In this document: in pieces, positions 1 to 64,000 of the stretch
How positions within the stretch are numbered: the first letter of the stretch is position 1
Layout: each line of letters starts with the position of its first letter
Assembly: GCA_016699425.1 (NCBI GenBank)
Contig: CP064975.1
Location: 987,957 to 1,051,956, forward strand
DNA from: Candidatus Moraniibacteriota bacterium
Lineage (GTDB): Bacteria; Patescibacteriota; Minisyncoccia; Moranbacterales; UBA1568
Direction: 5' to 3'
DNA: 64,000 bases
Program-made: the position numbers and the translations under genes
The notes under the pieces: model-generated
What the model saw: only the letters and a program-made list of their open reading frames with translations
What the model was told of the DNA's origin: nothing
Databases searched by the model: none

Positions 1-425
1 AACCGACTTCGGTCGCCAAACGCATCGCCGAAACCAGTGGCGTCGCCATCCAGAGCTTCAGTATCATCTACAAACTCGTCGAGACGGTGAAGAGCGATCT
101 CGCCGCCCTCCTGCCGCCAGAAATTATCCGGACTGACTTCGGCCGACTCTCCATCCTCGCCATTTTCAAAAGCGGCAAGCGCGACATGATCATCGGTGGC
201 CGCGTCGCCGAAGGGAAGATCGTCCGCGGCACGCTCCTCGAAGTCAAGCGCGATGGAGAAATCATCGGATCCGGAAAAATGGGTAATCTCCAACAGAACA
301 AGAAAAACGCTGATGAAGTCGGTCAAGGCAACGAATGCGGCCTCGTCTTCGACGGCGCGGTGAAGCTCGCGGTCGGTGATACCCTCATCTCCTACCAAGT
401 CGAGGAAAAACGCCGGACTCTGTAG
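1..425 (+). CDS. infB: Translation initiation factor IF-2, C-terminal part (gene begins upstream of the window)
   Basis: The frame is open from the window edge. The translation (...SFSIIYKLVETV...GKIVRGTLLEVKRDGEIIGSGKMGNLQQNKKNADEVGQGNECGLVFDG...) matches the conserved IF-2 C-terminal beta-barrel domain. TAG stop at 423-425. Confidence 0.85.
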   Translation, partial: PTSVAKRIAETSGVAIQSFSIIYKLVETVKSDLAALLPPEIIRTDFGRLSILAIFKSGKRDMIIGGRVAEGKIVRGTLLEVKRDGEIIGSGKMGNLQQNKKNADEVGQGNECGLVFDGAVKLAVGDTLISYQVEEKRRTL

Positions 426-484
426 GTGTTATCAGCGCAAGAAAACAGCGGCTCAGCCGCTGTTTTTACTATTAAGGTGCTATT

Positions 485-1003
485 CTATGGCTTCTCCCAA
501 GCCCACAATGTACGGCCGTTTTCCTCTTTGACGAATCCAAGCGCCCGCATATTATCATCACCGATATCCCTGCCTTGTTTTCCATAAAGCCCGCGGAGAG
601 CTTCCGCATACTCATCTTCGGAAATACCGAATGTCTTTTTCCACTGCACTACATCTCCGACAGAACGAACTGCTCCGTCTCGACGCGTTACCAGGTACAA
701 CAAACTATCAAGTTCTTTGACTGCATCATCATGAAGCGAGGCAGGATCAATATCAGCAACCTTCATCATTCTCAAGTCTTTCTCGTTTATACCTTTGCCA
801 TCCATGACTTCTTTTACAACAAATTTTTTCACACTCTCTCCATCAAACGATAATTTATCCATTAATACCTTCGCATAATCATTGAACTCAGCATCGCTTG
901 ATTGTATCAAGGTACAAATCATTTTGGTCGCTAACTCTGGCGATGGCTGTTCCCCAGGCTTCAACGCTGAAAATGCTTCCTTATAATATCCCTGCTTTTT
1001 CAT
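485..1003 (-). CDS. Hypothetical protein (172 aa)
   Basis: Long ORF with a 4-bp ATGA overlap with the upstream ORF, consistent with an operon. No recognisable motif. Confidence 0.55.
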   Translation of the reverse strand: MKKQGYYKEAFSALKPGEQPSPELATKMICTLIQSSDAEFNDYAKVLMDKLSFDGESVKKFVVKEVMDGKGINEKDLRMMKVADIDPASLHDDAVKELDSLLYLVTRRDGAVRSVGDVVQWKKTFGISEDEYAEALRGLYGKQGRDIGDDNMRALGFVKEENGRTLWAWEKP

Positions 1004-1449
1004 TGCATTGACAATTGTACCGACCTCTTCTCCTGTATTTTCTGCATTTCCCCAACCGAACCCTCCTGCACCACTTCGGCTACTCCTGTTCCTCCTTCAA
1101 GATTCCCGTCCTTGATCTGCCCCAACAGCTTGGCAGCTGCGGCCGCATCAGCCTCTGCCTGTTGTCGGGCTTCTTCCGCGATTCTCGCTTGTTCCTGAGC
1201 TGCCGCTTCCGCCACCTTGCTCTCACCAATAGCCTTGTTCATGTCGCCGGCTTCTTCCCGTGCACTACCCAACATTTCATCCTTGGCTCCTTCCAAGGCC
1301 TTCGCCTGCTTGGCCAGTTCTGCCACCTTGTCATAGTCCCCGGCTGCTACTGCCTCTGCAATCGATTTCTTCTGTGCTGCGATTTCTTCCTCTTTGGCCG
1401 CGTACGACTCCCGTGACGACCCTTCTGTCGACTGCGCTTCAAAATCCAT
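1000..1449 (-). CDS. Hypothetical Ala/Glu-rich coiled-coil protein (149 aa)
   Basis: ORF translationally coupled to 485..1003. Low-complexity AEAAAQEQARIAEEARQQAEADAAAAAK region. Confidence 0.5.
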   Translation of the reverse strand: MDFEAQSTEGSSRESYAAKEEEIAAQKKSIAEAVAAGDYDKVAELAKQAKALEGAKDEMLGSAREEAGDMNKAIGESKVAEAAAQEQARIAEEARQQAEADAAAAAKLLGQIKDGNLEGGTGVAEVVQEGSVGEMQKIQEKRSVQLSMQ

Positions 1450-1668
1450 AGAGCTCGTTTAGATGGTTTAGATCTGCCTTTACATTTTCATTATCCCCCC
1501 CGTCAGACGTACCAGTCAAATAGTTTATTCCAGCACTTTCAATTACACGTCCGATCATCAGTCTCACCGCAATTCTATCCTCCCGCTACTCAAACAATGG
1601 TTGACGGCTTGTCTGCGGCCGCCTATACTCGAACCTCGCATGTATCTACATGTTAGACTGAAAATGCT

Positions 1669-1881
1669 ATGCGATATCCTATCCCCACTCCCGTTTTGGA
1701 AACGCTCCGCGCCTTGGAACAGGCTGGATTCAAGGCGTATATCGTCGGTGGATCGCTGCGCGACCTCCTCATCGGCCGGACGCCCAAGGACTGGGATATT
1801 ACAACTGATGCTCGACCAGAGGAAATCCAGAAAGTGTTCCCTGAGTCAGTCTATGAAAATACTTTTGGGACCGTGGGGTGA
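1669..1881 (+). CDS. cca: CCA-adding tRNA nucleotidyltransferase, N-terminal fragment (head-domain start); stops at a TGA after a GGGG run
   Basis: Contains the GGSLRDLLIGRTPKDWDITT motif of the Pol-beta-like nucleotidyltransferase head. The reading frame ends TVG* at 1879-1881 and continues in the -1 frame. Confidence 0.7.
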   Translation: MRYPIPTPVLETLRALEQAGFKAYIVGGSLRDLLIGRTPKDWDITTDARPEEIQKVFPESVYENTFGTVG

Positions 1882-3242
1882 AAGTTGAACGCTTCAGTCC
1901 GGAACCTCCTGCCAACAACGAAGCGGTCTTTGAAGCCTCTGATAAGTCGTCCGAAAATGCTCCCCTTCAGAAGCCTTCATCCGACACAAAGGAGAAAGAG
2001 ATAATCGAGGTCACGACCTTTCGCGCCGAGACCGGCTATAGCGACCAGCGCCATCCTGATACAGTCTCTTTCGTCACCTCGATTGAGGCTGATCTCGCGC
2101 GCCGCGATTTCACCGTGAACGCTATGGCCGGACGGGTAACAGGAAACATCAACGAGACCGAGATCGATATTATCGATCCGTTTCATGGACAGACTGATAT
2201 CGAGCAGAAGTGCATCCGAGCGGTCGGTAACCCCGATGACCGTTTCACCGAAGACGGCCTGCGACTCCTCCGCGCCATCCGCCTCCCCGTCGAACTGAGC
2301 GATCCAAAGCAAGCGGACCTGACTTGGACGATCGAGGCGAATACCAGACAAGCGCTCCAGAAACACGCCGACATCCTGACTCGCGTCGCATTCGAGCGCA
2401 TCCGCGATGAGTTCTCACGGATAATCCTGTCGGCCCACCCGAGCCAAGGAGTCGCCCTCCTCCAAGAAACTGGTTTACTTCGGCATATCATCCCCGAGCT
2501 GGTAGAGGGTGTCGGCGTCGCCCAGAACCTACACCACATCTATACCGTCTGGGAACATAATCTCCGTGCTCTCGCAACCTGTCCATCGACAAAACTTTCG
2601 GTCCGGCTCGCCACGCTCCTCCACGATGTCGGCAAGCCGCGCACGAAACGAGGCGAGGGGTACCATTCGACGTTCTACAATCACGACCATGTCGGCGGTC
2701 GCATGACGAAGAAGATTCTTGAACGGCTTCGCTACCCGAAGAAGATTATCGACCATGCTGCGATGCTCGTCGACAATCACCTCTTCTACTACAATGTGGG
2801 TGAAGTGACTGAAGCATCCGTCCGGCGACTCATCAAACGTGTCGGCCTGGAAAACATGGATGACCTCATGGCCGTGCGCATCGGTGATCGGCTTGGCTCG
2901 GGTGTCCCCAAGGCCAAACCCTACAAACTCCGTCACCTCGAATACATGGTCGACAAAGTCTCTCAAGATGCAACCTCGGTGAAAATGCTGAAGGTCGATG
3001 GATCAGCGCTCATGGCCGAACTTAATCTCTCACCTGGTCCGAAGATTGGGGCGTTACTTGAGTGTCTCCTCGCCGAAGTCATCGATGACCCCGCGCGGAA
3101 TGTCCGGGAACAGCTTCTTGACCGAGCCCGGCAACTCATGGATAATGACCTCGATGCACTCCGACTCCTCGCCCAAGAACGGATCCATGAGGAGCGCGAG
3201 TCAGAGGATAAAACCATCCGCGGACGCCATCACGTCGCCTGA
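1878..3242 (+). CDS. cca: CCA-adding tRNA nucleotidyltransferase / poly(A) polymerase with HD domain (remainder of the gene in a different frame)
   Basis: EVTTFRAETGYSDQRHPDTVSFVTSIEADLARRDFTVNAMA is the conserved head/neck region. The HD domain reads LLHDVGKP...FYNHDHVG. The start shown is a GTG created by the frame change. Confidence 0.8.
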   Translation: MKVERFSPEPPANNEAVFEASDKSSENAPLQKPSSDTKEKEIIEVTTFRAETGYSDQRHPDTVSFVTSIEADLARRDFTVNAMAGRVTGNINETEIDIIDPFHGQTDIEQKCIRAVGNPDDRFTEDGLRLLRAIRLPVELSDPKQADLTWTIEANTRQALQKHADILTRVAFERIRDEFSRIILSAHPSQGVALLQETGLLRHIIPELVEGVGVAQNLHHIYTVWEHNLRALATCPSTKLSVRLATLLHDVGKPRTKRGEGYHSTFYNHDHVGGRMTKKILERLRYPKKIIDHAAMLVDNHLFYYNVGEVTEASVRRLIKRVGLENMDDLMAVRIGDRLGSGVPKAKPYKLRHLEYMVDKVSQDATSVKMLKVDGSALMAELNLSPGPKIGALLECLLAEVIDDPARNVREQLLDRARQLMDNDLDALRLLAQERIHEERESEDKTIRGRHHVA

Positions 3243-3246
3243 AATC

Positions 3247-3317
3247 GGAGTGTTGTATAGTGGTATTACGCACGCTTCGGGTGCGTGTGACCCGGGTTCG
3301 ATTCCCGGCACTCCGAC
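3247..3317 (+). tRNA. tRNA-Pro (anticodon CGG)
   Basis: Hand-folded cloverleaf. Acceptor CGGAGTG/CACTCCG with C1:G72 and A73, both bacterial tRNA-Pro identity elements. D-loop AGTGGTA. Anticodon stem CACGC/GCGTG with loop TTCGGGT (U33, CGG, G37). T-arm CCGGG-TTCGATT-CCCGG. No encoded CCA. Confidence 0.85.
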
Positions 3318-3337
3318 AAGAAATGTGACAGGGCAAG

Positions 3338-3398
3338 GGTGCGTGTGACCCGGGTTCCCTGCCTGTCGGCAGACAGGGATTCCCAGCACTCCGACAAT
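3338..3398 (+). repeat. Truncated copy of the 3' two-thirds of tRNA-Pro (anticodon loop to 3' end) with a 20-nt hairpin insertion in the T-loop
   Basis: GGGTGCGTGTGACCCGGGTTC...GATTCCCAGCACTCCGACAA repeats tRNA positions about 34-73. It is interrupted by CCTGCCTGTCGGCAGACAGG (6-bp stem CCTGTC/GACAGG, loop GGCA). One G-to-A change lies in the T-stem. Confidence 0.7.
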
Positions 3399-3545
3399 TG
3401 CTATCTAGCCCAAAAGTGAGGAGCATGTGCCGCTTATAGTCTTCACTGACACATCCATCTGTACCCGAAAAGCTGCTCCCCGCGCTTGACGAGACTGTCA
3501 CGAGAAGACGTACACCCACCCCTGAACGCTATTCTCCATTTGGCT

Positions 3546-3851
3546 ATGAAGCTCCTCATCGAACACCCATCGGACACCACCGTGACACTCTTCCGTCGTG
3601 CTGGCTATATATTCCAACGAGAAGAAGGGACCGAAACTAGCTTCATCCGACCGCTCGGAAGCTCGGGTTATCCGCGCTTCCACTGTTATGTGAAATCCAA
3701 GCCTGACTCTATAGAATGTAGTATTCACCTCGATCAGAAGCGCGAAACGTATGGCCGGACCACGCGGCACCACGGTGAGTACGAGGATGCTGGGGCGCTC
3801 GCTGATGAGATACGGCGCATTCAGCCGCTTCTAGGAGTGCGGGAGAGGTAG
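3546..3851 (+). CDS. Hypothetical small protein (about 101 aa) between tRNA-Pro and tRNA-Leu
   Basis: ORF only. No motif and no clear ribosome-binding site. Sits inside a tRNA-flanked segment. Confidence 0.3.
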   Translation: MKLLIEHPSDTTVTLFRRAGYIFQREEGTETSFIRPLGSSGYPRFHCYVKSKPDSIECSIHLDQKRETYGRTTRHHGEYEDAGALADEIRRIQPLLGVRER

Positions 3852-3924
3852 CGACAGACATTCAAGCAACGGCACTATAGGACACCATACCTGGGCGGAA
3901 GAAGTGTCTAGCAGAAATATATTT

Positions 3925-4008
3925 GCCATGGTGGCGGAATTGGTATACGCGCTAGCCTTAGGAGCTAGTGGGAGTAATCCCTTGAGAGTTCGAGTCTCTC
4001 CCATGGCA
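3925..4008 (+). tRNA. tRNA-Leu (anticodon TAG), type II with long variable arm
   Basis: Acceptor GCCATGG/CCATGGC with A73. 3-bp D-stem. Anticodon stem CTAGC/GCTAG with loop CTTAGGA. Variable arm GGGAGTAATCCC. T-arm GAGAG-TTCGAGT-CTCTC. Confidence 0.85.
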
Positions 4009-4072
4009 CAGTGAAAACGAGAGTGAGGTGGGCTAGCCTTTGACGCTGGATGTCTGGAGAACCTGTGAGTAC

Positions 4073-4093
4073 CCTGCCTATCGGCAGATAGGG
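4073..4093. repeat. Second copy of the small hairpin repeat (CCCTGCCTATCGGCAGATAGGG) related to the insert at 3359-3378
   Basis: Same 6-bp stem and GGCA loop. It differs by compensatory changes on both stem arms (G-to-A and C-to-T) that preserve the base pairing. Confidence 0.55.
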
Positions 4094-4110
4094 TGGTTAC
4101 TCTCTTGAAC

Positions 4111-4142
4111 AATAGAGACAGAAGACCCTCCGGAAGGAGGGT
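4111..4142 (-). terminator. Stem-loop terminator-like hairpin downstream of the 961-aa surface protein gene
   Basis: GAAGACCCTCC-GGAA-GGAGGGTCTTC is a perfect 11-bp stem. It lies immediately 3' of the minus-strand ORF ending at 4155. Confidence 0.5.
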
Positions 4143-4154
4143 CTTCTGTCTCCT

Positions 4155-7040
4155 TTAGCGCGACTGACGATTCCGAGATATAGCTGCTTCTGGTACATTG
4201 GGGATGACCGCAAACACGACTCCCGAAGCAAAAAGGATGAGAGCAACAGAGAAGAACACCTTCAGCGAAAAGAGTACCGATCCAGGGAGATAGCTTGCGA
4301 TGAGTGCATAGTACTTCTTCACACCCGTTTGAGTAATATTCAGTATCTCCGGCTGTTCGACTTGGGTACTGCCGCCAAAATAGCTTTCTGTCGTATCGAG
4401 TGAAGAAAGTCCCCAAATATCCTCCATCGCTTGACGAGTGAGCGTACTGGGTCGATAGACGGCGGTCAGAGAAACATTATAGACCGCTTGTCCAATCTTG
4501 TTCGCTGAGAACGCAATCGTATTCGTCGTCCCATCACCATATGGTACACCATCGACACTCCAGGAACGTTCGACTTGTGGCGGAGGAATGTTTGCGAGGA
4601 AATCAGGAGTGAAGAGTGCCCGAACCGGGACCGTACTCCCCGCCATTGTCTCCAGCGTTTCCTTGCTATATTCGGTGTAAGCGCCACCGTCCGTGTCCAG
4701 GTATTGACCAAGTGTCTTGGGCCAGACGCTGCCCATGTCATTCGATACGATACTCACTGATGGCTGGACTATCCGGAAAGTCCGAGAGATGGTCACGGTT
4801 CGTTCCGTCGAGCCGGCCGTGCTCGCCTGGTTCGCTGTGACGGTGATATTGAATGTATCGCCGACATTCCCAATCACCGGGAAGAAGTTGATGTTCCCTT
4901 GACGATCATCGAAGCAACTCGTGGCGGATACCCGCGCATTACAGATGAGCGGCTGACCATTGATGGTCCAATTGTAATTCGAGAGTCCAGCCCCCGGCAC
5001 TTCCAGCCCGATAATCTCATTCTTGATAACACGACAGAGTTTGCCATCCAAACGAGAGAGGGCTTGCTGTTCGGGCGGATCTGCCGGATTCACGATGCCC
5101 GAGCAAATCTCGTTGGCCGCATTGATCGAGACACGGGCCGGATCGCCAGCTGCCGTCACCGTATGGGCGAGGATGCGATCCTGGCTCGCATTGAACTTCA
5201 CAATGACGTCGCTCCGTCCCCGGCGAGTCGTTCCAGTCCCACTAAAATTTTCGGCAGCATCCACGCGGAAGCGCAGATAGCCGATATCGTTCAGGAGATA
5301 GTTCGTGAAAGGACGACCGTTGAACGTATCTGTTCTCTGCATATTCAAGTCGAGCTGCACCTTATTGACACCATTGCCCCGGACCTGGGACAAGAGCCGA
5401 CGACCCGGGAGGTTGTTCAGCGAACTCGTGATATTCACCCAACCAGCTGCTGGATTGGCTGTCCCGTCTGGCGAGAGCTCAACCCGCCAATCATAGTACA
5501 CCTGTTGTATTCCGCGGGCCGAGTTGTCGATGGTGGCCACGGCATTTAATTGGTCACCGTCACCCCGAGTCGTGACATCATTGAGTGGATCCTCGGGTGA
5601 AGCCGTGACTGAGAGATTAAGATTCGTTGATTGACCACCTTCAGCCGGATCGACCAGGTTCCAGCGAGCACACCAGCGCAGATCATGCGCAATAGTTGGG
5701 ATAACTACTTCATAACCAGCAATATTCCGTGTATATGACCCAGTATTGCCGTTATTCGGACAATTATTCTTCGACCAGGCCCACATGATCATATTGGATG
5801 AGTCCCGATACTTGGTCGCGTTCATCGAAGTCCCTTCGACCACCACTCCCACCTTATCGCCCGGCTGATAATTCCAAATAAAGGTGTCCCGGCCGAGCCC
5901 GACTACATTGGCCTCATCTTTATTCCCATTATCAGCTGTGTCTGGATCAGCAGGATTGGTCCGCCAGAACTGTTCTTCGGCAGCGCCGTAGGTGCCGTCC
6001 CCGGCCGTAAAACCTGGGGCCTGGGGGAATATGTGCCGACAAATTGGATTTGCATTGCTTCGGCCGACGCCGCCAGGCCGTGAACAGTACGTTAGACCGA
6101 TACTACAGAATGTCGCCGTGGCGGGATTCGAAACGCAGCATGGTGTTCCGACATTGCAGGCCGGGCTGCCAGACTGGGTACAATACGGCAGGCCCGAGAC
6201 ATAGTCATTCGCTTCGTCGAGATTGAAAGTCTCACCTTCTGCGGTCGCCGTCCCACCGGTCGCTGTTCCGCCCCCGGCACCACTCCCATCACTCGACGAG
6301 CTCGCCGTCCCACCGGTCGCACTGAGTTCCAGTATGCCCGGCGTGACATTGGCGCTCCCCACCATACAAATTGGTTGAGTGCCAGCTGGGCAGCCCCAAT
6401 CAACCTCTCCGACATCGGCATCGACGATCTCGTAATTCTCACCACTAGTATTGTCATGATAGTAGCAGTGATTCGGGACATTGACCCGGTTATCCCCTCC
6501 GAAACGGGCAAAGTAACCATCGTTATCAGTATCCACTCCATAATTCACGTTGGCCAAGTCAAGGTCATTGGAAGCGATTATCCGGTGCGCCTCGATCATG
6601 TAGTCTTCCTCGTCCGCCCAGTTGTCACCATTCAGATCGCAGCGGGCAATATTGAGGTTGCCTTCACATCCCGCCCGCATAAGGAACCACGTGAAGTAAA
6701 GATTACTCGCCTCACTCATAAAACCAGATGGAAAAGCACGGGCGGTAAGTTTTTCCCCCGGCTTCGGGTCCGAGGGTGAGAAGAAGAGTGAAACCTCCGG
6801 TGTTATTTTCTTGGCGTTAGCGACATTCATCGTTTCACCCTGCTCCTGGACGGCACCAGTGTTTACATGATAGCGTCTCTCAATATCCGCTGCCGCTTCA
6901 GAAGGGGAAGGTATCTTGATACTCGGCGATCCCCCAAAGAGCCCGGCTGAGGCAGGCAAGACAGAAACAATAAACAGCTCCAAACTCATCAAGAGACGGG
7001 CGAGCTGCAGGATCTTTTTGTGTTTTCTGAAACTCAACAT
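4155..7040 (-). CDS. Large secreted/cell-surface protein (961 aa); N-terminal signal peptide, Gly/Thr/Asn/Cys-rich ectodomain, C-terminal transmembrane anchor
   Basis: N-terminus MLSFRKHKKILQLARLLMSLELFIVSVLPASAG. Low-complexity TGGTASSSSDGSGAGGGTATGGTATAEGE stretch with multiple Cys. C-terminal hydrophobic segment followed by basic residues. Last gene of the T4SS-like operon. Confidence 0.7.
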   Translation of the reverse strand: MLSFRKHKKILQLARLLMSLELFIVSVLPASAGLFGGSPSIKIPSPSEAAADIERRYHVNTGAVQEQGETMNVANAKKITPEVSLFFSPSDPKPGEKLTARAFPSGFMSEASNLYFTWFLMRAGCEGNLNIARCDLNGDNWADEEDYMIEAHRIIASNDLDLANVNYGVDTDNDGYFARFGGDNRVNVPNHCYYHDNTSGENYEIVDADVGEVDWGCPAGTQPICMVGSANVTPGILELSATGGTASSSSDGSGAGGGTATGGTATAEGETFNLDEANDYVSGLPYCTQSGSPACNVGTPCCVSNPATATFCSIGLTYCSRPGGVGRSNANPICRHIFPQAPGFTAGDGTYGAAEEQFWRTNPADPDTADNGNKDEANVVGLGRDTFIWNYQPGDKVGVVVEGTSMNATKYRDSSNMIMWAWSKNNCPNNGNTGSYTRNIAGYEVVIPTIAHDLRWCARWNLVDPAEGGQSTNLNLSVTASPEDPLNDVTTRGDGDQLNAVATIDNSARGIQQVYYDWRVELSPDGTANPAAGWVNITSSLNNLPGRRLLSQVRGNGVNKVQLDLNMQRTDTFNGRPFTNYLLNDIGYLRFRVDAAENFSGTGTTRRGRSDVIVKFNASQDRILAHTVTAAGDPARVSINAANEICSGIVNPADPPEQQALSRLDGKLCRVIKNEIIGLEVPGAGLSNYNWTINGQPLICNARVSATSCFDDRQGNINFFPVIGNVGDTFNITVTANQASTAGSTERTVTISRTFRIVQPSVSIVSNDMGSVWPKTLGQYLDTDGGAYTEYSKETLETMAGSTVPVRALFTPDFLANIPPPQVERSWSVDGVPYGDGTTNTIAFSANKIGQAVYNVSLTAVYRPSTLTRQAMEDIWGLSSLDTTESYFGGSTQVEQPEILNITQTGVKKYYALIASYLPGSVLFSLKVFFSVALILFASGVVFAVIPNVPEAAISRNRQSR

Positions 7041-7043
7041 ATT

Positions 7044-7724
7044 TCAGCGAAGGATGAGCACCATGACATCGGTCAGAAACAGGAAAAACCACGATGCGCC
7101 ATAACTGTACCAGAGAGATCGAGACTGATAGGCGATGAGTCCGGCAAACGGAGCAAAAATAAGCGATGGGATGGTCGAGGCGTTGATGTCATCGCTGGCA
7201 TAGAACAGGAAACCGATGAGTGCCGCCTGAACAACGACCGACCAAATCCCCCACCTCCGGAGCCACAATAACATTATAAACCCTCGAAAGAATACCTCAA
7301 AGAGCAGCACGATGAATCCATTCAGGAATACCTCGTACAGAACAAAAAAGAGGAATTGCTCCTGGACTACCACCGGGAGCTGATAGTCTTGGAGAAGCGG
7401 AGTGAAATTCCACAAGACAAATAGTGCAGCTAATGCGGCAATGAGCGCCAAAACACTTCCCCCGATGCCGGCCCAGACATTCCCTTTTTGGAAGCCAAGT
7501 GCTGACAGCGGACGACCGAGCAGTACCTTACAGTACGCGAGCGGCATGATGAGAAAAATACCGATCGCTGCAATGATACTTTGAAGCATCGGACTGATAC
7601 GATCATCCCCGCCGAGAAACCACAGAACGAGTAACGAACCAGTGACGACCGTCATCGTTCCGAGGAATTCCTTGTGCCGAGCAACTACCTGTATCCATCG
7701 TTCCATAAAAACTGGAAAGCTCAA
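7044..7724 (-). CDS. CPBP-family-like polytopic membrane protein (degenerate protease motifs)
   Basis: Multi-TM ORF containing the FEVFFRGF motif (ExxxR-like). Its stop is 3 nt from the start of the next gene. Confidence 0.45.
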   Translation of the reverse strand: MSFPVFMERWIQVVARHKEFLGTMTVVTGSLLVLWFLGGDDRISPMLQSIIAAIGIFLIMPLAYCKVLLGRPLSALGFQKGNVWAGIGGSVLALIAALAALFVLWNFTPLLQDYQLPVVVQEQFLFFVLYEVFLNGFIVLLFEVFFRGFIMLLWLRRWGIWSVVVQAALIGFLFYASDDINASTIPSLIFAPFAGLIAYQSRSLWYSYGASWFFLFLTDVMVLILR

Positions 7725-7894
7725 ACCAAATCAAATTAATTGGTTACCGGATCAAATCCGGGAGAACCTGAATTTCTGCCCTCAAAAAATGACCACGGAG
7801 TCTCGGTGCTGTCGCTCATTCCGTATTAGAATGGTTCATCTTTACTTATTATACACTCTCACAGACGCGCCGATCATCTCATGCTTTTTTTCCT

Positions 7895-8800
7895 TTACGC
7901 TGCCCGGCGCATCACAGCATCGTTAGCAGCCGCACGCTGCCTTCCCCTCTCATAGAGTTTTCCTCCTTCTTTTGACATTTGTCTCCCAGCAGCACGTGCG
8001 ACCTCCTGCTCACCTAATTTTGTAGCTATCATGCCCGCTTTCCCGAGTCTGGTTACTTCTCCCACACCTGTCATATCAGCCGCCATAAACGCCGCTCCTG
8101 TCGCGCCATGCCTCACTCGATCAGTCCCAGAAAGTCTTCTACCATCAAGCCGTTTTCCCGTTACTGACTCACCGACCATCTTTGCCGATCCAACCACCGG
8201 CACCCAATCAGCACCTCTCGAAAGGCGGGTCATTCTCGGGTTTTGTGCGACGTCCCCTTGAGCAGAGAGCGTTTCCGCTTCCGTAGACGCGTCAGCCGAA
8301 GCATTTGAGGAAGCCGTCTCCTGGGCGGCTCTACTCTGAACTAACGCGCGTTGTCGCGCCACGCCACGGAGATCACCCGCCATCTTAGGAGTGGCTCGAT
8401 CGAGTGAGTCTAACACCCCTTTGGATTTATCAGCATCCTTCTTTGCTACATGGTACGCATATAGGACACACACCGTTTGGAACGGGATAAGATTTATAAA
8501 AGGGATGAAGTCGAGCAATGAAAGGAAGAAGACGACTAAACGGACCTTCCATTTCCCTCGCCCCCACATGAAGATGAATAGGTACACTGAAATGAAGAAC
8601 CCGAAGACGAGACCGATGAATGGGATGAAATCAAAGATACCATCTTTGGCAAGTGCAAAAGCCAGCGGCATAAGAAACACGGAGAGGTCTCCCTCTTTGA
8701 CCCTTCTCCGGTGCTCAAGAGCAAGGTGTGTCGCGCTCTTCAACTGCTTCCATTTGCTCTGCTGAAGCTGGTCGAGCTCGAGATCAAAATCCTCATCCAT
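7895..8800 (-). CDS. Hypothetical membrane protein (301 aa), T4SS-cluster associated
   Basis: ORF with two to three hydrophobic segments and a charged Ala/Gly/Arg-rich C-terminal tail. Lies 5 nt downstream of the virB4-like gene. Confidence 0.55.
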   Translation of the reverse strand: MDEDFDLELDQLQQSKWKQLKSATHLALEHRRRVKEGDLSVFLMPLAFALAKDGIFDFIPFIGLVFGFFISVYLFIFMWGRGKWKVRLVVFFLSLLDFIPFINLIPFQTVCVLYAYHVAKKDADKSKGVLDSLDRATPKMAGDLRGVARQRALVQSRAAQETASSNASADASTEAETLSAQGDVAQNPRMTRLSRGADWVPVVGSAKMVGESVTGKRLDGRRLSGTDRVRHGATGAAFMAADMTGVGEVTRLGKAGMIATKLGEQEVARAAGRQMSKEGGKLYERGRQRAAANDAVMRRAA

Positions 8801-8805
8801 AGAAC

Positions 8806-11142
8806 CTAAGGATTGTTGGCGTCAAATTCCCGCTTCGCCTCTTCAATTTCCAGGAGCTGGCGCGGGTCAGAAGTGATGATCTGGTCCTCGCTATATGAAG
8901 CGATAACCTTGATCGCCGCGTGCTTCGTCCCAGCGAAGAAGATTCCTTCGCCGACATTCGACTCGAGCAAGAGGAACTTCTCGTGGTCCGTCAGGTAAAA
9001 CGTCTCCGTGATGAAATCAATGGAAGCCGGCGACTGACGGAGGAGGAGCTGCATGGACGAGTTCGTGATAATCGGCTTGCCGTAGCGCGAAGACATGAAG
9101 TCAGAGATGTCCTGTGTGATCGTCGTGAGGCCCGTGTAGTACTTGCGGCAGCGCTTGGCGATACCAAAAAGGAATGAGGCCGCGTCTTCGTTTTGCATCA
9201 TGATCCACGCTTCATCGACGACAATGAGACGCTGGCGAAGCTTCGAGCGGATATCGTTCCAAATGTACTGAAGGATGATATACATGGCGATCGGCCGAAG
9301 CTCTTCCTCCAGGTCGCGGATATTGAACACCACAAGCTGATTGTTGGTGTCGATATTCGTCTGCTCATTGAGGAACCCCGAAAAAATCCCTTCCGTATAC
9401 CGCTGGAGACGTGCCGCGATCAAATCCGCCCCTTCCATATTCTTCAGGACCGCGTACAAGTCTGACATAGTCGGAAAGGAATTGGCCGTCAGTGACTCGT
9501 AATTCGAATCTTCGTGAATGTCACGAATGGCATAGGCTTCTCGGATCGCCTGATCCAGGATAGAGTCCTCTTCGGCCGACAGAGTGCCGAGCATAAGGTG
9601 AAGGAGACCAATGAGGTTGGCGATAGCGTTCCGGAACACGCCGTCCGACTCATCGTCAGCGCCCACCTTCGGCATATCAAACGGATTGAGGTGGATATCC
9701 GAATTCAGCGAAATCTTCAGGAATGCCCCGCCAACTGTCTCGCAGAGATGCTTGTACTCATTTTCAGGGTCGATGATGATGACGCTCGACTCGAACATGA
9801 GCGCCCGCAAGACTTCAAGCTTCACCGTATAACTCTTTCCAGCACCGGACTTCGCAAACACCACCATATTTGCGTTTTCCATCTTGAACCGGTCAAAGAG
9901 GATGAGCGAGTTGTTATGACGGTTGATGCCATAGAGGATTCCTTCGTTCGAAGAGAGATCGGAGGAAACAAAGGGGAAAGTCGTCGACAAAGGCTCAGTG
10001 TTCAGGTTGTTGGCGACATCCAAGGCATCATTCGCGAGCGGACGCGTCGATGCGAAACCCGCATCCATTCGGAGTACGGCCGGTTTAGTATAGACGAGCT
10101 GCGCCTCGAGCATCGCCTCGACAGACTGTTCTTTCTGTGAGAGATCCTTTTCGTCTGCTCCGTATATCATCATGTACAGTCCGAAACGGAAGAACTTCTC
10201 TGTCCCTTGCTGAAGCCGATCGCGCAGTTCTTCGATGTTCTGAAGGGCTGCCTCGAGCACGGGGTCACGGATTTTCCCTTCTTCGACTTCGATATTCATC
10301 TGCGACTGCACCTGGGTTGCTGATTTCCGGAGCTGTTTCAGGATCTCGGCCGTCTCGATCGGATGGATGAAGAGCGCCGTGTCCATCGGAAAGTCGAGAT
10401 TGATGATCGGGGAAAACCAATTGGTCGAGAGGAAACGTGGATACGCGATGACAAACAGCGCGCGTGCAACGACATCGCCGATTTGCATCGACGCCGGAGT
10501 GACCCGGATAGCCGGCGGAGCGATCAGGTCCTTGATTGTCGCCAGGCCCTTCTGGTACAACTGCTCCGTATCCAGTCCTTCATCCAGCTCCAGAATCCGT
10601 GGATTATTCTTGAAGAGTTTGCTGAAAATACCGGCTTTTTCTGACTGTGCACGCACAACACGTTCTTCGGGCGCAACATGTGACACGACTTCTTTGGCCC
10701 AGACCTCACGGTTTGCCTGTGGCTGAAGCAAGGCCTCATAGTCAGGCACCGCGACGGCCTCTCGCATCGGGGCCTCCCGGACGGGGGGGTCAGGCACGAT
10801 GTACGGTTCGAGCTCGGGTACAGCCACTGGCGGTGTGACCGGATCGGCCTCGACTATCACCAATGGTTCCACCTTCGGTCGTGGTTTCGGCGTCGGCTTT
10901 GGTTTCGGTCTTGCCTTCGGTAACGGTTTTGGTTGCGGCTCGGTAACCGTAACAGACGCTTTCGGTTGGCGGACCGGCGCGGCGACCACCTCTACTGGAG
11001 GCACTGGAGACGTCTTTACCACCGGCGCTGGCCGCGATGGCGGAACCGGAGCCTGGCCTGATCCAGGCGTCGTGATATTCATGGGATCTACCACGGATAC
11101 CTTCCTGATTGGCCGGTCAAAAATGATGAGTTCTCGTGCCAT
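8806..11142 (-). CDS. virB4: VirB4/TrbE-family type IV secretion ATPase (778 aa) with a roughly 150-aa Pro-rich N-terminal extension
   Basis: Walker A VFAKSGAGKSYT and Walker B RLIVVDEAWIMM. The middle region (AIRVTPASMQIGD...YPRFLSTNWFSPIINLDFPMDTALFIHP) is typical of Gram-positive-type VirB4 proteins. Confidence 0.85.
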   Translation of the reverse strand: MARELIIFDRPIRKVSVVDPMNITTPGSGQAPVPPSRPAPVVKTSPVPPVEVVAAPVRQPKASVTVTEPQPKPLPKARPKPKPTPKPRPKVEPLVIVEADPVTPPVAVPELEPYIVPDPPVREAPMREAVAVPDYEALLQPQANREVWAKEVVSHVAPEERVVRAQSEKAGIFSKLFKNNPRILELDEGLDTEQLYQKGLATIKDLIAPPAIRVTPASMQIGDVVARALFVIAYPRFLSTNWFSPIINLDFPMDTALFIHPIETAEILKQLRKSATQVQSQMNIEVEEGKIRDPVLEAALQNIEELRDRLQQGTEKFFRFGLYMMIYGADEKDLSQKEQSVEAMLEAQLVYTKPAVLRMDAGFASTRPLANDALDVANNLNTEPLSTTFPFVSSDLSSNEGILYGINRHNNSLILFDRFKMENANMVVFAKSGAGKSYTVKLEVLRALMFESSVIIIDPENEYKHLCETVGGAFLKISLNSDIHLNPFDMPKVGADDESDGVFRNAIANLIGLLHLMLGTLSAEEDSILDQAIREAYAIRDIHEDSNYESLTANSFPTMSDLYAVLKNMEGADLIAARLQRYTEGIFSGFLNEQTNIDTNNQLVVFNIRDLEEELRPIAMYIILQYIWNDIRSKLRQRLIVVDEAWIMMQNEDAASFLFGIAKRCRKYYTGLTTITQDISDFMSSRYGKPIITNSSMQLLLRQSPASIDFITETFYLTDHEKFLLLESNVGEGIFFAGTKHAAIKVIASYSEDQIITSDPRQLLEIEEAKREFDANNP

Positions 11143-11144
11143 AC

Positions 11145-11822
11145 CTATGACTGAAGCTCAATGGCCTCGATATTCTTCACGATCGTTGAGGCAAAAAGCG
11201 ATGGGTTATAGCTGTTGTAGAGTAGTTCGATAAGCTCCTCCGTCTCGAGAACCGCCGCCCGGACACCCATCGGAGAGAGTCCTGCCACCACGTGCTCGAC
11301 GCGCTGCATGAGCTGGGTCCGGTAGGTGTAGAAGAGCTCCGTCTTCAAGCCGACCGTCTTTTTTTGATTGAAGATATCGCCCATCTTCTGAAAAAATCCG
11401 CCCTGGCTGTTCTCGACCGGTGAAAACGGCACCACGACATAGAAGAATTTCGACATGATGTTCGATATCTCCGTCAAATTCTTGATGAAACCTTGATACT
11501 CCCGCATTTGGAAACGCAAAAGCTCATTCATTTGCTGAGCTTCTTTCCCCTTGAGGAGTTCGATATACGGATCGATATTGAAACGCCGCGATTGCACCAC
11601 GATCTGCACAGGAAAATCGAGCGAGTTCAAAAAATTCTGGTATTGGGAGATGATCGCATCTTGTTCCTCGCTTGATTTCAAATCAAAATTGATGGATGAA
11701 ACAAGAAGCACCGCTCGAAGTGCCCCGGTCTTGAGGACGAGCACACCATCGCGAATTTCTTCGACATCGACATAGCGCTGTGTGCTAGCACTCCCTGACT
11801 TTTTCTTCGAAAGAAGTTCCAT
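11145..11822 (-). CDS. VirB4 N-terminal-domain-like protein (225 aa), encoded separately from the ATPase
   Basis: DGVLVLKTGALRAVLLVSSINFDLKSSEEQDAIISQYQNFLNSLDFPVQIVVQSRR matches the conserved start of conjugative VirB4-like ATPases. TAG stop 2 nt before the ATG of 8806..11142. Confidence 0.6.
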   Translation of the reverse strand: MELLSKKKSGSASTQRYVDVEEIRDGVLVLKTGALRAVLLVSSINFDLKSSEEQDAIISQYQNFLNSLDFPVQIVVQSRRFNIDPYIELLKGKEAQQMNELLRFQMREYQGFIKNLTEISNIMSKFFYVVVPFSPVENSQGGFFQKMGDIFNQKKTVGLKTELFYTYRTQLMQRVEHVVAGLSPMGVRAAVLETEELIELLYNSYNPSLFASTIVKNIEAIELQS

Positions 11823-11831
11823 AGATCGAGA

Positions 11832-12224
11832 CTAGTGGCTATCCATGATATTGGCGAGACGACGAAGCTCTTCGGAGGTAATACGTTTTTCCTTGGGTGC
11901 CTCCACGACGCGAGCTGTTTCAACAGGTGCCTGACGGATCCGCGCCGTCGGTCGCTCCCAGACAGCGATTTTGGGACGGAACAAGAATGAAAATCCGTGG
12001 AAGAGAAACACAATGAGCGGTACCCCTTGAGGCCGATAGAAGGCCAGGGCAACAAAGAGGAGAATGAGCGGTATGCCGATGACGAAGAATCCCGTGGTAC
12101 CGATAGTGTTGTAGAGCACGAGGAGGGTGATCATCATGCCGATCATCCACAAGAGCTGCCGCCAGGTCAACGGACCAGCGATCTTGTCCTCGACATCGAT
12201 GAATTGCGGGACACTGAACATCAT
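11832..12224 (-). CDS. PrgI/VirB3-like small membrane protein (130 aa)
   Basis: N-terminus FSVPQFIDVEDKIAGPLTWRQLLWMIGMMITLL followed by two TM helices, as in PrgI-family proteins found upstream of VirB4 in Gram-positive T4SS. Confidence 0.65.
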   Translation of the reverse strand: MMFSVPQFIDVEDKIAGPLTWRQLLWMIGMMITLLVLYNTIGTTGFFVIGIPLILLFVALAFYRPQGVPLIVFLFHGFSFLFRPKIAVWERPTARIRQAPVETARVVEAPKEKRITSEELRRLANIMDSH

Positions 12225-12294
12225 AACGCTTTTGTATTCGAGGATAGCCTGCTTTCCATTTCTGCCAACATGAAAAGAAGTCTCCGCCTCTTTA

Positions 12295-12332
12295 GTATAT
12301 CACTACACTAATGCATCGGTGTAGTGATATAC
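12295..12332. promoter_or_regulatory. Perfect 14-bp inverted repeat GTATATCACTACAC-n10-GTGTAGTGATATAC upstream of the prgI-like gene
   Basis: Seen directly. The spacer TAATGCATCG contains an ATGCAT palindrome. A related half-site AGTATACCACTACA occurs at 16187-16200, upstream of the virB6-like gene. Confidence 0.45.
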
Positions 12333-12348
12333 AATAGCTGTACGAGAT

Positions 12349-13818
12349 TTATATGTCTCCGTTCCCACCATTCCTCGCACGAAGCGGACGGATAGAGTAG
12401 GGACTTTTCGAAAGCGAGGCTTTCGGTTCACGCCGGATTCCCTGAGTCGGCTGTTGCATCTGGCGGAGCGCCTCATTTACGCCTGTTGGGGCCGTATCAA
12501 CTTCACGTTCCGCGGGCAGCACATGGCCGGTGGAGAAATGCAGAGTCTCGCCAGAGACATTTTTTTCTGGCGCCGCTGATTTTCCAAAGAGGGGTTTGAA
12601 TGTCGGTGCCGGTTGAGACTTCACAGCTAACGGGACGGTCGGGGTGGTCGGTTGGATATTCGGTGCTGCCACGGCCGGATTCGCCGGCAACCCGCGAGGG
12701 CGGATAGTTCGGTTCATCGGCTGAGTCTTCACTTGAGCCAATTCCATCGATGCATCATCGGTCCGCGGGAAGATAATCGTCTCATGGGTCGTATCGATCT
12801 CCAATGGGAAATCCTCCTCGACTGATTTCAGAATGAGATTGAGCCGCGCCCGGTCGTCATTGGAGAGGCGTTTGCAATTCACGGACTGGAAGAGGAAATT
12901 CCCCCGCTGAGCGGTCTCATGGAAGCCGATACCAATTTCCTCGCGATAGCTCCGCAGCCAATTGCCCAAGGACGGCCGCACCGGTTCCATCGACGTCTTT
13001 AGTTTGATCTTCTCATTCGTCAGCAATTGCTCCGACAGATGCCGATACTCACTCATCGCCTTGAGCAGCGGTAATCGGATCGTTTTTTGGGCGGGTGCTT
13101 GTTGGCGACCAGTACCTGCAGAAACTCCCTTCTGTTGAGAGTTACTCATAGATGAATACTTTGCTCTGAACTCATTTGGGTTTACTTCTCTTACCCCTTT
13201 CTGCTCAAGTTCAGATAGTTTCTCATACACTCCAGCGACATCATAGACTGTAGTAATGGGACGTGCAAACCATTGGTCATACACGCGTAATACTTCACGA
13301 AGTACCCCTTGCTGATTCTTACTCATAGAGACGATCTCCGGAACACGGGTAAAGAACATGTTCACTGCAGTCCCTTCGCGCTCCATCGATGGGAAGTCTT
13401 TATCGAATTTCTGGACCCAGTCGCGGACCGTTCTTTGTCCAATTTTTTGTTCATTGTGTAATAGAGCATCCCGAAAAGCATTTCGATCCCCTTCCTGATT
13501 ACCATAACCCAAGTACAGAAACCGGCTCTTGATCACCTCATCGATATCCACTTCACTCGTCAACAGATCAACAAATTGTCTTTCAATGATTGCCACTGCC
13601 TGATCTACCGGAAGACTTGGGAAAGCAATGAACAAGAGAGGGTCCTTCATCTGTGTCAACATCTCCTTCGATGATGCAGGTGCCTGTCCTGCCATCACGT
13701 CCCACTGACGCCAAGCGGAATATGCCAAGTTGTCATCATGTCGGGCGCACGCCTCTGAGACCTTCGCGGACCATTGTTTGAAGTCTGTTGGCGGGGTAGT
13801 TGGTGAACTCACAGTCAT
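12349..13818 (-). CDS. Hypothetical protein (489 aa), T4SS-cluster associated
   Basis: Long ORF within the operon. No TM segment and no known motif. Pro/Thr-rich C-terminus. Confidence 0.6.
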   Translation of the reverse strand: MTVSSPTTPPTDFKQWSAKVSEACARHDDNLAYSAWRQWDVMAGQAPASSKEMLTQMKDPLLFIAFPSLPVDQAVAIIERQFVDLLTSEVDIDEVIKSRFLYLGYGNQEGDRNAFRDALLHNEQKIGQRTVRDWVQKFDKDFPSMEREGTAVNMFFTRVPEIVSMSKNQQGVLREVLRVYDQWFARPITTVYDVAGVYEKLSELEQKGVREVNPNEFRAKYSSMSNSQQKGVSAGTGRQQAPAQKTIRLPLLKAMSEYRHLSEQLLTNEKIKLKTSMEPVRPSLGNWLRSYREEIGIGFHETAQRGNFLFQSVNCKRLSNDDRARLNLILKSVEEDFPLEIDTTHETIIFPRTDDASMELAQVKTQPMNRTIRPRGLPANPAVAAPNIQPTTPTVPLAVKSQPAPTFKPLFGKSAAPEKNVSGETLHFSTGHVLPAEREVDTAPTGVNEALRQMQQPTQGIRREPKASLSKSPYSIRPLRARNGGNGDI

Positions 13819-13882
13819 AACATGGGGACTATATTAAACGTTATGTGCAAGACGGGGGGGTACAATACTGTTCATTCGTTAA

Positions 13883-16144
13883 TTATATGAGTCGTGTGGG
13901 CATCGTGTGTCCAGATGGCAGTGTCGGTTTAACAGTTTTCTCAACGTACTCTCGGAACATTGGGTTTGTGTTATACGCGGCCTTAAAGTTCCTATAGTTT
14001 CCACTCGTGGCAGTATTCACTGCCCCCTCATAGGCATCCAGGATCGCACTCTGGACTACTGCATTCGTTCGAGATGCGCTACCCACATCATTATTATTTA
14101 TTTCCATAGCAACTGCTAATCCAGACGCATGCATATCACCATATTTTCGATTGCCTGAAGCTGGGTCAACAACCTGTGTAAAGAGACCCCGGGCATGCAG
14201 GACATCCTGCCGTGTTTGCGCTTTCATTTTCTTGAAATTCCCCGCAACAGTCCCGGCATGGTCAGATGTGCCTGTCCAGGTTCCCGTTGCAACATCTGGT
14301 TCATAGAAGTCCCCAAAAGCAATATCCCCTTTCATCTTCGCATTTTCACCGAAGTTATGCATGTGTTTCATAATTGCCTGTTCGTCCACGCCCACATCCT
14401 CCAGAATTTTTTTCATGGTGTCCTTATAGCTCTCAGTGATATCGACCAATCCGGTGACCGGATCAATACTTGCCGTACCCAACTCATGCGCGAAATCCGC
14501 TGCAACGTTATCCAGACCATTTATCCGAGACAGGAGCGTACTCGCTGCCAGCACTTTTGCTGAATTACGTTCCTCATAACCCTCTTTAAGCGCTCGTCGT
14601 ACTACATTTTCATTAACCTCCCCTCCTCCCTGTTCCTTGATCTCTGCTTCATAATGAGCTTTTTGTTTATTCTGCTCCAAGAACGCATAGTTGGTTGAAT
14701 CCGCGTGTGTAAACTTATTAACAATTGGGATGCTACTAAATGCTTTATTTAATTCATCGTGCATCCGCGCCTTTGCCATATCGATAGGAAGTTGGTCCTC
14801 ATGATGCTGAGCCTCACTACGCTGCTTGAAGGCGGATTTCAACACGGTCGGGCTCAAGTACTTCACCCATTTTTTATCAGATGCAGCGAGCTTCGTCTCA
14901 ATCTTCCTCCCAGCATATTTGGCCGTCCCAGCTGCGCCCTTCCCCACCAATCTCACTGGTGCCATCGCTGCGCCCTGCACCTTCTTCCGTGCCCAATGCG
15001 CCGCCCCATAGCCCATACCGACGACAGCTGCCGAGCCGGCGATGGCGAATTTGTTGGCCAGGCCGATGGTCGCCCAGATGAGAATGATCGGGATCGTATA
15101 GAAAATCACATTGGTGATGAGTGTCGATCCACTAGCGCTGACACTGGCATTGGTCGACACCTGGTCCACTGATCGCCAGACATTGGCCGTCTGGGTCGCC
15201 TCGAGAAATTTCAGCGAGACCACGAGCATGAGCGCGGCCGCCGGACCGAAAAAAGCATAGCTCCAGAACTTACTCCACCATTCCTGTCCGTATTTGTTGA
15301 ATCCTGGCAAGAGCGACCCCGCGAAGCCGATCGGCGAAAAAACGAGGAGGAGGGTGAGTGCGATGAGCCGAACGATGAGCATGACCGAGAGCACCGCGAG
15401 CGAAATACCGAAAAGGAAGGCGAAGATGATCGCTGCAAACGTCGGGATATAATCCGTCGTCAGTGCCGCCGCCGCCGTACCCGAAAACCCGAGCAGGTTG
15501 TTCATCGCGATCACCGCCCCCTGGCCACCCCCCGCACCGATGACGTCATTTATGAAGTAGTACATCGGCACATTGGCCACATCGATGAGAAAGCGCGTGA
15601 TAGGAAAACTGAAATTGATGAGGAGCGCCGTGAGGAGGATGTTCTTGAAGATATTACGGATATTGAAGCTATCTACCTGGAAGATGGTCGCGAAGGCCGA
15701 AAAGAGCAGAATGAAAATGAAGAACAAATTGAAGAAGTCCCGGATAAATTGCCAGAGCGTATAGACGGCGGGGAAATTCAGGATGCCGTTTGGACCAGAG
15801 ACATTGGCCGGATTGACCACCCAGACGAAAAGCGCAGCGGCCGGGGAAGCAATGATGAGGATGATCGCACTGCGAATCAGATTGAGTAACCACAGTGAAA
15901 AGTCCTTCAAACATCCGGTGATATTGCCTATATTGCATCCAGTGGACACATCTCCAGTGGCTATCCCTTGGCCTTCTTTCACACCCGCGTTAGTCGCCCC
16001 ACCCACCGTCGCAGCCTCGACCGGGGTCTGGATAGTCTGATTCGCATGCACCGATGCCGCACAACCAAGAACGCCTTGGAAGACGAGCACGGAAAGGAAT
16101 AGACTCGCAAAAATTTTCTGTGTGTTTTTCTTCACCCCACGCAT
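13883..16144 (-). CDS. VirB6/TrbL-like polytopic membrane protein (about 753 aa from the internal ATG; the ORF extends to a GTG at 16195)
   Basis: Signal peptide MRGVKKNTQKIFASLFLSVLVFQGVLGCAASVHA, then six or more TM helices rich in aromatic and Gly residues, then a long soluble C-terminal domain. Position and topology match VirB6-like subunits. Confidence 0.6.
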   Translation of the reverse strand: MRGVKKNTQKIFASLFLSVLVFQGVLGCAASVHANQTIQTPVEAATVGGATNAGVKEGQGIATGDVSTGCNIGNITGCLKDFSLWLLNLIRSAIILIIASPAAALFVWVVNPANVSGPNGILNFPAVYTLWQFIRDFFNLFFIFILLFSAFATIFQVDSFNIRNIFKNILLTALLINFSFPITRFLIDVANVPMYYFINDVIGAGGGQGAVIAMNNLLGFSGTAAAALTTDYIPTFAAIIFAFLFGISLAVLSVMLIVRLIALTLLLVFSPIGFAGSLLPGFNKYGQEWWSKFWSYAFFGPAAALMLVVSLKFLEATQTANVWRSVDQVSTNASVSASGSTLITNVIFYTIPIILIWATIGLANKFAIAGSAAVVGMGYGAAHWARKKVQGAAMAPVRLVGKGAAGTAKYAGRKIETKLAASDKKWVKYLSPTVLKSAFKQRSEAQHHEDQLPIDMAKARMHDELNKAFSSIPIVNKFTHADSTNYAFLEQNKQKAHYEAEIKEQGGGEVNENVVRRALKEGYEERNSAKVLAASTLLSRINGLDNVAADFAHELGTASIDPVTGLVDITESYKDTMKKILEDVGVDEQAIMKHMHNFGENAKMKGDIAFGDFYEPDVATGTWTGTSDHAGTVAGNFKKMKAQTRQDVLHARGLFTQVVDPASGNRKYGDMHASGLAVAMEINNNDVGSASRTNAVVQSAILDAYEGAVNTATSGNYRNFKAAYNTNPMFREYVEKTVKPTLPSGHTMPTRLI

Positions 16145-16241
16145 AGGTATGCCAAGAGTATGAACAGCTACCGAGATACAAAAATAGTATACCACTACAA
16201 AGGAACTAGTAACTAGTAGTTAGTCGCTGCACCCTCATTTT

Positions 16242-17549
16242 CTAATAAATGTATCCCTTGATCACGCGGCTCGAGCGCGACAATTGCCGCACGCTTTTCT
16301 TCGCCCAGCCGGTGTAGTTCATCTCGGACACGGTGATGGTATCACCGCTCACCTTTTCCACGACCGCGACATGGCCATAGTAGCGGTTTTCAGTCGTCAC
16401 GACGATCGAGCCGACGGTCGGATTCTTGCCGGTCTTGTAGCCATAGGCCCGAGCATTGAAGAGCCAGGTGCCCGCATTGCCGCCCCAGGGGACATAGCGT
16501 TTCTGCGCGACGAACCAGGTGCAGTACCCATACGGGAAGCGATGTCCCTGGCCAATTTTCCCTTCTTTGGGTCGTGAGAAATTCGGGGTGATGTCGGTCG
16601 CTGCCCCCACGCCGGACTGGGTCGCGTATTCCCGGCGAGCCAACCCGGTCGAGGTCGGCGCGGTCAAAGTTGCCTCCTTCACCCCGTCCGGGATGACGAT
16701 TTCCTCACCGGAAGTCAGTTCGCCATTGGCGGGCAAGCCATTGTAGGCGATAATACGGCTCCGGTCCGCTTTGTACTTGGTCGCGATCGTGTCGATCGTG
16801 TCGCCTTGTTTCACCAGATAGTTGAACCCCGCCACTGGCAAGATGAAGATCTGATCGCCGGGCTTGATCGCATCGACATTGTCCAGATCGTTCGCCCAGA
16901 GGATGGTATTGACCGTCACCCCGTTGGCCGAGGCAATGCCCGATACCGTGTCACCCGCCGCCACGGTATAGATCTTTACGCCCCCTTCTTCCTCTGGGTC
17001 CCGTGTGCTGTTCGCACCGATCGCGCCTGCGAGAAACATTTGGTTTTCCGGCGAGAGATAGGCTTCATCGAGTACATTCGTCTCTGACTTGGCCGCGACA
17101 TCGACCGCCAGCGGGGGTGCCGCGAGGGAGACGAGCGAGAGGTTATGCTGTTTGGATTCTTGCGCCGCGCGCCGCGGGATGAGGCGACTTTCGCGAGGCA
17201 GATCAATCCCGAGTGACGTCATAAGACGATCGAGCCGGCCCGCTTCTTGGCCGTAATTGGTCGCCGAAACGAGCATGGCCGAGGAAACGACGATAGAAAA
17301 AGCAGCATATTTACGGAAAAGCGCCACTGGAACATAGCCGGACCTTTCCTTGAACCAAATCAAGAGTTTGGTCTGCCACTGATGGAAAATGGTATTCCAA
17401 TGCGAGAAATCAGCCCAAGCACGCGCTTTTTTCCAGACTAGTCTGACGAAAGATGTAAGGTTCGAGTAGATACGCTCGCCCTTTCTGTCGGGAATATCCC
17501 CTAGCGACGCTGGCCGATAAGCGGGCGCCACATCCGGGATTTCCCCCAA
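16242..17549 (-). CDS. Membrane-anchored peptidoglycan hydrolase with two LysM domains and a C-terminal CHAP domain (functional VirB1 analogue)
   Basis: LysM repeats (YTVAAGDTVSGIASANGVTVNTILWAN; YLVKQGDTIDTIATKYKADRSRIIAYN). CHAP motifs YGYCTWFV and GHVAVVEKV. First gene of the T4SS operon. Confidence 0.8.
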   Translation of the reverse strand: MGEIPDVAPAYRPASLGDIPDRKGERIYSNLTSFVRLVWKKARAWADFSHWNTIFHQWQTKLLIWFKERSGYVPVALFRKYAAFSIVVSSAMLVSATNYGQEAGRLDRLMTSLGIDLPRESRLIPRRAAQESKQHNLSLVSLAAPPLAVDVAAKSETNVLDEAYLSPENQMFLAGAIGANSTRDPEEEGGVKIYTVAAGDTVSGIASANGVTVNTILWANDLDNVDAIKPGDQIFILPVAGFNYLVKQGDTIDTIATKYKADRSRIIAYNGLPANGELTSGEEIVIPDGVKEATLTAPTSTGLARREYATQSGVGAATDITPNFSRPKEGKIGQGHRFPYGYCTWFVAQKRYVPWGGNAGTWLFNARAYGYKTGKNPTVGSIVVTTENRYYGHVAVVEKVSGDTITVSEMNYTGWAKKSVRQLSRSSRVIKGYIY

Positions 17550-17659
17550 GAGTTACGCCTCGTAGAATACTCTGAAACCCTCCCCTGGTCAATTGATTTT
17601 CGGGTGAATATTGTATCTTTTGCTTCAATTGAGCCTTTTTCCTGTCAGGCTCCCTAAGT

Positions 17660-18691
17660 ATGACCCCGTTCTCGCGGGCCTTCCCATGGTACAATTTTCA
17701 TGTCGCCTTATATCATACGCTTGTGCCCCCATTTGAGAACCCCAAGACCGAAATTGAGCGGCTCGCCAAGGAATTCTGTGAACACCTCGAGATCGAGATG
17801 AATCGCTCCCGGCGGACCCTCGAGAGCTATGCCCACACTCTTTCCACCTTCTTCGCGTGGGGCGCGATTGCGACACCCGCGGACCTGACGCTCGAGAAAA
17901 TCCGAGCCTATCGCCTCTACCTCAATCGGAAACAGACACGGCGCGGCACCACGCTCAAGCGAAGCACCCAAGCCTACCACGCGATTGTTCTACGCACCTT
18001 CCTGAAGCATCTGGCAAAAAACGATATTCCCACCCTCGCGGCTGAAAAGATTGAGGTTGGCCGGGTCCCGGAACGTCAGGTCGACTTCCTCGAGTACGAC
18101 GAGGTGGAGCGGCTTTTGGCAGCCCCCACGGGCGACGGTATTCGGGTACGGCGGGATCGTGCCCTCCTCGAGCTCCTCTTTTCCGCTGGTCTCCGCGTCT
18201 CTGAATTGACGGGACTCGATCGGGACCAGGTCAATCTCGCCAAGGAGGAATTCAGTGTCCGTGGCAAAGGATCGAAACTCCGCATTGTCTTCCTCTCGCC
18301 CCGAGCGATAACGGCTATTGCTGACTATCTCGACCACCGAAGCGACATCGATCCTGCGCTCTTTGTCTCACATCCGAAAAAAGGACTCGTGAATAAAAAA
18401 AATGCGACACGCGAGACGCTCCGCCTCACGCCCCGCACCGTCGAACGACTGGTGAAGCACTACGCGAAAAAAGCCGGCATCGTGAAAGACGTCCATCCGC
18501 ATACCCTCCGTCACAGCTTCGCCACCGACCTCCTCCGGAACGGGGCCGATATCCGAAGCGTCCAGGCGATGCTCGGCCACGCCTCCATCACCACGACACA
18601 GATCTACACCCACGTCACCAACGAACGGCTGAAGGAAGTTCACCAATCCTTCCATGGGAAACGAAAGCCGAAGATACTAGATAAGCGATAG
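17660..18691 (+). CDS. Tyrosine recombinase/integrase (XerC/XerD family)
   Basis: C-terminal catalytic region LRHSFATDLLRNGADIRSVQAMLGHASITTTQIYTHV carries the R-H-R-Y signature, and an N-terminal core-binding domain is present. Transcribed divergently from the T4SS operon. Confidence 0.85.
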   Translation: MTPFSRAFPWYNFHVALYHTLVPPFENPKTEIERLAKEFCEHLEIEMNRSRRTLESYAHTLSTFFAWGAIATPADLTLEKIRAYRLYLNRKQTRRGTTLKRSTQAYHAIVLRTFLKHLAKNDIPTLAAEKIEVGRVPERQVDFLEYDEVERLLAAPTGDGIRVRRDRALLELLFSAGLRVSELTGLDRDQVNLAKEEFSVRGKGSKLRIVFLSPRAITAIADYLDHRSDIDPALFVSHPKKGLVNKKNATRETLRLTPRTVERLVKHYAKKAGIVKDVHPHTLRHSFATDLLRNGADIRSVQAMLGHASITTTQIYTHVTNERLKEVHQSFHGKRKPKILDKR

Positions 18692-18828
18692 CCGATAAGG
18701 GATAAGCGATGTGAATCAAACGTAACCCTTCGAATTCCCCTGTTTCCACTCTCACACCTGGTATCAACTATCCTGTGTCAGGTATCTCCCACTCTACATC
18801 TTGCGCAATGGAGCGACGCCGAGCATCA

Positions 18829-18866
18829 TTTTAAAAAAAACGCCGCAAGATATGCATCCTGCGGCT
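18829..18866 (-). terminator. Rho-independent terminator for the minus-strand methyltransferase operon
   Basis: On the minus strand, GCCGCAGGATGCATATCTTGCGGCG is followed by TTTTTTTT (the plus-strand A-run at 18833-18840). Confidence 0.6.
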
Positions 18867-18888
18867 ACAACTACAGTTGACCGATCCG

Positions 18889-19173
18889 CTACTCATTTCG
18901 AAGGACTAAGAGGTGATCTCCGTACGATGCGGAGAAATTCGGCCACGTCTTCACGAGAGTTACCCGAGCGAATACCGCCTCTGCCATCCTAACGAGCTTA
19001 TCCACAGAGTTCTTATACTCGCCATCCGCCAGTACGTCGTTGCGCAAGATATCGACGGCCACAGCGATGATGCACAGCGGCGCCCTATTCTCTATCACTG
19101 CCTTGAGATACGCATAGCCGAGTTCGGCAGCGGCCAATTGCCGACTTTGCTCATCAGCGTAGACACCGATCAC
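18889..19173 (-). CDS. Hypothetical protein (94 aa); possibly the displaced C-terminal part of the upstream methyltransferase
   Basis: ORF with a GTGA start/stop overlap with 19170..19586, in a different frame. A terminator follows its stop. Confidence 0.4.
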   Translation of the reverse strand: MIGVYADEQSRQLAAAELGYAYLKAVIENRAPLCIIAVAVDILRNDVLADGEYKNSVDKLVRMAEAVFARVTLVKTWPNFSASYGDHLLVLRNE

Positions 19174-19586
19174 ACCTCTGCACAGATACCGAAGCCCCCT
19201 TGCTTGATAAGTGTCGCCAGCTTGGTGAAAAGCCTCGGCTGATCGCTGTATGGAAGGTGATGAACGCTTCCGGTACAGAGCACGCCGTCATATCTATCAT
19301 CCGTATTCCAATCTCTCACATCCGCCTGTACATAGCGGATACCTTTGTTTCTTGCGGAGGCGTACGCCACGTACCGAGAATCCAGATCTATCCCCGTGAG
19401 GGAAATGTCCGGCCTCAAAACATGAATCTGCTCCAGAAGGTATCCCGGCCCACACATGAGATCCAACACTTTGCCGTCAGGCGGCACTGCATCTATCACT
19501 CGATACACGACCTCCTGTATAGTCGCGCCCCAAGGCATATGCTTCATTTCCATCCGATAAACATCCGGATCAGGCAGGTCTTTCAC
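19170..19586 (-). CDS. Class I SAM-dependent methyltransferase (138 aa, short)
   Basis: Motif I VLDLMCGPGYL and motif-III-like VLCTGSVHHL. Confidence 0.65.
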   Translation of the reverse strand: MKDLPDPDVYRMEMKHMPWGATIQEVVYRVIDAVPPDGKVLDLMCGPGYLLEQIHVLRPDISLTGIDLDSRYVAYASARNKGIRYVQADVRDWNTDDRYDGVLCTGSVHHLPYSDQPRLFTKLATLIKQGGFGICAEV

Positions 19587-20287
19587 TTGGCTACCCCCTT
19601 CCTGGCGTTGATGATTGCATGCATCCCGGCACGATTACCGATGCTTACTTGCTCAAACCCCGCCTGCTCAAGCATATCGAGCACGGCGCTTTCCGTCACC
19701 CGGATTGCATCATCCTCCCGCTCGTGGTTAAGAAAGAATGCGCACTCCTGCGGATGTGCCCCCCTCACCGCTTCGATCCGTCGGATAATAATCGCCAGTG
19801 TTTCCCGATACGCGTCATCGTCGTTGAGAGAGACTTTGTCTCCGCTCAAGAAGAGTCCGCCCGGCGATAGTCTCTGGAATACCAGGCTGTATACCTCCCT
19901 TTGTTCGTCCGGACACAGGTTATGGATCGTTAGTGCCGAACAGATGATGGGAAACGTCCCAAGCCCAGGAAGGATCTCTCGCATATCACCGAAATGGATA
20001 CCGAACCGCTCTCCGAAACCAGACAGTTCCGCCCCGGCCCTCGCTACCATGCCCACAGATCTATCGATTGTCTCCAGTCTCACCCGCGAGTCGGCCTCAA
20101 GGATGATCCGGCTCGTATAGCCGGTCCCGCACCCGACTTCCAACACCGTCACCGCTTCACCCGGAATCCGACCGAGCTCTTGTGCTAGCGCCTCACGGAA
20201 CCTTGTATGAATTCGATCATAATCCGGATCGATCGCCGTCCACAAATCGTACTGATCCACAATCCCAGAGAAACGATCTTTACTCAC
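19583..20287 (-). CDS. Class I SAM-dependent methyltransferase (234 aa)
   Basis: Motif I VLEVGCGTGYTS. ATGA overlap with the downstream gene. Confidence 0.7.
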   Translation of the reverse strand: MSKDRFSGIVDQYDLWTAIDPDYDRIHTRFREALAQELGRIPGEAVTVLEVGCGTGYTSRIILEADSRVRLETIDRSVGMVARAGAELSGFGERFGIHFGDMREILPGLGTFPIICSALTIHNLCPDEQREVYSLVFQRLSPGGLFLSGDKVSLNDDDAYRETLAIIIRRIEAVRGAHPQECAFFLNHEREDDAIRVTESAVLDMLEQAGFEQVSIGNRAGMHAIINARKGVAK

Positions 20288-20299
20288 AGTATTCCCCTT

Positions 20300-21037
20300 T
20301 CACCAAGAAGTACCCAGGTTGAACAATATTTCGTTACCAGCCATACCACCCCCACCCATGCCATGCTGCAGCATGAGAGACGGTGTCACCAGTGTCGATC
20401 CAACCCGTAATGGCCACGCTATACCCAGACGAACGAAACTTACGGCCTCAGGCGACACCCCGTATGCATGGCCATGCCCACCGAAGGCAAACGTCACAAC
20501 CGAGCTCACACCTCCGATAGGAACATCGCGTGCAAACTCCGCCTTGTAAACGACACCCCCCGGAAGCACGGATTTGTTCTCCGGTATGTCCACTTCCAAC
20601 GACAGCGACGGTGTGAAACCGGCAATCGTCGGAAACGTTACGATGTCCTTCATGCCAAACAGATCACCACGAAGAGAACCCACCGGATGAAGATCGTAGT
20701 AGGCAAGGGAAAGACTATGCCGGACCGATCCCCACGAGACAGTGCATCCTAAGGAGAAATCAATTTCATCCCCGCTGCGGAAATGCAGAGTGTCCCCGAG
20801 ATGCAGCGACGCCCAGACATTCGCGTAGCAGTTCTCGCGACTTACCGTCACGGATGGCTGCAGTGCGGGAGCTGGGATAATCCTCGCCCCATTCATACCA
20901 CCGATATGCTGATTCCGCACATCGACCGACCCGGACCAGCTGAATACCGGACCGTCTCCCGCGAAACAGACGGTGCCCGGAGTGCCGAGCAGTATGGCCA
21001 TCACAGCCAACAAGAACCCAGAACGTGTTTTCATCAC
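20300..21037 (-). CDS. Secreted hypothetical protein (245 aa), Gly/Ser/Val-rich, ends in an aromatic residue
   Basis: Signal peptide MMKTRSGFLLAVMAILLGTPGTVCFA. Alternating hydrophobic pattern. C-terminal ...LGTSW. Confidence 0.6.
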   Translation of the reverse strand: MMKTRSGFLLAVMAILLGTPGTVCFAGDGPVFSWSGSVDVRNQHIGGMNGARIIPAPALQPSVTVSRENCYANVWASLHLGDTLHFRSGDEIDFSLGCTVSWGSVRHSLSLAYYDLHPVGSLRGDLFGMKDIVTFPTIAGFTPSLSLEVDIPENKSVLPGGVVYKAEFARDVPIGGVSSVVTFAFGGHGHAYGVSPEAVSFVRLGIAWPLRVGSTLVTPSLMLQHGMGGGGMAGNEILFNLGTSW

Positions 21038-21140
21038 AAACCCCTTTCAGATCAGTTGTTCAGGTACTCTGCGGGAAAAACCGCATCGGATCAGACTACT
21101 CCCGTATTGTATTTATGTCAACTATTTCAGACGACAACTA

Positions 21141-21169
21141 TTGATTTATCCGGAAAAACGTACTATACT
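21141..21169 (+). promoter_or_regulatory. Sigma70-like promoter (TTGATT-n17-TATACT) for the TrmB-family regulator
   Basis: Near-consensus -35 and -10 boxes with a 17-nt spacer, about 15 nt upstream of the ATG at 21184. Confidence 0.45.
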
Positions 21170-21183
21170 AGGGAAACAACGTT

Positions 21184-21948
21184 ATGAATCAGCAGACGCT
21201 CGCTCAGCTCGAAGAACTCCATCTGTCCCCCAATGAGGCCCGGGTCTATTTGGCATTGTTCGAGACCGGGCAGACGTCGGCCGGAGAAATCATTCGCAAA
21301 ACGCAGCTCCACCGGAGCGTCGTCTATGAGACACTCGACAAGCTCCTCGAGAAAAAACTTGTTGCCAAGCTCACTCGTCAGCATATCGCCCATTTCCAGG
21401 CGCTTGACCCCGATCGACTCCTGCAAAATATCCATCGACAGGAGACCATCGCCCAAGATCTGGTCCGCGACCTCAAGGTACTCGCCAAGACCAACCAACC
21501 AGAAATCACCATCTATGAGGGCGTGGAATCCTACAAGCGTTTCTGGCTCGAATCCATGGAGCGTTTGCCGAAAGGATCGACGGACTACGTCGCAGGATCT
21601 ATCGGCGCCCCATGGTACGAGGTGATGGGCAAGAAGTCTATCGATCAGTATTTCCGTACCGCCAAGAAAAGAAATATCGGCTGGAAGATGATCGTTTTCG
21701 ATATGGACGACTACGAACAGACCTTCTTCAACAGGTATCCCGACTTCCGCTGGGAGTGCCGGCTCATCGATCGGCCCATGGCCAAAGAAGGGAATTTCAA
21801 CATTTTTGGGACCGAGAGCGTCATTCTCCATTCCGCCACCGAGCCCATGATCATCGAAGTGAAGAATCAGAGTCTCGTGAAAGTCTTCCAAAATCTCTTC
21901 GACATCCTCTGGGAGAACGGCAAGGATATCAAGAGCTGGAAAAAGTAG
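21184..21948 (+). CDS. TrmB-family transcriptional regulator (archaeal-type HTH sugar regulator)
   Basis: N-terminal HTH LSPNEARVYLALFETGQTSAGEIIRKTQLHRSVVYETLDKLLEKKLVAK is the TrmB signature. Confidence 0.75.
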   Translation: MNQQTLAQLEELHLSPNEARVYLALFETGQTSAGEIIRKTQLHRSVVYETLDKLLEKKLVAKLTRQHIAHFQALDPDRLLQNIHRQETIAQDLVRDLKVLAKTNQPEITIYEGVESYKRFWLESMERLPKGSTDYVAGSIGAPWYEVMGKKSIDQYFRTAKKRNIGWKMIVFDMDDYEQTFFNRYPDFRWECRLIDRPMAKEGNFNIFGTESVILHSATEPMIIEVKNQSLVKVFQNLFDILWENGKDIKSWKK

Positions 21949-21959
21949 CGCTGAGACAT

Positions 21960-21997
21960 AAAAAAACCGAGACCAATGAAGGCTTCGGTTTTTTTAT
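21960..21997 (+). terminator. Bidirectional rho-independent terminator between trmB-like (+) and pcrA (-)
   Basis: AAAAAAACCGAGACC-AATGAA-GGCTTCGGTTTTTTT is a hairpin flanked by an A-run and a T-run. Confidence 0.6.
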
Positions 21998-22034
21998 TGT
22001 AAAATTTTGTATGAAGACCCTACAGAGATAGGCT

Positions 22035-24260
22035 CTAGACTTTCCGGAGTGGAGCTACTCCAAGCATCATTTTCTTCACGCCCGCGCGCTTGAACGCGAC
22101 TGAGACGAGACTGCCGTCAAGTGCGATGACGAGGCCATTGCCAAACTGCTGATGCTCAACCATGTCGCCCGGCCGCAGGTCCTTAGCTGGCGAGATTGGT
22201 TCACCGCTCGTTTCAGCGCTCTGAACTGGAGCGGTGAAGCGGCGGATCGGGGCCGCATAACTTTTTCGTTTCGGTTTAGCGAATGACAAATTCATGCCAT
22301 TGGATTCACGCTTCGTGACGAGTACTTCAGGGATCTCTTCGAGGAAACGTGACGGCGGATTCATCTGAGTCGATCCGAAGATTGTCCGCATATCCGCGTG
22401 AATAAGATAGGCTTTCTCCTTGGCTCGGGTCAGCGCCACATACATGAGCCGGCGTTCTTCTTCAAGTTCCGCCCCCGACAAGGCACTCCGCGAATGAGGG
22501 AAGATCCCTTCCTCGAGCCCGACGATGAAGACGACCGGGAACTCAAGCCCTTTGGCGGAGTGAACGGTCATGAGATGGATGGCATCAGCGCGCTGATCAA
22601 TCGTGTCCGTGTCCGAGGCAAGCGCCACCTCCTCGAGGAACCGACTCATCGCTTCACGAATCGGCACGCCATCGAACTTCTGCGCAACCGAAAAAAGCTC
22701 CTGGACGTTTTCCTCGCGCGCCTCGCCTTCGGGTGTCCCATCACGGAGACTCTCCAGATAGCCGCTCTCGCGCGTGATGACATCGAGGAGTGCTCGCAGC
22801 GTCAGGCCGGCTTCATGGAGGAGGCTGTCCTGCCAATGGGCAAAGAGTTCCATGAAGGTTTCGATTGTTGCAATCTTCCGATCAGGGAGAATGCCTTCAG
22901 ACTTGAGTATCGGAATGATAGCGAGGAAATCGATCTCACGTGCCCGAGCCGTATCGGTCCAGGCCTTCAAGGTGGTCGGACCAATCCCGCGCTTCGGCTC
23001 ATTGACGATCCGTTCGAGTGCGAGGACGTCCCGCGGGTTAGCGAGAAAGCGTACATAGGCGACGACATCCTTCACTTCCTTGCGCTGATAAAATTTCAGG
23101 CCGCCGACAATTTTGTACGGCAATGACTCGCGAAGAAAAGCCTCTTCGATACTGCGCGACTGAGCATTGGTCCGGTACAAGACGGCAAACGAATGGTACG
23201 GGATATGCCGTTCCCGAACGATTTGCTTGATCTCTCGAGCGACGAATCCGGCTTCATCCTCCTCACTTTCAGCTGGATACAACGCGATGTTTTCACCCGA
23301 TGATTTGTCCGTCCACAGTTTTTTGTGGCGCTGATTGACATTGTTGCCGATGACCGCCGTCGCCGCATCGAGGATGATCTGCGTCGAGCGGTAATTCTGA
23401 TCGAGCGTGATGACCGCTGCCTCGGGATAGTCGGTCTCAAAGGAGAGGATGTTGCGGATATCAGCCTGCCGCCAAGAGTAGATGGATTGGTAATCGTCGC
23501 CAATCACAAAGAGGTTCTGGTACTTCGCCGCGAGGAGCTTGACCAACTGGTACTGGAGCGGGTTCGTATCCTGATACTCATCAACCAGGATGTAGCGGAA
23601 AGTCTCTTGATAATGCTCGAGCACATCCGGGTGCTCGGCAAAGAGGCGCACCGTGAGGAGGATGAGGTCATCGAAATCGAGCGCATTCGCCGCGACGAGT
23701 CCTGCCTGATAGCGCTCGTAAACCTTGCCCACGAGTTCCTCAAAGTAGCCATCTGCCAGGCTCAGGAAACGCTCGGTCGAAAGCTCCCGGCTCTTCGCAT
23801 TCGAGATTGCTTCCAGGATTGAGCGCGGCTTCACTTGGTCCGGATTCATTTCAAGCGCCTTCATCGATTTCTTCACGAGTGAAAGCTGTTCATCCGCGTC
23901 AACGATATTGAAATCTTTGCCATAGCCCAGCCGATCGATATCGCGACGAAGGATGCGGGCCGAGATATTGTGAAACGTTCCGATGAATTGCGGCATCCGG
24001 AAATGCTTTCCTTCGTTTTCCGCTGCCCGCTCCAACATGTGGGCTATTCGTTCGCGCATCTCCTGAGCCGCCTTATTGGTGAACGTCACCGCGAGAATCG
24101 CTTCTGGCGCAACGTGTTTCCCAGCCAGGAGATAGGCGATCCGGTGGGTCAGGGTTTTCGTCTTGCCACTCCCCGCCCCAGCCAAGATCAAAACCGGCCC
24201 ATCGACGGTCTCGACTGCGCGTTTCTGCTCCGGATTCAGCCCCGTTTCCCAAAATGACAT
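22035..24260 (-). CDS. pcrA: ATP-dependent DNA helicase PcrA/UvrD
   Basis: LNPEQKRAVETVDGPVLILAGAGSGKTKTLTHRIAYLL (motifs Q and I) and a full UvrD-like helicase body. Start set at MSFWETG (the ORF extends to 24278). Confidence 0.88.
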   Translation of the reverse strand: MSFWETGLNPEQKRAVETVDGPVLILAGAGSGKTKTLTHRIAYLLAGKHVAPEAILAVTFTNKAAQEMRERIAHMLERAAENEGKHFRMPQFIGTFHNISARILRRDIDRLGYGKDFNIVDADEQLSLVKKSMKALEMNPDQVKPRSILEAISNAKSRELSTERFLSLADGYFEELVGKVYERYQAGLVAANALDFDDLILLTVRLFAEHPDVLEHYQETFRYILVDEYQDTNPLQYQLVKLLAAKYQNLFVIGDDYQSIYSWRQADIRNILSFETDYPEAAVITLDQNYRSTQIILDAATAVIGNNVNQRHKKLWTDKSSGENIALYPAESEEDEAGFVAREIKQIVRERHIPYHSFAVLYRTNAQSRSIEEAFLRESLPYKIVGGLKFYQRKEVKDVVAYVRFLANPRDVLALERIVNEPKRGIGPTTLKAWTDTARAREIDFLAIIPILKSEGILPDRKIATIETFMELFAHWQDSLLHEAGLTLRALLDVITRESGYLESLRDGTPEGEAREENVQELFSVAQKFDGVPIREAMSRFLEEVALASDTDTIDQRADAIHLMTVHSAKGLEFPVVFIVGLEEGIFPHSRSALSGAELEEERRLMYVALTRAKEKAYLIHADMRTIFGSTQMNPPSRFLEEIPEVLVTKRESNGMNLSFAKPKRKSYAAPIRRFTAPVQSAETSGEPISPAKDLRPGDMVEHQQFGNGLVIALDGSLVSVAFKRAGVKKMMLGVAPLRKV

Positions 24261-24358
24261 AGGACTGTATTGTAGCATTTCTGTATCGGATCTTCATTCC
24301 ACGTGACAAGCACCTTCGACCAAGAGAAGGGTCTACCCGAGGCTCTCCTATGCTATAA

Positions 24359-26002
24359 TTGTGGACTATGCAAGAACGCCTCCGCAAATTATTCGAACAA
24401 ATCGAGGAACACCCGCTCACGCTTGGCTCATGGGCGCTGACCCTCCTCGCCATCATCATCGGTCGAATCTGGATCGAAAATACTTTTGAATCATTGCAGT
24501 TTGCCTTCGCCGACCAGTTCTTCTATCAGTTTTCACACCACCTTTTTACGTTCACAACGATTTTCCTCGCTACACTGCCGATTGTCGCCTGGGCAGGGAA
24601 AATTGAACTCCGGAAAGCAGCCAATCTTCTCCTCGTCGGCTTCCTCCTCATCTGGACCCCCCCCATTATCGACGAAATCATCTCGCACGGCGCTGGTCTT
24701 TGGAGCTTCTACGCCTTTGACAGCCTAACTGGCCTCGTACAGCGCTACTTTACCTTCTTCGGTGACCGACCCGATATTGGTGTCACTTATGGCCCACGCA
24801 TCGACACCGCACTTTCAATCATTTTCCTCACGCTCTATACCTACATCAAGACGCGACGAGTGGGGCGTGCTGCCATAGCTGGTTGGCTCATCTATACTCA
24901 GACATTCCTGTTTGCCGCACTTCCTTCAATCGCTACCTTCCTTCTCATCGGACCAAACATCGGCTTCTTGTCCGTCACTGAGCACGACATTGCCCTACTC
25001 ATCCTTGCCCCTGCACCACTCTTCGGCCTCGACCCGCCGACCATACCGAGTGTTATCTCCATCAAGATGAGCCTCATTTATACTACGCTAATCATCCCCC
25101 TCATCGGCGTGCTTGTATTTACTTTTTTCCGAACCACCTTCTGGGCGCTTATCCATAATGCCCGATTCCCCCAGCTCCTCTACCATACTGGATTATTTCT
25201 TGTTGGCGCCGGGCTCGCTTCTCTCTACGGAGAGTCGAACTGGATTCCTAATTTCTTTCACTTTGCCGGAGTTTTGGCGCTCATCACCGCCGTCAGTTGC
25301 GCCTGGCTAGCCTCAGTCGTAGTAAATGACCTCCGGGATGTCGCTATCGACCGGATAACCAACACTCATCGACCATTGGTCACGGGCGCTATCACTGTCC
25401 CCACCTACAAAACGATTGGGATTCTTCTCTTTGCCGTCTCAATCTTCTTGGCCGGTCTGGTTTCCACTCAAGCTGCACTCCTGCTCGTCCTGTACCAAGC
25501 CCTCGCTTTCCTCTACTCAGCTGACCCGCTCCGCCTGAAACGCATCCCATTGATTGCGACCGCCATCGCTGCCATGGCCAGCCTCCTCATCCTCTTCGCT
25601 GGTTTTATCGTTTTCTCGACTGAGAAAAATATCTCCACTCTCCCTGTCTCTATCCCCATTCTCCTCTTTTTCGCTTACCTCGCTATCATCCCCATCAAGG
25701 ACTTCAAAGACATCGTGGGTGATGCAGCCGATGGAGTCCGCACCCTCCCTGTCATCCTCGGCGAAGGGCGAGCCAAGCGTTTCATCGGTGCCGCCGTTTT
25801 CCTTGTTTTCGTCGTTAGTCCATTCGTCTTGTCGATCCGATCACTCTTCCCGCTTGGACTTTTCTTCGGGACACTCGGCTATTGGCTCCTCCAACTCGCC
25901 TCCATGGATCATCGCTACCTCAGCTATCGAAAACTCCCGGGTTGGTTCATGCTCCTCGCGGCCGGCTATGGCACTTTCCTTGCCCTGGCGCTCGGAAAAT
26001 AA
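24359..26002 (+). CDS. UbiA-family prenyltransferase with a long N-terminal multi-TM extension (547 aa)
   Basis: C-terminal half carries NDLRDVAIDRITNTHRPLVTG (NDxxDxxxD). About ten predicted TM helices. Confidence 0.7.
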   Translation: MWTMQERLRKLFEQIEEHPLTLGSWALTLLAIIIGRIWIENTFESLQFAFADQFFYQFSHHLFTFTTIFLATLPIVAWAGKIELRKAANLLLVGFLLIWTPPIIDEIISHGAGLWSFYAFDSLTGLVQRYFTFFGDRPDIGVTYGPRIDTALSIIFLTLYTYIKTRRVGRAAIAGWLIYTQTFLFAALPSIATFLLIGPNIGFLSVTEHDIALLILAPAPLFGLDPPTIPSVISIKMSLIYTTLIIPLIGVLVFTFFRTTFWALIHNARFPQLLYHTGLFLVGAGLASLYGESNWIPNFFHFAGVLALITAVSCAWLASVVVNDLRDVAIDRITNTHRPLVTGAITVPTYKTIGILLFAVSIFLAGLVSTQAALLLVLYQALAFLYSADPLRLKRIPLIATAIAAMASLLILFAGFIVFSTEKNISTLPVSIPILLFFAYLAIIPIKDFKDIVGDAADGVRTLPVILGEGRAKRFIGAAVFLVFVVSPFVLSIRSLFPLGLFFGTLGYWLLQLASMDHRYLSYRKLPGWFMLLAAGYGTFLALALGK

Positions 26003-26041
26003 ACGGATCGATTCGCACACAGGGCGAAGCACCGCATAGAC

Positions 26042-26857
26042 CTATTCTGTCTGATCCAATTTCGAACGAAGTGCTTCCCAGTCCGAAACTGAGAGCGCCT
26101 GCGCCCGAATGTCCAGCCTGAGTCCAGAAGTGGCGAGGACGGCTTCGACGGCTGGCTTCTCGATTTTCAAGATCGACGCGAGATTGTTCGCGAGTGTTTT
26201 CCGACGGGCCGCGAAACCAGCCCGCGCGATGCGAAAGAATTTTCTATCCTCTTCCGAGTCAAAGCTCCGCTTCGGGACCAGCTGAACGACGGCACTGTCG
26301 ACTTTCGGCACCGGATCAAACGCCTCCTTCGGCACGATGAACGCAATATAAGCATCACTGTAGTACTGCGCCATGAGCGACAGCAGGCTCATCGCACCCG
26401 GTTCCGCCGTCAGCCGCTCGGCCACCTCTTTCTGGACCATGAGCGTCAGACTTTGCGGTCGCGACTGGAGCGACAAGAGCGTCCGGATGATCGGCGCCGT
26501 GATGTAGTAGGGAATATTGGCGACGACTTTGTACTGCCCAGATTCATACCCCGCGTGCGTCAATATCTCATGCAGATTTGCATCGAGGATATTGCCCTCC
26601 AATATCGATACTCCCTCGCTCGCTTTGAAATGCGTCTCGAGCCGCTCGACCAATTGATGATCGAGTTCCATCGCCACCACCTGCTTCGCCCGACTATCCA
26701 GTACCTTGGTCAGTACCCCCGTGCCCGGACCAATTTCGAAGACTCGGTCCTCTGGGCCGATCTCAGCCACCGCCAAAATCCGCTCGATGATGCTCTCATC
26801 TTTCAAGAAATTCTGCCCAAGTGATTTTTTTGCCTTTACTAACATACGACGATACAA
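26042..26857 (-). CDS. rsmA: 16S rRNA (adenine1518/1519-N6)-dimethyltransferase
   Basis: KKSLGQNFLKDESIIERIL...VFEIGPGTGVLT is the KsgA/Dim1 signature. Confidence 0.88.
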   Translation of the reverse strand: MYRRMLVKAKKSLGQNFLKDESIIERILAVAEIGPEDRVFEIGPGTGVLTKVLDSRAKQVVAMELDHQLVERLETHFKASEGVSILEGNILDANLHEILTHAGYESGQYKVVANIPYYITAPIIRTLLSLQSRPQSLTLMVQKEVAERLTAEPGAMSLLSLMAQYYSDAYIAFIVPKEAFDPVPKVDSAVVQLVPKRSFDSEEDRKFFRIARAGFAARRKTLANNLASILKIEKPAVEAVLATSGLRLDIRAQALSVSDWEALRSKLDQTE

Positions 26858-26868
26858 TTGTAGCTATT

Positions 26869-27645
26869 ATGCATGATATTTCGTTTCCGCACTACAAAAA
26901 CGTATCTCCCGCCACGAACTTTCTTATTCTCGTCGGTGCCCTATTCATCAACTACGTCTCGGTTTGGTTACTATCCAAATCCCCCATCCTCGCCGCGCTC
27001 CCCATCGCACTCACTTGTCTCTCCCTCCTCCTGTACGCTCGGAGCTGGAAACTCACCCTGGTCGCCCTCCTCTTTGCGGTGGTCGGTGCGGGACAAGAAG
27101 CTTTTTTTATTGCTAATGGGCTCTGGAACTACCAAACTGTCTCCTTTCTCCTGATTCCTCTCTACCTTCCTTTCACCTGGGCGAACATATCCATTCTCAT
27201 CGTCGGCCTATTCCAAGGGCTGCTCCAACTCAGGACAGCACTGCACCTATACCACGCGCCACCTCATTTCCTTCGAGCATTTCTCGCGACAGGATTCGCT
27301 GCTCTAGCTGTGATTCTCGCTATTTATCATTGGGCTGACACACCGGGCCGATTGGTTATCTTCTTCCTTTGCGTAGATCTGGCCTATGTATTTGTCATGC
27401 GCAGCGTCCCCTTGGCCATCGTCGGTCTCATCGCTATGGCCGCCGGATCGGTTGCTGATCTCGTCGCGGTACCGCTCGGACTCTGGAGTTACCCTGCAGG
27501 CGGGCACTTCTCCGGAATCCCTGGCTATATCTTTCTCGGCTGGGACATCGTCGGCCTCTTCGCGGCCGGACTCTATCTAACTATCGATCTCTGGAGCCAG
27601 ACAGGAGATCCAACTCCTGATCTACTGTCTCCATCATCACTCTGA
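26869..27645 (+). CDS. Hypothetical polytopic membrane protein (258 aa)
   Basis: ORF with about seven hydrophobic helices. Start set at the ATG at 26869 (the ORF opens at 26821). Confidence 0.55.
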   Translation: MHDISFPHYKNVSPATNFLILVGALFINYVSVWLLSKSPILAALPIALTCLSLLLYARSWKLTLVALLFAVVGAGQEAFFIANGLWNYQTVSFLLIPLYLPFTWANISILIVGLFQGLLQLRTALHLYHAPPHFLRAFLATGFAALAVILAIYHWADTPGRLVIFFLCVDLAYVFVMRSVPLAIVGLIAMAAGSVADLVAVPLGLWSYPAGGHFSGIPGYIFLGWDIVGLFAAGLYLTIDLWSQTGDPTPDLLSPSSL

Positions 27646-27728
27646 TCTCCCCTCAAGCCCATATCAGTTATTGTTCTGCACCAGATGAATCATTGTTTTT
27701 TGACTCAACGCGAGCAATGAGCCGGGCT

Positions 27729-28622
27729 TTACAAATTCAGGTGAGCTCGTTTCCTAGCCACGACAATACGATACTCAAAGTTCGGGCTTATTCCGAGCAA
27801 AGGAGCAAAGACGCCAACCGAATAAAAGTATTGTACTTCAGACCACTCTGCTTCACCTCTCAGAAAGCGCATGATCGATCCTGGCAACTTGTGGGCTAAT
27901 ACATGAAGCACCGACGGGGCAATTTTCCATGAGAAATTTTCATTTCGGATTATCTCAAATCCACGCTGCTGCATATACTGGAGAAACTGACTTGGGTTCG
28001 CCCATGATTCAACGCTAAACGTTTGCCGTACTCTCTGGTCTGCAAATGCCCCAAAGATATCAATCCATTTATTCCTTGGTGAAAAAAAACCATCCACGAC
28101 AACAAGTGTCCCCCCTGGTTTCAATATCCGGTACGCCTCCTCCAAGACTCGTGTTTTCTGTGTGCCTTGGCCATAACACATCGCATCAACAAAATAAATC
28201 GCATCGAAGTAGCAATCAGGGAAGCCGGTAGATTCAAAATCATTTCTTGAAAAGACTAAACTTTCTGCATAGGGCTTGTCTTTTTTTAACTGGTTAGCTA
28301 GTTCCACCTGTTTTTGTGATAGGGTAATGCCATGAATCGTAAAATTTTTATGTGTAAATCTCTCGGCCAATAGATGCCCCAAATGACCCACTCCACATCC
28401 AGCATCAAGAACGACTTGGGGCGATTGAAAATCAAGCGCAAGCTGATCCACAACCTGCGTGCTTAAATTACCAGTCATCCGCGCATTATCCAATACTTCC
28501 CAAAAATGTCTGGCGAAACCAAAATGATACCCTCCTCCATCTCTTCCCGACCAGTACTCATAGAGGTCGAGGTATTTATCGTAGTGCGATCCGATTAGCT
28601 CCTGCTTATTCGATTGATTCAT
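27729..28622 (-). CDS. Class I SAM-dependent methyltransferase (297 aa); low-GC gene
   Basis: Motif I VLDAGCGVGHLG and motif post-I FTIHGITLS. Resembles small-molecule/lipid C- or O-methyltransferases. Noticeably AT-richer than its neighbours. Confidence 0.7.
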   Translation of the reverse strand: MNQSNKQELIGSHYDKYLDLYEYWSGRDGGGYHFGFARHFWEVLDNARMTGNLSTQVVDQLALDFQSPQVVLDAGCGVGHLGHLLAERFTHKNFTIHGITLSQKQVELANQLKKDKPYAESLVFSRNDFESTGFPDCYFDAIYFVDAMCYGQGTQKTRVLEEAYRILKPGGTLVVVDGFFSPRNKWIDIFGAFADQRVRQTFSVESWANPSQFLQYMQQRGFEIIRNENFSWKIAPSVLHVLAHKLPGSIMRFLRGEAEWSEVQYFYSVGVFAPLLGISPNFEYRIVVARKRAHLNL

Positions 28623-28687
28623 ACTTTTCGTTTGTCTATCCCATTTATCGGATGAATGCGTTCTGATTAGAACATTCCGTGTCTGGG

Positions 28688-29632
28688 CTAATTCACAATC
28701 TCTTCCATCTTCACATTGATGACACCCGCACCGAGGGAGGCGATCTGCTCAAATGCCACCCGGTCGAGGTCGATGATGCGGCCGGGGGCAAACGGTCCGC
28801 GATCGTTGATCTTCACGATGACGCTCTTGCCATTATCGACATTTGTCACCCGCACATAGCTCCCCATGGGAAGCCAGGGATTGGCCGCGGCCATCGTTCC
28901 GGTCCACGCATACCATGACGCCGCACCGCGATGTGCCTTGCCTGTCTTCACGTACGTGCCCTGCGTCACGATCTCGGTCACTGGCTCTTTCGTGACTTCA
29001 GTTGAGACAGCCTTTCGATTCACTTCCTTCCCATTATGATAGCTCACTCGATAGACCATTGTCTTCACGCCATTCTCTCCCTTCTGTTTCACGATTTTCT
29101 TCCGCCAAGAGAGTGAGCTGTCTTCTTCTGTCTTTGTCACAAACGAAATCTTCGTTTCTTTCCTCTCCTCACGGATCTCGACCCGGGTGACGCTGATCTC
29201 TCCTCCATCCGGCACCGCCACGTCTCGGGCGGGTACTACAATATCGTCTGCATCGAGCACTATCCCCGCTTCAGCGATGATGTCTGCGCTTGTTGGTGCA
29301 ATCGCTAAAACTCCCTCTTCCTTTCCATCGGCGAGAATGCGAACCGCCCGCGCCGGTTGCCAGATAATATTCGTCCCAGCGGAAAGCATCGCATCAGCTG
29401 ATGGATATACCTGGTCGTTCTCTGCGACATGAAGCCCAGCCCGGCGCAGCGCCTCAGCCACGGTGAGACCAGCATCGAAGGTGATCGGAAACAACATACC
29501 TGACAGCGTGACCGTCGCAGTCATCGGCTGACCGAGGAGAAAGGCCTCGCGCGAATCACCAAAGGGCGGCGTCACCGTCCGGTACAGGAAGTAACCACCA
29601 ATCACGAAGATAGCCAGCAGAGTAATTTTCAT
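28688..29632 (-). CDS. Cell-wall-binding protein with N-terminal TM, G5-like middle domain and C-terminal RlpA-like double-psi beta-barrel domain
   Basis: HRGAASWYAWTGTMAAANPWLPMGSYVRVTNVDNGKSVIVKINDRGPF is the RlpA/DPBB signature. Confidence 0.7.
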   Translation of the reverse strand: MKITLLAIFVIGGYFLYRTVTPPFGDSREAFLLGQPMTATVTLSGMLFPITFDAGLTVAEALRRAGLHVAENDQVYPSADAMLSAGTNIIWQPARAVRILADGKEEGVLAIAPTSADIIAEAGIVLDADDIVVPARDVAVPDGGEISVTRVEIREERKETKISFVTKTEEDSSLSWRKKIVKQKGENGVKTMVYRVSYHNGKEVNRKAVSTEVTKEPVTEIVTQGTYVKTGKAHRGAASWYAWTGTMAAANPWLPMGSYVRVTNVDNGKSVIVKINDRGPFAPGRIIDLDRVAFEQIASLGAGVINVKMEEIVN

Positions 29633-29643
29633 TTTTGAGAAAA

Positions 29644-31170
29644 TCAGTCACGGAAGCGATACTGAAGTGCTTCTGCTATATGAGCATCAGCAATGCTGTC
29701 CGCGCCCGCCAGATCAGCGATGGTGCGCGCGGTCTTCAGGATCCGGGTATAGGCCCGGGGCGACAAGTGATAGTGCTCCACAGCCTGCCGGAGGAGTGTC
29801 TGTCCAGCCACATCCAGCTCACAGTGTGCCTCAATGAGCTTATTATCGAGCTCGGCGTTTGACTGCTTGCCGGTCCCCTCGAGTCGCCCCCGACCGCGTT
29901 CACGCGCCGCCTGTACCCGACTTCGCACCACCTCGCTCGTCTCACCTATTGAACGATCGCGAAGTTCGTCGAAGGAAAGTCGCGGCACATCGACATGCAG
30001 ATCGATGCGATCGAGGATCGGCCCAGAAACCTTCTGTCGATACTTCTCGATCTGATAGGCACTACAGCCGCAGACACGTTCCGGATCGCCATGGTGTCCG
30101 CAGGGGCACGGATTCATCGCCGCGACGAGCATAAACCTCGCCGGGAAGGTCAGTGTCCCCTTCGCTCGTGACACCGTGACGATACCGTCTTCCAATGGCT
30201 GACGGAGACTTTCAAGGAGCGCACGCGGAAACTCAGCAAATTCATCCAAAAATAGCACCCCTCGATGCGCCAAACTGATTTCTCCTGGCTTCGGCAGCGT
30301 CCCGCCACCGACAAGCGAAACACCGCTCGCGGTGTGATGTGGGGCTCGGAAGGGCCGACTCTCGACAAGCGCCTCACCCCGCGCCAAACGACCGGCAACC
30401 GAAAAAATCTGGGTTACCTCGAGGCATTCTTCGAACGTAAGCTCGGGCAAAATTGTCGGGAGAGCTTTCGCGAGAAGCGTCTTGCCGCTTCCAGGCGGGC
30501 CAATCATAAGCACATTATGGCCGCCGGCGGCAGCGATCTCAAGCGCTCGTTTCACATGTTCCTGCCCACGGATGACCGAGAAGTCAGACGAGCTTGATCC
30601 CTGGCGCTTATCTTGGGGCCGTGTCTCAAGCATCGGCTGAAGAAGCACGCGTCCCTCCAGGTGTGCGACGAGCCCCGCAAGTGTCGAGCTAGCGAAAATA
30701 CGCAAGCCCGGAACCAGCGCCGCTTCGTGAGCGTTCGCTTCAGGGACAAAGATCTCCTCGAAGCCACACCGCTGCGCGAACAAGACGAGCGGCAGTACGC
30801 CCGAGACCGGTCGAATCCGTCCATCCAGCGCAAGTTCGCCGATAAAAAATCGCTTGGCGTAGGGAAAGGCAAGCTGCTTGGTCGCCAAGAGAAACGCCAG
30901 CGCCATGGGGAGGTCATAGGCTGAGGAGCCCTTGGGGAGGTCAGCTGGAGCGAGATTGACCGTCACGCGGCCGCTTTGATGCGGCGGACGGAAACCCGTG
31001 TTCTTGATCGCAGCGCTGACCCGATCCCGTGCCTCTTTCACAGCAGCATCCGGCAAACCGACCACATTAAACTGGTGCAGACCCTTGGTCAGGACGTCGG
31101 CCTCAATCTCGACCAAAACCCCGTCGAGTCCAACTGTGGCACCAGAATACACTTTAGCGGACATAGGCAA
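29644..31170 (-). CDS. YifB/ComM-family Mg-chelatase-like AAA+ ATPase
   Basis: N-terminus SGATVGLDGVLVEIEADVLTKGLHQFNVVGLPDAAVKEARDRVSAAI and AAA+ core VLMIGPPGSGKTLLAK. Confidence 0.85.
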   Translation of the reverse strand: MPMSAKVYSGATVGLDGVLVEIEADVLTKGLHQFNVVGLPDAAVKEARDRVSAAIKNTGFRPPHQSGRVTVNLAPADLPKGSSAYDLPMALAFLLATKQLAFPYAKRFFIGELALDGRIRPVSGVLPLVLFAQRCGFEEIFVPEANAHEAALVPGLRIFASSTLAGLVAHLEGRVLLQPMLETRPQDKRQGSSSSDFSVIRGQEHVKRALEIAAAGGHNVLMIGPPGSGKTLLAKALPTILPELTFEECLEVTQIFSVAGRLARGEALVESRPFRAPHHTASGVSLVGGGTLPKPGEISLAHRGVLFLDEFAEFPRALLESLRQPLEDGIVTVSRAKGTLTFPARFMLVAAMNPCPCGHHGDPERVCGCSAYQIEKYRQKVSGPILDRIDLHVDVPRLSFDELRDRSIGETSEVVRSRVQAARERGRGRLEGTGKQSNAELDNKLIEAHCELDVAGQTLLRQAVEHYHLSPRAYTRILKTARTIADLAGADSIADAHIAEALQYRFRD

Positions 31171-31582
31171 AGACTTTAGGCATCATCCCGAGAGTAGTAA
31201 CGAGGAGCAGCGCGACCCCGAGAAAAAGCATCATATCAGCCAAATTGAAACTTGGGAAGAACGGGAGGGCGATGTAGTCCGTGACACAACCATGGACACT
31301 CCGGTCAATCGCATTTACGGCCCCCCCGATGAATATGGTCATCCACGCGAGACAATCGATCAATGCAGACCGAGTCCAAGCCTGATAGCCCGCGATACAA
31401 AGGAGGAGCGTGATACTGAGCCACAGAATGGACGACGGGATAGCGAGCCCGAGTCCGATACCAGTATTACAGACCATGTGGGGCCAAGCGATAAGTCCAG
31501 AACGTAGCTCCCAGTCTACCACAGCCAAAAAAACAAAAAACCCGAGGAAGGAATACACCGTCTTCGGGTGAGAAATGATCAT
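31154..31582 (-). CDS. lspA: Lipoprotein signal peptidase II
   Basis: VCNTGIGLG and GGAVNAIDR...VTDYI motifs. Four TM helices. Confidence 0.8.
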   Translation of the reverse strand: MIISHPKTVYSFLGFFVFLAVVDWELRSGLIAWPHMVCNTGIGLGLAIPSSILWLSITLLLCIAGYQAWTRSALIDCLAWMTIFIGGAVNAIDRSVHGCVTDYIALPFFPSFNLADMMLFLGVALLLVTTLGMMPKVFAYVR

Positions 31583-31597
31583 ACTGATTGGCTGCTT

Positions 31598-31954
31598 CTA
31601 AGCGTCGACGAGCGTTCGGGCCGCCGGATAGGCTTCCAAGCGTTCAACTGGGATATCCTGTCCGGTCTTCTCACACACGCCATACGTTCCCGCATCCATC
31701 TTGGCAAGCGCAGCGCTCACTTCCTTAAGTTCGGTCTCGAGTGTTCCTTCAACAGCGAGCTTATCGGCGTAGTCCTCGACTTCAGTCGCATTCTCATCCG
31801 TATCCGTCCCGATATTCTCGAACTGCGTCTCATATTCCCCCGCCACACCCGTAGGCTTGGCTAGTCGCCCAAGCTCACTCTCAAGGCGCTCCTTTTCAGC
31901 CAGCAATTTTTCTTTCAGACGGTCGATAGTGGTTGTGTCCAAGGCCATAAGCAT
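31598..31954 (-). CDS. DksA/TraR-family regulator (Gram-positive YteA-like, incomplete zinc finger)
   Basis: Coiled-coil N-terminus and C-terminal GTYGVCEKTGQDIPVERLEAYPAA. Confidence 0.6.
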   Translation of the reverse strand: MLMALDTTTIDRLKEKLLAEKERLESELGRLAKPTGVAGEYETQFENIGTDTDENATEVEDYADKLAVEGTLETELKEVSAALAKMDAGTYGVCEKTGQDIPVERLEAYPAARTLVDA

Positions 31955-31998
31955 TCTATTTAAGATAGTTCTAGTATAGATGATCGAAGAAACCCTGT

Positions 31999-32379
31999 CT
32001 ACGAAAGAAAAACGTGATCCAAATGCCTGATTTCCGGTTCGCAGTCCGGAGCGAATGTAACCGCCACCACATCAAACGAATACTCACGCTCTTCGAGTCG
32101 GCGCTCCTTCAAGTACACACTTGCCGCCTTTTCCATTTTGCGAAGTTTGGCCCGAGTGACCTGCCATTCCGGCAGGCGCTCTTCTCGCCCGGCGAGGATG
32201 AAGGCCGCTTTGACCTCGACAAAGACTATTTCCCCTTGCTTCTCAGCCACGATATCGATCTCGCCCAACCTGAGCCCCCGCGTATTGGCGTAATTCCGCT
32301 CCCGAATGCGATAGCCATTAGCCTCGAGATACTCAGCCGCAGCGTCTTCCCCGGCTTGGCCAATATTCTGAGTTTCCAT
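31999..32379 (-). CDS. YraN-family (UPF0102) endonuclease
   Basis: GEDAAAEYLEANGYRIRERNYANTRGLRLGEIDIVAEKQGEIVFVEVKA. Start set at METQ (the ORF extends to 32586). Confidence 0.75.
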   Translation of the reverse strand: METQNIGQAGEDAAAEYLEANGYRIRERNYANTRGLRLGEIDIVAEKQGEIVFVEVKAAFILAGREERLPEWQVTRAKLRKMEKAASVYLKERRLEEREYSFDVVAVTFAPDCEPEIRHLDHVFLS

Positions 32380-33061
32380 TTGTGACTGAATCAAAGCTAT
32401 TTCAGTACAACATAGCGAAAAATACCTCATTTGGCAAACAAAAAACGGCCTATCAAGCCATTCTCTCCATTTTCTCCCCTCTTTCTCTCCCGACACCAGT
32501 ATTGTTGGTGCCGGGCGCTTGCCCGTAGACGCCGAATATATAAATATGTGGCCGTAACAAGCGCCCAGCGTGCGTGTGCCCAACATGTAGGCCGATAATG
32601 AAACGCTCGGGTGAGAAGCATTTGATTATACAAGCTTGCATGTGGTTTGATGCCCACGCGGTTTTAGGATATTTTCTGGTATTATCCTGATCTTTCACCG
32701 TTCTTTGGCTGTGCCTTAACAACTTTTAAAGGTACATGAGTACTTAACGTACTTCTTCTTTTTTGCTTTGTGTTTTTGTTTCAAAGTCGAGATATATTAT
32801 ATTTCCTCGAATTTGTGTGTTTGTTTTAGCGGCGCGCTCCAGACCAGATTAGGAGCTGTTGGTGACGATGCACCGAACGGTTAAACAGTGAAAGACTTCT
32901 CGGCCTCAAAAAAACTTGCGGAAGAGAGGTCTTTCGCTGTTCAGATCATATTTTCAAGTAACTTTTTCACTTCGACAAATCAATTATAGCAGAAAAATAT
33001 GCTCGAGTCAATTCACTCAGTGAATAATACCTTGCTTGCGCAATAATTCTTTTACTTGGAA

Positions 33062-33098
33062 ATAAAAAGACTCATCCTGTGATGAGCCTAACAAAAAA
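33062..33098 (-). terminator. Rho-independent terminator of gene 33128..34348
   Basis: On the minus strand, GGCTCATCACAGGATGAGTC is followed by TTTTTATTT. Confidence 0.55.
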
Positions 33099-33127
33099 AT
33101 AAGTGTTTGACTTTCAGAAAAGCATCT

Positions 33128-34348
33128 CTACAAACCTGTTTTATCCAGTACAGCGCGGAGTGAGTCCTTGCTGGTCCCGATAATCCACTGCCGCCCCCTG
33201 ACCGCATAGTCGACCGAGAGGCCGAGTGAGGCATCAACATTCGTAAAACGGACGGGGCGCTCCAAATACGTGCCATCCCGGAAGATAAGATTGTTCTTGG
33301 GCGCCGTCGTGACATCGAGGAACAGCGGTTCGATCGCCTGAGCGAGTTTTGACTCATTCAAGAGTAGTTTGGCAGCAAAGGCCGGCTCATCCTTCACATA
33401 GACGAGGAGAGCCAGGCGGGGACGGCCATTATCTATGGTGACATAAAGGGAGAAGGGCTCATCAAGGGTACCCAATAATTCCGCCGGCAGATTGAGCTTC
33501 GCCAGATAGGCGAACCTAGTGAAAGCGAGCGGGTTCAGCTTCTGATCACGGATGAGAAATTCAATGGCACCAGGAAGATTGTCCTTTTTGATGGTCTGAG
33601 CCGCCTGCAAAAGCCCGTTCTTGATCTGCTCGGACGTTACCGTTTCGATATCAAAGGTAAGGATATTCGGCTGTTCGACCAGGTATTTCGCCTGAGAGAC
33701 CGGCTCCGACTTAAGTTGATTGGTCTGGACAGCTGGGGATTCAACTCGGACATCGGGCTGATTCGGGTCATCCTCCAGAGAGGAGCGCCACCAAAGATAG
33801 GCTCCAGCGATAACGACAACCACGAGGAGACTACCTGCCAGAAGCGCGACAAGGTGCAATTTCCGGTCTCGAAAAAGCGGTGCAAACCCTTGAGTCAGAC
33901 GGAGGAGAGAGGCCAGCGACTCGCGGACCGAGGGGGCGACGACTGATCGGTGGGTCGTACTGAACGCGACGGAGGTGGTTTCAGGGTGTACCGGAGATAT
34001 ACTCGGTGCTTCGGGAACCACCGGAGACTTCGGGACAATCAGGGGTGGATCAAATGTCGGTGCCTCGTCGTCCGGAATTTGGTCCGTGGCAGGTGCCTCT
34101 TGGAGAAACGGACTTTCTTCAGCCGTCTGATGAGATGGTTTTTCCTCAGTCGCAACGCCCGGCGCAGTGAAAAATGGGACTCCCATGACTGCCTCCGGAC
34201 GAAAGGCGACCAACGGCTCGGCGTGCTTTTGCATTTCCGTCGGGACCTCCCGACCCGCGAGGTCATCCTCCATAGTCCGAACCAGAGCGCTCAAACTGTT
34301 TGGTGCAGCCGCTGACACCGTTGATTTTTGTGTTTTGAACCAATTCAT
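33128..34348 (-). CDS. Hypothetical membrane-anchored protein (406 aa)
   Basis: Long ORF with a single TM helix (LHLVALLAGSLLVVVVIAGAYLWW) and a Pro-rich N-terminal region. Confidence 0.6.
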   Translation of the reverse strand: MNWFKTQKSTVSAAAPNSLSALVRTMEDDLAGREVPTEMQKHAEPLVAFRPEAVMGVPFFTAPGVATEEKPSHQTAEESPFLQEAPATDQIPDDEAPTFDPPLIVPKSPVVPEAPSISPVHPETTSVAFSTTHRSVVAPSVRESLASLLRLTQGFAPLFRDRKLHLVALLAGSLLVVVVIAGAYLWWRSSLEDDPNQPDVRVESPAVQTNQLKSEPVSQAKYLVEQPNILTFDIETVTSEQIKNGLLQAAQTIKKDNLPGAIEFLIRDQKLNPLAFTRFAYLAKLNLPAELLGTLDEPFSLYVTIDNGRPRLALLVYVKDEPAFAAKLLLNESKLAQAIEPLFLDVTTAPKNNLIFRDGTYLERPVRFTNVDASLGLSVDYAVRGRQWIIGTSKDSLRAVLDKTGL

Positions 34349-34436
34349 AGCAATACAAAAGAGAGGCTATTCCTCTCTCAGTATACCACCACACAATAAA
34401 GTTGGTGGAGAGTATCGTACTATCTATTTTCTGCGG

Positions 34437-36578
34437 CTACTCTTTTCCCTCTTCGCCGAGTTCCTGACGGACCATTTTCGCCTTGGCCAGCTTGTGCGAC
34501 AGATTGATCCGGCCCTGAGCATCGATCTCCTTGACGACGACGGCGATGATGTCGCCGACTTTGACGACATCTTCCACTTTTTCGACACGGTAATCGGCCA
34601 GTTCTGAGATATGAATCAGTCCTTCCTGATTCGGGAGTACCTCGGCAAAGGCGCCGAAGTTCATGATTCGGGTGACGCGACCCTGAAACAGCTCCCCGAC
34701 GACCACTTCGCGGGTGATATTCCGTACCCATTCGACAGCTTTCTTAGCACTTGTCTCATCGACAGATGTGATGAAGACGGAACCATCATCCTCGATATCG
34801 ATTGAGACGCCGGTTTCATCGATAATCTGGTTGATCATCTTGCCGCCAGGGCCGATGACATCGCGAATCTTCTCGGGATTGATGTGGAGCGTGATGATCC
34901 GTGGTGCATAGGGTGACATCTCTTTCCGTGGCTCTGGGATAGCCGCGAGCATGACCGCCATGATTTCAAGCCGGGCTTCCTTTGCCTGTTTGATGGCCAA
35001 CCCCAGCGTATCAGCGGTGAGTCCATCAATCTTCACATCCATCTGCATCGCGGTGATCCCGTCTTTCGTGCCTGCCACCTTGAAATCCATATCGCCATAG
35101 TGATCCTCAAGTCCCTGAATATCGGTCAGGACTTTGAAACTCCCATCGGTACCGGCGATGACACCCATCGCGATTCCCGACACTGGTTTCTTGATCGGCA
35201 CCCCCGCATCCATGAGGGAAAGCGTCGACCCACAGGTTGAAGCCATCGACGATGAACCATTGGATGACAGGACTTCCGAAACGAGGTGAATGGTATACGG
35301 GAATTCTTCTTTCGAAGGCAGCACGGGCATGAGCGCTTTCTCGGCGAGAGCACCGTGCCCCACTTCGCGACGACCTGGGCCACGCATCGGTTTGACTTCA
35401 CCAACCGAATACGCCGGAAAATTGTAGAAATGCATATAACGCTTTTTCTCATCCGTTTCCATGGTGTCGACCACCATCTCATCACCCGGCGCGCCAAGCG
35501 TCGTCACTGTCAGGACTTGCGTTTCGCCACGTGAGAAAAGCCCCGTGCCATGCGTCCGTGGCAGAACACCCACTTGGGAAGCGAGCGGGCGAATCTCGGT
35601 CAGCTTCCGGCCATCCGGGCGACGGTCATGCTCGAGGACATTGGTGTGCAGTGCCGCGTCTGATAGTTCTTCCATAATGAGCGAGAGAACTTCAGTCTGA
35701 TGAGCTTCTTCAGGAAAATTGGCGGCTGCATACTCGGTCGCTGCCGCCTCAATGGCTGCAACTTTCTGTGCCATCGCCGCCTTCGGCTGCAAGAACAACG
35801 CCTCGCCCAAACCGAGCGAACTGATATATTCCTTCATCTTCACCTCAAATTCCGGCGTGCCGACGAGGAGTGCCGCCGCTTTCTTCTCGCGACCCGCCTC
35901 CTTCTTCACTGCTTCGATGAAATCCGTGATTTTCTGGATCGCCTCATGTCCATAGCGGAAAGCTTCTGTCATTTTCTCTTCTGTAATCTCTTGCGCTCCG
36001 CATTCGATCATATTGATCTTTGTCTTCGTCCCGGCGACGAGGAGGTCAAGCGTACTCACGCCACGTTCTTCACTCGAAGGGTTCAGCACAAATCCACCCC
36101 CGTTCACGATACCGACACGCACCGCGCCGATCGGGCCGTTCCACGGGATGTCAGAGAGTGTCAACGCGGCCGAAGCAGCGATCATCGCGACAACGTCCGG
36201 ATCATTTTCACCATCAATGGAAAGTACCGTTGTCACGACCTGGACTTCATTGCGCATCCGGCTATCAAAGAGTGGTCGGATCGTCCGATCCACGGCTCGA
36301 CCCGAGAGGATCGCATCGTCCGATGGCCGGCCTTCGCGTTTGATGAAGCGAGAACCCTTGATCTTGCCCGCGGCATAGTACCGCTCCTCGAAATCCACCA
36401 TGAGTGGGAAATAGCCGATGATTTTTGACATCGAACTGCTCATGACGGCCGTCGCGAGGACGACGGTATCGCCGTACTGCACCGTCACTGCCCCGTTCGC
36501 CTGACCAGCGAGTAATCCTGTGGATATGCGTAATTCACGCCCACCGAGCTGGAGAGACCATTTTCTGGCTCCTTGCAT
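34437..36578 (-). CDS. pnp: Polyribonucleotide nucleotidyltransferase (PNPase)
   Basis: Two RNase PH-like domains ([15 protein letters not shown]...; [15 protein letters not shown]), plus KH and S1 domains. Confidence 0.9.
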
Positions 36579-36851
36579 AGAGTTGAACCGCCCCAGGGTT
36601 CATAAACACGCGGCTTATTCCAACCAACAACCCACAACCGACAACCCACGACCGAGAGCGAGTATAACGATACGGGCTTCCCTTGGTAAGTTGTATGTTG
36701 TAGGTCGTAGGTGAGGGCAAGCCGTGTACCTATAAACCCCCTGGACGAAATTACTAAGTTAACGCCTCCACAGTAGCTTTTTTTTAAGCCTTTGTCAAAA
36801 GGAAAAACGAGTTCCTTCCGAAACTTGTCTCTCAACTAACTTCGTTCCTCA

Positions 36852-36902
36852 TTAAATAAGCAATTGCTTCTTGTTCTCGGAAAGATTCATGAAATCATCC
36901 AT
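36852..36902 (-). pseudogene. Relic of the 3' end of an NYN/LabA-like gene (encodes ...DDFMNLSENKKQLLI*); diverged direct repeat of 38281-38331
   Basis: Translation on the minus strand matches the C-terminus of 38281..38778 (ADDFMNLSDNKKRFLI*). About 79% nucleotide identity, with differences mostly at third codon positions. Confidence 0.6.
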
Positions 36903-36910
36903 CAACAACA

Positions 36911-36945
36911 AAAAAAAGAGACCCTCACGCACCACGTGAAGGTCT
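36911..36945 (-). terminator. Rho-independent terminator of gene 36971..37315
   Basis: On the minus strand, AGACCTTCACGtggtgCGTGAGGGTCT is followed by TTTTTTTT. Confidence 0.65.
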
Positions 36946-36970
36946 AATAGATAACTTTCTTTTTATTCCT

Positions 36971-37315
36971 TTATTCCTCTAGTCTTAGTAGTCTTAACGG
37001 ATGATGCCACAAAATTTCATGGCATATCGCATTCGTGATCCCTCCCCCCTTTGACTCCTCAAGGACATAAAGTGCGAGATCCCACATAAATATGTCTATG
37101 CTTCTATTATATCTCTCTAGATGACTCGCCATAGGCCCCCAGCCGACAAGCTTTCTCAATATTTTCATTACTTCTTGAGGATTCGTACCTCCCTCATCTT
37201 TTACCACCTTCTCTATCTGGTTGATAGAAAGGCCTAATTCTTCGAGTTGACGTTCCTTCGTTTCACCTGTCGCCCTGCAATACTTACAGCCACATCCTAC
37301 AATCCATTCGCTCAT
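36971..37315 (-). CDS. Hypothetical Cys-containing small protein (114 aa), low-GC
   Basis: Strong ribosome-binding site AAGGAG 7 nt upstream of the ATG at 37315. GCGCKYC motif. AT-rich codon usage unlike neighbouring genes. Confidence 0.6.
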   Translation of the reverse strand: MSEWIVGCGCKYCRATGETKERQLEELGLSINQIEKVVKDEGGTNPQEVMKILRKLVGWGPMASHLERYNRSIDIFMWDLALYVLEESKGGGITNAICHEILWHHPLRLLRLEE

Positions 37316-37453
37316 GTCTTTCTCCTTTTTAAAGTACCAAACTTGCACCCTTGCAAACTTTCTATCCTAGTGTATTCTATCATTTATGAGTGGCATATAT
37401 GACTCTGTGGTGTCTATTATCACCACTAATTACGAACACAATTGAGGCAATCT

Positions 37454-38230
37454 ATGTATCAGGGAATTTTTCAGGAGCTTGGTCTGGCCAAAAATGAGGG
37501 ACGTATATACGAAACTCTCCTCAGGGAAGGAGAGTTATCGGTGGGGAAAATCGCCGAGAAGTCGCATATCCACCGTCGCAACGTCTACGACTCGATGTCG
37601 CGCCTCGTTGAAAAAGGCCTTGTCTTTGAGATTCTTGAACGACGGGAAAGCAGCTACCAGGCAGTAGAACCTAATAAGCTCATGGAACTTGTCCGAGAAA
37701 AAGAAACAAAGCTCGCCGAAATCCTTCCGGACCTTGAGTCCCTGTACCATGGCGAACCGCGACGCGACGCGATCTTCGTCTACCGCGGATTGGAGGGGTG
37801 GAAGAACTACATGCGCGATATCCTGCGCCTCGGGAAGTCTTTTGATCTCCTGGGTGCCCGGGGTGCTCTCCGAGATCCGAAACTCGGCCCTCTCTTCAAA
37901 CAGTTCAAGAAAGATATGGAAAAGAAAGAAATCCGATCCCGCCTTCTCTACCACGAAGAAGCCGCCAGGATACCGGGAGTAGCAGGACATTTCGGTGCAT
38001 CCTCGACGTACAAGATACTCCCTGAACAGTATGCCCACCTCGCTTCGGCAGCCATTCTCGAGGACCGAGTGATGATATTTTCGGCCGTACCAGGGGTAGA
38101 GCGGGTCGCGGAAGAGACGACCATCACCATTCTCATAAACAAAGACATCGCCGACACGTTCCGTATGTGGTTCCAGTTTATGTGGGACAAGTTGCCGGTA
38201 ACGAAAGTTGAAAAGATAAAAGCCTCCTAG
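37454..38230 (+). CDS. TrmB-family transcriptional regulator (second paralogue)
   Basis: HTH LGLAKNEGRIYETLLREGELSVGKIAEKSHIHRRNVYDSMSRLVEKGLV. GAGG ribosome-binding site 6 nt before the ATG at 37454. Confidence 0.75.
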   Translation: MYQGIFQELGLAKNEGRIYETLLREGELSVGKIAEKSHIHRRNVYDSMSRLVEKGLVFEILERRESSYQAVEPNKLMELVREKETKLAEILPDLESLYHGEPRRDAIFVYRGLEGWKNYMRDILRLGKSFDLLGARGALRDPKLGPLFKQFKKDMEKKEIRSRLLYHEEAARIPGVAGHFGASSTYKILPEQYAHLASAAILEDRVMIFSAVPGVERVAEETTITILINKDIADTFRMWFQFMWDKLPVTKVEKIKAS

Positions 38231-38280
38231 GAGGCTTTTATAGAACAATCGACTTCGGACTGCCCATCAAATTAAGCAAG

Positions 38281-38778
38281 CTAAATCAGAAATCGTTTCT
38301 TGTTGTCGGAGAGGTTCATGAAGTCGTCTGCTTTCTCGAGGAGCTTGGCCGAGGCTGACTCGGCAAAGGCAATGACCTCGACCCGACAGCCGAAGGTATT
38401 TTGGAGGTACTCCACCAGGTGGACATAGTCTCCATCCCCCGAGACGAGCACGATGACATCGACTTTTGCGGCCATTTTGATTGCATCGATCGCGATACCG
38501 ACATCCCAGTCACCCTTGCGCGAGCCGTCAGGGAAGATCTGCAAGTCCTTGGTCATCACATCATACCCGCTCTTGGTCAACGCCTCAAAGAACTTCTCCT
38601 CCATACCCTCCGTCGTCTTAATGCCATAGGCCAGGGCACGAATGAGCTTGCGTTCATTGGTCCCCGCCTCCAGGACGGCCTTGAAATTTACTTTTTTGCT
38701 ATACAGCACTCGCGCGCTGTAGTAGAGGTTTTGGATATCCACGAGCACCCCTACCCGCTGGTCACTAAACTTCGCCAT
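38281..38778 (-). CDS. NYN-domain (LabA-like/DUF88) protein
   Basis: VGVLVDIQNLYYSAR...DVIVLVSGDGDYVHLVEYLQ is the NYN nuclease-fold signature. Confidence 0.7.
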   Translation of the reverse strand: MAKFSDQRVGVLVDIQNLYYSARVLYSKKVNFKAVLEAGTNERKLIRALAYGIKTTEGMEEKFFEALTKSGYDVMTKDLQIFPDGSRKGDWDVGIAIDAIKMAAKVDVIVLVSGDGDYVHLVEYLQNTFGCRVEVIAFAESASAKLLEKADDFMNLSDNKKRFLI

Positions 38779-38840
38779 AATAAATGTTTCACCGGTTTAA
38801 AATGCCTCAACAGAAACCGCCACTCGCGTGGCGGAAAAGT

Positions 38841-39104
38841 TTACAACCCGAGTTTCTTCACGAGCGCCTTGTAGGCCTTCTCGTTCACCTTCGCGAGGTA
38901 TGTGAGGAGCTTCTTGCGCTTGGCCACCATCTTCAGCAAGCCGCGGCGAGAATGAAAGTCTTGCTTATTCTTCTTCAAATGGGTGGTGAGTCGCTTGATC
39001 TGCTCCGTGAAAAGAGCGATCTGATACTCGGGAGAACCCGTGTCCGAATCATGTCGTTTCACATCACCCGTTACCTTTTCCTTTTGCTTGTGCGAGAGCG
39101 CCAT
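38841..39104 (-). CDS. rpsO: 30S ribosomal protein S15
   Basis: MALSHKQKEKVTGDVKRHDSDTGSPEYQIALFTEQIKRLTTHLKKNKQDFHSRRGLLKMV... Confidence 0.9.
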   Translation of the reverse strand: MALSHKQKEKVTGDVKRHDSDTGSPEYQIALFTEQIKRLTTHLKKNKQDFHSRRGLLKMVAKRKKLLTYLAKVNEKAYKALVKKLGL

Positions 39105-39275
39105 AGCGTCTTTGTCAGCGATGGACTCGCCGCAGCAGTTACCCGCCGGACCAATCCACGCTCGATGTATAAAAATTACCTTGTGAGAATAACCTACTTT
39201 CAACATTCTAGCAAGTACCACCCCTGTTTATTTGTCGCTTGGGGAGGAGTGCTACCACCCCAAGCGATGTTTCCT

Positions 39276-39518
39276 TTAACTCACATCAGACTTACTGATC
39301 CTATCGGGCTCGTGGATACCCGCTTTCTGCTCATCCGGAACCTGGAGTGAAGAATCTTGCTCTTCACGAATCGCCGCATTACATGGCCGGACGGTCACTT
39401 GCGAACCAACTGGCACGATAGTTACTGGGAAACCACTTTCATCTATCGGCTTATTCATACCCTCTACCTCCATGAGAAAAGGTACCCTCTTCATACTAAA
39501 GGACCAGTCTTTCGTCAA
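39276..39518 (-). CDS. Hypothetical small protein (80 aa) between rpsO and ispG
   Basis: ORF only. No motif. Confidence 0.25.
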   Translation of the reverse strand: MTKDWSFSMKRVPFLMEVEGMNKPIDESGFPVTIVPVGSQVTVRPCNAAIREEQDSSLQVPDEQKAGIHEPDRISKSDVS

Positions 39519-39546
39519 GTCGCGCGTCTCTTGAGTTGAACTCTAC

Positions 39547-40728
39547 CTAAGCACGTGGTTCGATCCACATTCCCTTAGCCTTTATGAGCAGAACGAGCTC
39601 GTCCACCGCCCGCTCTGATGGTACATCTCGCTTCACCAGTTCTTTCTTGTGATACAGGTTCACTTTATTTCTCGCACCACCAACATAACCGAAATCGGCA
39701 TCTGCCATTTCTCCAAGTCCATTCACGATACATCCCATGATAGCAATGCGTACTCCTTTCAAATGACCCATCCGTTCCTTGATCACATTGGTCACCGTTT
39801 CAAGATCATACAACGTTCGGCCACACGATGGGCAAGAAATAAACTCTGTGCGAGTGATCCTGCGGCGGGCAGCTTGCAAGATCCCGTAACATGTAGGGAT
39901 CTCCTTCACTGGGTCCTCGGTTAGTGAAACACGGATCGTGTCCCCCACGCCATCCAGGAGGAGAGTGCCAATACCGAGTGTCGACTTCGCCCGTCCCTCC
40001 TCTCCATTTCCAGCCTCAGTCACTCCCAAATGGATTGGGTAGTCCATCCCTTCTTTCTCTAAAGTTGCAACGAGAAGTCGGTTGGCCTCGATCATAATCA
40101 AAGGATCAGAGGCCTTCATCGCGACAACAATATCATCAAAGCCATGCTTCCTGAAGATCCTCATGTACTCCATCGCCGACTCCACCATACCAATCGGAGT
40201 ATCCCCGAAACGAGAGAGGACTCGGTCCGAGAGTGAACCATGATTCGATCCGATACGGATGGCTTTCTTAGCCGACTTGGCAGCCTCGATAAACGGGAGA
40301 AGGCTCTTCTCAATTCGCGCGACCTCCTCAGAATAGCTCGCATCATCAAAAGTAAACTCCCGAAATATTTTCCCATCCAAGAAATTCCCAGGGTTCAGGC
40401 GGACCTTGTCTGCCCATTTGAGCGCTTCGAAAGCAGCCGCAGGGAGAAAATGCACATCAGCAATAAGTGGGACACGTACTCCATCCTGCAGAAGCTTTTC
40501 CCGGATTGGACCGAGTGCCTGGGCATGTTTCGGGGTTGGTGTCGTCAATCGGATGAGTTCACAACCCGCACTGACACATGCCTTGATCTGAACAACCGTC
40601 GTCTCGATATCAAGCGTATCGGTATTTGTCATCGTCTGCACACGGATTGGATTATCCCCACCAATCCCGACCGATCCGACCATCACCACACGTGTTTTTC
40701 GGCGCGGCTTGAGTACTGAATTATCCAT
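39547..40728 (-). CDS. ispG: 4-hydroxy-3-methylbut-2-enyl diphosphate synthase (flavodoxin)
   Basis: IRVQTMTNTDT...ACVSAGCELIRLT and the C-terminal FISCPSCGRT iron-sulfur cluster motif. Confidence 0.9.
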   Translation of the reverse strand: MDNSVLKPRRKTRVVMVGSVGIGGDNPIRVQTMTNTDTLDIETTVVQIKACVSAGCELIRLTTPTPKHAQALGPIREKLLQDGVRVPLIADVHFLPAAAFEALKWADKVRLNPGNFLDGKIFREFTFDDASYSEEVARIEKSLLPFIEAAKSAKKAIRIGSNHGSLSDRVLSRFGDTPIGMVESAMEYMRIFRKHGFDDIVVAMKASDPLIMIEANRLLVATLEKEGMDYPIHLGVTEAGNGEEGRAKSTLGIGTLLLDGVGDTIRVSLTEDPVKEIPTCYGILQAARRRITRTEFISCPSCGRTLYDLETVTNVIKERMGHLKGVRIAIMGCIVNGLGEMADADFGYVGGARNKVNLYHKKELVKRDVPSERAVDELVLLIKAKGMWIEPRA

Positions 40729-40743
40729 TGTCGTCTTTCTGGG

Positions 40744-43203
40744 TTACAACAAAGTGAAGGCTCCGACACGGTCGCCGGCCTGGGGTCGCATGACACGTAC
40801 ACCCTGCGTGACCCGCGAAAGAAGCGGGACTGAAGCAAACGGCACCCGGATAATGATGCCCTTTTCCGAGGTCACGAGCATGTCGATTTCTTGGTCGGCA
40901 GGACTGGTAATATAGGCGGAAACGAGCTTGCCGGTTTTTGTGGTCACATTCATGGTCTTGATGCCGGAGCCGCCGCGCTTCTGGATCTTGTAGTGCTTCA
41001 GATCACTGCGCTTGCCATAGCCATTTTCGGAGAGGATGAGCAGCTCGCGATCCTTTGCCCCCTTTTCGACAACATCCATCGCAACTACCTGATCCCCGGT
41101 CCGAAGCTTGATACCGCGCACACCAGCTGCATTCCGGCCCATCGCTCGGACATCGCTCTCCTTGAAACGAATCGCTTGACCTCCTTGAGTCGTGATCATG
41201 ACTTCATCCGTGCCAGTCGTCGGTGCGACCCAATTCAGTGTATCGCCCTTTTCCAAGTTGATGGCGATGAGACCCGAGCGACGAACATTGGAGAAATCTT
41301 CGAGCTTGGATTTCTTCACCGTGCCATCCGTCGTCGCCATAAAGAGAAATTTCGAAGCATCATTCTTACCGAACGCGATCATCGCCGTTATCTTTTCTTC
41401 GTTTGAAAGTTGGAGAAAATTCACCACAGCCTGACCCTTGGCCGTGCGCGATGACTCTGGGATCTCGTACGCCTTCGTCTGGAAAATCTTGCCAGTATTG
41501 GTGAAGAACATAAGACTGTCATGTGTCTCGATCGAGAGCACCTTGGCGATCTTATCCTCTTCCTTCGTCGTCGCGCCGATCACTCCTTTGCCGCCGCGCT
41601 TCTGCACCCGATAGACAGTCGGATTCATGCGCTTGATGTACCCGTCGTCCGAGAGCGTCACGATGGCTTCTTCATTCGGGATGAGGTCCTCCTGGCGGAA
41701 CTCACCGATGCCGTTCTTCATGACTCGGGTCCGCCGCTCATCGCCAAATTTGTCGCGCACTTCGATGAGCTCCGTTTTCACGAGCGCGAGGATTTTTTTC
41801 TTGTGCCGAAGGAGGTCTTCGAGGTAGGCAATCAGTTTCAATTTTTCCGCCAGTTCGTCTTCGATTTTCTTGCGCTCGAGTCCGGCCAAGGTCTGAAGTC
41901 GCATCTCGAGAATCGCCGCTGCCTGCTTGTCGGACAGCTTGAATTTTTTCATCAGATTCGCATGCGCTTCTTCCTTCGTCGGCGACTGCTTGATCGTCTT
42001 GATGATTTCGTCGATGTGATCAAGTGCTTTCTTCAGACCTTCGAGGATATGGGCGCGGTCCTTGGCCTTTTGTAATTCGTATTCGCTGCGCCGCGTCACC
42101 ACGCGTTCGCGATGGACGATGTAGTGTTCGAGGATAGACTTCAGGTTGAGGATCTGTGGATCGACACCATCGACCAAAGCCAGCATGTTCACATTGAAAT
42201 TCTTTTGTAGGTCGGTCTGCGAGTACAGCTTGTTCAAAACCTTTTGCGGAAAAGCATCTTTCTTCAGATCGATAACGATACGAACGCCGTCCTTGTCACT
42301 CTCATCGCGCAAGTCCCGGATGCCCTGAATTTTGTCCTCCTTCACGAGGTCAGCAATCTTCTCGATAAGTGTTGCTTTGTTCGTCGCATAGGTCATCTCG
42401 GACACGATGATCTGGAACGCACCCGCCTTCGTCTCGACGATTTCCGCCACAGCGCGCGAGATAATCGGTCCGCGGCCCGTGACATACGTCTCGCGGATAT
42501 CCCGGGTGCTGTAGATGATACCGCCAGTCGGAAAGTCCGGCCCCTTGATGAACTGCATCAGGTCATCAACGTCACACTCTGGATTGTCGATCTGGAAGCA
42601 GATCGCGTCGACGAGTTCATTCAAATTGTGTGGGGCGATATTCGACGCCATACCGACCGCGATGCCGACGGTGCCATTGAGGAGGAGCTGTGGCAGCTTG
42701 GCTGGCAGCACGACTGGCTCCTCGTGCACACCATCAAAGTTCGGGATGAAGTCTACCGTATCCTTGTCGATATCGACGAGCATCTCTTCGGCAATCGCTT
42801 TCAGCTTGGCCTCGGTGTAGCGATACGCCGCCGCCCGGTCACCATCCATCGATCCGAAGTTTCCCTGGCCCCAGATCAGCGGATAGCGAAGGGAAAAATC
42901 TTGCGCCATGCGGACCATAGTGTCATACACCGCGGTGTCGCCATGCGGGTGGTATTTGCCGAGCACTTCACCGACGACCGTTGCCGACTTGCGAAATTTC
43001 GCCGATGAGCGCAACCCCGTCGACCACATCGAGTAGAGGATGCGCCGATGCACCGGCTTCAGACCGTCCCGGACATCGGGCAGTGCCCGACCGACGATGA
43101 CCGACATCGCGTAGTCGAGGTAGGACTGCTTCACCTCTTCGGTGATATTGCGCGCTTCGATGCGTCCCGAGTGAAATACGTTTTTTTCAGTCTTGTCAGC
43201 CAT
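40744..43203 (-). CDS. gyrA: DNA gyrase subunit A
   Basis: [15 protein letters not shown]...[37 protein letters not shown] and C-terminal beta-pinwheel repeats. Confidence 0.92.
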
Positions 43204-43207
43204 AGAT

Positions 43208-43612
43208 TTAGCGTAGCGGCATTGTAGGATCAGCTGTCTCCTGTTGTGGCCGATCGTCTTTCGGGATCACTCCTTCTTCGTCTGGATTGATACGAGTCCG
43301 ATTCTCCACTTGTTCACGGAGAAACTCCTCTCCCGACTTCGGCATACTCGTATCAGGCGCTTTGTCACCCGAGAGGAGCTCGTCCAAAGAGAAGTCTGAG
43401 GGCTTGGGCAGGATGCCAGCAGCCGACGCGGTCACGTCTTCGGTTTTCGCGACCGTACTCTTGAAATTTTCGGAGACCGTCAGCGACCACACAATGATGA
43501 CGAAAAACATGGATGCGAACACACAGCCGACCACATAGCGCTGGCGGATATGCTCCGGCTTCGTCTTCACTTCCTCGATCCAGTTTTGGAGATTCCAACG
43601 CATAACGGACAA
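43208..43612 (-). CDS. Hypothetical membrane-anchored protein (134 aa)
   Basis: ORF 4 nt downstream of gyrA. One TM helix. Confidence 0.5.
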
Positions 43613-43613
43613 G

Positions 43614-44273
43614 TTAGTTTTTTGCGAGGAGGACGACTTCCAGGTTCTTGCCTTCCAGGTCCTTTTTCTTCACATTCCACTTGGGCAATGTCTCTTTGGG
43701 GCAATTCCCCATCACCTTACAAAAGGGCTTTTCGTCTGGCAAGGTCGTCGTCATGCCAGCGATCTTGTAGTGCATCGGGATGACCGCCTTCGGTTCGATC
43801 CGACGGACGAGATCGTCGATCATGTTCACTGGCAATGTATCACCATCCCCCGCCGGGACAAAGAGAATATCAACGCCTGAGAGCCGTTCGATTGTCTCCG
43901 GTGCCGGTTCCGCCCCGAGCGCCCCGAGGAAACACAGACGCATTTCTTCTGTTTCAAACAAAAATATCGTATTTTGGCCGCGCTCTGCCCCACCCTGGGC
44001 GTCTCGAGCACTCGGAAACCCGAGTACGGCCACCCCCCTAGCCGAATACTCGCCCGGCACAAAGATCTTGACCGGATCCCCTTTCACGACCGACAGCTCC
44101 TCGGCCTCGGGCGACTGATGAGAAAGCAAGACAATATCTGCCTCGCCCTGGGGAGCGCGCAGCCCCAACCCTTTGGCCGGTACATCCGTCACGATGACCA
44201 CGTCCTCGGTCGCCCGGCCATTTGGCTTGGTCGTGATTTTGAAGCAATAATCGCCGTAATACTGGATATTCAT
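43614..44273 (-). CDS. MBL-fold metal-dependent hydrolase-like protein (UPF0173-like, His motif degenerate)
   Basis: MNIQYYGDYCFKITT...VVIVTD resembles the N-terminus of the MxIxYxGHSxFxI hydrolases, but HxHxDH is absent. Confidence 0.45.
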   Translation of the reverse strand: MNIQYYGDYCFKITTKPNGRATEDVVIVTDVPAKGLGLRAPQGEADIVLLSHQSPEAEELSVVKGDPVKIFVPGEYSARGVAVLGFPSARDAQGGAERGQNTIFLFETEEMRLCFLGALGAEPAPETIERLSGVDILFVPAGDGDTLPVNMIDDLVRRIEPKAVIPMHYKIAGMTTTLPDEKPFCKVMGNCPKETLPKWNVKKKDLEGKNLEVVLLAKN

Positions 44274-44550
44274 CCCGTTAGAAACAAGGGTTTACCCCTG
44301 CCTCGTTTAATCATTCGTTAATACCATTCGCTCAATTGACTTTTACTGTAATCCCACACAGCATCTAACGGGATTCATAACAAAAATAGGGCGGTCAGGC
44401 CAATTCGAATATGCTTCATGGTAGCAAGAAATAGCCCCGCCGACAAGGTGTCGCACCAGTAATTATTGGCTCATACTAAGCCATAAATCTAGTATTTTTG
44501 GTATACTAGCAAGCCGCCTCTGGGGTGATCCTCGAGTGATCTCCCACGAA

Positions 44551-44579
44551 TTGACAAATAGTGACGGAATGGTTATAGT
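44551..44579 (+). promoter_or_regulatory. Consensus sigma70-type promoter TTGACA-n17-TATAGT
   Basis: Perfect -35 box, 17-nt spacer and near-consensus -10 box, 70 nt upstream of the ATG at 44650 (GAGGAG ribosome-binding site at 44636). Confidence 0.45.
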
Positions 44580-44649
44580 GGTATGTCGTCACAAACTCGT
44601 GCCGACCTCCGCCTCGGAGTATCGCAACCGTACCTTGAGGAGCACTACC

Positions 44650-44913
44650 ATGGAGCTCACACCTAAAAGACTACGCGAGATCAGCTACGAACTCTCCAAA
44701 CTGGAAGTCTGTGGAGAAGTCGGGAGAGTCGCTCGAGAGGAAGGTATTAAGCCCGAATGCGTTCGGTTCACCCGGCGCCAACTCATGACCAAGCCTGTAT
44801 GTATCGACGGTCTTGATATTGATGTACTTGGGATCTCCCGGGATGAGTACGCCACTTTCAAGCGGAAAGCAGCTGCCGATGCCGGCTATTCCGATCTCTA
44901 CTCAGATGAGTAG
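44650..44913 (+). CDS. Hypothetical small protein (87 aa)
   Basis: ORF with a GAGGAG ribosome-binding site, downstream of the consensus promoter. The longer ORF from 44536 would start upstream of the predicted -10 box. Confidence 0.5.
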   Translation: MELTPKRLREISYELSKLEVCGEVGRVAREEGIKPECVRFTRRQLMTKPVCIDGLDIDVLGISRDEYATFKRKAAADAGYSDLYSDE

Positions 44914-45003
44914 CCACCCCCTCCCTAGTCTTGATACAGGGTAATTACCTTTCTCCCCCCTGGGGACTTTGAGGCAGAACAAGAACCTCTATCTCACTCG
45001 GGC

Positions 45004-45040
45004 CCGTCGGACGCATACGCTGTATGTTCCGACGGTTTTC
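45004..45040 (+). terminator. Rho-independent terminator
   Basis: CCGTCGGAC-n15-GTCCGACGG followed by TTTT. Confidence 0.55.
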
Positions 45041-45345
45041 ATTATTTATTCGATTATACTCGCCATCAAATCCATACCGTGGTTTGATGCCTTGCCAGGC
45101 AAGCCTTCCTCTGTTACACTAGCCCCACGTTAATCTCAGCAGTAATCCAATTGAATACGGGATGCTTGAATCCTGATTGAGAAGTGATTTTCTCCTGTTT
45201 TTCTTCTCTTTTGGCCCCTGTTTTGATTCTTTGCACCCCAGATTCCCGGGGTTTTAATTTTTTACGGGATCCCCCCTGTCCCACCCAGCTTTTACCTTGT
45301 CGCTTCTCTACAAGCAACTCGCTAAGAGCTCCACGCTATACTCCT

Positions 45346-46470
45346 ATGTCGAACATGACCGATCTGAAGTTGAAAAGTAACATGACCGAGCTCGAACAGC
45401 TCTACGAAGCCCACTCGGCCGCGATACCGGATATCGGTGATGTCATCCCGGGTACCGTCATTCATGTCGGTTCCAGCTCAGCCTTGGTCGATCTCGGCTC
45501 TCTCGGGACCGGTATTGTCTTAGGTAAAGAGATGAAGGACGGCCTCGGTGGCGGCGTGAAACTGCACCTCGGCGACATCGTGCAGGCGACGCTCATGAGC
45601 TATGAGAATGAGGATGGCATGATCGAGCTGTCGATCCGTGAAGCGTCATACGACAAGAGTTGGGAAGACATCGAAACCAAACTCCAGAAGAAAGAAGTCG
45701 TCGAGACCAAGGTGAGCGACGCCAATAAGGGTGGCCTCATGATCGAAGTCAACGGCATCCCCGGTTTCCTCCCGGTGTCACAGCTCGCGAGCGAGCACTA
45801 CCCACGCGTCGAGGATGGCGACAAGAACAAGATTCTTGACCTCTTGAAAAAGCTCATCGGCGAAACATTGACGGTCCGTATCCTAGATGCCGATCGTGAA
45901 GGCGAAAAACTGATCGTGTCTGAGAAAGCCGCGCAAAGTGAGAAAGAGAAGGAATTCCTCAATCTCCTCCACGTCGGTGACACAATCGAAGGAACAGTCT
46001 CCGGCGTCGTGGACTTTGGTGCCTTCGTGAAGTTTGCCCTTCCTGGTGAACACGCCGACAAGCGACTCGAAGGTCTCGTCCATATTTCTGAGCTCGCTTG
46101 GCAACTCATCGATGATCCGCGCGAGATCGTGAAAACAGGTGACGCCGTCTCGGCCAAGATAATCGGTATCGATGACAACCGGATCTCGCTGTCCATGAAA
46201 GCGCTAAAGGCTGATCCATGGGAACATGTCGGCGAGCGCTACAAGGTAGGCGATGAAGTCCCCGGCACTGTCGACAAGATGAATCACTTCGGTGCTTTCG
46301 TCTATCTCGATAAAGACATTCACGGTCTGGCCCATGTCTCGGAATTTTCCGATGTCTACCCCGGCCGCAAAATGGAAGAAGTCTTCGAAGTTGGTAAGCC
46401 CTACAGTTGGAAGATTCTTTCGATCGAGCCACGAACGCACCGCCTCGGACTTCTCCCAGTGAAGAAATAA
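45346..46470 (+). CDS. rpsA: Ribosomal protein S1-like protein with four S1 RNA-binding domains
   Basis: Repeated GxV.G.V..V..fGaFV S1 signatures (GDVIPGTVIHVGSSSALVDLG; GDTIEGTVSGVVDFGAFVKF; GDEVPGTVDKMNHFGAFVYL). Start uncertain (ATG at 45346). Confidence 0.7.
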   Translation: MSNMTDLKLKSNMTELEQLYEAHSAAIPDIGDVIPGTVIHVGSSSALVDLGSLGTGIVLGKEMKDGLGGGVKLHLGDIVQATLMSYENEDGMIELSIREASYDKSWEDIETKLQKKEVVETKVSDANKGGLMIEVNGIPGFLPVSQLASEHYPRVEDGDKNKILDLLKKLIGETLTVRILDADREGEKLIVSEKAAQSEKEKEFLNLLHVGDTIEGTVSGVVDFGAFVKFALPGEHADKRLEGLVHISELAWQLIDDPREIVKTGDAVSAKIIGIDDNRISLSMKALKADPWEHVGERYKVGDEVPGTVDKMNHFGAFVYLDKDIHGLAHVSEFSDVYPGRKMEEVFEVGKPYSWKILSIEPRTHRLGLLPVKK

Positions 46471-46535
46471 CGCCGAAGTGCCCCGAGTCTAATCGAAGGG
46501 CGCTTTCGTGACTCGCCTCTGTTCAAACAAAATCC

Positions 46536-47099
46536 ATGAAGAACATTTTCATTATTTCCGGCGCGGCTGGATCAGGAAAAGATTCTATCATCGATAACCT
46601 TCGTTCGAAGTTGCCAATCGAACGCATCATCACCACGACGACCCGAACGATGCGGCCAGGCGAATCAGAAGGCAATCCGTATTACTTCGTCTCACGAGAA
46701 GACTTTCAACGAAGAATCGTGGCCGGGGACTTCATCGAGTATTCCACCAACGAAAATGGCGGCTTCTACGGTGTCACTCGGACTGAGCTCGAGCGAATCG
46801 AGAAACTAGGGGGCATTGCTGTCTGGCGCATCGATTGGAAAGGCGTCGAGACCATCAAGAAGCTGCACCCGGAAATCCTAGCCATTTATATTTCTGCTCC
46901 TATCGAGATACTAGAGGCTAGGCTGCGTGCGCGCGACACTGGAAAAAGCGAGACATACTTCCAGGAACGTATGGATTATACTCGTGAATGGCTCAATCAT
47001 CTCGATATCTATGACTACCAAGTCGAAAACGAAGAAGGGAAACTTGATGAAGCGACCGGCAGAGTCAAAAGCATCATCGAGCAGCATCTCGAAAAGTAG
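46536..47099 (+). CDS. gmk: Guanylate kinase
   Basis: P-loop ISGAAGSGKDS and TTTRTMRPGESEGNPYYFVSREDF. Confidence 0.8.
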   Translation: MKNIFIISGAAGSGKDSIIDNLRSKLPIERIITTTTRTMRPGESEGNPYYFVSREDFQRRIVAGDFIEYSTNENGGFYGVTRTELERIEKLGGIAVWRIDWKGVETIKKLHPEILAIYISAPIEILEARLRARDTGKSETYFQERMDYTREWLNHLDIYDYQVENEEGKLDEATGRVKSIIEQHLEK

Positions 47100-47124
47100 C
47101 GGCCTTGCTGAGACGCACGCTGGG

Positions 47125-47838
47125 TTGGTTTTCGTTCGTCGTTTTCAGAACACACTCGCAAAAAACAATCTTCTTCCCCGCGGCTCAAAGATCATCATCG
47201 CCGTCTCGGGCGGACCGGACAGTGTAGCCCTCTTCACCATCCTGGTACGACTCCGCGACAAACACAACTTCACGCTCCGAGCTGTGCATGTGAACTATGG
47301 GCTCCGCGGCCGCGATTCAGACCGGGATGAAAAGCTTGTGAAAAAACTGTGCGAAGAATGGTCCGTGCCACTCTCCCTCCTTCATCCAAATGAACGTCCG
47401 AAAAATAATATCGAGGAGCGACTGCGGATCATTCGCTATCGATTTTTCGAACGGATCCGCAAACAGTATGGCTTCAATTTCGTCGTGACGGCCCACACCA
47501 TGAGCGATCTCGCCGAGACATTTCTCTTAAATCTCTTGCGTGGTTCAGGGATGGCTGGGCTCTCGCCGTTTGAGCGAACCCATTCCAACCTTGCCCGGCC
47601 GCTCCTTGCTTTCAATCGCACGGAAATTAAAGCTTTCATCGAGACGGAAAGAATTCCTTCGAGAGTCGACCGAAGTAACTTCTCCCGACGCTTCACCCGA
47701 AATCGTATCCGTCACGAACTCTTGCCACTTCTCGAAACCTTCAATCCAAACATTATCGCTACTCTCAGAAAAACTGCCCATATTCTCAGTCAAAAGCATA
47801 AAAACACGCCGTCCGCGACTGAAGGAGTATTGGGTTGA
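47125..47838 (+). CDS. tilS: tRNA(Ile)-lysidine synthetase (short form); start codon uncertain (TTG at 47125 proposed)
   Basis: PP-loop IIIAVSGGPDSVAL. Located upstream of ftsH, the conserved tilS-ftsH synteny. The ORF frame overlaps the gmk 3' end, so a non-ATG start after 47099 is likely. Confidence 0.7.
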   Translation: MVFVRRFQNTLAKNNLLPRGSKIIIAVSGGPDSVALFTILVRLRDKHNFTLRAVHVNYGLRGRDSDRDEKLVKKLCEEWSVPLSLLHPNERPKNNIEERLRIIRYRFFERIRKQYGFNFVVTAHTMSDLAETFLLNLLRGSGMAGLSPFERTHSNLARPLLAFNRTEIKAFIETERIPSRVDRSNFSRRFTRNRIRHELLPLLETFNPNIIATLRKTAHILSQKHKNTPSATEGVLG

Positions 47839-47942
47839 AAAATGAGTTATCCTATGGTAGGCTGAAGCTTGCTTTTATCACTCTATAATAAACACAGCGG
47901 TCATAATTCTTGATTCTTTCCTCCTAATTCCTTTTCAATACT

Positions 47943-49796
47943 ATGGATAAGTTGATGAAAAATATCGGGCTTGTGGTGTTTCTGTTCCTCATGCTTTCGG
48001 GAATCATGATCCTCTATTCATCGCCGGAAAAACGTTCCGCTGATGTCTCACTCTCGGAGCTCGTGACCCAGATCAATGCCGGCGAAATCAAGGAGATCGT
48101 CGTCACCGGCAATGCGCTTGAAATCGTGAAACAGGATGGTTCGAAAGAGAAGGCCAGCAAAGAATCGGAAAGTTCCTTTACCGAAACGCTCGCCAACTAC
48201 CAGATCGACAAGGACAAATTTAAAGCAGTCTCCGTCACCGTGAAAGAGGATACTGGCTTCGGCTACTGGATGCTCACGCTCCTCCCCTTCATCCTCCCCT
48301 TCATCCTCATCTCAGCCTTTATCTGGTTCATGATGCGCCAGGCGCAGCGCGGCAATGCTCAGGCCCTCAACTTCGGCATGAGTCGGGCTCGCGTCGTTGA
48401 CCCCAAGGATAAGAAGAAGCGCATCACGTTCAAGGATGTCGCTGGAGCAATAGAGGCCAAACAGGAACTCATGGAGGTCGTCGAGTTCCTCCGTATGCCG
48501 AAGAAATTCCTCGCGATGGGGGCCAAGATCCCGAAAGGAGTCCTCCTCCTTGGGCCCCCAGGAACCGGTAAGACCCTCATGGCCAAAGCGGTCGCTGGTG
48601 AAGCGGGTGTGCCTTTTTTCAATATCAGTGGATCGGAATTCGTTGAGATGTTCGTCGGCGTCGGAGCGAGCCGCGTCCGCGACCTTTTCAAGCAGGCAAA
48701 GAAGAATGCACCCGCCATCGTTTTCATCGATGAGATTGATGCTGTCGGCCGCCATCGCGGTGCCGGCCTGGGCGGTGGACATGATGAACGCGAACAGACG
48801 CTCAACCAAATCCTTGTCGAAATGGACGGATTCGAAACAGATCAGAGCGTGATCGTCATCGCTTCCACAAACCGCCCCGATGTCCTCGATCCAGCATTGC
48901 TGCGTCCCGGACGCTTCGACCGCCGCGTCACCATGGACCTCCCGGATATCAATGAGCGTGAGGCAATTCTGAAAATCCACACGAAGAACAAGCCTCTCGG
49001 GAGCGATGTGAATGTGCGCCGTCTCGCTGAACGCACCCCCGGCTTCTCGGGAGCTGATCTCGCCAACCTCGTCAACGAAGGAGCGATCCTCGCGACCCGC
49101 CGGAATATGAAAGAAATTGGCATGCAGGAGCTGGCTGAATCGATTGAAAAAGTGATCCTCGGCCCAGAGCGTCGGAGCCGCGCCATCAATGAAGAAGAAA
49201 AGAAAATTATCGCCTATCACGAAGGCGGGCATGCCCTCGTCGGAGCGAGCCTCGAAAACGCTGACCCGGTCCACAAGGTCTCCATCATCTCACGCGGACA
49301 CGCCGGCGGATACACGCTGGCCGTCCCGTCCGAAGACAAGACGCTCCACACCGACCGCTACTTCATCGATGAACTCGCCGTCCTCCTCGGTGGGTACGCA
49401 AGCGAGAAACTCGTTTTCGGTGATGTCACCACTGGCCCGTCGAACGATCTCGAGCGCGCGACCCAGATGGCCCGCAATATGGTAACTCGCTACGGCATGA
49501 GCCAACTTGGTGCCAGGACGTTCGGAAAAAAAGAGGAGCTTATCTTCCTCGGCCGCGAGATGCACGAAGAACGCAATTACTCAGAAGAAACGGCTCGCTC
49601 CATTGATTCCGAAGTCTCTCGCCTCATCGCCGATGCTTTTGATCAAGCAACAGCAATTCTCGCTGCGAAACGCATCATCCTCGATCGGATTGCAACCACA
49701 CTCCTAGAGAAAGAGACGCTCGAAAAAGACGAATTCGATGCACTTATCAAGGATGCTATACCCGCCCCGGCCCTAGCCACAGTCACGACACTGTAG
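47943..49796 (+). CDS. ftsH: ATP-dependent zinc metalloprotease FtsH
   Basis: Two N-terminal TM helices, AAA+ module [25 protein letters not shown] and zinc motif HEGGHAL. Confidence 0.92.
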
Positions 49797-49823
49797 GAAT
49801 TTCCACTCCATTTTTCCTGTTCT

Positions 49824-50708
49824 ATGCCTGAAATGGCACCACTCACGAGCATTACCGTCAGTGCATTTCGTGTCGCCTGGCGAAGGCGTTTCTTGTGGCG
49901 ACTCGCTCTCCCGGTGAGTGTCCTCATCGGAATTAACTCACATGTGGCCAGGGAGATACAGCATACCCTCCTGGATTCGACCGACCGATCACACTGGCTC
50001 TCCCTTCTCACTGATTCGGCGACGCTCACGCTCTTCGGTTTCGTGGTTCTCGTTTCTCTCCTGCAGTCAGCAATCCGTGGACCCATCATCCTCTGCCTCG
50101 AACATGGTTACCCACACGATGCCAATGTGAAACGGAAGGGAGTCTCTCGATCCGAGATGCTTCGGGCAATTTTTGTTTCTGCTACTTTTGACGTCTTGTA
50201 TTGGTTTACTCTCCTCATTGTCGCAACCGTTATCGCGGTTCCCTGTTTCATCGCTTGGCAATTCAATCCATCTGTTCTCACCGGAATTCTTGAATTTGGT
50301 GCACTGATTCTGTTTACTCTGGGAGTCTACCTCACTTTCATCAAAGAACTCGCCTGTCTCTACGCTCTCCTCGGAAACGTTCGTCTCTCTTCAGCTGTTG
50401 ACCTCGGTTTCCGACTCTACCGCCGTCAGGCTTTCAATACACTTCTTTTTTTCTCCTATGTGGTACTACTCGCCATCCTCTTCGCAGTGTTCGTCGGAAG
50501 TCTCATTTCAGCCGTGGGGCTGGCACGATTCCAAGCAGGATGGCTTGTTGTTATCGCCTCTTCTCTCCCTTTTGGTCTCTATACTATCTTTGACCAGTCG
50601 CTACGGTTGAGCTTCTTCCATTCAGTCGCTACGACACCGAAGAAACCGGTTTTGAAAGAGGTCGCACTTGAGCCAAGTGAAAGCCAATCTGGTGTCGCAC
50701 CGAGCTAA
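49824..50708 (+). CDS. Hypothetical polytopic membrane protein (294 aa)
   Basis: ORF with about six TM helices. Confidence 0.55.
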   Translation: MPEMAPLTSITVSAFRVAWRRRFLWRLALPVSVLIGINSHVAREIQHTLLDSTDRSHWLSLLTDSATLTLFGFVVLVSLLQSAIRGPIILCLEHGYPHDANVKRKGVSRSEMLRAIFVSATFDVLYWFTLLIVATVIAVPCFIAWQFNPSVLTGILEFGALILFTLGVYLTFIKELACLYALLGNVRLSSAVDLGFRLYRRQAFNTLLFFSYVVLLAILFAVFVGSLISAVGLARFQAGWLVVIASSLPFGLYTIFDQSLRLSFFHSVATTPKKPVLKEVALEPSESQSGVAPS

Positions 50709-50806
50709 ATTTGCCAGGAGCGAAAATTATGCTACAGTACCCACATTGTTTCAAATTACGTACGGGGCCTTGGTGATTTCAATAGTCCACCACAGCCAGC
50801 ATCATC

Positions 50807-50880
50807 GGACAATTAGCTCAGTTGGTTAGAGCGTCACATTGACATTGTGAAGGTCACTGGTTCGAATCCAGTATTGTCCA
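50807..50880 (+). tRNA. tRNA-Val (anticodon GAC)
   Basis: Acceptor GGACAAT/ATTGTCC with A73. D-arm GCTC-AGTTGGTTA-GAGC. Anticodon stem TCACA/TGTGA with loop TTGACAT. T-arm ACTGG-TTCGAAT-CCAGT. Confidence 0.85.
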
Positions 50881-50885
50881 CTAAA

Positions 50886-50921
50886 TAAAGAACCTCCCTT
50901 CGGGCGGTTCTTTATTTTTAC
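50886..50921 (+). terminator. Rho-independent terminator after tRNA-Val
   Basis: AAAGAACCtcccttcgggcGGTTCTTT followed by ATTTTTA. Confidence 0.55.
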
Positions 50922-50952
50922 TTCTCGCAGTTCTGTTTCGAGCCAATTTAAT

Positions 50953-52029
50953 TTATGGGTCCGGATCAGGAGTTGAATTAAAATTCACGAGCGATTGCTG
51001 GACGCCCGTATATTTTCCAGCACTCGATGCACTCCCGCTCCACCCACCCAGCTGTTGATTCGAATTGCGCATAAATTGCGATCCCGGACCAAGCTGCCGT
51101 TGAAGGTCAGTTCGTGCTTCGTTAATCTTTGAATCTACCTTTCCCAGTTCTCGACTGATGTTCTGAGAAACCATTTCGAAGCCCTTTTGGTACATGTTAT
51201 TGAGCGCCTGATTAGCAAAGGCTCCAGCCGCAGCAGCAATTAATTCACCCCATTCAGTTGAATTTCCCACCAGTTTGAGAACTTCTGTTTGAGTTGTCTC
51301 AGTGACACCGGCAATAATGGACCCGGGTGATACAGTTTTCCCATTGATCTCCACCCCGGTAAAGCCCTTTCCGGCAATCGCCTTCGTCTTGGCGATTTCC
51401 TGCTGTTGATTGATTTTCTTCTGTGTTTCTTCCTTGATCATGAGACTCATTCCGAGCGGGTTATTGCAATCCACTGAAACCACAGCATTCAGTACCCGCC
51501 AGTCCCCTTCTCCGAGCGAGACCATCGCATTTGGCGTGTACTGATCAAGATTGAATTTGCAGCGGTCAGCAGCAAAGGCCGCGTTCACCTCAGCATTCAT
51601 GTAGTTCAAATAGCTCATGCCTAGCTGTTGCAGGCTGCCCCCCGCCACGACATAGTTGAGTGCAGAACTCTTTCCATCCGTTACCGTCGTAAGAAGATCG
51701 TTCATGTATATCATTCCTTCATCCAAAGCAATACCATAGATATATTCCTTGTAATCTGTAATAAAGGCTGCCTTTTTGGACGACCCGCCCGAAACGAGCT
51801 TATTCGCTGTATCGCGCGCCAGTCCAATTGCTACACGCTTGGCAATACCTTTAAGCAGGGCCAACAATTGCTCCCTTAGTGTTGTAATTGCCTGACCTAA
51901 TAGTTCAGCAGGAATTGCATCCCATGCATATGCAGGACGCGGCATAACACTTACAAAAACAACCACAGGTATCATTATTGATACGATTACTTTCCTTGAC
52001 CGATAGTAATGATTCATGGACGACAGCAT
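50953..52029 (-). CDS. Secreted hypothetical protein (358 aa)
   Basis: N-terminal signal/TM segment. Lower GC than the genome average. Confidence 0.55.
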   Translation of the reverse strand: MLSSMNHYYRSRKVIVSIMIPVVVFVSVMPRPAYAWDAIPAELLGQAITTLREQLLALLKGIAKRVAIGLARDTANKLVSGGSSKKAAFITDYKEYIYGIALDEGMIYMNDLLTTVTDGKSSALNYVVAGGSLQQLGMSYLNYMNAEVNAAFAADRCKFNLDQYTPNAMVSLGEGDWRVLNAVVSVDCNNPLGMSLMIKEETQKKINQQQEIAKTKAIAGKGFTGVEINGKTVSPGSIIAGVTETTQTEVLKLVGNSTEWGELIAAAAGAFANQALNNMYQKGFEMVSQNISRELGKVDSKINEARTDLQRQLGPGSQFMRNSNQQLGGWSGSASSAGKYTGVQQSLVNFNSTPDPDP

Positions 52030-52040
52030 ATACCTCTCCC

Positions 52041-53021
52041 CTATAAATCAAGTGATAACCCTTGGATGCCGTACTGGCTAAGCTTAGTCTGTGTTTCCTG
52101 CATAAAGCCCTGCAGAGAAACAACCACCCCAATAATTTTTGAAAATGCCATCATCTGTGCCAACGGGTCCTCGGGCGTCACAGAGCCCTGAATGCTCTGC
52201 TTTATATTCGAAATATAAGAAAGTAATTTAACAGCCTTCATATGCGTATCAACCATGCTTTCCGGAACATCTAGCTGATTGATCTCTTCAAGCGCATTCT
52301 TCGCTCGTCTTTCTGACTCATCGAGAAAACTAAAGTCTCCCGAAACCAGACTCGTCAGCATTGTATTGCTCGAGGTTGTGATGAAGTTTTGCAATTGCGC
52401 CTCATTCCGTACAGGAGTAGGGAGATTTGAAAGGAGGATATATGCTGAGAGAGTAAGATACTGAACCGTATCCTCTCTATTCTGCTCTTTCTCTTCTTCG
52501 TCAGTTAAGTTGTCAGAAAGTTTCTTAATTTTCAAAAACGAACTATCAATCTCAGGCAATACCACTTCTTCCTGACTCGTTGCCATCACATTATTGATAA
52601 CGGTGGAAAAGTCCTCGTTTGTAATTTCAGAACTATTTCCTTTCTCTTCGAGGAGAGCAGCAAATTCATTAGTAGCTTTTGTAGTAAGATTAGGCGTTTG
52701 TGTATCCGATACACCAACCGCCTCAATGGCTTCCTCCGGTATAACTCGGTCTCCAGGCGCTGGTTTCAGTGGATCAAACCCTCCTTCAATTTCGACACCA
52801 TCACTATACCCATCCCCATCTGTATCTGCGACATTCGGATCGGTTCCATAAATTTTCTCTTCTTCATTTGACAAACCATCTGTATCAACATCATCAAAAA
52901 CAACTGTATCAGTTGTTGATACTTCATCCGCCGCGACATACAACGCTGAACTCACGAGACACAAAAAAGCAAACACTAAAATACTCCAGCGAAGATTGGT
53001 TTTTGTTTGTGATACACCCAT
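52041..53021 (-). CDS. Secreted protein with calcium-binding thrombospondin-type-3-like Asp-rich repeats
   Basis: Signal peptide, then DDVDTDGLSNEEEKIYGTDPNVADTDGDGYSDGVEIEGGFDP. Confidence 0.6.
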   Translation of the reverse strand: MGVSQTKTNLRWSILVFAFLCLVSSALYVAADEVSTTDTVVFDDVDTDGLSNEEEKIYGTDPNVADTDGDGYSDGVEIEGGFDPLKPAPGDRVIPEEAIEAVGVSDTQTPNLTTKATNEFAALLEEKGNSSEITNEDFSTVINNVMATSQEEVVLPEIDSSFLKIKKLSDNLTDEEEKEQNREDTVQYLTLSAYILLSNLPTPVRNEAQLQNFITTSSNTMLTSLVSGDFSFLDESERRAKNALEEINQLDVPESMVDTHMKAVKLLSYISNIKQSIQGSVTPEDPLAQMMAFSKIIGVVVSLQGFMQETQTKLSQYGIQGLSLDL

Positions 53022-53130
53022 ACAGGATGAATTATATCACAATAGTAAATTTGCAACAGAGAAATTTTCATATCGTAATTCACTCATCAAACAACAACCT
53101 TTCCATAATTTGGATGAAACATGGCATAAA

Positions 53131-53146
53131 CCCCCCCCCCCCCCCC
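53131..53146. repeat. Homopolymeric C16 tract (G16 on the minus strand) about 110 bp upstream of the start of gene 52041..53021
   Basis: Counted directly: 16 consecutive C. Confidence 0.9.
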
Positions 53147-53413
53147 GCCAAACATGACTCATACCCAATACCCCTTAACCAGTGGACCGGATGTAAACCC
53201 CTGCAGGCTTCCACCTGCAACATCGACACGCTCTGCCGTTCTTGAGAGTAGCGCCCATTCTTCATTTCAAAGCCTTTCACTCTAAGTTATTGTTGGATAA
53301 CAAATATTAATAAATTTTGTTACTCTCGCTCGATGTCCCAATGACATCACTTATCCATCACACCCTCCTTGATACTCTAATTTTGGATTGTTCTAGAGAT
53401 AAGTGGGGGGTAT

Positions 53414-54751
53414 TTATGAATTTATAGATTCAGAATTGTTCAAAGCTACATTATGACTAACTATATTACATTTGTCAATAGTATAAATACTCCATGCTAA
53501 CATTGCTGCTATAAATGATCCTTGGTATATGTCCCAGGCATAGTGGTCAATTGACAATATAAGTATAAGGAAAATTGTAGGTATTTGAATATTATTCCAT
53601 GTTTCACGTGGAACTTTTCGAAAATATTTTCGTAAAATCATTAAAAGGAGAATTGTTGGTAAGATACCAAGCTCACTAAGAACAATAAATGGTACAAAAT
53701 GTATTGGTTCGTAATTCCACCATTCCAGAGGCATGTTGTCATAACTCAATCGGTAGGTACCGATTCCAGAGCCAAACAATGTTGGAGCATAATTTCCTAC
53801 TTGACTTATAGCCTGACTCAATCTGGTCTTAGTAGATACGGATATATCTATATACGATAGAAGTGTAAATGCCACAATCGAAGCAAGTAAAACTGTAGTG
53901 ACTATCACATGTTTCACGTGGAACATAGAAATAAGTTTTTTTTTGTACATGAACAGTATCATGAGCATAAGAAATATAATCATGAGTTTTGATTGAGTCA
54001 ACAATATTGACATGGTAGTAAATAGGACTATGGGATACAGAAATAGATGTTTCACGTGGAACAAATATCGGCGAAATAAGTATATAAAAATGAGTACAAA
54101 CATAGCATAGACTGCGAAAACATTAGGATGAGGAAATGTACCGTAACCACGTAATACTAGATGTCCAAATATATGTGCTTTCGCAACATTCAATGCACCA
54201 AGCGACAGAATTGATTCATTTAATGCTTTGACTCCAATAGATGATCCATGTATAACCTGGTAACCCGAGATAAACAACTGGAATAATGTACTGAAGGAAA
54301 ATATATATACAAGATCTATAATAAATTTCGTTCCACGTGAAACAAATTGATTTTGTATTAATACTATCGCTCCAAAAATAAGTGAAAAATGTAGCGCGCT
54401 ACTAATTGAGAGTCGTACATCAATTGAGGCAAAAATATTCATGGTTAAAAATATCAACAATAGTATCCATAAAATATTACGTTCCACGTGGAACTCATTT
54501 TTTACCTGATTAATAATAGATGTAACTATTGACTTTTCTTCTCTTTTCTTGTTTATAATGTGTATAAGAAGTGCAATAGCGAGAATAATCTCTCCAATAT
54601 ATATAGATATATCCATATATTCGCTGAAAGCCGCATGAAATCCACTCCGACTAGGATCAAGTATGATACGCCAAGAAAACGGAATTTGCCCGATATAGGC
54701 ATAAACCAATACTTGCTCAATATCTTTGAGTGAAACCGGGATAGTTTTCAT
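53414..54751 (-). CDS. O-antigen ligase/polymerase-like polytopic membrane protein (445 aa), about 33% GC, with five in-frame copies of a 14-bp palindrome
   Basis: Ten or more TM helices and a large periplasmic-type loop, similar in architecture to the Wzy_C/O-antigen ligase family. Strongly AT-rich relative to its flanks. Confidence 0.55.
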   Translation of the reverse strand: MKTIPVSLKDIEQVLVYAYIGQIPFSWRIILDPSRSGFHAAFSEYMDISIYIGEIILAIALLIHIINKKREEKSIVTSIINQVKNEFHVERNILWILLLIFLTMNIFASIDVRLSISSALHFSLIFGAIVLIQNQFVSRGTKFIIDLVYIFSFSTLFQLFISGYQVIHGSSIGVKALNESILSLGALNVAKAHIFGHLVLRGYGTFPHPNVFAVYAMFVLIFIYLFRRYLFHVKHLFLYPIVLFTTMSILLTQSKLMIIFLMLMILFMYKKKLISMFHVKHVIVTTVLLASIVAFTLLSYIDISVSTKTRLSQAISQVGNYAPTLFGSGIGTYRLSYDNMPLEWWNYEPIHFVPFIVLSELGILPTILLLMILRKYFRKVPRETWNNIQIPTIFLILILSIDHYAWDIYQGSFIAAMLAWSIYTIDKCNIVSHNVALNNSESINS

Positions 54752-54860
54752 ATTTCAGCCCTCCAGTATAGCGTACACATAATAATTATCCAGTTCAGGT
54801 CATTGACGTATCAGGAATTATCGATATGATTGTAAGGTGCTCCGCGGTTTTTTTCGATAA

Positions 54861-54932
54861 GGGCCATTAGCTCATTTGGTAGAGCACTTCCATGGCATGG
54901 AAGGGGTGACCGGTTCGAATCCGGTATGGTCC
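54861..54932 (+). tRNA. tRNA-Ala (anticodon GGC)
   Basis: Acceptor GGGCCAT/ATGGTCC with the G3:U70 Ala identity pair. Anticodon stem CTTCC/GGAAG with loop ATGGCAT. T-arm ACCGG-TTCGAAT-CCGGT. Confidence 0.85.
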
Positions 54933-55164
54933 ACCCCATTAAATTACGTCTCTTAGCTATTCAGGATTTTTACAGCCTCTTTACAGCCATTGAGGCTGGT
55001 ATTTTTAGATAATCAGAATTAATATATTCAGTTCAGTATGAAAAGTCCAACTACAAGCAAAATTATTGGATAATATCCTCACTTATCTACTAGTTATCCA
55101 CAGTTCCTCTGATACAATACGCTTATCTTGCCATCGTAGCGGTTTCCCAGTATAGTACACCTTC

Positions 55165-55236
55165 GCCCCTGTAGCTCAATGGATAGAGCTATCCCGTCCT
55201 AAGGGAGAGATCTAGGTTCGATTCCTGGTGGGGGCA
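55165..55236 (+). tRNA. tRNA-Arg (anticodon CCT)
   Basis: Acceptor GCCCCTG/TGGGGGC (two G:U pairs) with A73. D-arm GCTC-AATGGATA-GAGC. Anticodon loop GTCCTAA. T-arm CTAGG-TTCGATT-CCTGG. Confidence 0.75.
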
Positions 55237-55238
55237 CT

Positions 55239-55577
55239 ATGCATGACCGAATTACTCAACTCAACGACCTCATCCGAGATATCCTGGGCGAGATTTTGAC
55301 TCGCGAAGTTTCTTTTAAGACAGGCGTAATTATCACGCTTACTAAGGTAGTGACGGCGCGCAATCTCCGTTCAACCCATATTTTACTCAGTGTCCTCCCA
55401 GTTGAAGACCGAGGATACGTCATGAAGACGATCCAGCACGAACAGCGACATATCGAATGGCTTTTCCATAAAAAACTTTCTACTCGACCACTTCCCAAGT
55501 TGGTATTCGGATTGGATACTACTGAGGAGAAGGCAGATGAGGTCGAGCGACTTCTTCGATCAATTAAAAACGAGTAG
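55239..55577 (+). CDS. rbfA: Ribosome-binding factor A
   Basis: RITQLNDLIRDILGEILTREV...VIITLTKVVTARNLRSTHILLSV...PKLVFGLD is the RbfA KH-like signature. Confidence 0.8.
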   Translation: MHDRITQLNDLIRDILGEILTREVSFKTGVIITLTKVVTARNLRSTHILLSVLPVEDRGYVMKTIQHEQRHIEWLFHKKLSTRPLPKLVFGLDTTEEKADEVERLLRSIKNE

Positions 55578-55590
55578 AGCAGTACATTGT

Positions 55591-56553
55591 ATGCGCTATT
55601 TTGGAAAGGAATTTAAGACTCTTCGTTTCGTCCTCGAACGAGCTGAAGCGGTTCTTCTCGTCGCTCATAAACGACCTGATCCAGATACGGTCGGCGCCAA
55701 TTTAGCATTGAAGTACTACTTGGAGGAACAGGGGAAGCACGTCTCGATTGCCTGTTACGATCCATTTCCGGAAAATTTAAGCACGCTTTTTCATGCTGAT
55801 TTTTTCCATCCGGATCAACTCGATCTCGCATCATTCGATGCTGTGATTGCAGCCGACAGTGTCGATCGGGGATTCCATCTCTTCCGTGATCGTTTTGATG
55901 AACGCCAAGTGATCACTCTCATTGATCATCACCCCGATATCGATCTTACGGCTGATATCGTAATGATTGATCCAAAGTATTCGTCATCAAGCGAACTCGT
56001 CTATCTCTTTTTCATGCACATCCAGGCGCATATCAGCAAAGATATTGCGACCGCTCTTCTTACAGGAATACTTTTTGATACCGGTAACTTTAAGCACTCT
56101 TCTGTTTCACCCCAGGTCATGGACATCGCTTCTCACCTCATGAAGCTTGGTGCGCCACTGACGAAAATTTCAAATACTATTTTTACGAACAAAAATATTT
56201 CCGCGATGAAACTTTGGGGGCTGGCATTTGAAAAAGTGAAGTTCATTCCACAAACTGGACTACTCGTTACCGCCGTCACACGCTCTGATATCGACGAGTG
56301 CGAAGCGACGCCAGATGATGTCTACCAAGTCGCCTCTATCCTTTCTACAGTACCGGAAGCCAGGTTCGCTCTCGTCCTCTCGGAACGCGATGAGACCACG
56401 GTCAGAGGTAGTCTCCGCTCATCCGAATATCACGGTGTCGATGTGTCAGCGATCGCCCACAGGCTCGGGGGTGGCGGGCACAAGCTCGCGAGTGGCTTTG
56501 AAGTGAAGGGGAAAATTGTCGAGTCAGCTGAAGGTTGGCACATCATGTCATGA
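55591..56553 (+). CDS. nrnA: DHH-family phosphoesterase (NrnA-like oligoribonuclease/pAp phosphatase)
   Basis: DHH motif LIDHHPDID and DHHA1 motif LGGGGHKLASGF. Confidence 0.8.
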   Translation: MRYFGKEFKTLRFVLERAEAVLLVAHKRPDPDTVGANLALKYYLEEQGKHVSIACYDPFPENLSTLFHADFFHPDQLDLASFDAVIAADSVDRGFHLFRDRFDERQVITLIDHHPDIDLTADIVMIDPKYSSSSELVYLFFMHIQAHISKDIATALLTGILFDTGNFKHSSVSPQVMDIASHLMKLGAPLTKISNTIFTNKNISAMKLWGLAFEKVKFIPQTGLLVTAVTRSDIDECEATPDDVYQVASILSTVPEARFALVLSERDETTVRGSLRSSEYHGVDVSAIAHRLGGGGHKLASGFEVKGKIVESAEGWHIMS

Positions 56554-56620
56554 TGGAAACGCAGGAATCAAAAAGGGGGATGTTGTAGAGTAGAACATTT
56601 TTCCGATTACCCTAAAACTT

Positions 56621-57211
56621 ATGGACGACAAAACACAACAACTGAAGATATTGAATGCTCGCATGGCTATCGAGTGTCCCTGCAGCCTGCGCGACTCAGC
56701 CACCCAGGCCGTACCAGGGGACGGGAGTGCTGACGCCAAGATTTTGTTTGTCGGTGAAGCGCCCGGGAAAAACGAGGACATCCAGGGGATACCTTTTGTC
56801 GGTGCGGCAGGGAAATTTCTCAATGAAATGCTTGCCACTATCGGACTTCGGCGCGAAGACATCTATATCACCAATGTTGTAAAGTATCGACCGCCCGAGA
56901 ATCGTGACCCCAGCCCCGAAGAAATTGACGCTTGCATGCCCTGGCTTCACGAACAGATACGGATCATCCAGCCGTCCGTAATCGTCACCCTTGGCCGGCA
57001 TGCCATGGAACACTTCATCCCCGGTAAGAAAATATCTGAAGTCCACGGCCAGGCGTTCCAACGCACCTTCCCAGATATCGGCCCCCAAGTCTTTTTCGCC
57101 CTCTATCATCCAGCGGCAGCACTCTACAATGGCAGCATGCGCCAAACACTCATCACGGACTTCAAAAATATTCCCAAGGTTGTAGAAAAAATACAAGAGC
57201 GGAGAAAATAA
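56621..57211 (+). CDS. Uracil-DNA glycosylase, family 4
   Basis: ILFVGEAPGKNEDIQGIPFVGAAGKFL and HPAAALYN motifs. Confidence 0.8.
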   Translation: MDDKTQQLKILNARMAIECPCSLRDSATQAVPGDGSADAKILFVGEAPGKNEDIQGIPFVGAAGKFLNEMLATIGLRREDIYITNVVKYRPPENRDPSPEEIDACMPWLHEQIRIIQPSVIVTLGRHAMEHFIPGKKISEVHGQAFQRTFPDIGPQVFFALYHPAAALYNGSMRQTLITDFKNIPKVVEKIQERRK

Positions 57212-57254
57212 ATCCCGAGCATGCCGGGATCTTTTCTGCGGATTAATTGGACCG

Positions 57255-58448
57255 TTACGGCTTTCGCAGAAGCGTGAAGAAGACGACTTCGGCGGCTGTA
57301 CCGAAGCGCTGTGGCGGACCCCAACTCCCGGCACCGCTCGTCGTGTAAACGAGAGCCTCGCCCGACGGAACAGAAAAGTGCCTCAACCCGAAATCATACC
57401 CCTTGTAGACAAACCAGGTCACCCAGCTAAACGGCCACATCTGACCCTCGTGTGTGTGCCCATGTAATGTCAGGTCTGCCCCACCCTCGACGAGTTGGCC
57501 GATATTTCGCGGTACATGTTTCAGCGCAATCGTCGGCAAATCTGGATTCACCATGAGATGCATCATGACCATCTCCGTCGCTTCTGCTGTCCGTGTCGTA
57601 ACGAAATCCAATCCAACAATCTGCAGACCATCCTCCACAACTCGCTTATCATTGATGACATGGAAGCCTGCAGATTCGAGCGCTTGGAGAAAACCAACCG
57701 TATCGCCATACTCTTCATGATTGCCCGAAACAAAGTACGCTGGGATACGCGCGGTGAGCGACTGGAACGGAGCGGTCACGAGATCAGCCGGAATCGGTGG
57801 GCCATCAAAATAATCACCGCCCATGAGGATAAGAGCTGGGTCCTCGGATTCGATCAAATCGGCGATATCCTGGGCCGTTTGCTGGCGATGAATATTGCCG
57901 AAGTGTGAATCAGCAAAGAACGCAATCTTTTTACCTACCCACTGATCGGGAAGGTTGGGAAGAGCAACAGACATATGTCTTGGGTGGATCTGAAAACCGT
58001 TCCAGAGCGCGAAGCCATTCAAGCCGACTGCCCCCATGAAAAAAATTAATGCAATCCAGGGGGATAATGTCCCGCCGAGTGAATCAACAATAAGCGACAG
58101 GAGCGAAAGAACTACTGCCGCGAGGAAGAGAAAATGAACCGTCCCGAGCCACATTGCCGCATAGAAATATACCGTGCGTGTCACGTCACCTGGAACGAGG
58201 CGTGTCAGGATATTTGAAACGAGAAAAGAGAAGGAGAGCACAATAACGAGCGTGAAAACAACGGTTCGCGAATGCCCAATGAGCGGCCAATAACTGTCCA
58301 ACACTCGCCAGACCACCCAGTGGACAAAGGTGATCAGCGTCTGAATCACGATGAGGAATGCAGCGATACCCATAAGTATTTTTGTCTTTCTATTGTAGCA
58401 AACAGAAGTGCTAGAGGTAGGAATCGCCAACTCCAAGTTGGTCCGCAT
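57255..58448 (-). CDS. Membrane-anchored calcineurin-like metallophosphoesterase
   Basis: N-terminal multi-TM region. GDYFDG, GNHEEYGD and LHGHTHEGQ motifs. Confidence 0.8.
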   Translation of the reverse strand: MRTNLELAIPTSSTSVCYNRKTKILMGIAAFLIVIQTLITFVHWVVWRVLDSYWPLIGHSRTVVFTLVIVLSFSFLVSNILTRLVPGDVTRTVYFYAAMWLGTVHFLFLAAVVLSLLSLIVDSLGGTLSPWIALIFFMGAVGLNGFALWNGFQIHPRHMSVALPNLPDQWVGKKIAFFADSHFGNIHRQQTAQDIADLIESEDPALILMGGDYFDGPPIPADLVTAPFQSLTARIPAYFVSGNHEEYGDTVGFLQALESAGFHVINDKRVVEDGLQIVGLDFVTTRTAEATEMVMMHLMVNPDLPTIALKHVPRNIGQLVEGGADLTLHGHTHEGQMWPFSWVTWFVYKGYDFGLRHFSVPSGEALVYTTSGAGSWGPPQRFGTAAEVVFFTLLRKP

Positions 58449-58475
58449 TGAGCGGAAACCTCATCTGTAAATTCG

Positions 58476-58558
58476 TACCGCGGGTGGGAATCGAACCCAC
58501 ATGACCTTACGATCCGCGGATTTTAAGTCCGCTGCGTATACCATTCCGCCACCGCGGC
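58476..58558 (-). tRNA. tRNA-Leu (anticodon TAA), type II
   Basis: Read on the minus strand: acceptor GCCGCGG/CCGCGGT with A73. 3-bp D-stem. Anticodon stem GCGGA/TCCGC with loop CTTAAAA. Long variable arm. T-arm GTGGG-TTCGATT-CCCAC. Confidence 0.8.
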
Positions 58559-58579
58559 ATTTGTCACCTTGGATGTGTA

Positions 58580-58653
58580 TGGAGGCCAGAAGGAGAGTCG
58601 AACTCCTGTACGAGGTTTTGCAGACCTCTTCCTAACCGCTCGGACATCTGGCC
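58580..58653 (-). tRNA. tRNA-Cys (anticodon GCA), with genomically encoded 3' CCA
   Basis: Read on the minus strand: acceptor GGCCAGA/TCTGGCC, discriminator U, CCA. Anticodon stem GAGGT/ACCTC with loop CTGCAAA. T-arm AGGAG-TTCGACT-CTCCT. Confidence 0.8.
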
Positions 58654-58809
58654 AGATTGGAACATTGGCAGCCTAGCAAAGCCCAATGCGAGCGTCAATC
58701 AAAGAAAAGACACCCCCTACATGAGACGCACTCACACTCGATAAATATTAAAACAGCTTCGGAACTCAATAAATGGGAAAGTGGGGGGGTCCTCAACACA
58801 CTCCTTCAG

Positions 58810-59361
58810 CTAATCAATGATTTTTGCCTCAAGATGCTGGCGGCCAAAGGCGAAGGCTTGTGCCTTGGTCTCCATATAGATGTCGAACTTGTTGCCCCGG
58901 ATAGCACCGCCACGATCCTCACAGCGGAATTCTCCTAAGCCCTCGATTGCGATCTTGGCACCGAATGGATAGCTCGCGGGACAAGCAAGTGTGCGCCCCT
59001 CAGTCACTTTCAGTCCTGATGCCGTAACACCATCACTCTTGCCACACTCATCCGACGCGGCGGTATAGGCTGATGCATTGATGGTGAAGTATTTGCCAGT
59101 TTCAAGCTTATCCCAGAGATGGACCTGCTTTTCTTTCCAGCGAGCAAGCTTTTTCTCGTCACCCGTGAGTTCACCCTTGACTGTTACTGCCACCTTATCC
59201 GGTTCGGTTCCAAAGGTCCAGATAAGCATGAGTGGATCCGCAGCAATATCATAGCGCGACGGCATAAGCGGCAACTCCAAACTGGCCGCTGAGGCAGAAG
59301 CCACAGGAATAAACGCTGTCAACACGATAATGGTAGAAATCAAAGCGGGGAGGAATTGCAT
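58810..59361 (-). CDS. 3D-domain (MltA-like) peptidoglycan-active lipoprotein/secreted protein
   Basis: Signal peptide. INASAYTAASDECGKSDGVTASGLKV...ACP...GAKIAIEGLGEFRCEDRGGAIRGNKFDIYM is the 3D-domain signature. Confidence 0.75.
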   Translation of the reverse strand: MQFLPALISTIIVLTAFIPVASASAASLELPLMPSRYDIAADPLMLIWTFGTEPDKVAVTVKGELTGDEKKLARWKEKQVHLWDKLETGKYFTINASAYTAASDECGKSDGVTASGLKVTEGRTLACPASYPFGAKIAIEGLGEFRCEDRGGAIRGNKFDIYMETKAQAFAFGRQHLEAKIID

Positions 59362-59553
59362 AGTATACCTTTACATATGAACTGGCGGCGTAGATCCGAT
59401 CCAGTAAGACCAACATCGGCCAGGTCGGTTTTTTGAGCGCGACTAAACATACTAGCATATTTCTGTATCTGTGTCAATACTAATGATGAGTGCTCCGAGA
59501 TCCTCTACTATCGCAGCTATTCAATAGCTTGCCATGGCTTGAATATGCCCTAT

Positions 59554-59590
59554 TGACAAATTCGTGAGTATTTGTCACAATTCTTCAGCG
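59554..59590 (+). promoter_or_regulatory. Promoter-like element overlapping an inverted repeat TTGACAAAT-n8-ATTTGTCAA upstream of gene 59635
   Basis: A TTGACA -35 box and a CACAAT -10-like box 17 nt apart. The -35 box forms one arm of a 9-bp palindrome. Confidence 0.35.
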
Positions 59591-59634
59591 GCTATCAGCC
59601 ACAACTCGTCCACTAACAACTTGGAGAAGAATAA

Positions 59635-59961
59635 ATGCCTAATAACGCACAAAAACGACTCTTGATAATCCTCGCAAAAGATGGTGACCCCCACTCTCAG
59701 GGGGCCCAGGTATGGCCGATCCAAACAATCTGCCATCATCTGCAAAGTCATTTCCCAGACCACTCGTACACCTTCAGTGCTGTTTGCCACTCCTTAGCGC
59801 AACTCATCACCCTACGCTGGGTGTCGACAGTAGATCACGAGGAAGCATCACGGTACCGGCTAACAGAGCAGGGACACGCTGAGGCGATGCGCCTCCGGGA
59901 GGAGCAGGCGAGTCTCGATTACGTTGAGCTTGCTCCCGATGCTGCCGGTGACTCTCACTAG
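59635..59961 (+). CDS. Hypothetical small protein (108 aa), possible winged-helix regulator
   Basis: ORF only. A palindromic operator-like site lies upstream. Confidence 0.45.
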   Translation: MPNNAQKRLLIILAKDGDPHSQGAQVWPIQTICHHLQSHFPDHSYTFSAVCHSLAQLITLRWVSTVDHEEASRYRLTEQGHAEAMRLREEQASLDYVELAPDAAGDSH

Positions 59962-60022
59962 GGGTCTATTAGCAACAAAAAAGGGTACCCGCAAACGTGT
60001 ACCCTTTCACTTTTTCCTGAAT

Positions 60023-60409
60023 TTACTTGATGACTTCTCGGAGGATCTTCACGACTTTCTGTGGTGTGGTCAGCGCTTTTACTAGATAGAAGTGGGTCTC
60101 GAATTGTCCGACCTTTTTGAAAGATTCTTGATCGTCCGCGTTCGAGAGGATGACGACCGGGATACGGCAGAGTTTTGGATCCGTCGACAGCTCCGCCAAA
60201 ACTTCAAAACCGTTCATCTTCGGCATTTGGAGGTCGAGGATGATAGCGTCTGGGGCGTGTTCGCGGATGGCGCGCAGCCCCTCCTCGCCATCTTTGGCCA
60301 AGACCGCATCGAAGTTCTCACGGTTCAAATTGAGGAGATAGATCTCTCGGAGATCAGCATCATCATCGATGACGCAGACCTTGGGACGGATAAATGGATG
60401 CTCTTCCAT
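60023..60409 (-). CDS. Single-domain response regulator (CheY-like receiver)
   Basis: KVCVIDDDADLREIY...PDAIILDLQMPKMNGFEVL has the phospho-acceptor Asp context. Start set at MEEHPF. Confidence 0.75.
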   Translation of the reverse strand: MEEHPFIRPKVCVIDDDADLREIYLLNLNRENFDAVLAKDGEEGLRAIREHAPDAIILDLQMPKMNGFEVLAELSTDPKLCRIPVVILSNADDQESFKKVGQFETHFYLVKALTTPQKVVKILREVIK

Positions 60410-60494
60410 AGTGATTCCAGTATACACCACACGCCCGCCCCAGTGTAGCGGTTGTCCTAGGCGCACCCGAGGCTCCGCGATATACTGTGACCAT

Positions 60495-60887
60495 ATGACA
60501 TGGAATCCCCTCAACCCAGAAGAAGAACACGTCATTGTCGCTCATGGGACGGAAGCGCCCTTTTCAGGTGAATACGACACCCTCTTTGCCCCAGGCACCT
60601 ATCTCTGCCGGCGTTGCAATGCCCCGCTCTATGCGGCCCAGACGAAATTTGATGCTGGTTGCGGTTGGCCGGCCTTTGATGCTGATTTCCCTGGCGCCGT
60701 GAAGCGGATCATGGATACGGATGGCCAACGGACCGAGATCCGCTGCACTCACTGCGATGGTCATCTGGGACATGTCTTCCTCGGCGAGCATCTGACCGAC
60801 CAGGACACGCGCCACTGCGTGAACTCACGCTCGCTCCGTTTCATTCCCGAAGGCAAAGAGCTACCACCCGTGCTTGAAAAAGAATAA
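60495..60887 (+). CDS. msrB: Peptide-methionine (R)-S-oxide reductase MsrB
   Basis: CRRCNAPLYAAQTKFDAGCGWPAF...RTEIRCTHCDGHLGHVFLGE (two CxxC pairs and the catalytic Cys). Confidence 0.85.
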   Translation: MTWNPLNPEEEHVIVAHGTEAPFSGEYDTLFAPGTYLCRRCNAPLYAAQTKFDAGCGWPAFDADFPGAVKRIMDTDGQRTEIRCTHCDGHLGHVFLGEHLTDQDTRHCVNSRSLRFIPEGKELPPVLEKE

Positions 60888-60889
60888 TT

Positions 60890-61438
60890 ATGAGAATCAA
60901 AAAAGCGATATTGGCTGGCGGCTGCTTCTGGTGCACCGAGGCGATCTACAAACGGCTCAGAGGTGTCCTAACCGTCACGCCCGGTTATGCCGGCGGCACG
61001 ACCGAAAACCCGACCTATGAGGAGGTTTCGAGCGGGACAACCGGCCACGCCGAGGCCATCCAGATCGAATATGATGCAGACATGATTTCCTACGAAAAGC
61101 TACTCACTATTTTTTTCGCCACCCACGATCCGACGACTTTGAATCAGCAGGGGGCCGATGTCGGAACACAGTATCGTTCCGTGATTTTCTCCACAGACGA
61201 AACAGAGAAAGAGGCTGCCGAAAGCATTGTGAGAAAACTAGAGGCTGAGGGAATCTACCCCGACCCAATCGTTACCGAGATTGCGCCGTTCACTTATTTC
61301 TATCCAGCTGAAAATTATCATCGCGACTACTACGATCGCAATCGGTCCCAAGGATACTGTCATATCGTCATCAGTCCCAAAATCGCCAAGCTCATGAAGG
61401 AATACCCCGCCGACTTGAAGAACGAATTCAGAAAATAG
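60890..61438 (+). CDS. msrA: Peptide-methionine (S)-S-oxide reductase MsrA
   Basis: AILAGGCFWCTEAIY (GCFWC active site). Confidence 0.88.
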   Translation: MRIKKAILAGGCFWCTEAIYKRLRGVLTVTPGYAGGTTENPTYEEVSSGTTGHAEAIQIEYDADMISYEKLLTIFFATHDPTTLNQQGADVGTQYRSVIFSTDETEKEAAESIVRKLEAEGIYPDPIVTEIAPFTYFYPAENYHRDYYDRNRSQGYCHIVISPKIAKLMKEYPADLKNEFRK

Positions 61439-61511
61439 TGTACAATACTGAGCGAGAAAAAGACGGCTCCAAAAGAAAAGATAGGCCGTCTTTTTTGTTT
61501 TTGAAATCACG

Positions 61512-62150
61512 TTAGGTCTCTCGGTCCGTCTTCCGCCACTCGGGAACAGAGCCAATTTTCTTTTCGATCTCAGATGCCACGCGGAGAGAACGTTCGTTCA
61601 TGGGCGGAACGAGCCGGTAGTGCCGCGACAGATCCAATGCTTCGGCGATGTCGATGAGGCTGCCCTCGCTCGTCACCCACTCCGTTCCGAAACGCTTCAG
61701 ATTGAATGGTCGTGAATATTCGCGCAACGTCTTCCGTCCGGTCGTCGTCAGATAGTATTCGTGGAAATAGGAGAGGGCCAGCTCACGCACCGTCCGGTAG
61801 ATCGGATCGCGGTACCGCAAGACGCCATGATTCGTTTTGGATAGCGCGCCCCAGTAACCGTTCCGCCGGAAAAGTGTCACCACGTGATCGAAGTCATAAC
61901 GGAGTGACCGCAGATCGAGGATGAAGGGCTCTGCTCCGTGATACCAGAGTGCGAGTGCCGCTAGGCAAGCCGCCTCGATGCAGTGCGCCTTGCCCTCGCG
62001 CAGTATCACCCGCGGTGAGTAAAATGTCGGCCCCGCCTTTTCAAAATTGAAGGGGAGGGTATCGAGATAATCCTGGATCTTCGCTGGGGTCGAGAGCCGC
62101 CGGAAAAACGCTTCTTCTTTTCTCGTCAGCCCGAAAATATTTTTTTGCAT
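61512..62150 (-). CDS. Hypothetical protein (212 aa), possible transglutaminase-like cysteine protease fold
   Basis: GKAHCIEAACLAALALWYHG motif. Otherwise unassigned. Confidence 0.45.
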   Translation of the reverse strand: MQKNIFGLTRKEEAFFRRLSTPAKIQDYLDTLPFNFEKAGPTFYSPRVILREGKAHCIEAACLAALALWYHGAEPFILDLRSLRYDFDHVVTLFRRNGYWGALSKTNHGVLRYRDPIYRTVRELALSYFHEYYLTTTGRKTLREYSRPFNLKRFGTEWVTSEGSLIDIAEALDLSRHYRLVPPMNERSLRVASEIEKKIGSVPEWRKTDRET

Positions 62151-62268
62151 ACATCCAGTATAGCGGGAAAAGAAAAATGTAGAGTCTGCCGGGGTAGGGT
62201 CTTAGCCTCTTCCGCTCGGGCCGCGTCGATGCTATGGTAAGAGTCATTCACATCACGCGACTCCTGCC

Positions 62269-62877
62269 ATGCCAAACCCGACGCACCCTCACATCCGACC
62301 AGACTATGCTCCCGCACGAGGCATCTTGCAGGGCGGCGGAGTCGTAGTGCTCCCGACCGATACCGTCTACGGCATCGTGGCGAGTGCGCTCATCCCCGAG
62401 ACCGTCGAGCGAGTCTTCCAATTACGGCAACGGGATACTCACAAGGCTGTGATCGTCCTCATCAGCAACGAGGGAGAACTGAAACGGTTTTCGATCCCTC
62501 TCGATGAACAGGCAGGCACATTCCTCCGATCCGTCTGGCCGGGGAGAGTCAGCGTGGTCCTCCCCACGACCGAACCGGCGCGCTGGACGCACTTACACCG
62601 GGGCACTGACAGCATCGCCTTCCGCATACCCGCCGATCCAGCACTCCGTGCGTTCTTGAGACGAACCGGACCGCTCATCGCGCCATCAGCCAATACCGCC
62701 GGTGAACCAGCCGCGACAAGCATCGATACCGCCAGAAAATACTTTGACGACCGGGTCGATCTCTACATCGACGGCGGCACGCTTGAAAGTGCACCATCGA
62801 CCCTGGTCCGCTGGACACCTGGGGGAATCGAAATCCTCCGCCAAGGCGCGGTTCAGATCGATGAATCCCTGATCTGA
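62269..62877 (+). CDS. tsaC: L-threonylcarbamoyladenylate synthase (YrdC/TsaC family)
   Basis: GGVVVLPTDTVYGIVASAL...KAVIVLISN...LIAPSANTAGEPAATS. Confidence 0.85.
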   Translation: MPNPTHPHIRPDYAPARGILQGGGVVVLPTDTVYGIVASALIPETVERVFQLRQRDTHKAVIVLISNEGELKRFSIPLDEQAGTFLRSVWPGRVSVVLPTTEPARWTHLHRGTDSIAFRIPADPALRAFLRRTGPLIAPSANTAGEPAATSIDTARKYFDDRVDLYIDGGTLESAPSTLVRWTPGGIEILRQGAVQIDESLI

Positions 62878-63204
62878 AATGTCTAGACGAGCCCGGCTTC
62901 ACTAAAGAAAACCCTTCGTAAGGGATCTGCCATTTCAAAAATCAAAAACAGCCTCACATGAAGCTGTTTTTGTAACTCTCGGCTGACTGGTAGTACGGTT
63001 AGGACTAATTTCGTATAAAAATGAAGACGGCTCGCTTGCGACGGGCCGTCGATGCTTTCAATGAAGCAACTCTGTTGTCTTCGGGTGGATGAAGTACTCT
63101 CCGACAAGGGACCCGGAGCACTTTGATGCACCGGCTGTGTCATCGATTTCCTCAAACTTTCTTGTGAGGCTGGAGTGTAGATCGATACAGGGTTTCCACT
63201 AAAC

Positions 63205-63501
63205 CTATTCGATGATGATCTCTCCGCTGGAGATCATTTCATTGATCCGGCGGAATGCATACTCCATGTCGACACATCCGACACCCTTGTTCTCCGCCTG
63301 GAGACTATGAAAGAACTCCTTTCCAAATGCTCGTTCCATCGAGTCCCTCGGAGGCAAGAAGTCGAGACGCCCCTCCATGAAACCCTCGGAGTTACTCGGT
63401 GTGGCACAAACGCAGTACCCCTTACCTTCGAACAACGTCATCGCGCCATGGAACGACCACATCAATTGGTGGTACGCCCCATTAGAGATCTTGATCATCA
63501 T
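63205..63501 (-). CDS. Hypothetical protein (98 aa)
   Basis: ORF only. Confidence 0.35.
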   Translation of the reverse strand: MMIKISNGAYHQLMWSFHGAMTLFEGKGYCVCATPSNSEGFMEGRLDFLPPRDSMERAFGKEFFHSLQAENKGVGCVDMEYAFRRINEMISSGEIIIE

Positions 63502-63706
63502 TATTCTCCACCCCGAGATACCGCTCGGGAAAGTCGGTTGGGCAGTCTGCCAAAGTTGGTAATGAACTACAAGGGAATGATTTCCCTTTCAGAAACTTCT
63601 TTCGCAAGAATCTTCTGAAAGGGAGGGAAATCGTAGATTCACGATTTCCCGGACCAAAAGTTATGGTCTCGTCCGAGGATTATGGATCGCCGCGGATCCA
63701 CTTTTA

Positions 63707-63991
63707 TCACCAGAGATCCTCAAGCTTCTTCACACCCTGCATCTTGAGGAAACCTTCCAGGGTGCACCCATATTTTTCTACAGCCTCGTGCTTATGGGAG
63801 GCTTCGAAATTACTCCACATCTGGAGGAAGAAGCGCTCTTCTTCGATGTTGTTGAATTTCGGGTACAAAAACCACTTGGTTTCGCCCGAGTCGAGATAGA
63901 CCTCGAATGCCGGGATAAACGTTTTACCAAGATTGATCCAGATATAATGGATCGCTGAGCGGCATGGCGAGAGAGGTGCGTAGAGAGACAC
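63707..63991 (-). CDS. Hypothetical protein (94 aa or longer; may extend beyond the window end)
   Basis: ORF only. The reading frame is open towards the window edge. Confidence 0.35.
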   Translation of the reverse strand: MSLYAPLSPCRSAIHYIWINLGKTFIPAFEVYLDSGETKWFLYPKFNNIEEERFFLQMWSNFEASHKHEAVEKYGCTLEGFLKMQGVKKLEDLW

Positions 63992-64000
63992 TATGTCTTC

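Follow-up and report, generated by a model that had tools for sequence, protein, structure and literature searches.

A block of nine co-directional genes on the minus strand of a Moranbacteria chromosome (4155-17549) encodes a type IV secretion system (T4SS), which very probably constitutes a chromosomal T4SS of the Patescibacteria (CPR), derived from the conjugation systems of monoderms (MPF-FATA) and now vertically inherited as a core locus in this Moranbacteria/Moraniibacteriota genome. Positions refer to the window, the whole 64-kb stretch of DNA analysed here. Relaxase-less T4SS clusters of this kind have already been described for ultrasmall CPR/Patescibacteria (Quiñonero-Coronel et al. 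2025, PMC12102498). Patescibacterial VirB4 proteins form a monophyletic clade, nested in MPF-FATA and present in 2,407 of 3,035 genomes, and associate with TrsD, PrgI/VirB3, VirB6 and, in Paceibacteria, VirB1; these systems have no relaxase, a T4CP is rarely nearby and KsgA often is (PMC12102498). Tn-seq has shown that Saccharibacteria require their T4SS, in which neither coupling nor relaxase proteins are recognisable, for epibiotic growth on the host (Wang et al. 2023, PMC10633639).

Core secretion components

The VirB1 analogue of the block is a LysM-CHAP cell-wall hydrolase (16242..17549) with matches above the Pfam cut-offs to LysM (PF01476, 73 bits over two stretches) and CHAP (PF05257, 68 bits). 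A hydrophobic anchor at its N-terminus precedes the two LysM domains, and the CHAP amidase/peptidase domain is C-terminal. The small PrgI/VirB3-like membrane protein (11832..12224) has two transmembrane helices, with hydrophobic segments at 24-62, and scores 39.4 bits against PF12666 PrgI (cut-off 27) and 22 bits against TcpE. A TrsD-like protein of 225 aa (11145..11822), 58-96% identical across relatives, is homologous to the N-terminal domain of VirB4 but encoded as a protein of its own: it aligns with about 120 N-terminal residues in VirB4 models, covers positions 4-118 in NF045971 and 96-233 in NF045975, and matches NF041427 TrsD/TraD at E=2.1e-7.

The VirB4 ATPase itself (8806..11142) is of the CD1110 / MPF-FATA type, scoring 357 bits against the CD1110 family model NF045971 (cut-off 325) and 107 bits against PF19044, and contains both a Walker A (KSGAGKS) and a Walker B motif (LIVVDEAW) downstream of a Pro/Lys-rich N-terminal extension of ~170 aa. 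Its identity with patescibacterial proteins is 63-99%, against 35.5% at best with plasmid VirB4s, and no relative was found in IMG/VR; these similarity levels point to membership in the Patescibacteria VirB4 clade.

Assignment of the polytopic membrane protein encoded at 13883..16195 as an extended VirB6-like component is more remote. Hydropathy delineates ~8 hydrophobic segments in residues 28-377, followed by a hydrophilic C-terminal region of ~370 aa. Against NF046089 (CD3337/EF1877 mobilome membrane protein) the window protein scores 19.7 bits (E=3e-4), and the putative assignment, which lies below curated cut-offs, draws on scans of 36 orthologues, among which 12 match NF046089 (best E=1.3e-8), two match pLS20_p028 and one matches TraJ. 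Pfam TrbL matched neither the window protein nor these orthologues, and a sequence search of the PDB gave no match for the window protein.

Lineage-specific proteins

Four further genes complete the block. The soluble 489-aa protein (12349..13818) has a helical domain at ~10-230 and, at ~245-355, an alpha/beta core that is conserved; its tail is Pro-rich and disordered and holds two conserved short motifs, FSTGHVLPAE and SPYSIRP. No fold match was obtained for this protein. Directly downstream of virB4, a 301-aa membrane protein with two transmembrane segments (7895..8800) occupies a slot filled by an ORF in 56 of 57 loci, with lengths ranging from 106 to 1047 aa. In this protein, a conserved transmembrane module (KD..D / NxxP) precedes a C-terminal tail that is hypervariable and ranges from 0 to about 900 aa. 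An HMM of the other sequence type scores 33.8 bits against the window protein and, in 13 distant loci, also matches the gene that follows virB4 (E=1e-6 to 1e-26), and Pfam provides weak hints of DUF4112 (E=0.017) and PT-TG (E=0.27 in the window; E=0.003 in the L022 orthologue).

The polytopic protein encoded at 7044..7724, with ~7 hydrophobic segments, is CPBP/Rce1-like as judged from its orthologues: PF02517 is matched by 19 of 33 (best E=2.8e-7), whereas no Pfam family matches the copy in the window. Its YEVFFRG motif is invariant, it contains a single His (H17) and no His column is conserved among the orthologues; the catalytic histidines are lacking, and the protein is probably not catalytic. 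The last gene (4155..7040) encodes a 961-aa Cys-rich surface protein, 100% identical to the NCBI entry 'hypothetical protein IPJ68_05215, Candidatus Moraniibacteriota', with a hydrophobic signal/anchor helix at the N-terminus, a helical hairpin at the C-terminus and 18 Cys, about 16 of them invariant. Its AlphaFold2 model (pLDDT 79.8) predicts a run of Ig-like beta-sandwich domains, with the C-terminal hairpin as a putative membrane anchor, and in Foldseek searches (E=1e-7 to 1e-4) the model matches structures of S-layer proteins, Hoc, SiiE, intimin and cadherin. A Laminin_G_3 domain is inserted in some homologues.

Locus layout

Four junctions between the nine genes measure 2-9 nt and two measure 46-64 nt, the other two being 124 and 170 nt. 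A perfect 17-bp inverted repeat with a 4-nt loop and 100% complementarity (4115..4152) lies 3 nt past the stop codon of the last gene and is a candidate terminator hairpin, marked by the terminator scan on the plus strand only. On the plus strand beyond it lie tRNA-Leu(TAG) (3925-4009) and tRNA-Pro(CGG) (3246-3317), both identified by ARAGORN and Rfam, and between them a conserved 121-aa ORF (3486-3851).

ORF, tRNA and profile searches agree with the coordinates and gene content given in an earlier note on this DNA, and the matches of the LysM-CHAP, PrgI, TrsD-like and VirB4 proteins, together with the remote VirB6-like one, uphold its reading of a Gram-positive/CPR-style T4SS. Its description of every gene as lying on the minus strand is accurate for 4155-17549 and fails between the tRNAs, where the 121-aa ORF is on the plus strand. 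The tight co-directional packing behind its proposal of a single 13.4 kb operon was confirmed; the nine genes may form such an operon, with promoter and terminator scans of the block performing no better than on shuffled sequence. The match in GC content that it reported was also recovered (0.48-0.555 in the block, equal to the window background).

Proposed function and alternatives

From the homologous T4SSs of monoderms we infer the following for the assembly, host-contact role and substrate of the machine. The LysM-CHAP hydrolase, anchored in the membrane, would open the peptidoglycan locally. The membrane translocon would consist of the conserved 2-TM protein together with the PrgI/VirB3-like and extended VirB6-like proteins, and on it VirB4 and the separate TrsD-like homologue of its N-terminal domain would dock to supply ATP energy. 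The membrane-anchored, Cys-rich multi-Ig protein may provide the extracellular, host-facing part, replacing the VirB2-like pilins of Saccharibacteria; this is a guess, because the locus showed neither a gene for a VirB2-like pilin nor a pilin array, though the system of Saccharibacteria requires its pilins. The assembled machine would move proteins or other macromolecules across the host-cell contact zone in support of an epibiotic lifestyle.

Profile scans of the nine ORFs and of large ORFs across the 64-kb window returned no match to a relaxase, a VirD4 coupling protein or VirB9/10/11, bearing out the absences listed in the earlier note, and no VirB8-like (NTF2) component was found at the locus. 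With neither a relaxase nor a coupling protein nor an outer-membrane core in the locus, conjugation of the classical kind is unlikely, as had been suggested; the missing relaxase and coupling protein make transfer of proteins or other macromolecules at host contact, rather than conjugation, the most likely function.

A possible but distinctly less probable function is import, in which DNA, RNA or nucleotides from the host would enter through the machine, much as in Helicobacter ComB or archaeal Ced, and feed an organism unable to synthesise nucleotides. It is a sub-hypothesis of the Patescibacteria T4SS identity, differing in direction and substrate, and not a rival identity. Import has been proposed for the Saccharibacteria T4SS on the grounds that comEC is dispensable but the T4SS essential (PMC11665869), and a monophyletic VirB4 has been tied to macromolecule transfer in a CPR parasite feeding on host RNA (2026 preprint, 10.64898/2026.06.21.733656). 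The window VirB4 does match CedB weakly (E=1.2e-13), but at 50.6 bits against a cut-off of 700 this reflects only shared VirB4/HerA ancestry, profile searches of the locus matched neither the ComB-specific VirB7-10 components nor CedA/A1/A2, and nothing in the locus indicates the direction of transport.

We regard as improbable a functional conjugation system that transfers chromosomal or element DNA to other cells with the aid of a coupling protein and relaxase encoded elsewhere in the chromosome. VirB4, PrgI, the VirB6-like protein, TrsD and CHAP do form the core of monoderm mating-pair-formation systems, the 64 kb examined belong to a 1.2-Mb genome that could encode either missing protein elsewhere, and Patescibacteria genomes contain 5,713 VirD4-like T4CP homologues, mostly far from virB4 (PMC12102498). 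However, relaxases occur in only 103 of 3,035 of these genomes (PMC12102498), the distant T4CP homologue of Southlakia is not essential whereas its T4SS is (PMC12102498, citing PMC10633639), and neither a relaxase nor a T4CP emerged from the window scans. Strict vertical conservation in tiny genomes points instead to a housekeeping role in lifestyle.

Synteny and inheritance

The order UbiA-PcrA-Xer-CHAP-VirB6-U489-PrgI-TrsD-VirB4-slot-CPBP-S961-tRNA-Leu-ORF-tRNA-Pro-CCA is conserved in about 50 Moranbacteria species genomes, across which VirB4 is 63-84% identical. Metagenome contigs located by Xer alone show the conserved order of T4SS and flanking genes as well. Housekeeping genes flank the block on both sides (PcrA, UbiA and KsgA beyond Xer; the CCA-adding enzyme beyond the tRNAs), and the nearest relatives of VirB4 and of the 961-aa surface protein all come from Moranbacteria/Patescibacteria MAGs. 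For seven of eight T4SS proteins, identity between genomes rises and falls with that of PcrA and of the CCA enzyme (Spearman rho 0.8-0.9), the exception being VirB4 (0.46-0.53); Xer co-diverges with the same two enzymes (0.8-0.9).

The Xer-type tyrosine recombinase (17660..18691, plus strand) scores 241 bits against XerD, 236 against XerC, 228.5 against XerA (cut-off 220) and 147 against Phage_integrase, with all catalytic residues (R-K-H-R-H-Y) present. In relatives its gene adjoins PcrA, and in nearly all of those showing both it also adjoins, divergently, the hydrolase gene. Every Xer-anchored metagenome locus with Xer of at least 62% identity and flanking DNA on the T4SS side carries the T4SS, and no empty site was detected among loci found through Xer. 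Xer orthologues at 50-56% identity, in distant CPR genomes, occur in contexts without any T4SS, and in a more distant sister group the KsgA-PcrA-Xer trio sits between two T4SS sub-clusters. Given the conserved flank order, the lack of an att repeat or empty site and the T4SS-free contexts of Xer orthologues, this recombinase is the chromosome's own canonical Xer, a neighbour of the T4SS and neither part of the system nor an island integrase. The two tRNAs and the 121-aa ORF keep their position in relatives and are likewise conserved chromosomal neighbours, not att sites.

The integrative-element layout seen by the earlier note, namely a ~15 kb island inserted beside tRNA-Pro/tRNA-Leu through the adjacent tyrosine recombinase and carrying its own secretion machine, is accordingly rejected as highly improbable: despite the tRNA pair at one end, the recombinase at the other and the ultimate origin of the T4SS genes in conjugative elements of monoderms (PMC12102498), both 'ends' are bordered by genes syntenic across some 50 species, the T4SS proteins co-diverge with housekeeping proteins, GC equals that of the host, and no repeat, whether of the tRNA 3' end or of any other sequence, links the two ends, which share no word of 13 nt or longer and a single 12-mer at chance level. 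The 3' half of tRNA-Pro does recur as a 41-nt copy (3337-3397), so that this tRNA may once have been a recombination target, but the copy is 20 nt away from the tRNA and there is nothing that it brackets. The note's proviso that any acquisition must be old also fits.

Comparison with known systems

With tRNA-targeted integrative elements and ICEs the locus shares a tRNA on one side, a tyrosine recombinase on the other and T4SS genes between, but it lacks their att repeats, presence/absence polymorphism and compositional signal, its recombinase is a conserved Xer orthologue and its flanking housekeeping genes are co-syntenic. Helicobacter ComB and archaeal Ced/Ted resemble it in having a VirB4-family ATPase without a relaxase and in nucleic acid import as a proposed role; they differ in that CedB and CedD models fall far below their cut-offs here and ComB VirB7-10 and CedA were not detected.

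The monoderm MPF-FATA systems compared (pCF10 Prg/Pcf, pIP501 Tra, pGO1 Trs, the CTn2/CD1110 family and ICEBs1 Con) agree with the locus in several respects: VirB4 reaches the CD1110-family cut-off, and both sides have a PrgI-type VirB3, a TrsD-type VirB4 N-domain protein, a CD3337/EF1877-type polytopic membrane protein and a CHAP-containing cell-wall hydrolase, with no outer-membrane core components. Unlike these systems, the locus is not on a plasmid or ICE, its VirB4 reaches no more than 35.5% identity with plasmid homologues, its hydrolase combines LysM and CHAP without a lytic transglycosylase domain, and no relaxase, VirD4/TcpA coupling protein or VirB8-like (NTF2) protein was detected.

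Patescibacteria-clade T4SSs (PMC12102498; Southlakia epibionticum SEML1_0006-0019, PMC10633639) share its chromosomal location, a VirB4 descended from MPF-FATA and accompanied by TrsD-like, PrgI/VirB3-like and VirB6-like proteins, a peptidoglycan hydrolase beside the cluster (noted for Paceibacteria, PMC12102498), a nearby KsgA and a locus without relaxase or coupling protein. The locus differs from Southlakia, where pilins are essential, in that no VirB2-like pilin gene or array was found, and from the clade in not lying near dnaA/dnaN within the window and in carrying the 961-aa multi-Ig protein, the CPBP-like protein, the variable-tail membrane protein and the 489-aa protein. These lineage-specific extras are what is modestly new in this T4SS.

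Gene content of the secretion locus

Family scans with Pfam and NCBIfam bear out most of the gene calls of an earlier note made from the sequence alone, and its reading of the locus as a secretion machine of Gram-positive or CPR style proved right, with matches to the VirB4, PrgI, TrsD-like and CHAP/LysM families. Nine ORFs of this type IV secretion system (T4SS) occupy positions 4155-17549 on the minus strand. They are preceded on the plus strand by tRNA-Pro(CGG) (3246-3317), a conserved 121-aa ORF (3486-3851) and tRNA-Leu(TAG) (3925-4009), and followed by a plus-strand tyrosine recombinase of Xer type (17660-18691). The proposal that every gene in this interval lies on the minus strand thus holds for 4155-17549 and fails for the ORF at 3486-3851. 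The latter, unmatched in Pfam, keeps its position in 34 loci at 48-98% identity and is likely to be a genuine small gene that sits with the two tRNA genes and the gene for the CCA-adding enzyme. Large ORFs in the remainder of the window have housekeeping functions according to Pfam (GyrA, PNPase, FtsH, IspG, ribosomal protein S1, ComM-like, KsgA, PcrA and UbiA).

Four junctions within the T4SS block measure 2-9 nt and two measure 46-64 nt, the larger gaps being 124 nt (12224-12349) and 170 nt (7724-7895). Promoter and terminator scans addressing the idea of a single operon yielded counts equal to those of shuffled sequences. The 124-nt gap, between the genes for PrgI and for a 489-aa protein (U489), contains an inverted repeat at 12290-12337 with 24-nt arms, 83% complementary and without a spacer, which may be an operator or internal regulatory site of the gene row.

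The VirB4 product (8806-11142) scores 357.2 bits on NF045971 (CD1110 family; cut-off 325) and 107 bits on PF19044, has intact Walker A (KSGAGKS) and Walker B (LIVVDEAW) motifs, and belongs to the MPF-FATA (CD1110) type, as expected of a Patescibacteria chromosomal T4SS. The closest of about 8,000 scored homologues, 63-99% identical, come from MAGs of Candidatus Moranbacteria/Moraniibacteriota and other Patescibacteria, while identity to PLSDB plasmid sequences is at most 35.5% and a scan of IMG/VR returned no relative. Such similarity levels favour a place in the monophyletic Patescibacteria VirB4 clade over one in plasmid/ICE clades. In the sub-clade of the window, the N-terminus is extended by a Pro/Lys-rich stretch of about 170 aa (codons 1-170; PKPLPKARPKPKPTPKPRPK). 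This stretch is missing from most Moranbacteria VirB4 proteins, which, at about 620 aa, begin to align no earlier than residue ~190.

Directly upstream of virB4 are the genes for a PrgI/VirB3-like protein (PF12666, 39.4 bits; cut-off 27) and for a 225-aa TrsD-like protein (NF041427, TrsD/TraD, E=2.1e-7) that aligns to the N-terminal ~120 positions of VirB4 models. The hydrolase, a VirB1 analogue, carries two LysM domains (73 bits) and a CHAP domain (68 bits). The 770-aa protein labelled VirB6-like is polytopic, with about eight hydrophobic segments, and its family match is remote: 19.7 bits (E=3e-4) on NF046089 (CD3337/EF1877 'mobilome membrane protein'; cut-off 120 bits). Among its 36 orthologues, 12 match the same model (best E=1.3e-8), all under the 120-bit cut-off, two match pLS20_p028 and one matches TraJ. 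Pfam TrbL/VirB6 is matched neither by the protein nor by these orthologues, and a PDB profile search gave no TrbL/VirB6 match for it, so that remote support comes from NCBIfam CD3337/EF1877 only.

Conjugation functions and pilins

The earlier note had reported no relaxase, VirD4 or VirB9/10/11, an absence that family scans uphold within the 64-kb window: none was found among the nine block ORFs with Pfam and NCBIfam, and Pfam detected no relaxase, VirD4/TcpA coupling ATPase or VirB9/10/11 homologue among the large ORFs elsewhere in the window. The VirB8-like (NTF2-fold) channel component of conjugative MPF-FATA systems was not found either. A topology search for small ORFs with two transmembrane segments (2-TM) near the locus recovered PrgI alone, and hence no VirB2-like pilin; the family of the membrane protein encoded next to VirB4 has no TrbC/T4SS_pilin match in Pfam. 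VirB2-like pilins lie near virB4 in 1,135 of ~2,400 assemblies (PMC12102498), so their absence is compatible with membership of the Patescibacteria T4SS.

Chromosomal context of the locus

The position of the block between tRNA genes and a tyrosine recombinase had suggested an integrative element of about 15 kb. This reading was tested in five ways, through repeats, VirB4-anchored synteny, Xer-anchored synteny, the sister group, and divergence and composition. No direct repeat joins the block ends: the 3' 30-mer of tRNA-Pro occurs just once in the window even when 3 mismatches are allowed, a k-mer comparison of 3246-4160 with 17400-19300 found no common word of at least 13 nt (a single 12-mer is at chance level), and a repeat search for att sites across 3000-19500 gave nothing above chance.

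VirB4-anchored synteny was assessed in 80 species genomes by tblastn with all window proteins. In about 50 species (VirB4 63-84% identical) the order UbiA-PcrA-Xer-CHAP-VirB6-like-U489-PrgI-TrsD-VirB4 recurs, continuing after VirB4 with (2-TM)-CPBP-like-S961-tRNA-Leu(TAG)-small ORF-tRNA-Pro(CGG)-CCA enzyme, where S961 denotes a 961-aa Cys-rich surface protein. Gene positions are therefore equally conserved beyond the two supposed ends and within them. Relatives carry the same contiguous block together with its tRNA and Xer neighbours. An Xer-anchored survey, which presupposes no T4SS, covered 40 metagenome loci, many of them short. Wherever Xer is at least 62% identical and sequence extends to that side, CHAP and the T4SS adjoin it in every contig, and PcrA is present wherever sequence reaches the other side; no empty site occurs among these loci. 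The chromosomal context (PcrA, UbiA, KsgA, CCA enzyme and two tRNAs) is thus lineage-wide, across the ~50 species genomes and the Xer-anchored contigs. Xer orthologues of 50-56% identity are found elsewhere, in surroundings that lack a T4SS.

In a sister group (L058-L080), PrgI-TrsD-VirB4-2TM lies upstream of KsgA-PcrA-Xer, with CHAP-VirB6-like downstream. With T4SS genes on both its sides, the recombinase is not at the edge of the set. Within 10-kb flanks these loci have no detected homologues of the CPBP-like, 489-aa or 961-aa proteins, and a tRNA-Ser(CGA) lies about 5 kb upstream. Eight T4SS proteins and Xer were compared with PcrA and the CCA enzyme across species: identities rise and fall together for Xer and seven of the eight (rho 0.8-0.9), and less closely for VirB4, the exception (rho 0.46-0.53). 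The GC content of the block (0.48-0.555) equals the background, most of the window lying at 0.49-0.58, in agreement with the earlier note.

The five tests leave the integrative-element or ICE layout unsupported, and we reject it: the repeat searches, the lack of an empty site, the conserved outer synteny, the Xer contexts, the co-divergence and the host-like GC all count against it. The recombinase, which scores 241 bits as XerD, 236 as XerC and 228 as XerA and keeps the R-K-H-R-H-Y catalytic set, is the chromosome's own Xer, not an element-specific integrase. A tRNA gene together with a tyrosine recombinase is not sufficient evidence of an island, and the present case corrects a tempting misreading.

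A stronger candidate for horizontal acquisition, by a wide margin, is the region at 50.9-54.8 kb, between tRNA-Val (50807-50881) and tRNA-Ala/tRNA-Arg (54861-55237), where GC dips to 0.36-0.40 against ~0.52 elsewhere, the fall to 0.36 lying at 52-55 kb. It holds three minus-strand ORFs of 358 aa (no Pfam match), 326 aa (bacterial TSP3 repeats) and 445 aa (no Pfam match). Separately, a 41-nt copy of the 3' half of tRNA-Pro(CGG) lies within 3318-3397, 20 nt downstream of that gene, split in the T-loop by a palindrome of 21 nt, CCTGCCTGTCGGCAGACAGGG. This palindrome recurs after tRNA-Leu (4073-4093), but none of the 120 loci contains it. In five other Moranbacteria species (L027, L033, L035, L045 and L053) the 3' end of tRNA-Pro is likewise re-duplicated 67-102 nt downstream, with other hairpins in the spacer and, in L053, two tandem copies; such re-duplications could be scars of recurrent recombination at tRNA-Pro, or a small structured element.

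Surface and accessory proteins

An AlphaFold2 model of S961 (pLDDT 79.8) runs from an N-terminal helix through a series of Ig-like beta-sandwiches to a C-terminal helical hairpin. Foldseek matches it to S-layer, Hoc, SiiE, intimin and cadherin arrays, that is, to generic Ig-like arrays and to no specific adhesin family. Invariant cysteines number about 16, and a Laminin_G_3 insertion is present in some homologues. The protein is 100% identical to the NCBI entry 'hypothetical protein IPJ68_05215 [Candidatus Moraniibacteriota bacterium]'. U489 belongs to an uncharacterised family of ~800 clusters at 50% identity.

The CPBP/Rce1 proteases of PF02517 have a first motif EExxxR and two histidine motifs (FxxxH and HxxxN/D). 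The 226-aa CPBP-like protein of the window has no Pfam match, while 19 of its 33 orthologues match PF02517 (Rce1-like/CPBP). Its family keeps YEVFFRG but, unlike those proteases, lacks the histidine-containing motifs; with no conserved His column, and H17 alone in the window protein, it is on sequence grounds CPBP-like and probably not a protease. A role as toxin-immunity partner is judged unlikely, the protein being strongly conserved whatever the neighbouring tail.

That tail belongs to the membrane protein encoded at 7895-8800, just downstream of virB4, a slot filled by an ORF of 106 to 1047 aa in 56 of 57 loci. An HMM of the other sequence type scores 33.8 bits on the window copy and also recovers the gene downstream of virB4 in 13 distant loci. 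These proteins join a conserved transmembrane module to a hypervariable C-terminal tail of unrelated sequence, ranging from none to ~900 aa, and have no consistent Pfam family; PT-TG (pre-toxin) matches below the Pfam cut-off appear in two orthologues, the window protein (E=0.27) and one other (E=0.003). Among the long forms (L005, 953 aa; L013, 1047 aa; L042, 597 aa), the tails of L013 and L042 have a common C-terminal domain with the motifs GGRVL and VVEQPEV, and Pfam and PDB sequence searches gave nothing reliable for the three tails. A dPPR10 match was discarded as repeat composition only, no stretch passing alone.

The conserved module, the unrelated variable tails and the PT-TG hints suggest a further possibility, to which we give little weight: that the Moranbacteria T4SS has had its pilin module swapped for a lineage-specific host-contact module, with the VirB4-adjacent protein as a T4SS-coupled polymorphic effector. 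The machine would then present or deliver such an effector beside S961 and a CPBP-like partner without catalytic activity. If real, the effector would give the essential but enigmatic T4SS of CPR bacteria its first candidate substrate.

Proposed function of T4SSs in Patescibacteria

Quiñonero-Coronel et al. (2025) found that 2,417 of 3,035 genomes of Patescibacteria encode VirB4 and that almost all of these VirB4s belong to one monophyletic clade nested in MPF-FATA. The context is chromosomal, often with KsgA; TrsD, PrgI/VirB3 and VirB6 lie near virB4, with VirB1-like hydrolases in Paceibacteria, whereas just 103 of the genomes have a relaxase and most T4CP homologues are distant from virB4 (PMC12102498). 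In Saccharibacteria, Tn-seq showed the T4SS, which has no recognisable coupling or relaxase proteins, to be essential for epibiotic growth (Wang et al. 2023, PMC10633639). Reviews call the role of the CPR T4SS 'completely unknown', the leading ideas being effector delivery and nutrient or nucleic-acid import (PMC11665869, PMC12857230), and a 2026 preprint ties a monophyletic VirB4 to macromolecule transfer in a host-RNA-feeding parasite (10.64898/2026.06.21.733656).

For the present locus, transport of protein or other macromolecules at host contact is favoured over conjugation because it has no relaxase or T4CP. In this transport machine, the anchored LysM-CHAP hydrolase would open the wall; the membrane channel would be built from PrgI/VirB3, the conserved 2-TM protein and the extended VirB6-like protein; VirB4 and its separately encoded N-domain homologue would power assembly and transport; and S961 would be the host-facing part. 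That T4SSs are widespread, chromosomal and relaxase-less in CPR/Patescibacteria, and that Saccharibacteria need theirs for epibiotic growth, was known already. Documented here is the Moranbacteria version. It has no pilin genes; its accessory proteins are the conserved, disulfide-rich S961 with its several Ig domains, the CPBP-like protein in degenerate form, the VirB4-adjacent membrane protein, whose tails are swappable, and the 489-aa family, all of them concrete candidates for host-facing parts or substrates of the T4SS.

Comparison with known systems

In an integrative element or ICE the integrase travels with the element, att repeats are present, typically as a duplicated tRNA 3' end, and composition differs from the host; here Xer is found in T4SS-free contexts at 50-56% identity, no such repeats join the block ends, and GC is that of the background. 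Conjugative MPF-FATA systems have a relaxase and VirD4/TcpA, neither of which was matched among the ORFs scanned in the 64-kb window. Among Patescibacteria T4SSs, VirB2-like pilins near virB4 are common without being universal, and Saccharibacteria require them; none was found at the window locus. The locus resembles these systems in its MPF-FATA VirB4, its neighbouring TrsD-like and PrgI genes, its chromosomal site and the lack of a relaxase or T4CP near virB4; it adds no new kind of system, and is an instance of the Patescibacteria chromosomal T4SS already described.

Follow-up and report, generated by a model that had tools for sequence, protein, structure and literature searches.

The window, by which we mean the whole 64-kb stretch of DNA that was analysed, belongs to an uncultured Moranbacteria bacterium and carries a cca gene encoding a class II CCA-adding enzyme (1669–3242, forward strand; Pfam PolyA_pol, PolyA_pol_RNAbd, HD and tRNA_NucTran2_2). 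The gene is frameshifted in the window, where a G is missing from a G-run near 1874–1878 (a 1-nt gap at 1874 relative to strain contig L001), and is intact in L001, with 524 aa. Its stop codon lies 3 nt upstream of an intact tRNA-Pro(CGG) gene on the same strand (3246–3316, given by ARAGORN as 3246–3316/3317; Rfam RF00005, 59.4 bits). CCA is not encoded; CAA comes next (3317–3319), followed by a unique 17-nt spacer, GAAATGTGACAGGGCAA (3320–3336, forward strand), which separates the intact gene from a displaced copy of its 3′ portion. The direct repeat is 41 nt long, running from nt 35 of the tRNA to the discriminator and including the trailing CAA. Its first copy occupies 3279–3319 and its second, on the same strand, is divided into a left part (nt 35–56; 3337–3357), identical to 3279–3299 at 21 of 21 positions, and a right part (nt 57–73 plus CAA; 3378–3397), after which the native flank TTGCTATC begins. 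Between the two parts lies hairpin copy 1, CCTGCCTGTCGGCAGACAGG, hereafter form F (3358–3377, forward strand), an insert of exactly 20 nt after C56 of the T-loop, the placement of which is unambiguous and which is accompanied by no target duplication. The T-stem substitution in the displaced copy, an A at 3385, is private to the window, a G being present in 10 near-identical strain contigs. The partial tRNA-Pro copy with a T-loop insert and one T-stem substitution, as described in the initial annotation, was borne out in every respect, with coordinates adjusted by at most 1 nt.

Further downstream, a conserved 101-aa ORF of unassigned function (3546–3851, forward strand; 659 homologues, mostly labelled Moranbacteria, with no Pfam match) is a syntenic neighbour outside the element, and the comparative loci were anchored on it. 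An intact tRNA-Leu(TAG) gene follows at 3925–4009 (forward strand; ARAGORN and Rfam). Alignment identified a decayed partial copy of tRNA-Leu on the same strand, the left part of which (4032–4072) covers the anticodon arm through the 5′ half of the T-arm, the right part (4093–4110) corresponding to the 3′ strand of the T-stem. Hairpin copy 2, CCTGCCTATCGGCAGATAGG (4073–4092, forward strand), is located in the T-loop of this remnant; it differs from copy 1 by G8A and C17T and begins 63 nt 3′ of tRNA-Leu(TAG), confirming the second hairpin that the initial annotation had placed after this gene. With the hairpin removed, the remnant gives a colinear local alignment to tRNA-Leu nt 26–81, the score of which is reached by 65 of 2000 shuffles. 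The right part has a 10-nt deletion in the window when compared with lineage B, and the tRNA-Leu remnant of L024 still has the terminal TGGCAC. Both remnants in the window are gene fragments without the 5′ third. Even with 5 mismatches allowed, there are two hairpin copies in the 64 kb; CCTGCCATTCCGGCAGG at 32160, considered as a further copy, looks like chance, as does a weak tRNA-Val match at 50657–50704. A 17-bp GC-rich stem-loop between tRNA-Leu and a convergent 961-aa gene (4115–4152, assigned to neither strand; z = −5.4 for the fold of 4010–4160) lies outside the element and probably acts as a terminator in both directions. The T-loop setting of hairpin copy 2, the pan-bacterial spread of the family and its GIY-YIG neighbours, both described below, are absent from the initial annotation.

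Strain contigs and lineage B share the tRNA-Pro copy and its hairpin, and the same structure occurs in at least 14 independently assembled contigs (NCBI, JGI and Logan). The initial annotation had raised the prospect that the partial copy might be absent from close strains; related strains have it, and among related loci we found no strain with the partial copy but without the hairpin. In lineage D, the anticodon loop of the old tRNA-Pro gene harbours a full, different allele, so that the complete new allele lies between the 5′ and 3′ parts of the old one, the same plan as at locus L294. The T-loop of the old gene in lineage D contains a decayed hairpin, with four substitutions and a 2-nt insertion; to judge from the sequences compared, hairpin decay in related lineages is neutral. 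Five more distant species have neither the tRNA-Pro copy nor the hairpin. In lineage C, a mosaic, the breakpoints fall at both tRNAs (98.5% identity inside, 83% and 75% outside); being recombinant, it was ruled out as a clean empty site. In related species, tRNA-Pro is enclosed by a long-range stem, as seen in the intergenic DNA of L014, L017, L019 and L031; TGTGACAGGG, within the spacer of the window, matches the 3′ arm of that stem (TGTGACGGG). The spacer looks like the tRNA-Pro 3′ flank of a relative rather than island DNA.

The hairpin family can be written as CCTGYCTGYCGRCAGRCAGG, with CCTGCCTGCCGGCAGGCAGG (form P) as its perfect palindrome. Shuffling the window never yielded a pair of matches to any of the three sequence patterns tested. 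At least 120 GTDB species genomes contain form F, with about 4 expected by chance according to our own calculation; they represent about 14 phylum-level groups, including Bacteroidota, CPR, Nitrospirota, Planctomycetota, Actinomycetota, Bacillota and a cyanobacterium. Form F is also present in 24 viral loci, phage contigs among them, and the hairpin occurs in cultured-isolate genomes. The initial annotation had allowed for a hairpin without other copies, and copies proved to be abundant. Among the matches listed, 121 of the 128 form F copies are letter-identical; the flanks of 20-mer copies are mutually unrelated. In two cases (L039 and L172) the hairpin is nested within itself, after nt 11. 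Long open frames hold 16% of the F copies listed versus 72% of random positions. Insertion is exact, comprising 20 nt with zero duplication, on comparison with paralogous ‘empty’ copies from the window and from L070, L112 and L113; with regard to the properties expected of a MITE of a DDE transposon, inverted-repeat arms are present and target-site duplication is absent in these four empty/filled comparisons. Period-7 tandem repeats adjoin 2.6% of F copies versus 0.1% of controls, and 14% of P copies in viral contigs versus 2% of controls. There is a weak flank bias: 57% of copies have G at −1 and 56% have T at +3. General targeting of predicted hairpin loops was rejected in a crude test (junction in the loop in 27% versus 34% of random positions), and flanks lengthening the palindrome showed no excess over shuffled pairings. 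Searches of the literature by sequence string and by concept found the 20-mers neither printed nor described.

In the context-free sample, 18 of the 128 F copies among the matches listed lie within 500 nt of a tRNA, and about 90% of copies are far from any tRNA or GIY-YIG ORF. One of the 128 is at T-loop position 56|57 and 12 more are at or beside the D-loop of tRNA-derived sequence. Unlike this sample, a census of metagenomes used a pattern that required T-loop context. At least 120 loci with the hairpin family at T-loop 56|57 were recovered, representing more than 25 tRNA species. Most of these loci share the layout of the window, namely an intact tRNA, a short spacer and a hairpin-bearing 3′ remnant, and 110 of the 128 hairpin-bearing T-arms among the matches listed are partial 3′ remnants. 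The distance from the end of the intact same-strand tRNA to the hairpin has a median of 41 nt (range 8–190; 73 measured cases). C34 isoacceptors are over-represented at 56|57, and complete tRNA genes in tRNA arrays also carry the hairpin at this position, with neither duplication nor cassette. Two loci, L263 and L294, reproduce the layout of the window at tRNA-Pro(CGG) itself, L294 with a GIY-YIG ORF. Taken as a pattern, the small hairpin-forming mobile repeat targeting tRNA T-loops that the initial annotation had suggested is strongly supported by the species genomes, the T-loop loci and the complete array tRNAs. Reverse transcription of mature tRNA was rejected as the source of the remnants, CCA following the discriminator in 17.5% of remnants versus 14.7% of intact genes; that the window copy carries CAA, like the gene, also speaks against a mature-tRNA origin.

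An ORF of about 80 aa encoding a GIY-YIG nuclease is present in 25 of 120 T-loop loci among the matches listed, about a fifth. Apart from syntenic neighbours such as cca, GIY-YIG is the only non-spurious protein family that recurs beside the hairpin at T-loop loci. The ORFs sit between old and new tRNA parts. In CPR, Bacteroidota and others, such cellular cassettes split a tRNA gene and bring in a substitute, either a part or an entire gene. Inverted repeats of 10–11 nt flank some of them, and in one case (r33) the cassette has its ORF deleted. Small GIY-YIG genes occur in Moranbacteria, beside tRNA-Pro. Searches of the window and of 33 related loci (L001–L033) by tblastn and HMM detected neither a gene nor a fragment of this family, and the one candidate remnant in the window, between tRNA-Ala and tRNA-Arg (55099–55143), is a 15-aa chance match.

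On balance, it seems rather likely that the window preserves a relic of tRNA-gene replacement, as opposed to a working device, and that the relic is marked by a very small, apparently mobile palindrome favouring tRNA loops. Incoming DNA would have displaced the resident 3′ portion downstream at tRNA-Pro(CGG), and earlier at tRNA-Leu(TAG), while supplying a fresh tRNA 3′ portion and a short foreign flank. Displacement of this kind would leave an intact gene followed by the cast-off end of its predecessor, and each of the two putative cast-off T-loops contains one 20-nt palindromic mini-insert of the CCTGYCTGYCGRCAGRCAGG family between nt 56 and 57. The insert appears to act like an extremely small mobile or copy-pasted element, as suggested by the same letters across phyla and phages, the unrelated flanks, the lack of duplication, self-insertion, rarity in coding sequence and the strong preference for tRNA loops, where the favoured sites seem to be T-loop 56|57 and D-loop 21|22. 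Since an insert in a tRNA loop must inactivate the tRNA, copies would survive only in dispensable targets, for which displaced remnants, redundant tRNA-array genes and C34 isoacceptors are the candidates. The replacement itself was most likely brought about by a small GIY-YIG-type, tRNA-associated mobile cassette or by tRNA-anchored recombination with DNA from a relative; a GIY-YIG ORF, if ever present in the window lineage, would since have gone. Directly observed are the anatomy, the spread of the family, the repeated layout, its decay and the breakpoints at the tRNAs; mobility of the insert, the sequence of events and the involvement of a GIY-YIG cassette in the window lineage are inferred. 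Against this interpretation, no enzyme, donor or master copy accounts for the identity of the 20-mer across phyla.

A closer role for the nuclease can be envisaged, in which the hairpin is a component of tRNA-targeting GIY-YIG homing cassettes that immunises the invaded allele at the cleavage or recognition site and spreads by co-conversion, the ORF having been lost from the window. At hairpin-selected loci, 33 of 44 GIY-YIG matches are within 120 nt of a hairpin, typically 18–32 nt away, and the hairpin is always in the displaced tRNA part that adjoins the ORF. In addition, when lineages A/B are compared with D, the block comprising spacer and remnant shows far higher similarity than the intergenic DNA around it, as co-conversion predicts. 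The remoteness of most context-free F copies from tRNAs and GIY-YIG ORFs nevertheless tells against such a role, as do the full array tRNA genes that carry the hairpin with no cassette and its occurrence in different tRNAs at different positions. Moreover, none of three GIY-YIG cassettes chosen regardless of the hairpin carries one, so it is not an obligatory cassette part and its link with GIY-YIG may be indirect. We regard this explanation as unlikely.

The initial annotation had likened the duplicated tRNA end to an attL/attR footprint, and the geometry does fit, the repeat extending from the anticodon loop to the 3′ end plus 3 nt. On this account, a tyrosine-integrase element at a tRNA-Pro anticodon-loop site was later almost wholly deleted and the hairpin landed in attR afterwards. 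It is also in keeping with an att site that the displaced copy precedes TTGCTATC, a flank found 3′ of the remnant in lineage A and directly 3′ of the intact tRNA in lineage C. What does not fit is the separation of the copies by only 17 nt, which resemble the flank of a relative's tRNA-Pro rather than an island, and the absence of an integrase. Neither integrase nor recombinase calls occur in L001, at 18 kb the longest of the related contigs, over a distance of about 8 kb, or on the shorter ones, and no integrase-like family recurs in 240 analogous loci. The regular position of the hairpin 8–190 nt past an intact tRNA in more than 70 analogous loci is a further argument against a classical att site, which we consider quite improbable here.

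We also considered a functional RNA, in which the tRNA-like 3′ fragment with its T-loop hairpin, produced along with the tRNA, would direct processing, terminate transcription or act as a decoy for the CCA-adding enzyme encoded just upstream, and be kept by structural selection. The remnant is co-oriented with cca-tRNA-Pro and directly downstream of it, the layout recurs 3′ of many tRNAs, and one apparently compensatory pair, 8–17, distinguishes the two hairpins of the window. The initial annotation had drawn attention to compensatory stem changes; the two copies do differ at both 8 and 17, but compensation as such is weakly supported. Positions 8 and 17 pair in only one of three possible registers, and the uncompensated A8/C17 hairpin occurs in 7 other genomes, and a sister lineage has it in combination with G19A. 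Lack of compensation makes no difference to folding, the stem CTGCC/GGCAG having −4.7 kcal/mol with or without the second change (DNA folding; for comparison, −8.0 kcal/mol for P and −5.6 kcal/mol for form F). The fold of 3320–3420 is not unusual (z = −0.8), and Rfam returned only tRNA at the gathering score, and noise below it. Furthermore, the remnant is missing from lineage C and the five related species, the lineage D hairpin barely folds (−0.7 kcal/mol) and the tRNA-Leu remnant is decayed, with its further deletion. A role of this kind is very unlikely. Local slippage during replication, or an assembly artefact, might be entertained on account of the homopolymer frameshift in cca, which shows that the assembly is not error-free, but this reading is refuted by the independent assemblies, quite apart from the hairpins in cultured isolates and the lack of a spacer after the second copy, where a tandem duplication would place one.

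Having favoured a replacement relic marked by a mobile-like palindrome, we compared it with known systems. The small dispersed repeats (SDRs) of heterocystous cyanobacteria, reportedly the subject of Elhai et al. 2008 (Genome Res 18:1484), are said to be about 20–27 nt long, with hairpin potential, unrelated flanks and self-insertion, often within tandem heptamers, and to be candidates for the smallest mobile DNA. The family in the window is similar in its 20-nt length, hairpin potential, unrelated flanks, nesting (L039 and L172) and heptamer neighbours. According to PMC5861425, SDRs are confined to Nostocaceae; Elhai et al. 2008 is cited there and in PMC3116915. By contrast, the window family spans about 14 phylum-level groups among the matches listed and reaches phage contigs, and tRNA loops, displaced tRNA ends and GIY-YIG ORFs are not known to figure in the SDR description, the comparison being one of descriptions only. 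REPs are lineage-specific and number tens to hundreds in each genome; they have a conserved 5′ tetranucleotide and persist vertically alongside a single RAYT gene. Like the 20-mer, REPs and REPINs, which RAYT transposases (IS200-like TnpA) mobilise, are imperfect palindromes of short length that lie dispersed between genes and are not autonomous, whereas the 20-mer has few copies per genome, the same letters across phyla and only a weak flank bias. Fungal mitochondrial GC clusters and double-hairpin elements, and the palindromic elements of Rickettsia, are about 30–150 nt long and each restricted to one organelle or genus, and some duplicate their target; they too are GC-rich palindromic mini-inserts in spacers and even in RNA or protein genes, and are polymorphic between strains. 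None of them is known to span several phyla or to be tied to T-loop 56|57.

With respect to the tRNA end, the closest parallels are with elements that move genes. Integrative elements anchored at tRNAs reportedly employ tyrosine integrases and fall into anticodon-loop and T-loop attB classes (Williams 2002). They share with the window a direct repeat of the tRNA 3′ segment, restoration of the gene by incoming DNA and displacement of the native end; they differ in that the window has a 17-nt spacer with neither integrase nor island, the recurrent neighbour at analogous loci being the GIY-YIG nuclease. Phage T4 SegB (PMC2330249) is a free-standing GIY-YIG homing endonuclease in a tRNA gene cluster. 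Similarities to a SegB-type system include the small GIY-YIG gene among or inside tRNA genes, the co-travelling of flanking tRNA sequence and segmental duplication, and, in the window, the split old gene with a replacement part supplied (an intact gene plus displaced nt 35–76). However, the cassettes of analogous loci are cellular and tRNA-splitting and some are bounded by inverted repeats, and the window has no ORF. Non-canonical tRNA introns in archaea are short inserts in D- and T-loops, and hence likewise lie in tRNA loops away from position 37/38; an intron of this type is expected in a complete tRNA gene, next to a bulge-helix-bulge motif and in a host with a splicing endonuclease. Here, though, the host is a bacterium with a class II CCA enzyme, the insert is in a fragment unable to make a tRNA and the same 20-mer is mostly outside tRNAs; bacteria are not known to have a splicing endonuclease.

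If the 20-mer is mobile, it is at or below the known lower size limit of mobile DNA. It is common to phyla that share almost no other non-coding sequence, which raises the question of which enzyme or template writes the same 20 letters in Bacteroidota, CPR, Nitrospirota, a cyanobacterium and phages. A bolder proposal, which we put forward tentatively and hold to be possible but doubtful, is that a pan-bacterial 20-nt mobile palindrome (CCTGCCTGCCGGCAGGCAGG and its F variant), the smallest known, inserts in tRNA-gene loops with no target duplication and, together with small GIY-YIG cassettes that are bounded by terminal inverted repeats and bring in substitute tRNA parts, constitutes a ‘disable-and-replace’ cycle that drives turnover of tRNA genes and their horizontal exchange between phyla, two successive rounds of which would be recorded in the window. 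The preference for tRNA loops and the co-occurrence with GIY-YIG cassettes that bring replacement tRNA parts suggest a hitherto overlooked way in which tRNA genes decay, are rescued and are replaced horizontally, exemplified by the recombination breakpoints at the two tRNAs of the window lineage. In practical terms, such remnants can mislead tRNA annotation and predictors of att sites and genomic islands, and the 20-mer is a handy marker for finding these loci.

The tRNA-Pro(CGG) gene, recognized by both ARAGORN and Rfam, occupies 3246-3316 and lies 3 nt downstream of the cca stop codon (window 3240-3246); cca encodes the class II CCA-adding enzyme. CCA is not encoded in the tRNA-Pro gene, where the discriminator is followed by CAA. 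A second copy of 3279-3319, comprising tRNA nucleotide 35 to the discriminator plus CAA, is found at 3337-3357 and 3378-3397, split by exactly 20 nt that constitute hairpin copy 1, CCTGCCTGTCGGCAGACAGG (3358-3377). The insertion point falls in the T-loop, with C56 before it and G57 after it; its placement is unambiguous and there is zero duplication. The sole T-stem difference of the partial copy, an A at 3385, occurs only in the window, the ten strain-level contigs having G. Two matches to any of the tRNA-repeat or hairpin patterns were obtained in none of the shuffled windows. The partial copy, its 20-nt insert and a variant second hairpin, all reported in the initial annotation, were borne out with coordinates corrected by 1 nt. 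The commonest trinucleotide after the discriminator in intact tRNAs of hairpin-bearing metagenome loci (L178-L297) was likewise CAA (33%, versus 15% for CCA).

The second hairpin, CCTGCCTATCGGCAGATAGG (4073-4092), is a 2-nt variant of copy 1 and lies 3' of tRNA-Leu(TAG) (3925-4009; ARAGORN and Rfam). With the hairpin removed, the stretch after tRNA-Leu is colinear with nucleotides 26-81 of that tRNA, from the anticodon arm (GCTAGCCTT identical) to the T-arm, and in sister lineage B the alignment extends to the acceptor end, TGGCAC. The alignment score is modest, being equalled in 65 of 2000 shuffles. Since this remnant matches the tRNA-Pro case in order, T-loop hairpin position and 63-nt distance, one layout is present twice in the window, the tRNA-Pro instance being young and the tRNA-Leu instance old.

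In single-stranded DNA folding, the perfect palindrome of the hairpin family forms 8 bp and a tetraloop (−8.0 kcal/mol). Copy 1 adopts a shifted 6-bp register, CCTGTC/GACAGG (−5.6 kcal/mol), in which the two positions where it departs from the palindrome (C9T and G16A) pair with each other. The proposal that both stem arms of copy 2 had changed in a compensatory manner is weakly supported: the change fits one register, but the A8/C17 form, which lacks the compensation, has the same CTGCC/GGCAG fold at −4.7 kcal/mol as copy 2 (A8/T17), and the compensatory pair is therefore unnecessary for the hairpin. The fold of 3320-3420 is not unusual (z = −0.8), and Rfam gave no matches other than the tRNAs.

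For the 101-aa ORF that separates the two tRNAs, 659 homologues were found, labelled mostly Moranbacteria (CPR); the ORF is part of a conserved synteny of IF2, cca, tRNA-Pro, the ORF, tRNA-Leu and a convergent gene of ~960 aa. Five species with an ORF identity of 69-88% have a single tRNA-Pro and lack the partial copy and the hairpin; in most of them a long-range stem, CCCGTCACA...TGTGACGGG, brackets tRNA-Pro. The 17-nt spacer of the window, GAAATGTGACAGGGCAA, contains the 3' arm of this stem and therefore resembles the 3' flank of a relative's tRNA-Pro; judged by its sequence, it looks like such a flank rather than island DNA. A stem of 9-12 bp formed by the 5' and 3' flanks also encloses tRNA-Pro in related loci L014, L017, L019, L021 and L031 (e.g. 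CTTCCCGTCACA...TGTGACGGGAAG), with pairing kept between species although the sequence varies.

Close relatives display four arrangements at tRNA-Pro. State A (the window and L001-L010) has the hairpin-bearing partial copy and the second hairpin 3' of tRNA-Leu. State B (L024-L027) has the same layout with a differing remnant variable loop and T-stem (AAGGTCTGGG), CACTCTG, and CCTGCCTATCGGCAGACAAG as second hairpin. From state C (L028-L030) exactly the 78 nt are missing, as is the tRNA-Leu remnant. State D (L031-L033) has, in order, the old tRNA's 5' part in decayed form, ATCCCGTCACATATC, a full tRNA-Pro belonging to another allele, CAAGAAATGTGACGGGACAA, and the 3' part of the old tRNA, whose hairpin has decayed (CCTACCCCTATCGGCAGATAAG), so that the entire new tRNA-Pro, together with both arms of the bracketing stem, lies within the old gene's anticodon loop. 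With four transitions and a 2-nt insertion, the lineage D hairpin scarcely folds. State C was rejected as a simple empty site on account of its mosaic identity: L028 is 98.5% identical to window 3246-4009 (tRNA-Pro, ORF and tRNA-Leu), versus 83% in cca and 75% in the 961-aa gene. State C is a recombinant with breakpoints at both tRNAs, arising from recent horizontal exchange; crossover within the 20 nt that the intact gene shares with the remnant would yield exactly such a product.

The suggestion that the hairpin might be a small mobile repeat implied copies elsewhere, and these proved numerous. When one genome per species was scanned for CCTGCCTRTCGGCAGAYAGG, at least 120 loci emerged in many phyla, against a chance expectation of ~4 (1.2e12 positions x 4^-18 x 2^-2, our own calculation); the partial copy itself is shared with related strains L001-L010. 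Hosts of the listed matches are Bacteroidota (most, cultured Flavobacteriia included), Saccharibacteria, Falkowbacteria, other Patescibacteria, Actinomycetota, Bacillota, Nitrospirota, Planctomycetota, Verrucomicrobia, Lentisphaerae, Omnitrophota, Ignavibacteria-like bacteria, Rhodothermia/Balneola, Marinimicrobia, Delta- and Gammaproteobacteria and one Nostocales cyanobacterium. Among the 128 listed copies of this context-free sample, 121 equal window copy 1 letter for letter, seven carry A8 alone and none has the A8/T17 combination of copy 2. Flanks are unrelated between listed loci, and long open frames contain 16% of copies versus 72% of random positions. Orthologous copies are unconserved, yet the letters are identical across phyla, which implies, on this sequence comparison, young copies of a conserved source and not selection on each copy. 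Four filled/empty paralogue pairs (the window, L070, L112 and L113) have an identical 20-nt insert without duplication, and self-insertion after nucleotide 11 is seen in L039 and L172. Hairpins also occur at 24 viral-contig loci (at most five copies per contig), and the 20-mer clusters with other CCTGCC...GGCAGG hairpins. Tandem heptamers (GGTGAGA, CACGAAG, GTGATTT, CAAAATC) often surround it (L054, L060, L121, L133, L134, L148, L298, L306, L319 and L323).

In the context-free sample, a tRNA lies within 500 nt of 18 of the 128 copies, and 13 copies are within tRNA-derived sequence, either in or adjacent to the D-loop (L034, L112 with five tandem units, L113, L070 with two, L081, L084 and L124) or at T-loop 56/57 (L046). 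When metagenomes were scanned with GTTC[CCTGYCTGYCGRCAGRCAGG]RAWTC, which covers the family in both orientations and requires the T-loop 56/57 context, at least 120 loci were recovered, with far less than one expected by chance. The perfect palindrome CCTGCCTGCCGGCAGGCAGG is the main form at the T-loop loci listed (104/128), the others being the window form and its reverse complement (15/128) and single-change intermediates (9/128). In 110 of the 128 listed cases the hairpin-bearing T-arm is a partial 3' fragment. Where an intact same-strand tRNA lies within 200 nt upstream (73 cases), the hairpin follows the tRNA end by 8-190 nt (median 41); the remnant 3' part matches that tRNA exactly in 19 of them and has diverged from it in the others, so the remnant is often an older allele. 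C34 isoacceptors dominate the listed T-loop cases (Arg-CCU, Gly-CCC, Pro-CGG, Pro-GGG, Ala-CGC and Arg-CCG) and are, we infer, plausibly dispensable. Six listed cases are tRNA-Pro(CGG), and in one of these, L263, a homologue of the 101-aa ORF comes next. Long tRNA arrays carry the insert at 56/57 of otherwise complete genes with no nearby duplication, and insertion is therefore independent of duplication.

Several related arrangements were seen. The D- and T-loops of remnants in L232, L199, L067, L208 and L197 hold other, unrelated hairpins (e.g. GTCATTCCTGCGAAGGCAGGAATC and CTCCGAC...GTCGGAG), and the GTCATTCC...GGAATC type also lies beside the 20-mer in L107 and L119. In viral loci L299 and L322 the perfect palindrome sits in the variable loop of tRNA-Met (GAGG/TC), a further target loop. 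Tandem partial-tRNA units that repeat every 116, about 120 and 313 nt (L112 3900-4600, L290 560-800 and L070 6400-7100) each bear a hairpin, and the arrays adjoin an intact tRNA. In viral L160 (250-380), hairpins are inserted three times in a tRNA-Leu-like gene 3' of a GIY-YIG ORF: the D-loop holds a truncated copy, and the copy 1 form and CCTGCCTACCGGTAGGCAGG stand side by side ahead of the T-loop.

The best-supported reading is that the hairpin-bearing displaced tRNA 3' end is a relic. A tRNA gene would have been hit and then replaced, or replaced and then hit, leaving a displaced 3' end in which sits one member of a widely shared family of very small palindromic inserts, which would favour tRNA loops and persist only where harmless. 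The main rival regards the hairpin as part of GIY-YIG cassettes, an immunity or cis element spread by co-conversion. Syntenic housekeeping neighbours aside, a GIY-YIG nuclease of ~80 aa (PF01541) is the only recurrent protein family beside the hairpin: among the loci listed, its ORF is present in 6 of the 120 from genomes and in 25 of the 120 from the T-loop scan, and 33 of 44 domain hits in hairpin-selected loci lie within 120 nt of a hairpin. The ORF may separate an old tRNA (1-56, hairpin, 57-64) from an intact one (T-loop metagenome loci r45, r86, r100 and r60; r33 is alike with the ORF deleted), lie between a hairpin-bearing old 5' part and an intact tRNA (L070, L112 and L329), or follow an intact tRNA and precede a hairpin-bearing tRNA-like 3' part (L046 and L160). 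At a tRNA-Pro(CGG) in L294, an old 5' part with a short hairpin, the ORF, a new tRNA, a spacer and an old T-arm with a hairpin succeed each other, which is the lineage D plan plus a GIY-YIG ORF. The small GIY-YIG family is large, with Moranbacteria among the source names. None of three members chosen irrespective of the hairpin has one nearby; two adjoin tRNA-Pro genes and one is inside a recombinase gene, and inverted repeats of 10-11 nt bound them. No GIY-YIG ORF was found in the window or its 33 related loci. Since the cassettes occur without the hairpin, it is not an obligatory part of them; they are one source of displaced tRNA parts. Such inverted repeats (TTAGAAATTT / AAATTTCTAA; CCCCGTTAGAA / TTCTAACGGGG) are seen around small GIY-YIG ORFs (L337 1440-1770, L338 1440-1790 and L294 900-1200), and such a unit looks like a transposon-like GIY-YIG element. 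The L338 unit breaks the C-terminal ...LLGHKDLRTTMIYT/HV motif of the recombinase gene and has TATA at both ends.

A tyrosine-integrase attachment footprint at tRNA-Pro, as first suggested, is unlikely: the geometry is right, but no integrase was found within ~8 kb in L001 or in shorter related contigs, and no integrase-like family is recurrent in 240 analogous loci. That the remnant is a functional RNA is very improbable, and that it is an artefact hardly credible, both being contradicted by decay, absence from relatives and independent assemblies.

A full-text literature search for the 20-mers and the concept found no description of such a relic. The nearest described elements are the small dispersed repeats of Nostocaceae, reportedly treated by Elhai in 2008, which are alike in size, nesting and heptamer context. 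A further report (PMC5861425) describes them as confined to Nostocaceae, whereas the hairpin family is not so confined. Next nearest come the GIY-YIG homing endonucleases that occur free-standing in tRNA clusters of phages (PMC2330249).

Two features of the surroundings were also recorded. At 1874-1878 the G-run of cca is GGGG in the window versus GGGGG in strain contig L001; the missing G splits the 524-aa ORF into 1669-1881 and 1878-3242, and is either a homopolymer error of the long-read assembly or a recent pseudogene. Some 5-10 kb from the tRNAs, the minus strand of 8806-11142 and downstream carries a type IV secretion-like cluster with a VirB4/DUF87 ATPase, a TraC-like protein and PrgI (L001 gene list).

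Follow-up and report, generated by a model that had tools for sequence, protein, structure and literature searches.

Gene Order and Features of the Locus

The window analyzed here is a stretch of 64,000 nt from Candidatus Moraniibacteriota (CP064975.1) with a GC content of 0.517. The order rpsO-NYN-pnp is conserved across Patescibacteria, with rpsO upstream of NYN in most related loci, and we took it as the baseline because the NYN gene is a conserved member of the rpsO-pnp operon in this phylum. The view of the initial annotation that rpsO and pnp are normally adjacent therefore does not hold in this phylum. The NYN protein itself is found with identical sequence on 22 contigs. In the window, a 1.38 kb two-gene cassette is located exactly at the 3' end of the NYN gene (Table 1). 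Along the minus strand, NYN is followed by a TrmB-family gene, which lies on the plus strand convergent with NYN, a small ORF with its terminator, a short relic of the NYN 3' end, and finally pnp. The small ORF had previously been placed ahead of the TrmB gene, but the gene order taken from the sequence puts the TrmB gene first after NYN. Between the two copies of the NYN tail there are thus a TrmB-type gene, a 114-aa orphan gene, and two terminators, one for each gene. The presumed bidirectional terminator, the palindrome AAAAGCCTCCTAGGAGGCTTTT, overlaps the stop codon of the TrmB gene. The S15 ORF used for database look-ups had 89 aa, two codons more than the gene model of 87 aa. An Rfam search of positions 30000-45000 returned no RNA family.

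Table 1. Features of the rpsO-NYN-pnp locus and its insert in the window
Feature	Position	Strand	Basis
rpsO (ribosomal protein S15), first in the rpsO-NYN-pnp unit	38841..39104	-	Pfam Ribosomal_S15, E 2.5e-31
NYN/LabA-like gene, 165 aa, insertion target	38281..38778	-	Pfam NYN, E 2.1e-34; PDB 2qip, E 4.7e-31
NYN functional tail, last 15 codons and stop, DDFMNLSDNKKRFLI	38281..38328	-	Alignment, repeat search
Palindrome AAAAGCCTCCTAGGAGGCTTTT between convergent NYN and TrmB genes	38218..38239	.	Presumed bidirectional terminator, read from the sequence
Cargo gene 1, TrmB-family winged-helix regulator (predicted), 258 aa	37454..38230	+	Pfam TrmB, E 1.1e-14
Intergenic region between the divergent cargo genes	37316..37453	.	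Presumed promoters and operator, read from the sequence; GC 0.36
Cargo gene 2, orphan protein, 114 aa	36971..37315	-	NCBI gene model
Intrinsic terminator behind cargo gene 2 (stem of 12 pairs, then a T run)	36919..36945	-	
Relic, displaced NYN tail, DDFMNLSENKKQLLI, stop codon in register	36852..36900	-	Alignment, repeat search
pnp upstream region, colinear with the relic	36745..36851	-	Alignment to the type A spacer
pnp 5' leader with long hairpin	36579..36744	-	RNA fold
pnp (polynucleotide phosphorylase), conserved downstream flank	34437..36578	-	Pfam RNase_PH, KH, and S1 domains

The Displaced Tail of the NYN Gene

The relic is a copy of 48-49 nt of the NYN end, located 1.43 kb downstream of the true one. 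The repeat search paired 36853-36899 with 38282-38328 (47 nt, 81% identity, spacing 1429 nt), and a local alignment gave 37 identical positions out of 47. In a codon-by-codon comparison of 48 nt, stop codon included, tail and relic differ at 10 positions (79% identity), of which nine are third and one is a second codon position; this recount replaces the eight third-position differences given initially. Seven of the ten differences are silent if TAG/TAA is counted, in line with the earlier description of mostly synonymous differences, and the remaining three change residues (D to E, R to Q, and F to L). The longest identical runs have only 8 nt (TTCATGAA and AACAAGAA).

The likeness between tail and relic is above chance. 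Their alignment scored 49, whereas 30 shuffled tails averaged 18 and did not exceed 28, which answers the question of a chance match raised in the initial annotation. The degenerate codon pattern DDFMNLS.NKK had no match in the 64 kb window apart from these two sites and did not occur in any of 100 dinucleotide-preserving shuffles, and among 101 window ORFs of at least 120 aa the NYN pair was the top match of a tail to its downstream sequence. The direct repeats of about 50 bp derived from the NYN 3' end are thus real, with 48 nt at 79% identity.

The bias toward third codon positions has a probability of 3.6e-4 under a binomial null distributing differences evenly over the three positions, and five of the six relic-specific bases are present in functional NYN alleles of other Moraniibacteriota. 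Both observations uphold the earlier argument against a recent local duplication. For the window relic alone, the third-position argument is weaker, because a model of AT-biased neutral decay gives a probability of about 0.2 for the bias of the six relic-specific changes.

Empty and Differently Occupied Sites in Close Relatives

Among the contigs encoding an identical NYN protein (L001-L010), we found two further states of the locus and no copy of the window insert. The sister species, with about 91% DNA identity (type A: L001, L006, L007, and L009), has an empty site, with a sequence colinear to both the relic and the region upstream of pnp; in L001, the NYN tail and spacer align colinearly to the relic and the sequence downstream of it. 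Conspecific strains of about 99% identity (type B: L002-L005, L008, and L010) carry a different cassette of 0.7 kb at the same point. The comparison confirms that the two-gene segment is an insertion, as had been claimed, and not an ancestral arrangement.

The homology of type B to the window stops at the NYN stop codon and resumes in the pnp upstream region. Against the 99%-identical strains, NYN nt 465-495, within the last 34 nt, contain five mismatches, as opposed to none in the 290 nt of nt 175-464, and the palindrome TTCATGAA immediately precedes the onset of divergence. Neither inspection by eye nor alignment revealed a relic in the type B allele, and the type B cassette seems to have replaced the old tail together with part of the spacer. 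The tail versions differ among types A, B, and the window allele, which we term type C. Relative to the sister species, the current tail differs at 4 of 48 positions, the relic at 8, and the type B tail at 7, with 40 of 498 (8%) for the whole gene; these counts are too small to tell a native tail from an incoming one.

Exact look-ups of the 125-aa ORF, the 258-aa TrmB protein, the 89-aa S15 ORF, and the recombinase described below returned nothing on record. The insert is carried by this one assembly of 1.2 Mb only, on which its junctions consequently rest. A donor sequence was not found in the collections searched, where the cassette proteins are unique to this genome.

Downstream of the relic, the pnp upstream region matches the post-NYN spacer of type A with 78% identity (83/106), and its promoter part has about 75% identity among all three alleles. 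A candidate promoter consists of a -35 element TTGACA (36793-36798) and a -10 element TACTGT (36770-36775). The pnp leader (folded over 36560-36760) is predicted to fold with -83.9 kcal/mol (z-score -5.8). It lies outside the exchanged tract, because it is 99% identical to that of the type B strains (160/161 to L002). The strain-specific accessory insert leaves NYN, the pnp promoter, and the pnp leader undisturbed.

Cargo Genes and Base Composition

Cargo gene 1 is predicted to encode a TrmB-family regulator on account of its N-terminal winged helix-turn-helix domain (PF01978, 54.4 bits against a cutoff of 25.6, in the N-terminal part only); a structure match was TrmB (PDB 3qph, E 0.0025), and the C-terminal 180 residues had no match. 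Its closest outside homologues share 57-60% identity and are found beside periplasmic-binding proteins or methyltransferases instead of NYN. The paralogue at 21184 of the window has 32% identity over the N-terminal 114 aligned residues only, and the type A TrmB has 25%. Cargo gene 1 is therefore not a recent copy of either of them.

The start of cargo gene 2 is most likely the ATG at 37315, preceded by a GGAG ribosome-binding site and in agreement with the NCBI gene model. The AT-richness and the strong ribosome-binding site described earlier stood up to the analysis, and only the length had to be corrected from 125 to most likely 114 aa. The protein has an N-terminal CxCxxC motif. Its database search retrieved only itself (MAG hypothetical protein IPJ68_05350 at NCBI), there was no match in Pfam, PHROGs, or PADLOC, and an AlphaFold2 model from the single sequence was helical with a poor pLDDT of 57. 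The divergent intergenic region contains an inverted repeat, GTGGTG-N8-CACCAC, at 37407-37426. From this arrangement, the TrmB-type protein may act on the shared 138 bp region to control the divergent orphan gene, and the terminators presumably insulate NYN and pnp from the cassette.

Cargo gene 1 is host-like in composition (GC 0.519, GC3 0.60), cargo gene 2 has values of 0.435 and 0.43, and the non-coding parts of the insert have a GC content of 0.35-0.36. The insert as a whole has 0.47 versus 0.517 for the window. Of the "1.4 kb low-GC insertion" of the initial annotation, the insertion thus remains, and the low GC is confined to about half of it, namely the small ORF and the non-coding parts. 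A phage or defence origin of the cargo was not supported: PADLOC and PHROGs gave only weak winged-helix matches for the TrmB protein, with no family beyond a generic DNA-binding domain, and none of the viral contigs encodes a relative.

Recurrence of Inserts and Displaced Tails

The NYN-pnp spacer has a median length of 206 nt in 89 loci, which include several near-identical strains of this species. It exceeds 450 nt in 24 of the 89, corresponding to about 18 different inserts if the seven type B copies are taken as one. Cargo found in the enlarged spacers is unrelated from case to case, comprising a HEPN and nucleotidyltransferase pair, an IS200-like transposase, a reverse transcriptase, and winged-helix proteins. 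The spacer can thus be seen as a recurrent landing pad for accessory genes. Most enlarged spacers have no relic, and a second NYN copy was found in none of 170 related loci.

Beyond the window, two distant lineages have relics at the NYN site, three in all. Two of them, of 59 nt and about 39 nt, lie one behind the other in L097. All eight differences of the 59-nt relic are synonymous, including a TCG to AGT switch for serine, and this three-base change is also present in the functional allele of L100. Three tails in L097 bound two cassettes, behind which there is one more ORF without a tail. L024 has a single relic with frameshifts. Among the related loci examined for empty states, L097 and L024 had no close relatives. 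The relics vary in length (32-59 nt), and their starts all fall within NYN nt 440-460 in the three lineages. These starts and the onset of divergence after TTCATGAA would also fit a preferred crossover site of a recombinase.

The window contains a second scar, a helicase tail relic at 18794-18832 behind an island of 3.2 kb, whose empty site is found in three other lineages (L181-L188). A tyrosine recombinase gene (17660-18691) adjoins this scar; since the empty sites have it as well, it is resident and does not belong to the island. In both islands of the window, the first gene is a TrmB-family member that converges with the conserved gene. When ORF tails of the related loci were scanned, 9 of 1182 scored at least 34, as opposed to one shuffled control, so that at most eight of the nine are real; the nine include the NYN relics of L097 and L024. 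Also among the nine are two clear further scars behind unrelated genes, in L135 and on the minus strand of L166, each ending at an aligned stop codon. The recurrent scars suggest a common route of gene gain in these bacteria.

Origin of the Insert

We consider the odds to be somewhat better than even that the cassette was gained through a recombination event that used the conserved gene as its anchor and had an illegitimate junction at the far end, and that strains later exchanged DNA here via the homologous flanks. In this scenario, DNA that probably entered the cell by natural transformation would pair with the chromosome through the conserved gene as a homologous anchor and would supply its own copy of the gene end together with foreign genes. 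The far end of this DNA would be attached by an illegitimate join some 50 nt before the resident stop codon, i.e., by homology-facilitated illegitimate recombination (defined in PMC3240628). The product would be an intact gene, the cargo, and the displaced resident tail in front of an untouched pnp promoter. Repeated events would stack cassettes, with the newest adjoining the gene, and the variable tract from NYN nt 465 to about 36745 could later be swapped between strains by homologous recombination in the NYN and pnp flanks. A displaced 3' remnant together with an intact upstream copy is present at the window NYN gene, in L097, in L024, and at the helicase island. Neither within the insert nor at its ends did we find a recombinase, a transposase, terminal inverted repeats, or attC-like hairpins. 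At the phylum level, comEC, pili for DNA uptake, and recombination genes have been reported for Patescibacteria (PMC12455944); homology-facilitated illegitimate recombination itself is described as rare (PMC5361080; PMC3240628). The initial annotation had proposed a foreign segment recombined through homology at the NYN 3' end. Of this, the insertion was borne out, and the route of entry is plausible.

Site-specific integration is a rather unlikely but substantial alternative. A cassette or reduced element would carry an att site mimicking the last 40-60 nt of NYN, and a tyrosine or serine recombinase provided in trans would integrate it into the tail and restore the gene, leaving the original tail as the distal repeat and generating arrays by repetition. 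Direct repeats from the 3' end of the target gene with a precise empty site are what such an element would leave, and the clustered relic starts in three lineages, the palindrome at the border to the type B divergence, and the two cassettes between three tails in L097, followed by one ORF without a tail, accord with it. The tyrosine recombinase beside the second scar would be a possible enzyme; however, it also resides at empty sites, and neither the insert nor the other cassettes encode a recombinase. Moreover, an identical run of at most 8 nt and relic lengths of 32-59 nt speak against such integration, as do scars of this kind behind unrelated genes whose tail sequences are likewise unrelated and the lack of a relic in most enlarged NYN-pnp spacers. 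A Campbell-type insertion appears improbable to us. Here, a circle of cassette and one NYN tail, released elsewhere by recombination between tail and relic, would enter the recipient tail by a single RecA-dependent crossover. The number of tails should then exceed that of cassettes by one, as is the case in the window, in L024, and for the first two cassettes of L097, and each cassette would bring its own tail version, as in types A, B, and C. However, with no more than 40-60 nt at about 80-87% identity, the tail homology is poorly suited to RecA, the first duplication would still require another route, and a circular junction was not found in the data at hand.

There is very little to be said for a local origin, in which the relic would be the remnant of a tandem NYN paralogue mostly deleted or overwritten by the cassette, or a decayed local duplication. 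A duplicated gene end is expected from such a history, and AT-biased decay would make the third-position bias unremarkable. On the other hand, the lack of a second NYN copy in the related loci, the colinearity of the relic and its downstream sequence with a single-copy empty site, the relic-specific bases seen in functional alleles elsewhere, the synonymous-only relic of L097 with its shared serine codon switch, and the other cassettes at the same point in conspecific strains all argue against it. As a more speculative and doubtful idea, Patescibacteria might possess a dedicated cassette capture at the last 40-60 nt of conserved genes that dispenses with integron integrase and attC, in which the resident tyrosine recombinase might act in trans. 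If so, fixed housekeeping landing pads such as the NYN tail would accumulate stacks of small accessory modules, each with a synonymous replacement tail, and TrmB-family proteins could take part in the process instead of being passive cargo.

The acquisition anchored in the conserved gene, which we prefer, is an event of an ordinary kind, yet a clean and recurrent example in this phylum. Gene gain in Patescibacteria is known mainly from bulk statistics, because these bacteria have small, streamlined genomes and are mostly uncultivated. Displaced gene tails would be scars at base-level resolution, each recording a single acquisition. They indicate that the 3' ends of conserved genes can be the exact points of entry for accessory genes, with the incoming DNA providing a working replacement end, and that the cassettes may afterwards be exchanged between strains through recombination in the flanks. 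Since the scar is easily searchable, the frequency of this route could be estimated by a census across whole genomes, and junction sequences could separate illegitimate joining of the transformation type from the action of a recombinase.

Comparison with Known Systems

The transposon or insertion sequence model was rejected for the insert, which has neither a transposase nor inverted repeats at its ends, and whose flanking repeat of 48 nt at 79% identity differs from a short identical duplication. An integron was likewise rejected: the genes around the site are rpsO, NYN, and pnp, with no IntI or attI beside it. When two tails and two relics were folded as DNA, the z-scores were -0.11, -1.95, +1.38, and +0.17, i.e., no attC-like hairpin. 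L097 resembles integron arrays in its small co-oriented ORFs, each followed by a repeat copy, beside a fixed insertion point. Unlike integron cassettes, the window cassette comes with presumed promoters of its own and with genes in both orientations, and the repeats are copies of coding sequence. With integrase islands at the 3' ends of tRNA, tmRNA, and protein genes, the cassettes share target-derived direct repeats, an intact gene, a precise empty site, and tandem accretion. They differ in the lack of an integrase, as the two ORFs of the window insert encode only the TrmB winged-helix protein and the orphan, in having no long identical core, in their variable repeat length, and in their very small cargo (0.5-3 kb).

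[quoted passage not shown] A one-sided anchor and an illegitimate far junction would yield just the structure of the window, with an intact gene, foreign DNA, and resident sequence resuming slightly upstream of the point where homology ended, although in our case the event is read from its scar. A further close parallel in arrangement is offered by the 3' ends of T6SS effector genes and the immunity genes in Vibrio cholerae and by the orphan 3' modules and arrays of Rhs and CDI loci, for which sequential displacement by homology-facilitated illegitimate recombination was proposed (PMC5361080). Unlike in the T6SS, Rhs, and CDI systems, the target here is a housekeeping operon member whose product remains unchanged, the remnant covers only the last 11-19 codons, and the cargo consists of regulators, a toxin-antitoxin pair, and orphans instead of effector-immunity pairs; the hosts are Patescibacteria, not V. 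cholerae. As in those systems, the new DNA is anchored in a conserved upstream coding region, the earlier 3' portion is displaced and survives as a remnant farther downstream, and the newest unit adjoins the intact gene, with two successive relics in L097 (PMC5361080).

Locus organization and the displaced NYN tail

The order rpsO-NYN-pnp is normal across 170 related loci, so NYN is a resident member of the operon, and the view of the initial annotation that rpsO and pnp are normally adjacent does not fit these loci. In the window, the gene next after NYN is a convergent TrmB-family gene and not the small ORF, as had been described. The small ORF was also shortened from 125 to 114 aa, because its most likely start is the ATG at 37315, in agreement with the NCBI model IPJ68_05350. 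The low GC content ascribed to the insert holds for this ORF (GC 0.435, GC3 0.43 by per-gene composition) and for the non-coding stretches (GC 0.35-0.36), but not for the TrmB gene, which is host-like (GC 0.519, GC3 0.60). No known RNA families were found in 30000-45000 with Rfam.

Features of the NYN-pnp locus, the helicase island and scars on other contigs
Feature	Coordinates	Strand	Remark
gyrA	40744-43203	-	
ispG	39547-40728	-	
rpsO	38841-39104	-	
NYN gene	38281-38778	-	165 aa
TrmB-family gene	37454-38230	+	convergent with NYN
Small ORF	36971-37315	-	114-aa orphan
Intrinsic terminator	36919-36945	-	
Relic	36852-36900	-	short NYN 3'-end copy, then pnp upstream region and leader
pnp	34437-36578	-	
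UvrD/PcrA-type helicase	22035-24278		ends in KKMMLGVAPLRKV and stop
Helicase-tail relic	18794-18832		KMMLGVAPLRKM and stop
Helicase island, TrmB paralogue	21184-21948		
Helicase island, ORFs	19170-21037		
Tyrosine recombinase gene	17660-18691		at helicase island
Scar, L135	332-1523		Patescibacteria or DPANN-like contig
Scars, L166	6694-9497; 3741-5311		Patescibacteria or DPANN-like contig

The claimed repeat of the NYN 3' end, here termed the relic, was borne out. A repeat search paired 36853-36899 with 38282-38328 (47 nt, 81% identity), and local alignment gave 37 of 47 identical positions with a score of 49, compared with 18 on average and at most 28 for 30 shuffled tails. A degenerate codon pattern for the tail peptide matched these two sites only in 64 kb and never in 100 shuffles, and among 101 window ORFs of at least 120 aa no other gene tail matched the DNA that follows it as well. 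The relic peptide DDFMNLSENKKQLLI corresponds to DDFMNLSDNKKRFLI at the NYN end with the stops aligned. In codon register, the 48 nt contain ten differences, nine at position 3 and one at position 2; the third-position excess noted before therefore stands, with nine rather than eight of the ten. The longest identical run between the two copies is 8 nt. An in-frame ATG just before the relic creates a 16-codon mini-ORF, MDDFMNLSENKKQLLI (36852-36902, minus strand), and the relic includes a perfect 12 nt palindrome, AAGCAATTGCTT; no function is evident.

Empty site and alternative cassettes

The 165-aa NYN protein recurs unchanged on 22 related-strain contigs, whose NYN-pnp alleles form two classes, with the window (type C) as a third. 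Type A, from the sister species (L001, L006, L007 and L009; about 91% DNA identity), has the predicted rpsO-NYN-pnp order without the insert, pnp following 250 nt after NYN. The relic and everything downstream align without a break with the type A NYN tail, stop codon, spacer, TTGACA box and leader; the relic is therefore the expected empty site, interrupted about 50 nt before the stop. Type B, from conspecific strains (L002-L005, L008 and L010), is about 99% identical on both flanks and carries another cassette, a 0.7 kb insert with a 180-aa opposite-strand gene containing a Trans_reg_C winged-helix domain. Compared with type B, identity in the window drops at the NYN stop and does not reach 99% again until about 36745. 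Within NYN, the two differ at nt 159-174 and nt 465-495, with no difference in the 290 nt between, and therefore each cassette has its own version of the last ~35 nt of NYN. The upstream patch (38605-38620; five mismatches to type B strains in 16 nt, encoded protein unchanged) looks like a short gene-conversion patch. The window insertion is real and strain-specific, with a displaced gene-tail scar.

Folding of the pnp 5' leader (36579-36744, minus strand) yields a very long hairpin (-83.9 kcal/mol, z -5.8). In the sister species this stretch has another sequence, only 66% identical (111/168). Type B leaders match the window at all aligned positions but one, and L003 has one additional copy of a 7 nt repeat unit. 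The pnp leader of E. coli is a site of processing and autoregulation, and by analogy the window hairpin may serve as one or the other.

Cargo of the insert

Given the predicted terminators on both sides and the kept putative pnp promoter and leader hairpin, the insert should leave the operon genes little affected. The only recognizable part of its TrmB-type protein is an N-terminal winged-helix domain; the nearest relatives, 57-60% identical, lie in other contexts, and the other window paralogue is 32% identical over the N-terminal 114 aligned residues only. The orphan protein carries a CxCxxC motif, and its helical model is weak. The two genes diverge over 138 bp containing a 6 bp inverted repeat, and we infer that the regulator could control the orphan gene. 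The TrmB family is strongly expanded in these bacteria. On contig L171 (900-8820), four or five members of the family are interleaved with genes for periplasmic-binding proteins.

Recurrence of insertions and scars

The NYN-pnp spacer is a landing pad. Its median length is 206 nt in 89 loci, of which 24 exceed 450 nt and 10 exceed 1.4 kb; all seven type B strain loci are included in the 24, which leaves about 18 different inserts. Their cargo differs from case to case without relation, including a HEPN and nucleotidyltransferase pair, an IS200-like transposase, a reverse transcriptase (L131, 1329-2360), several winged-helix proteins and orphans, and, judged from their own sequences only, an HD-domain-like and a MurQ-like protein. 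The IS200-like Y1 transposase gene in the L024 spacer (7346-7852) directly follows a relic. The sister species is without ispG between gyrA and rpsO and has four other ORFs instead (L001 7450-9670, corresponding to window 39105-40743), one being a 259-aa TrmB-family gene 25% identical to that of the insert; the gyrA-rpsO spacer is therefore variable too.

Scars also recur. L097, whose NYN is 71% identical, has two relics in series in the spacer: 59 nt after a 203-aa ORF, and about 39 nt, with the stop in register, after a 93-aa ORF. The L024 relic, with frameshifts, follows the HEPN and nucleotidyltransferase pair. In the window, a second copy of the last 12 codons of a UvrD/PcrA-type helicase lies 3.2 kb downstream, its stop in register (26/32 identical, the differences there synonymous), behind a 3.2 kb island of the second TrmB paralogue, a 245-aa ORF and two methyltransferase-like genes. 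In both window islands the first gene belongs to the TrmB family and is convergent with the conserved gene. In three other lineages (helicase 87-90% identical), the helicase directly abuts the convergent tyrosine recombinase gene, which represents the empty site; in the sister species the island is present, and its relic has decayed further. Scanning the tails of 1182 ORFs in the fetched loci gave nine with scores of at least 34, against one for shuffled tails. At most eight of the nine are real, the weakest (L085, score 34) being unlike a tail copy. The NYN relics of L097 and L024 account for two, and two more are clear scars whose stop is in register, around a 107-aa ORF in L135 and around a 467-aa gene on the minus strand of L166. 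On the L166 plus strand, 75 of 79 nt match around a possible PIN-like gene recognized by eye, although the preceding gene is possibly not real.

Origin of the tail differences

Nine of ten differences at position 3 has P = 3.6e-4 under an even spread over codon positions (binomial). Five of the six relic-only bases occur in working NYN alleles of other Moraniibacteriota, among them GAG (Glu), carried at the same position by several other family members. Together, the bias and these bases fit a relic that came from a different functional allele and then decayed a little (R>Q, F>L), close to the diverged functional homologue first proposed. For the window relic alone this is suggestive only, as AT-biased mutation hitting GC-rich third positions would make the bias of the six relic-specific changes unremarkable (about 0.2 by our own calculation). 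The first L097 relic argues strongly for such an origin: none of its eight differences from the gene alters an amino acid, a serine codon switch from TCG to AGT included, and the related functional allele of L100 uses the same codons. Measured against the sister species, the current tail has diverged at 4/48 positions, the same rate as NYN overall (40/498); the relic shows 8/48 differences and type B 7/48, and on these counts either of the two window tails may be the foreign one. The 105 nt from the relic stop to about 36745 are 78% (83/106) identical to type A, and in the promoter part (~60 nt) each of types A, B and C matches the other two at about 75% identity.

Mechanism and comparison with known systems

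The insert contains no recombinase, transposase or terminal inverted repeats, and the tails show no attC-like folding. Relics measure between 32 and 59 nt, and the genes that scars follow are unrelated, as are their tail sequences. The event is most simply read as recombination that used the conserved gene as its anchor and made its far junction illegitimately, that is, homology-facilitated illegitimate recombination as defined previously (PMC3240628). Incoming DNA would recombine through the conserved gene, and its far end would be joined illegitimately a little upstream of where homology ends. Later, ordinary homologous recombination in NYN and the pnp leader could move whole cassettes between strains, which would explain the sharp 99% boundaries. 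DNA-uptake and recombination genes have been reported in Patescibacteria (PMC12455944).

The main competitor is a recombinase acting in trans, suggested by NYN-site relics that all start at nt 440-460 and by divergence from type B that starts directly after the palindrome TTCATGAA. We consider it unlikely, though the most credible of the alternatives. Campbell-type entry of a circular molecule by way of the tail appears improbable, and a remnant of a local paralogue hardly credible.

The event is of a known kind, yet clear and recurrent, and such displaced-tail scars are apparently new to the literature on this phylum. There is a close likeness to the type VI secretion (T6SS) effector clusters of Vibrio cholerae and to Rhs orphan arrays, which share displaced 3' ends and for which the same process has been proposed (PMC5361080).
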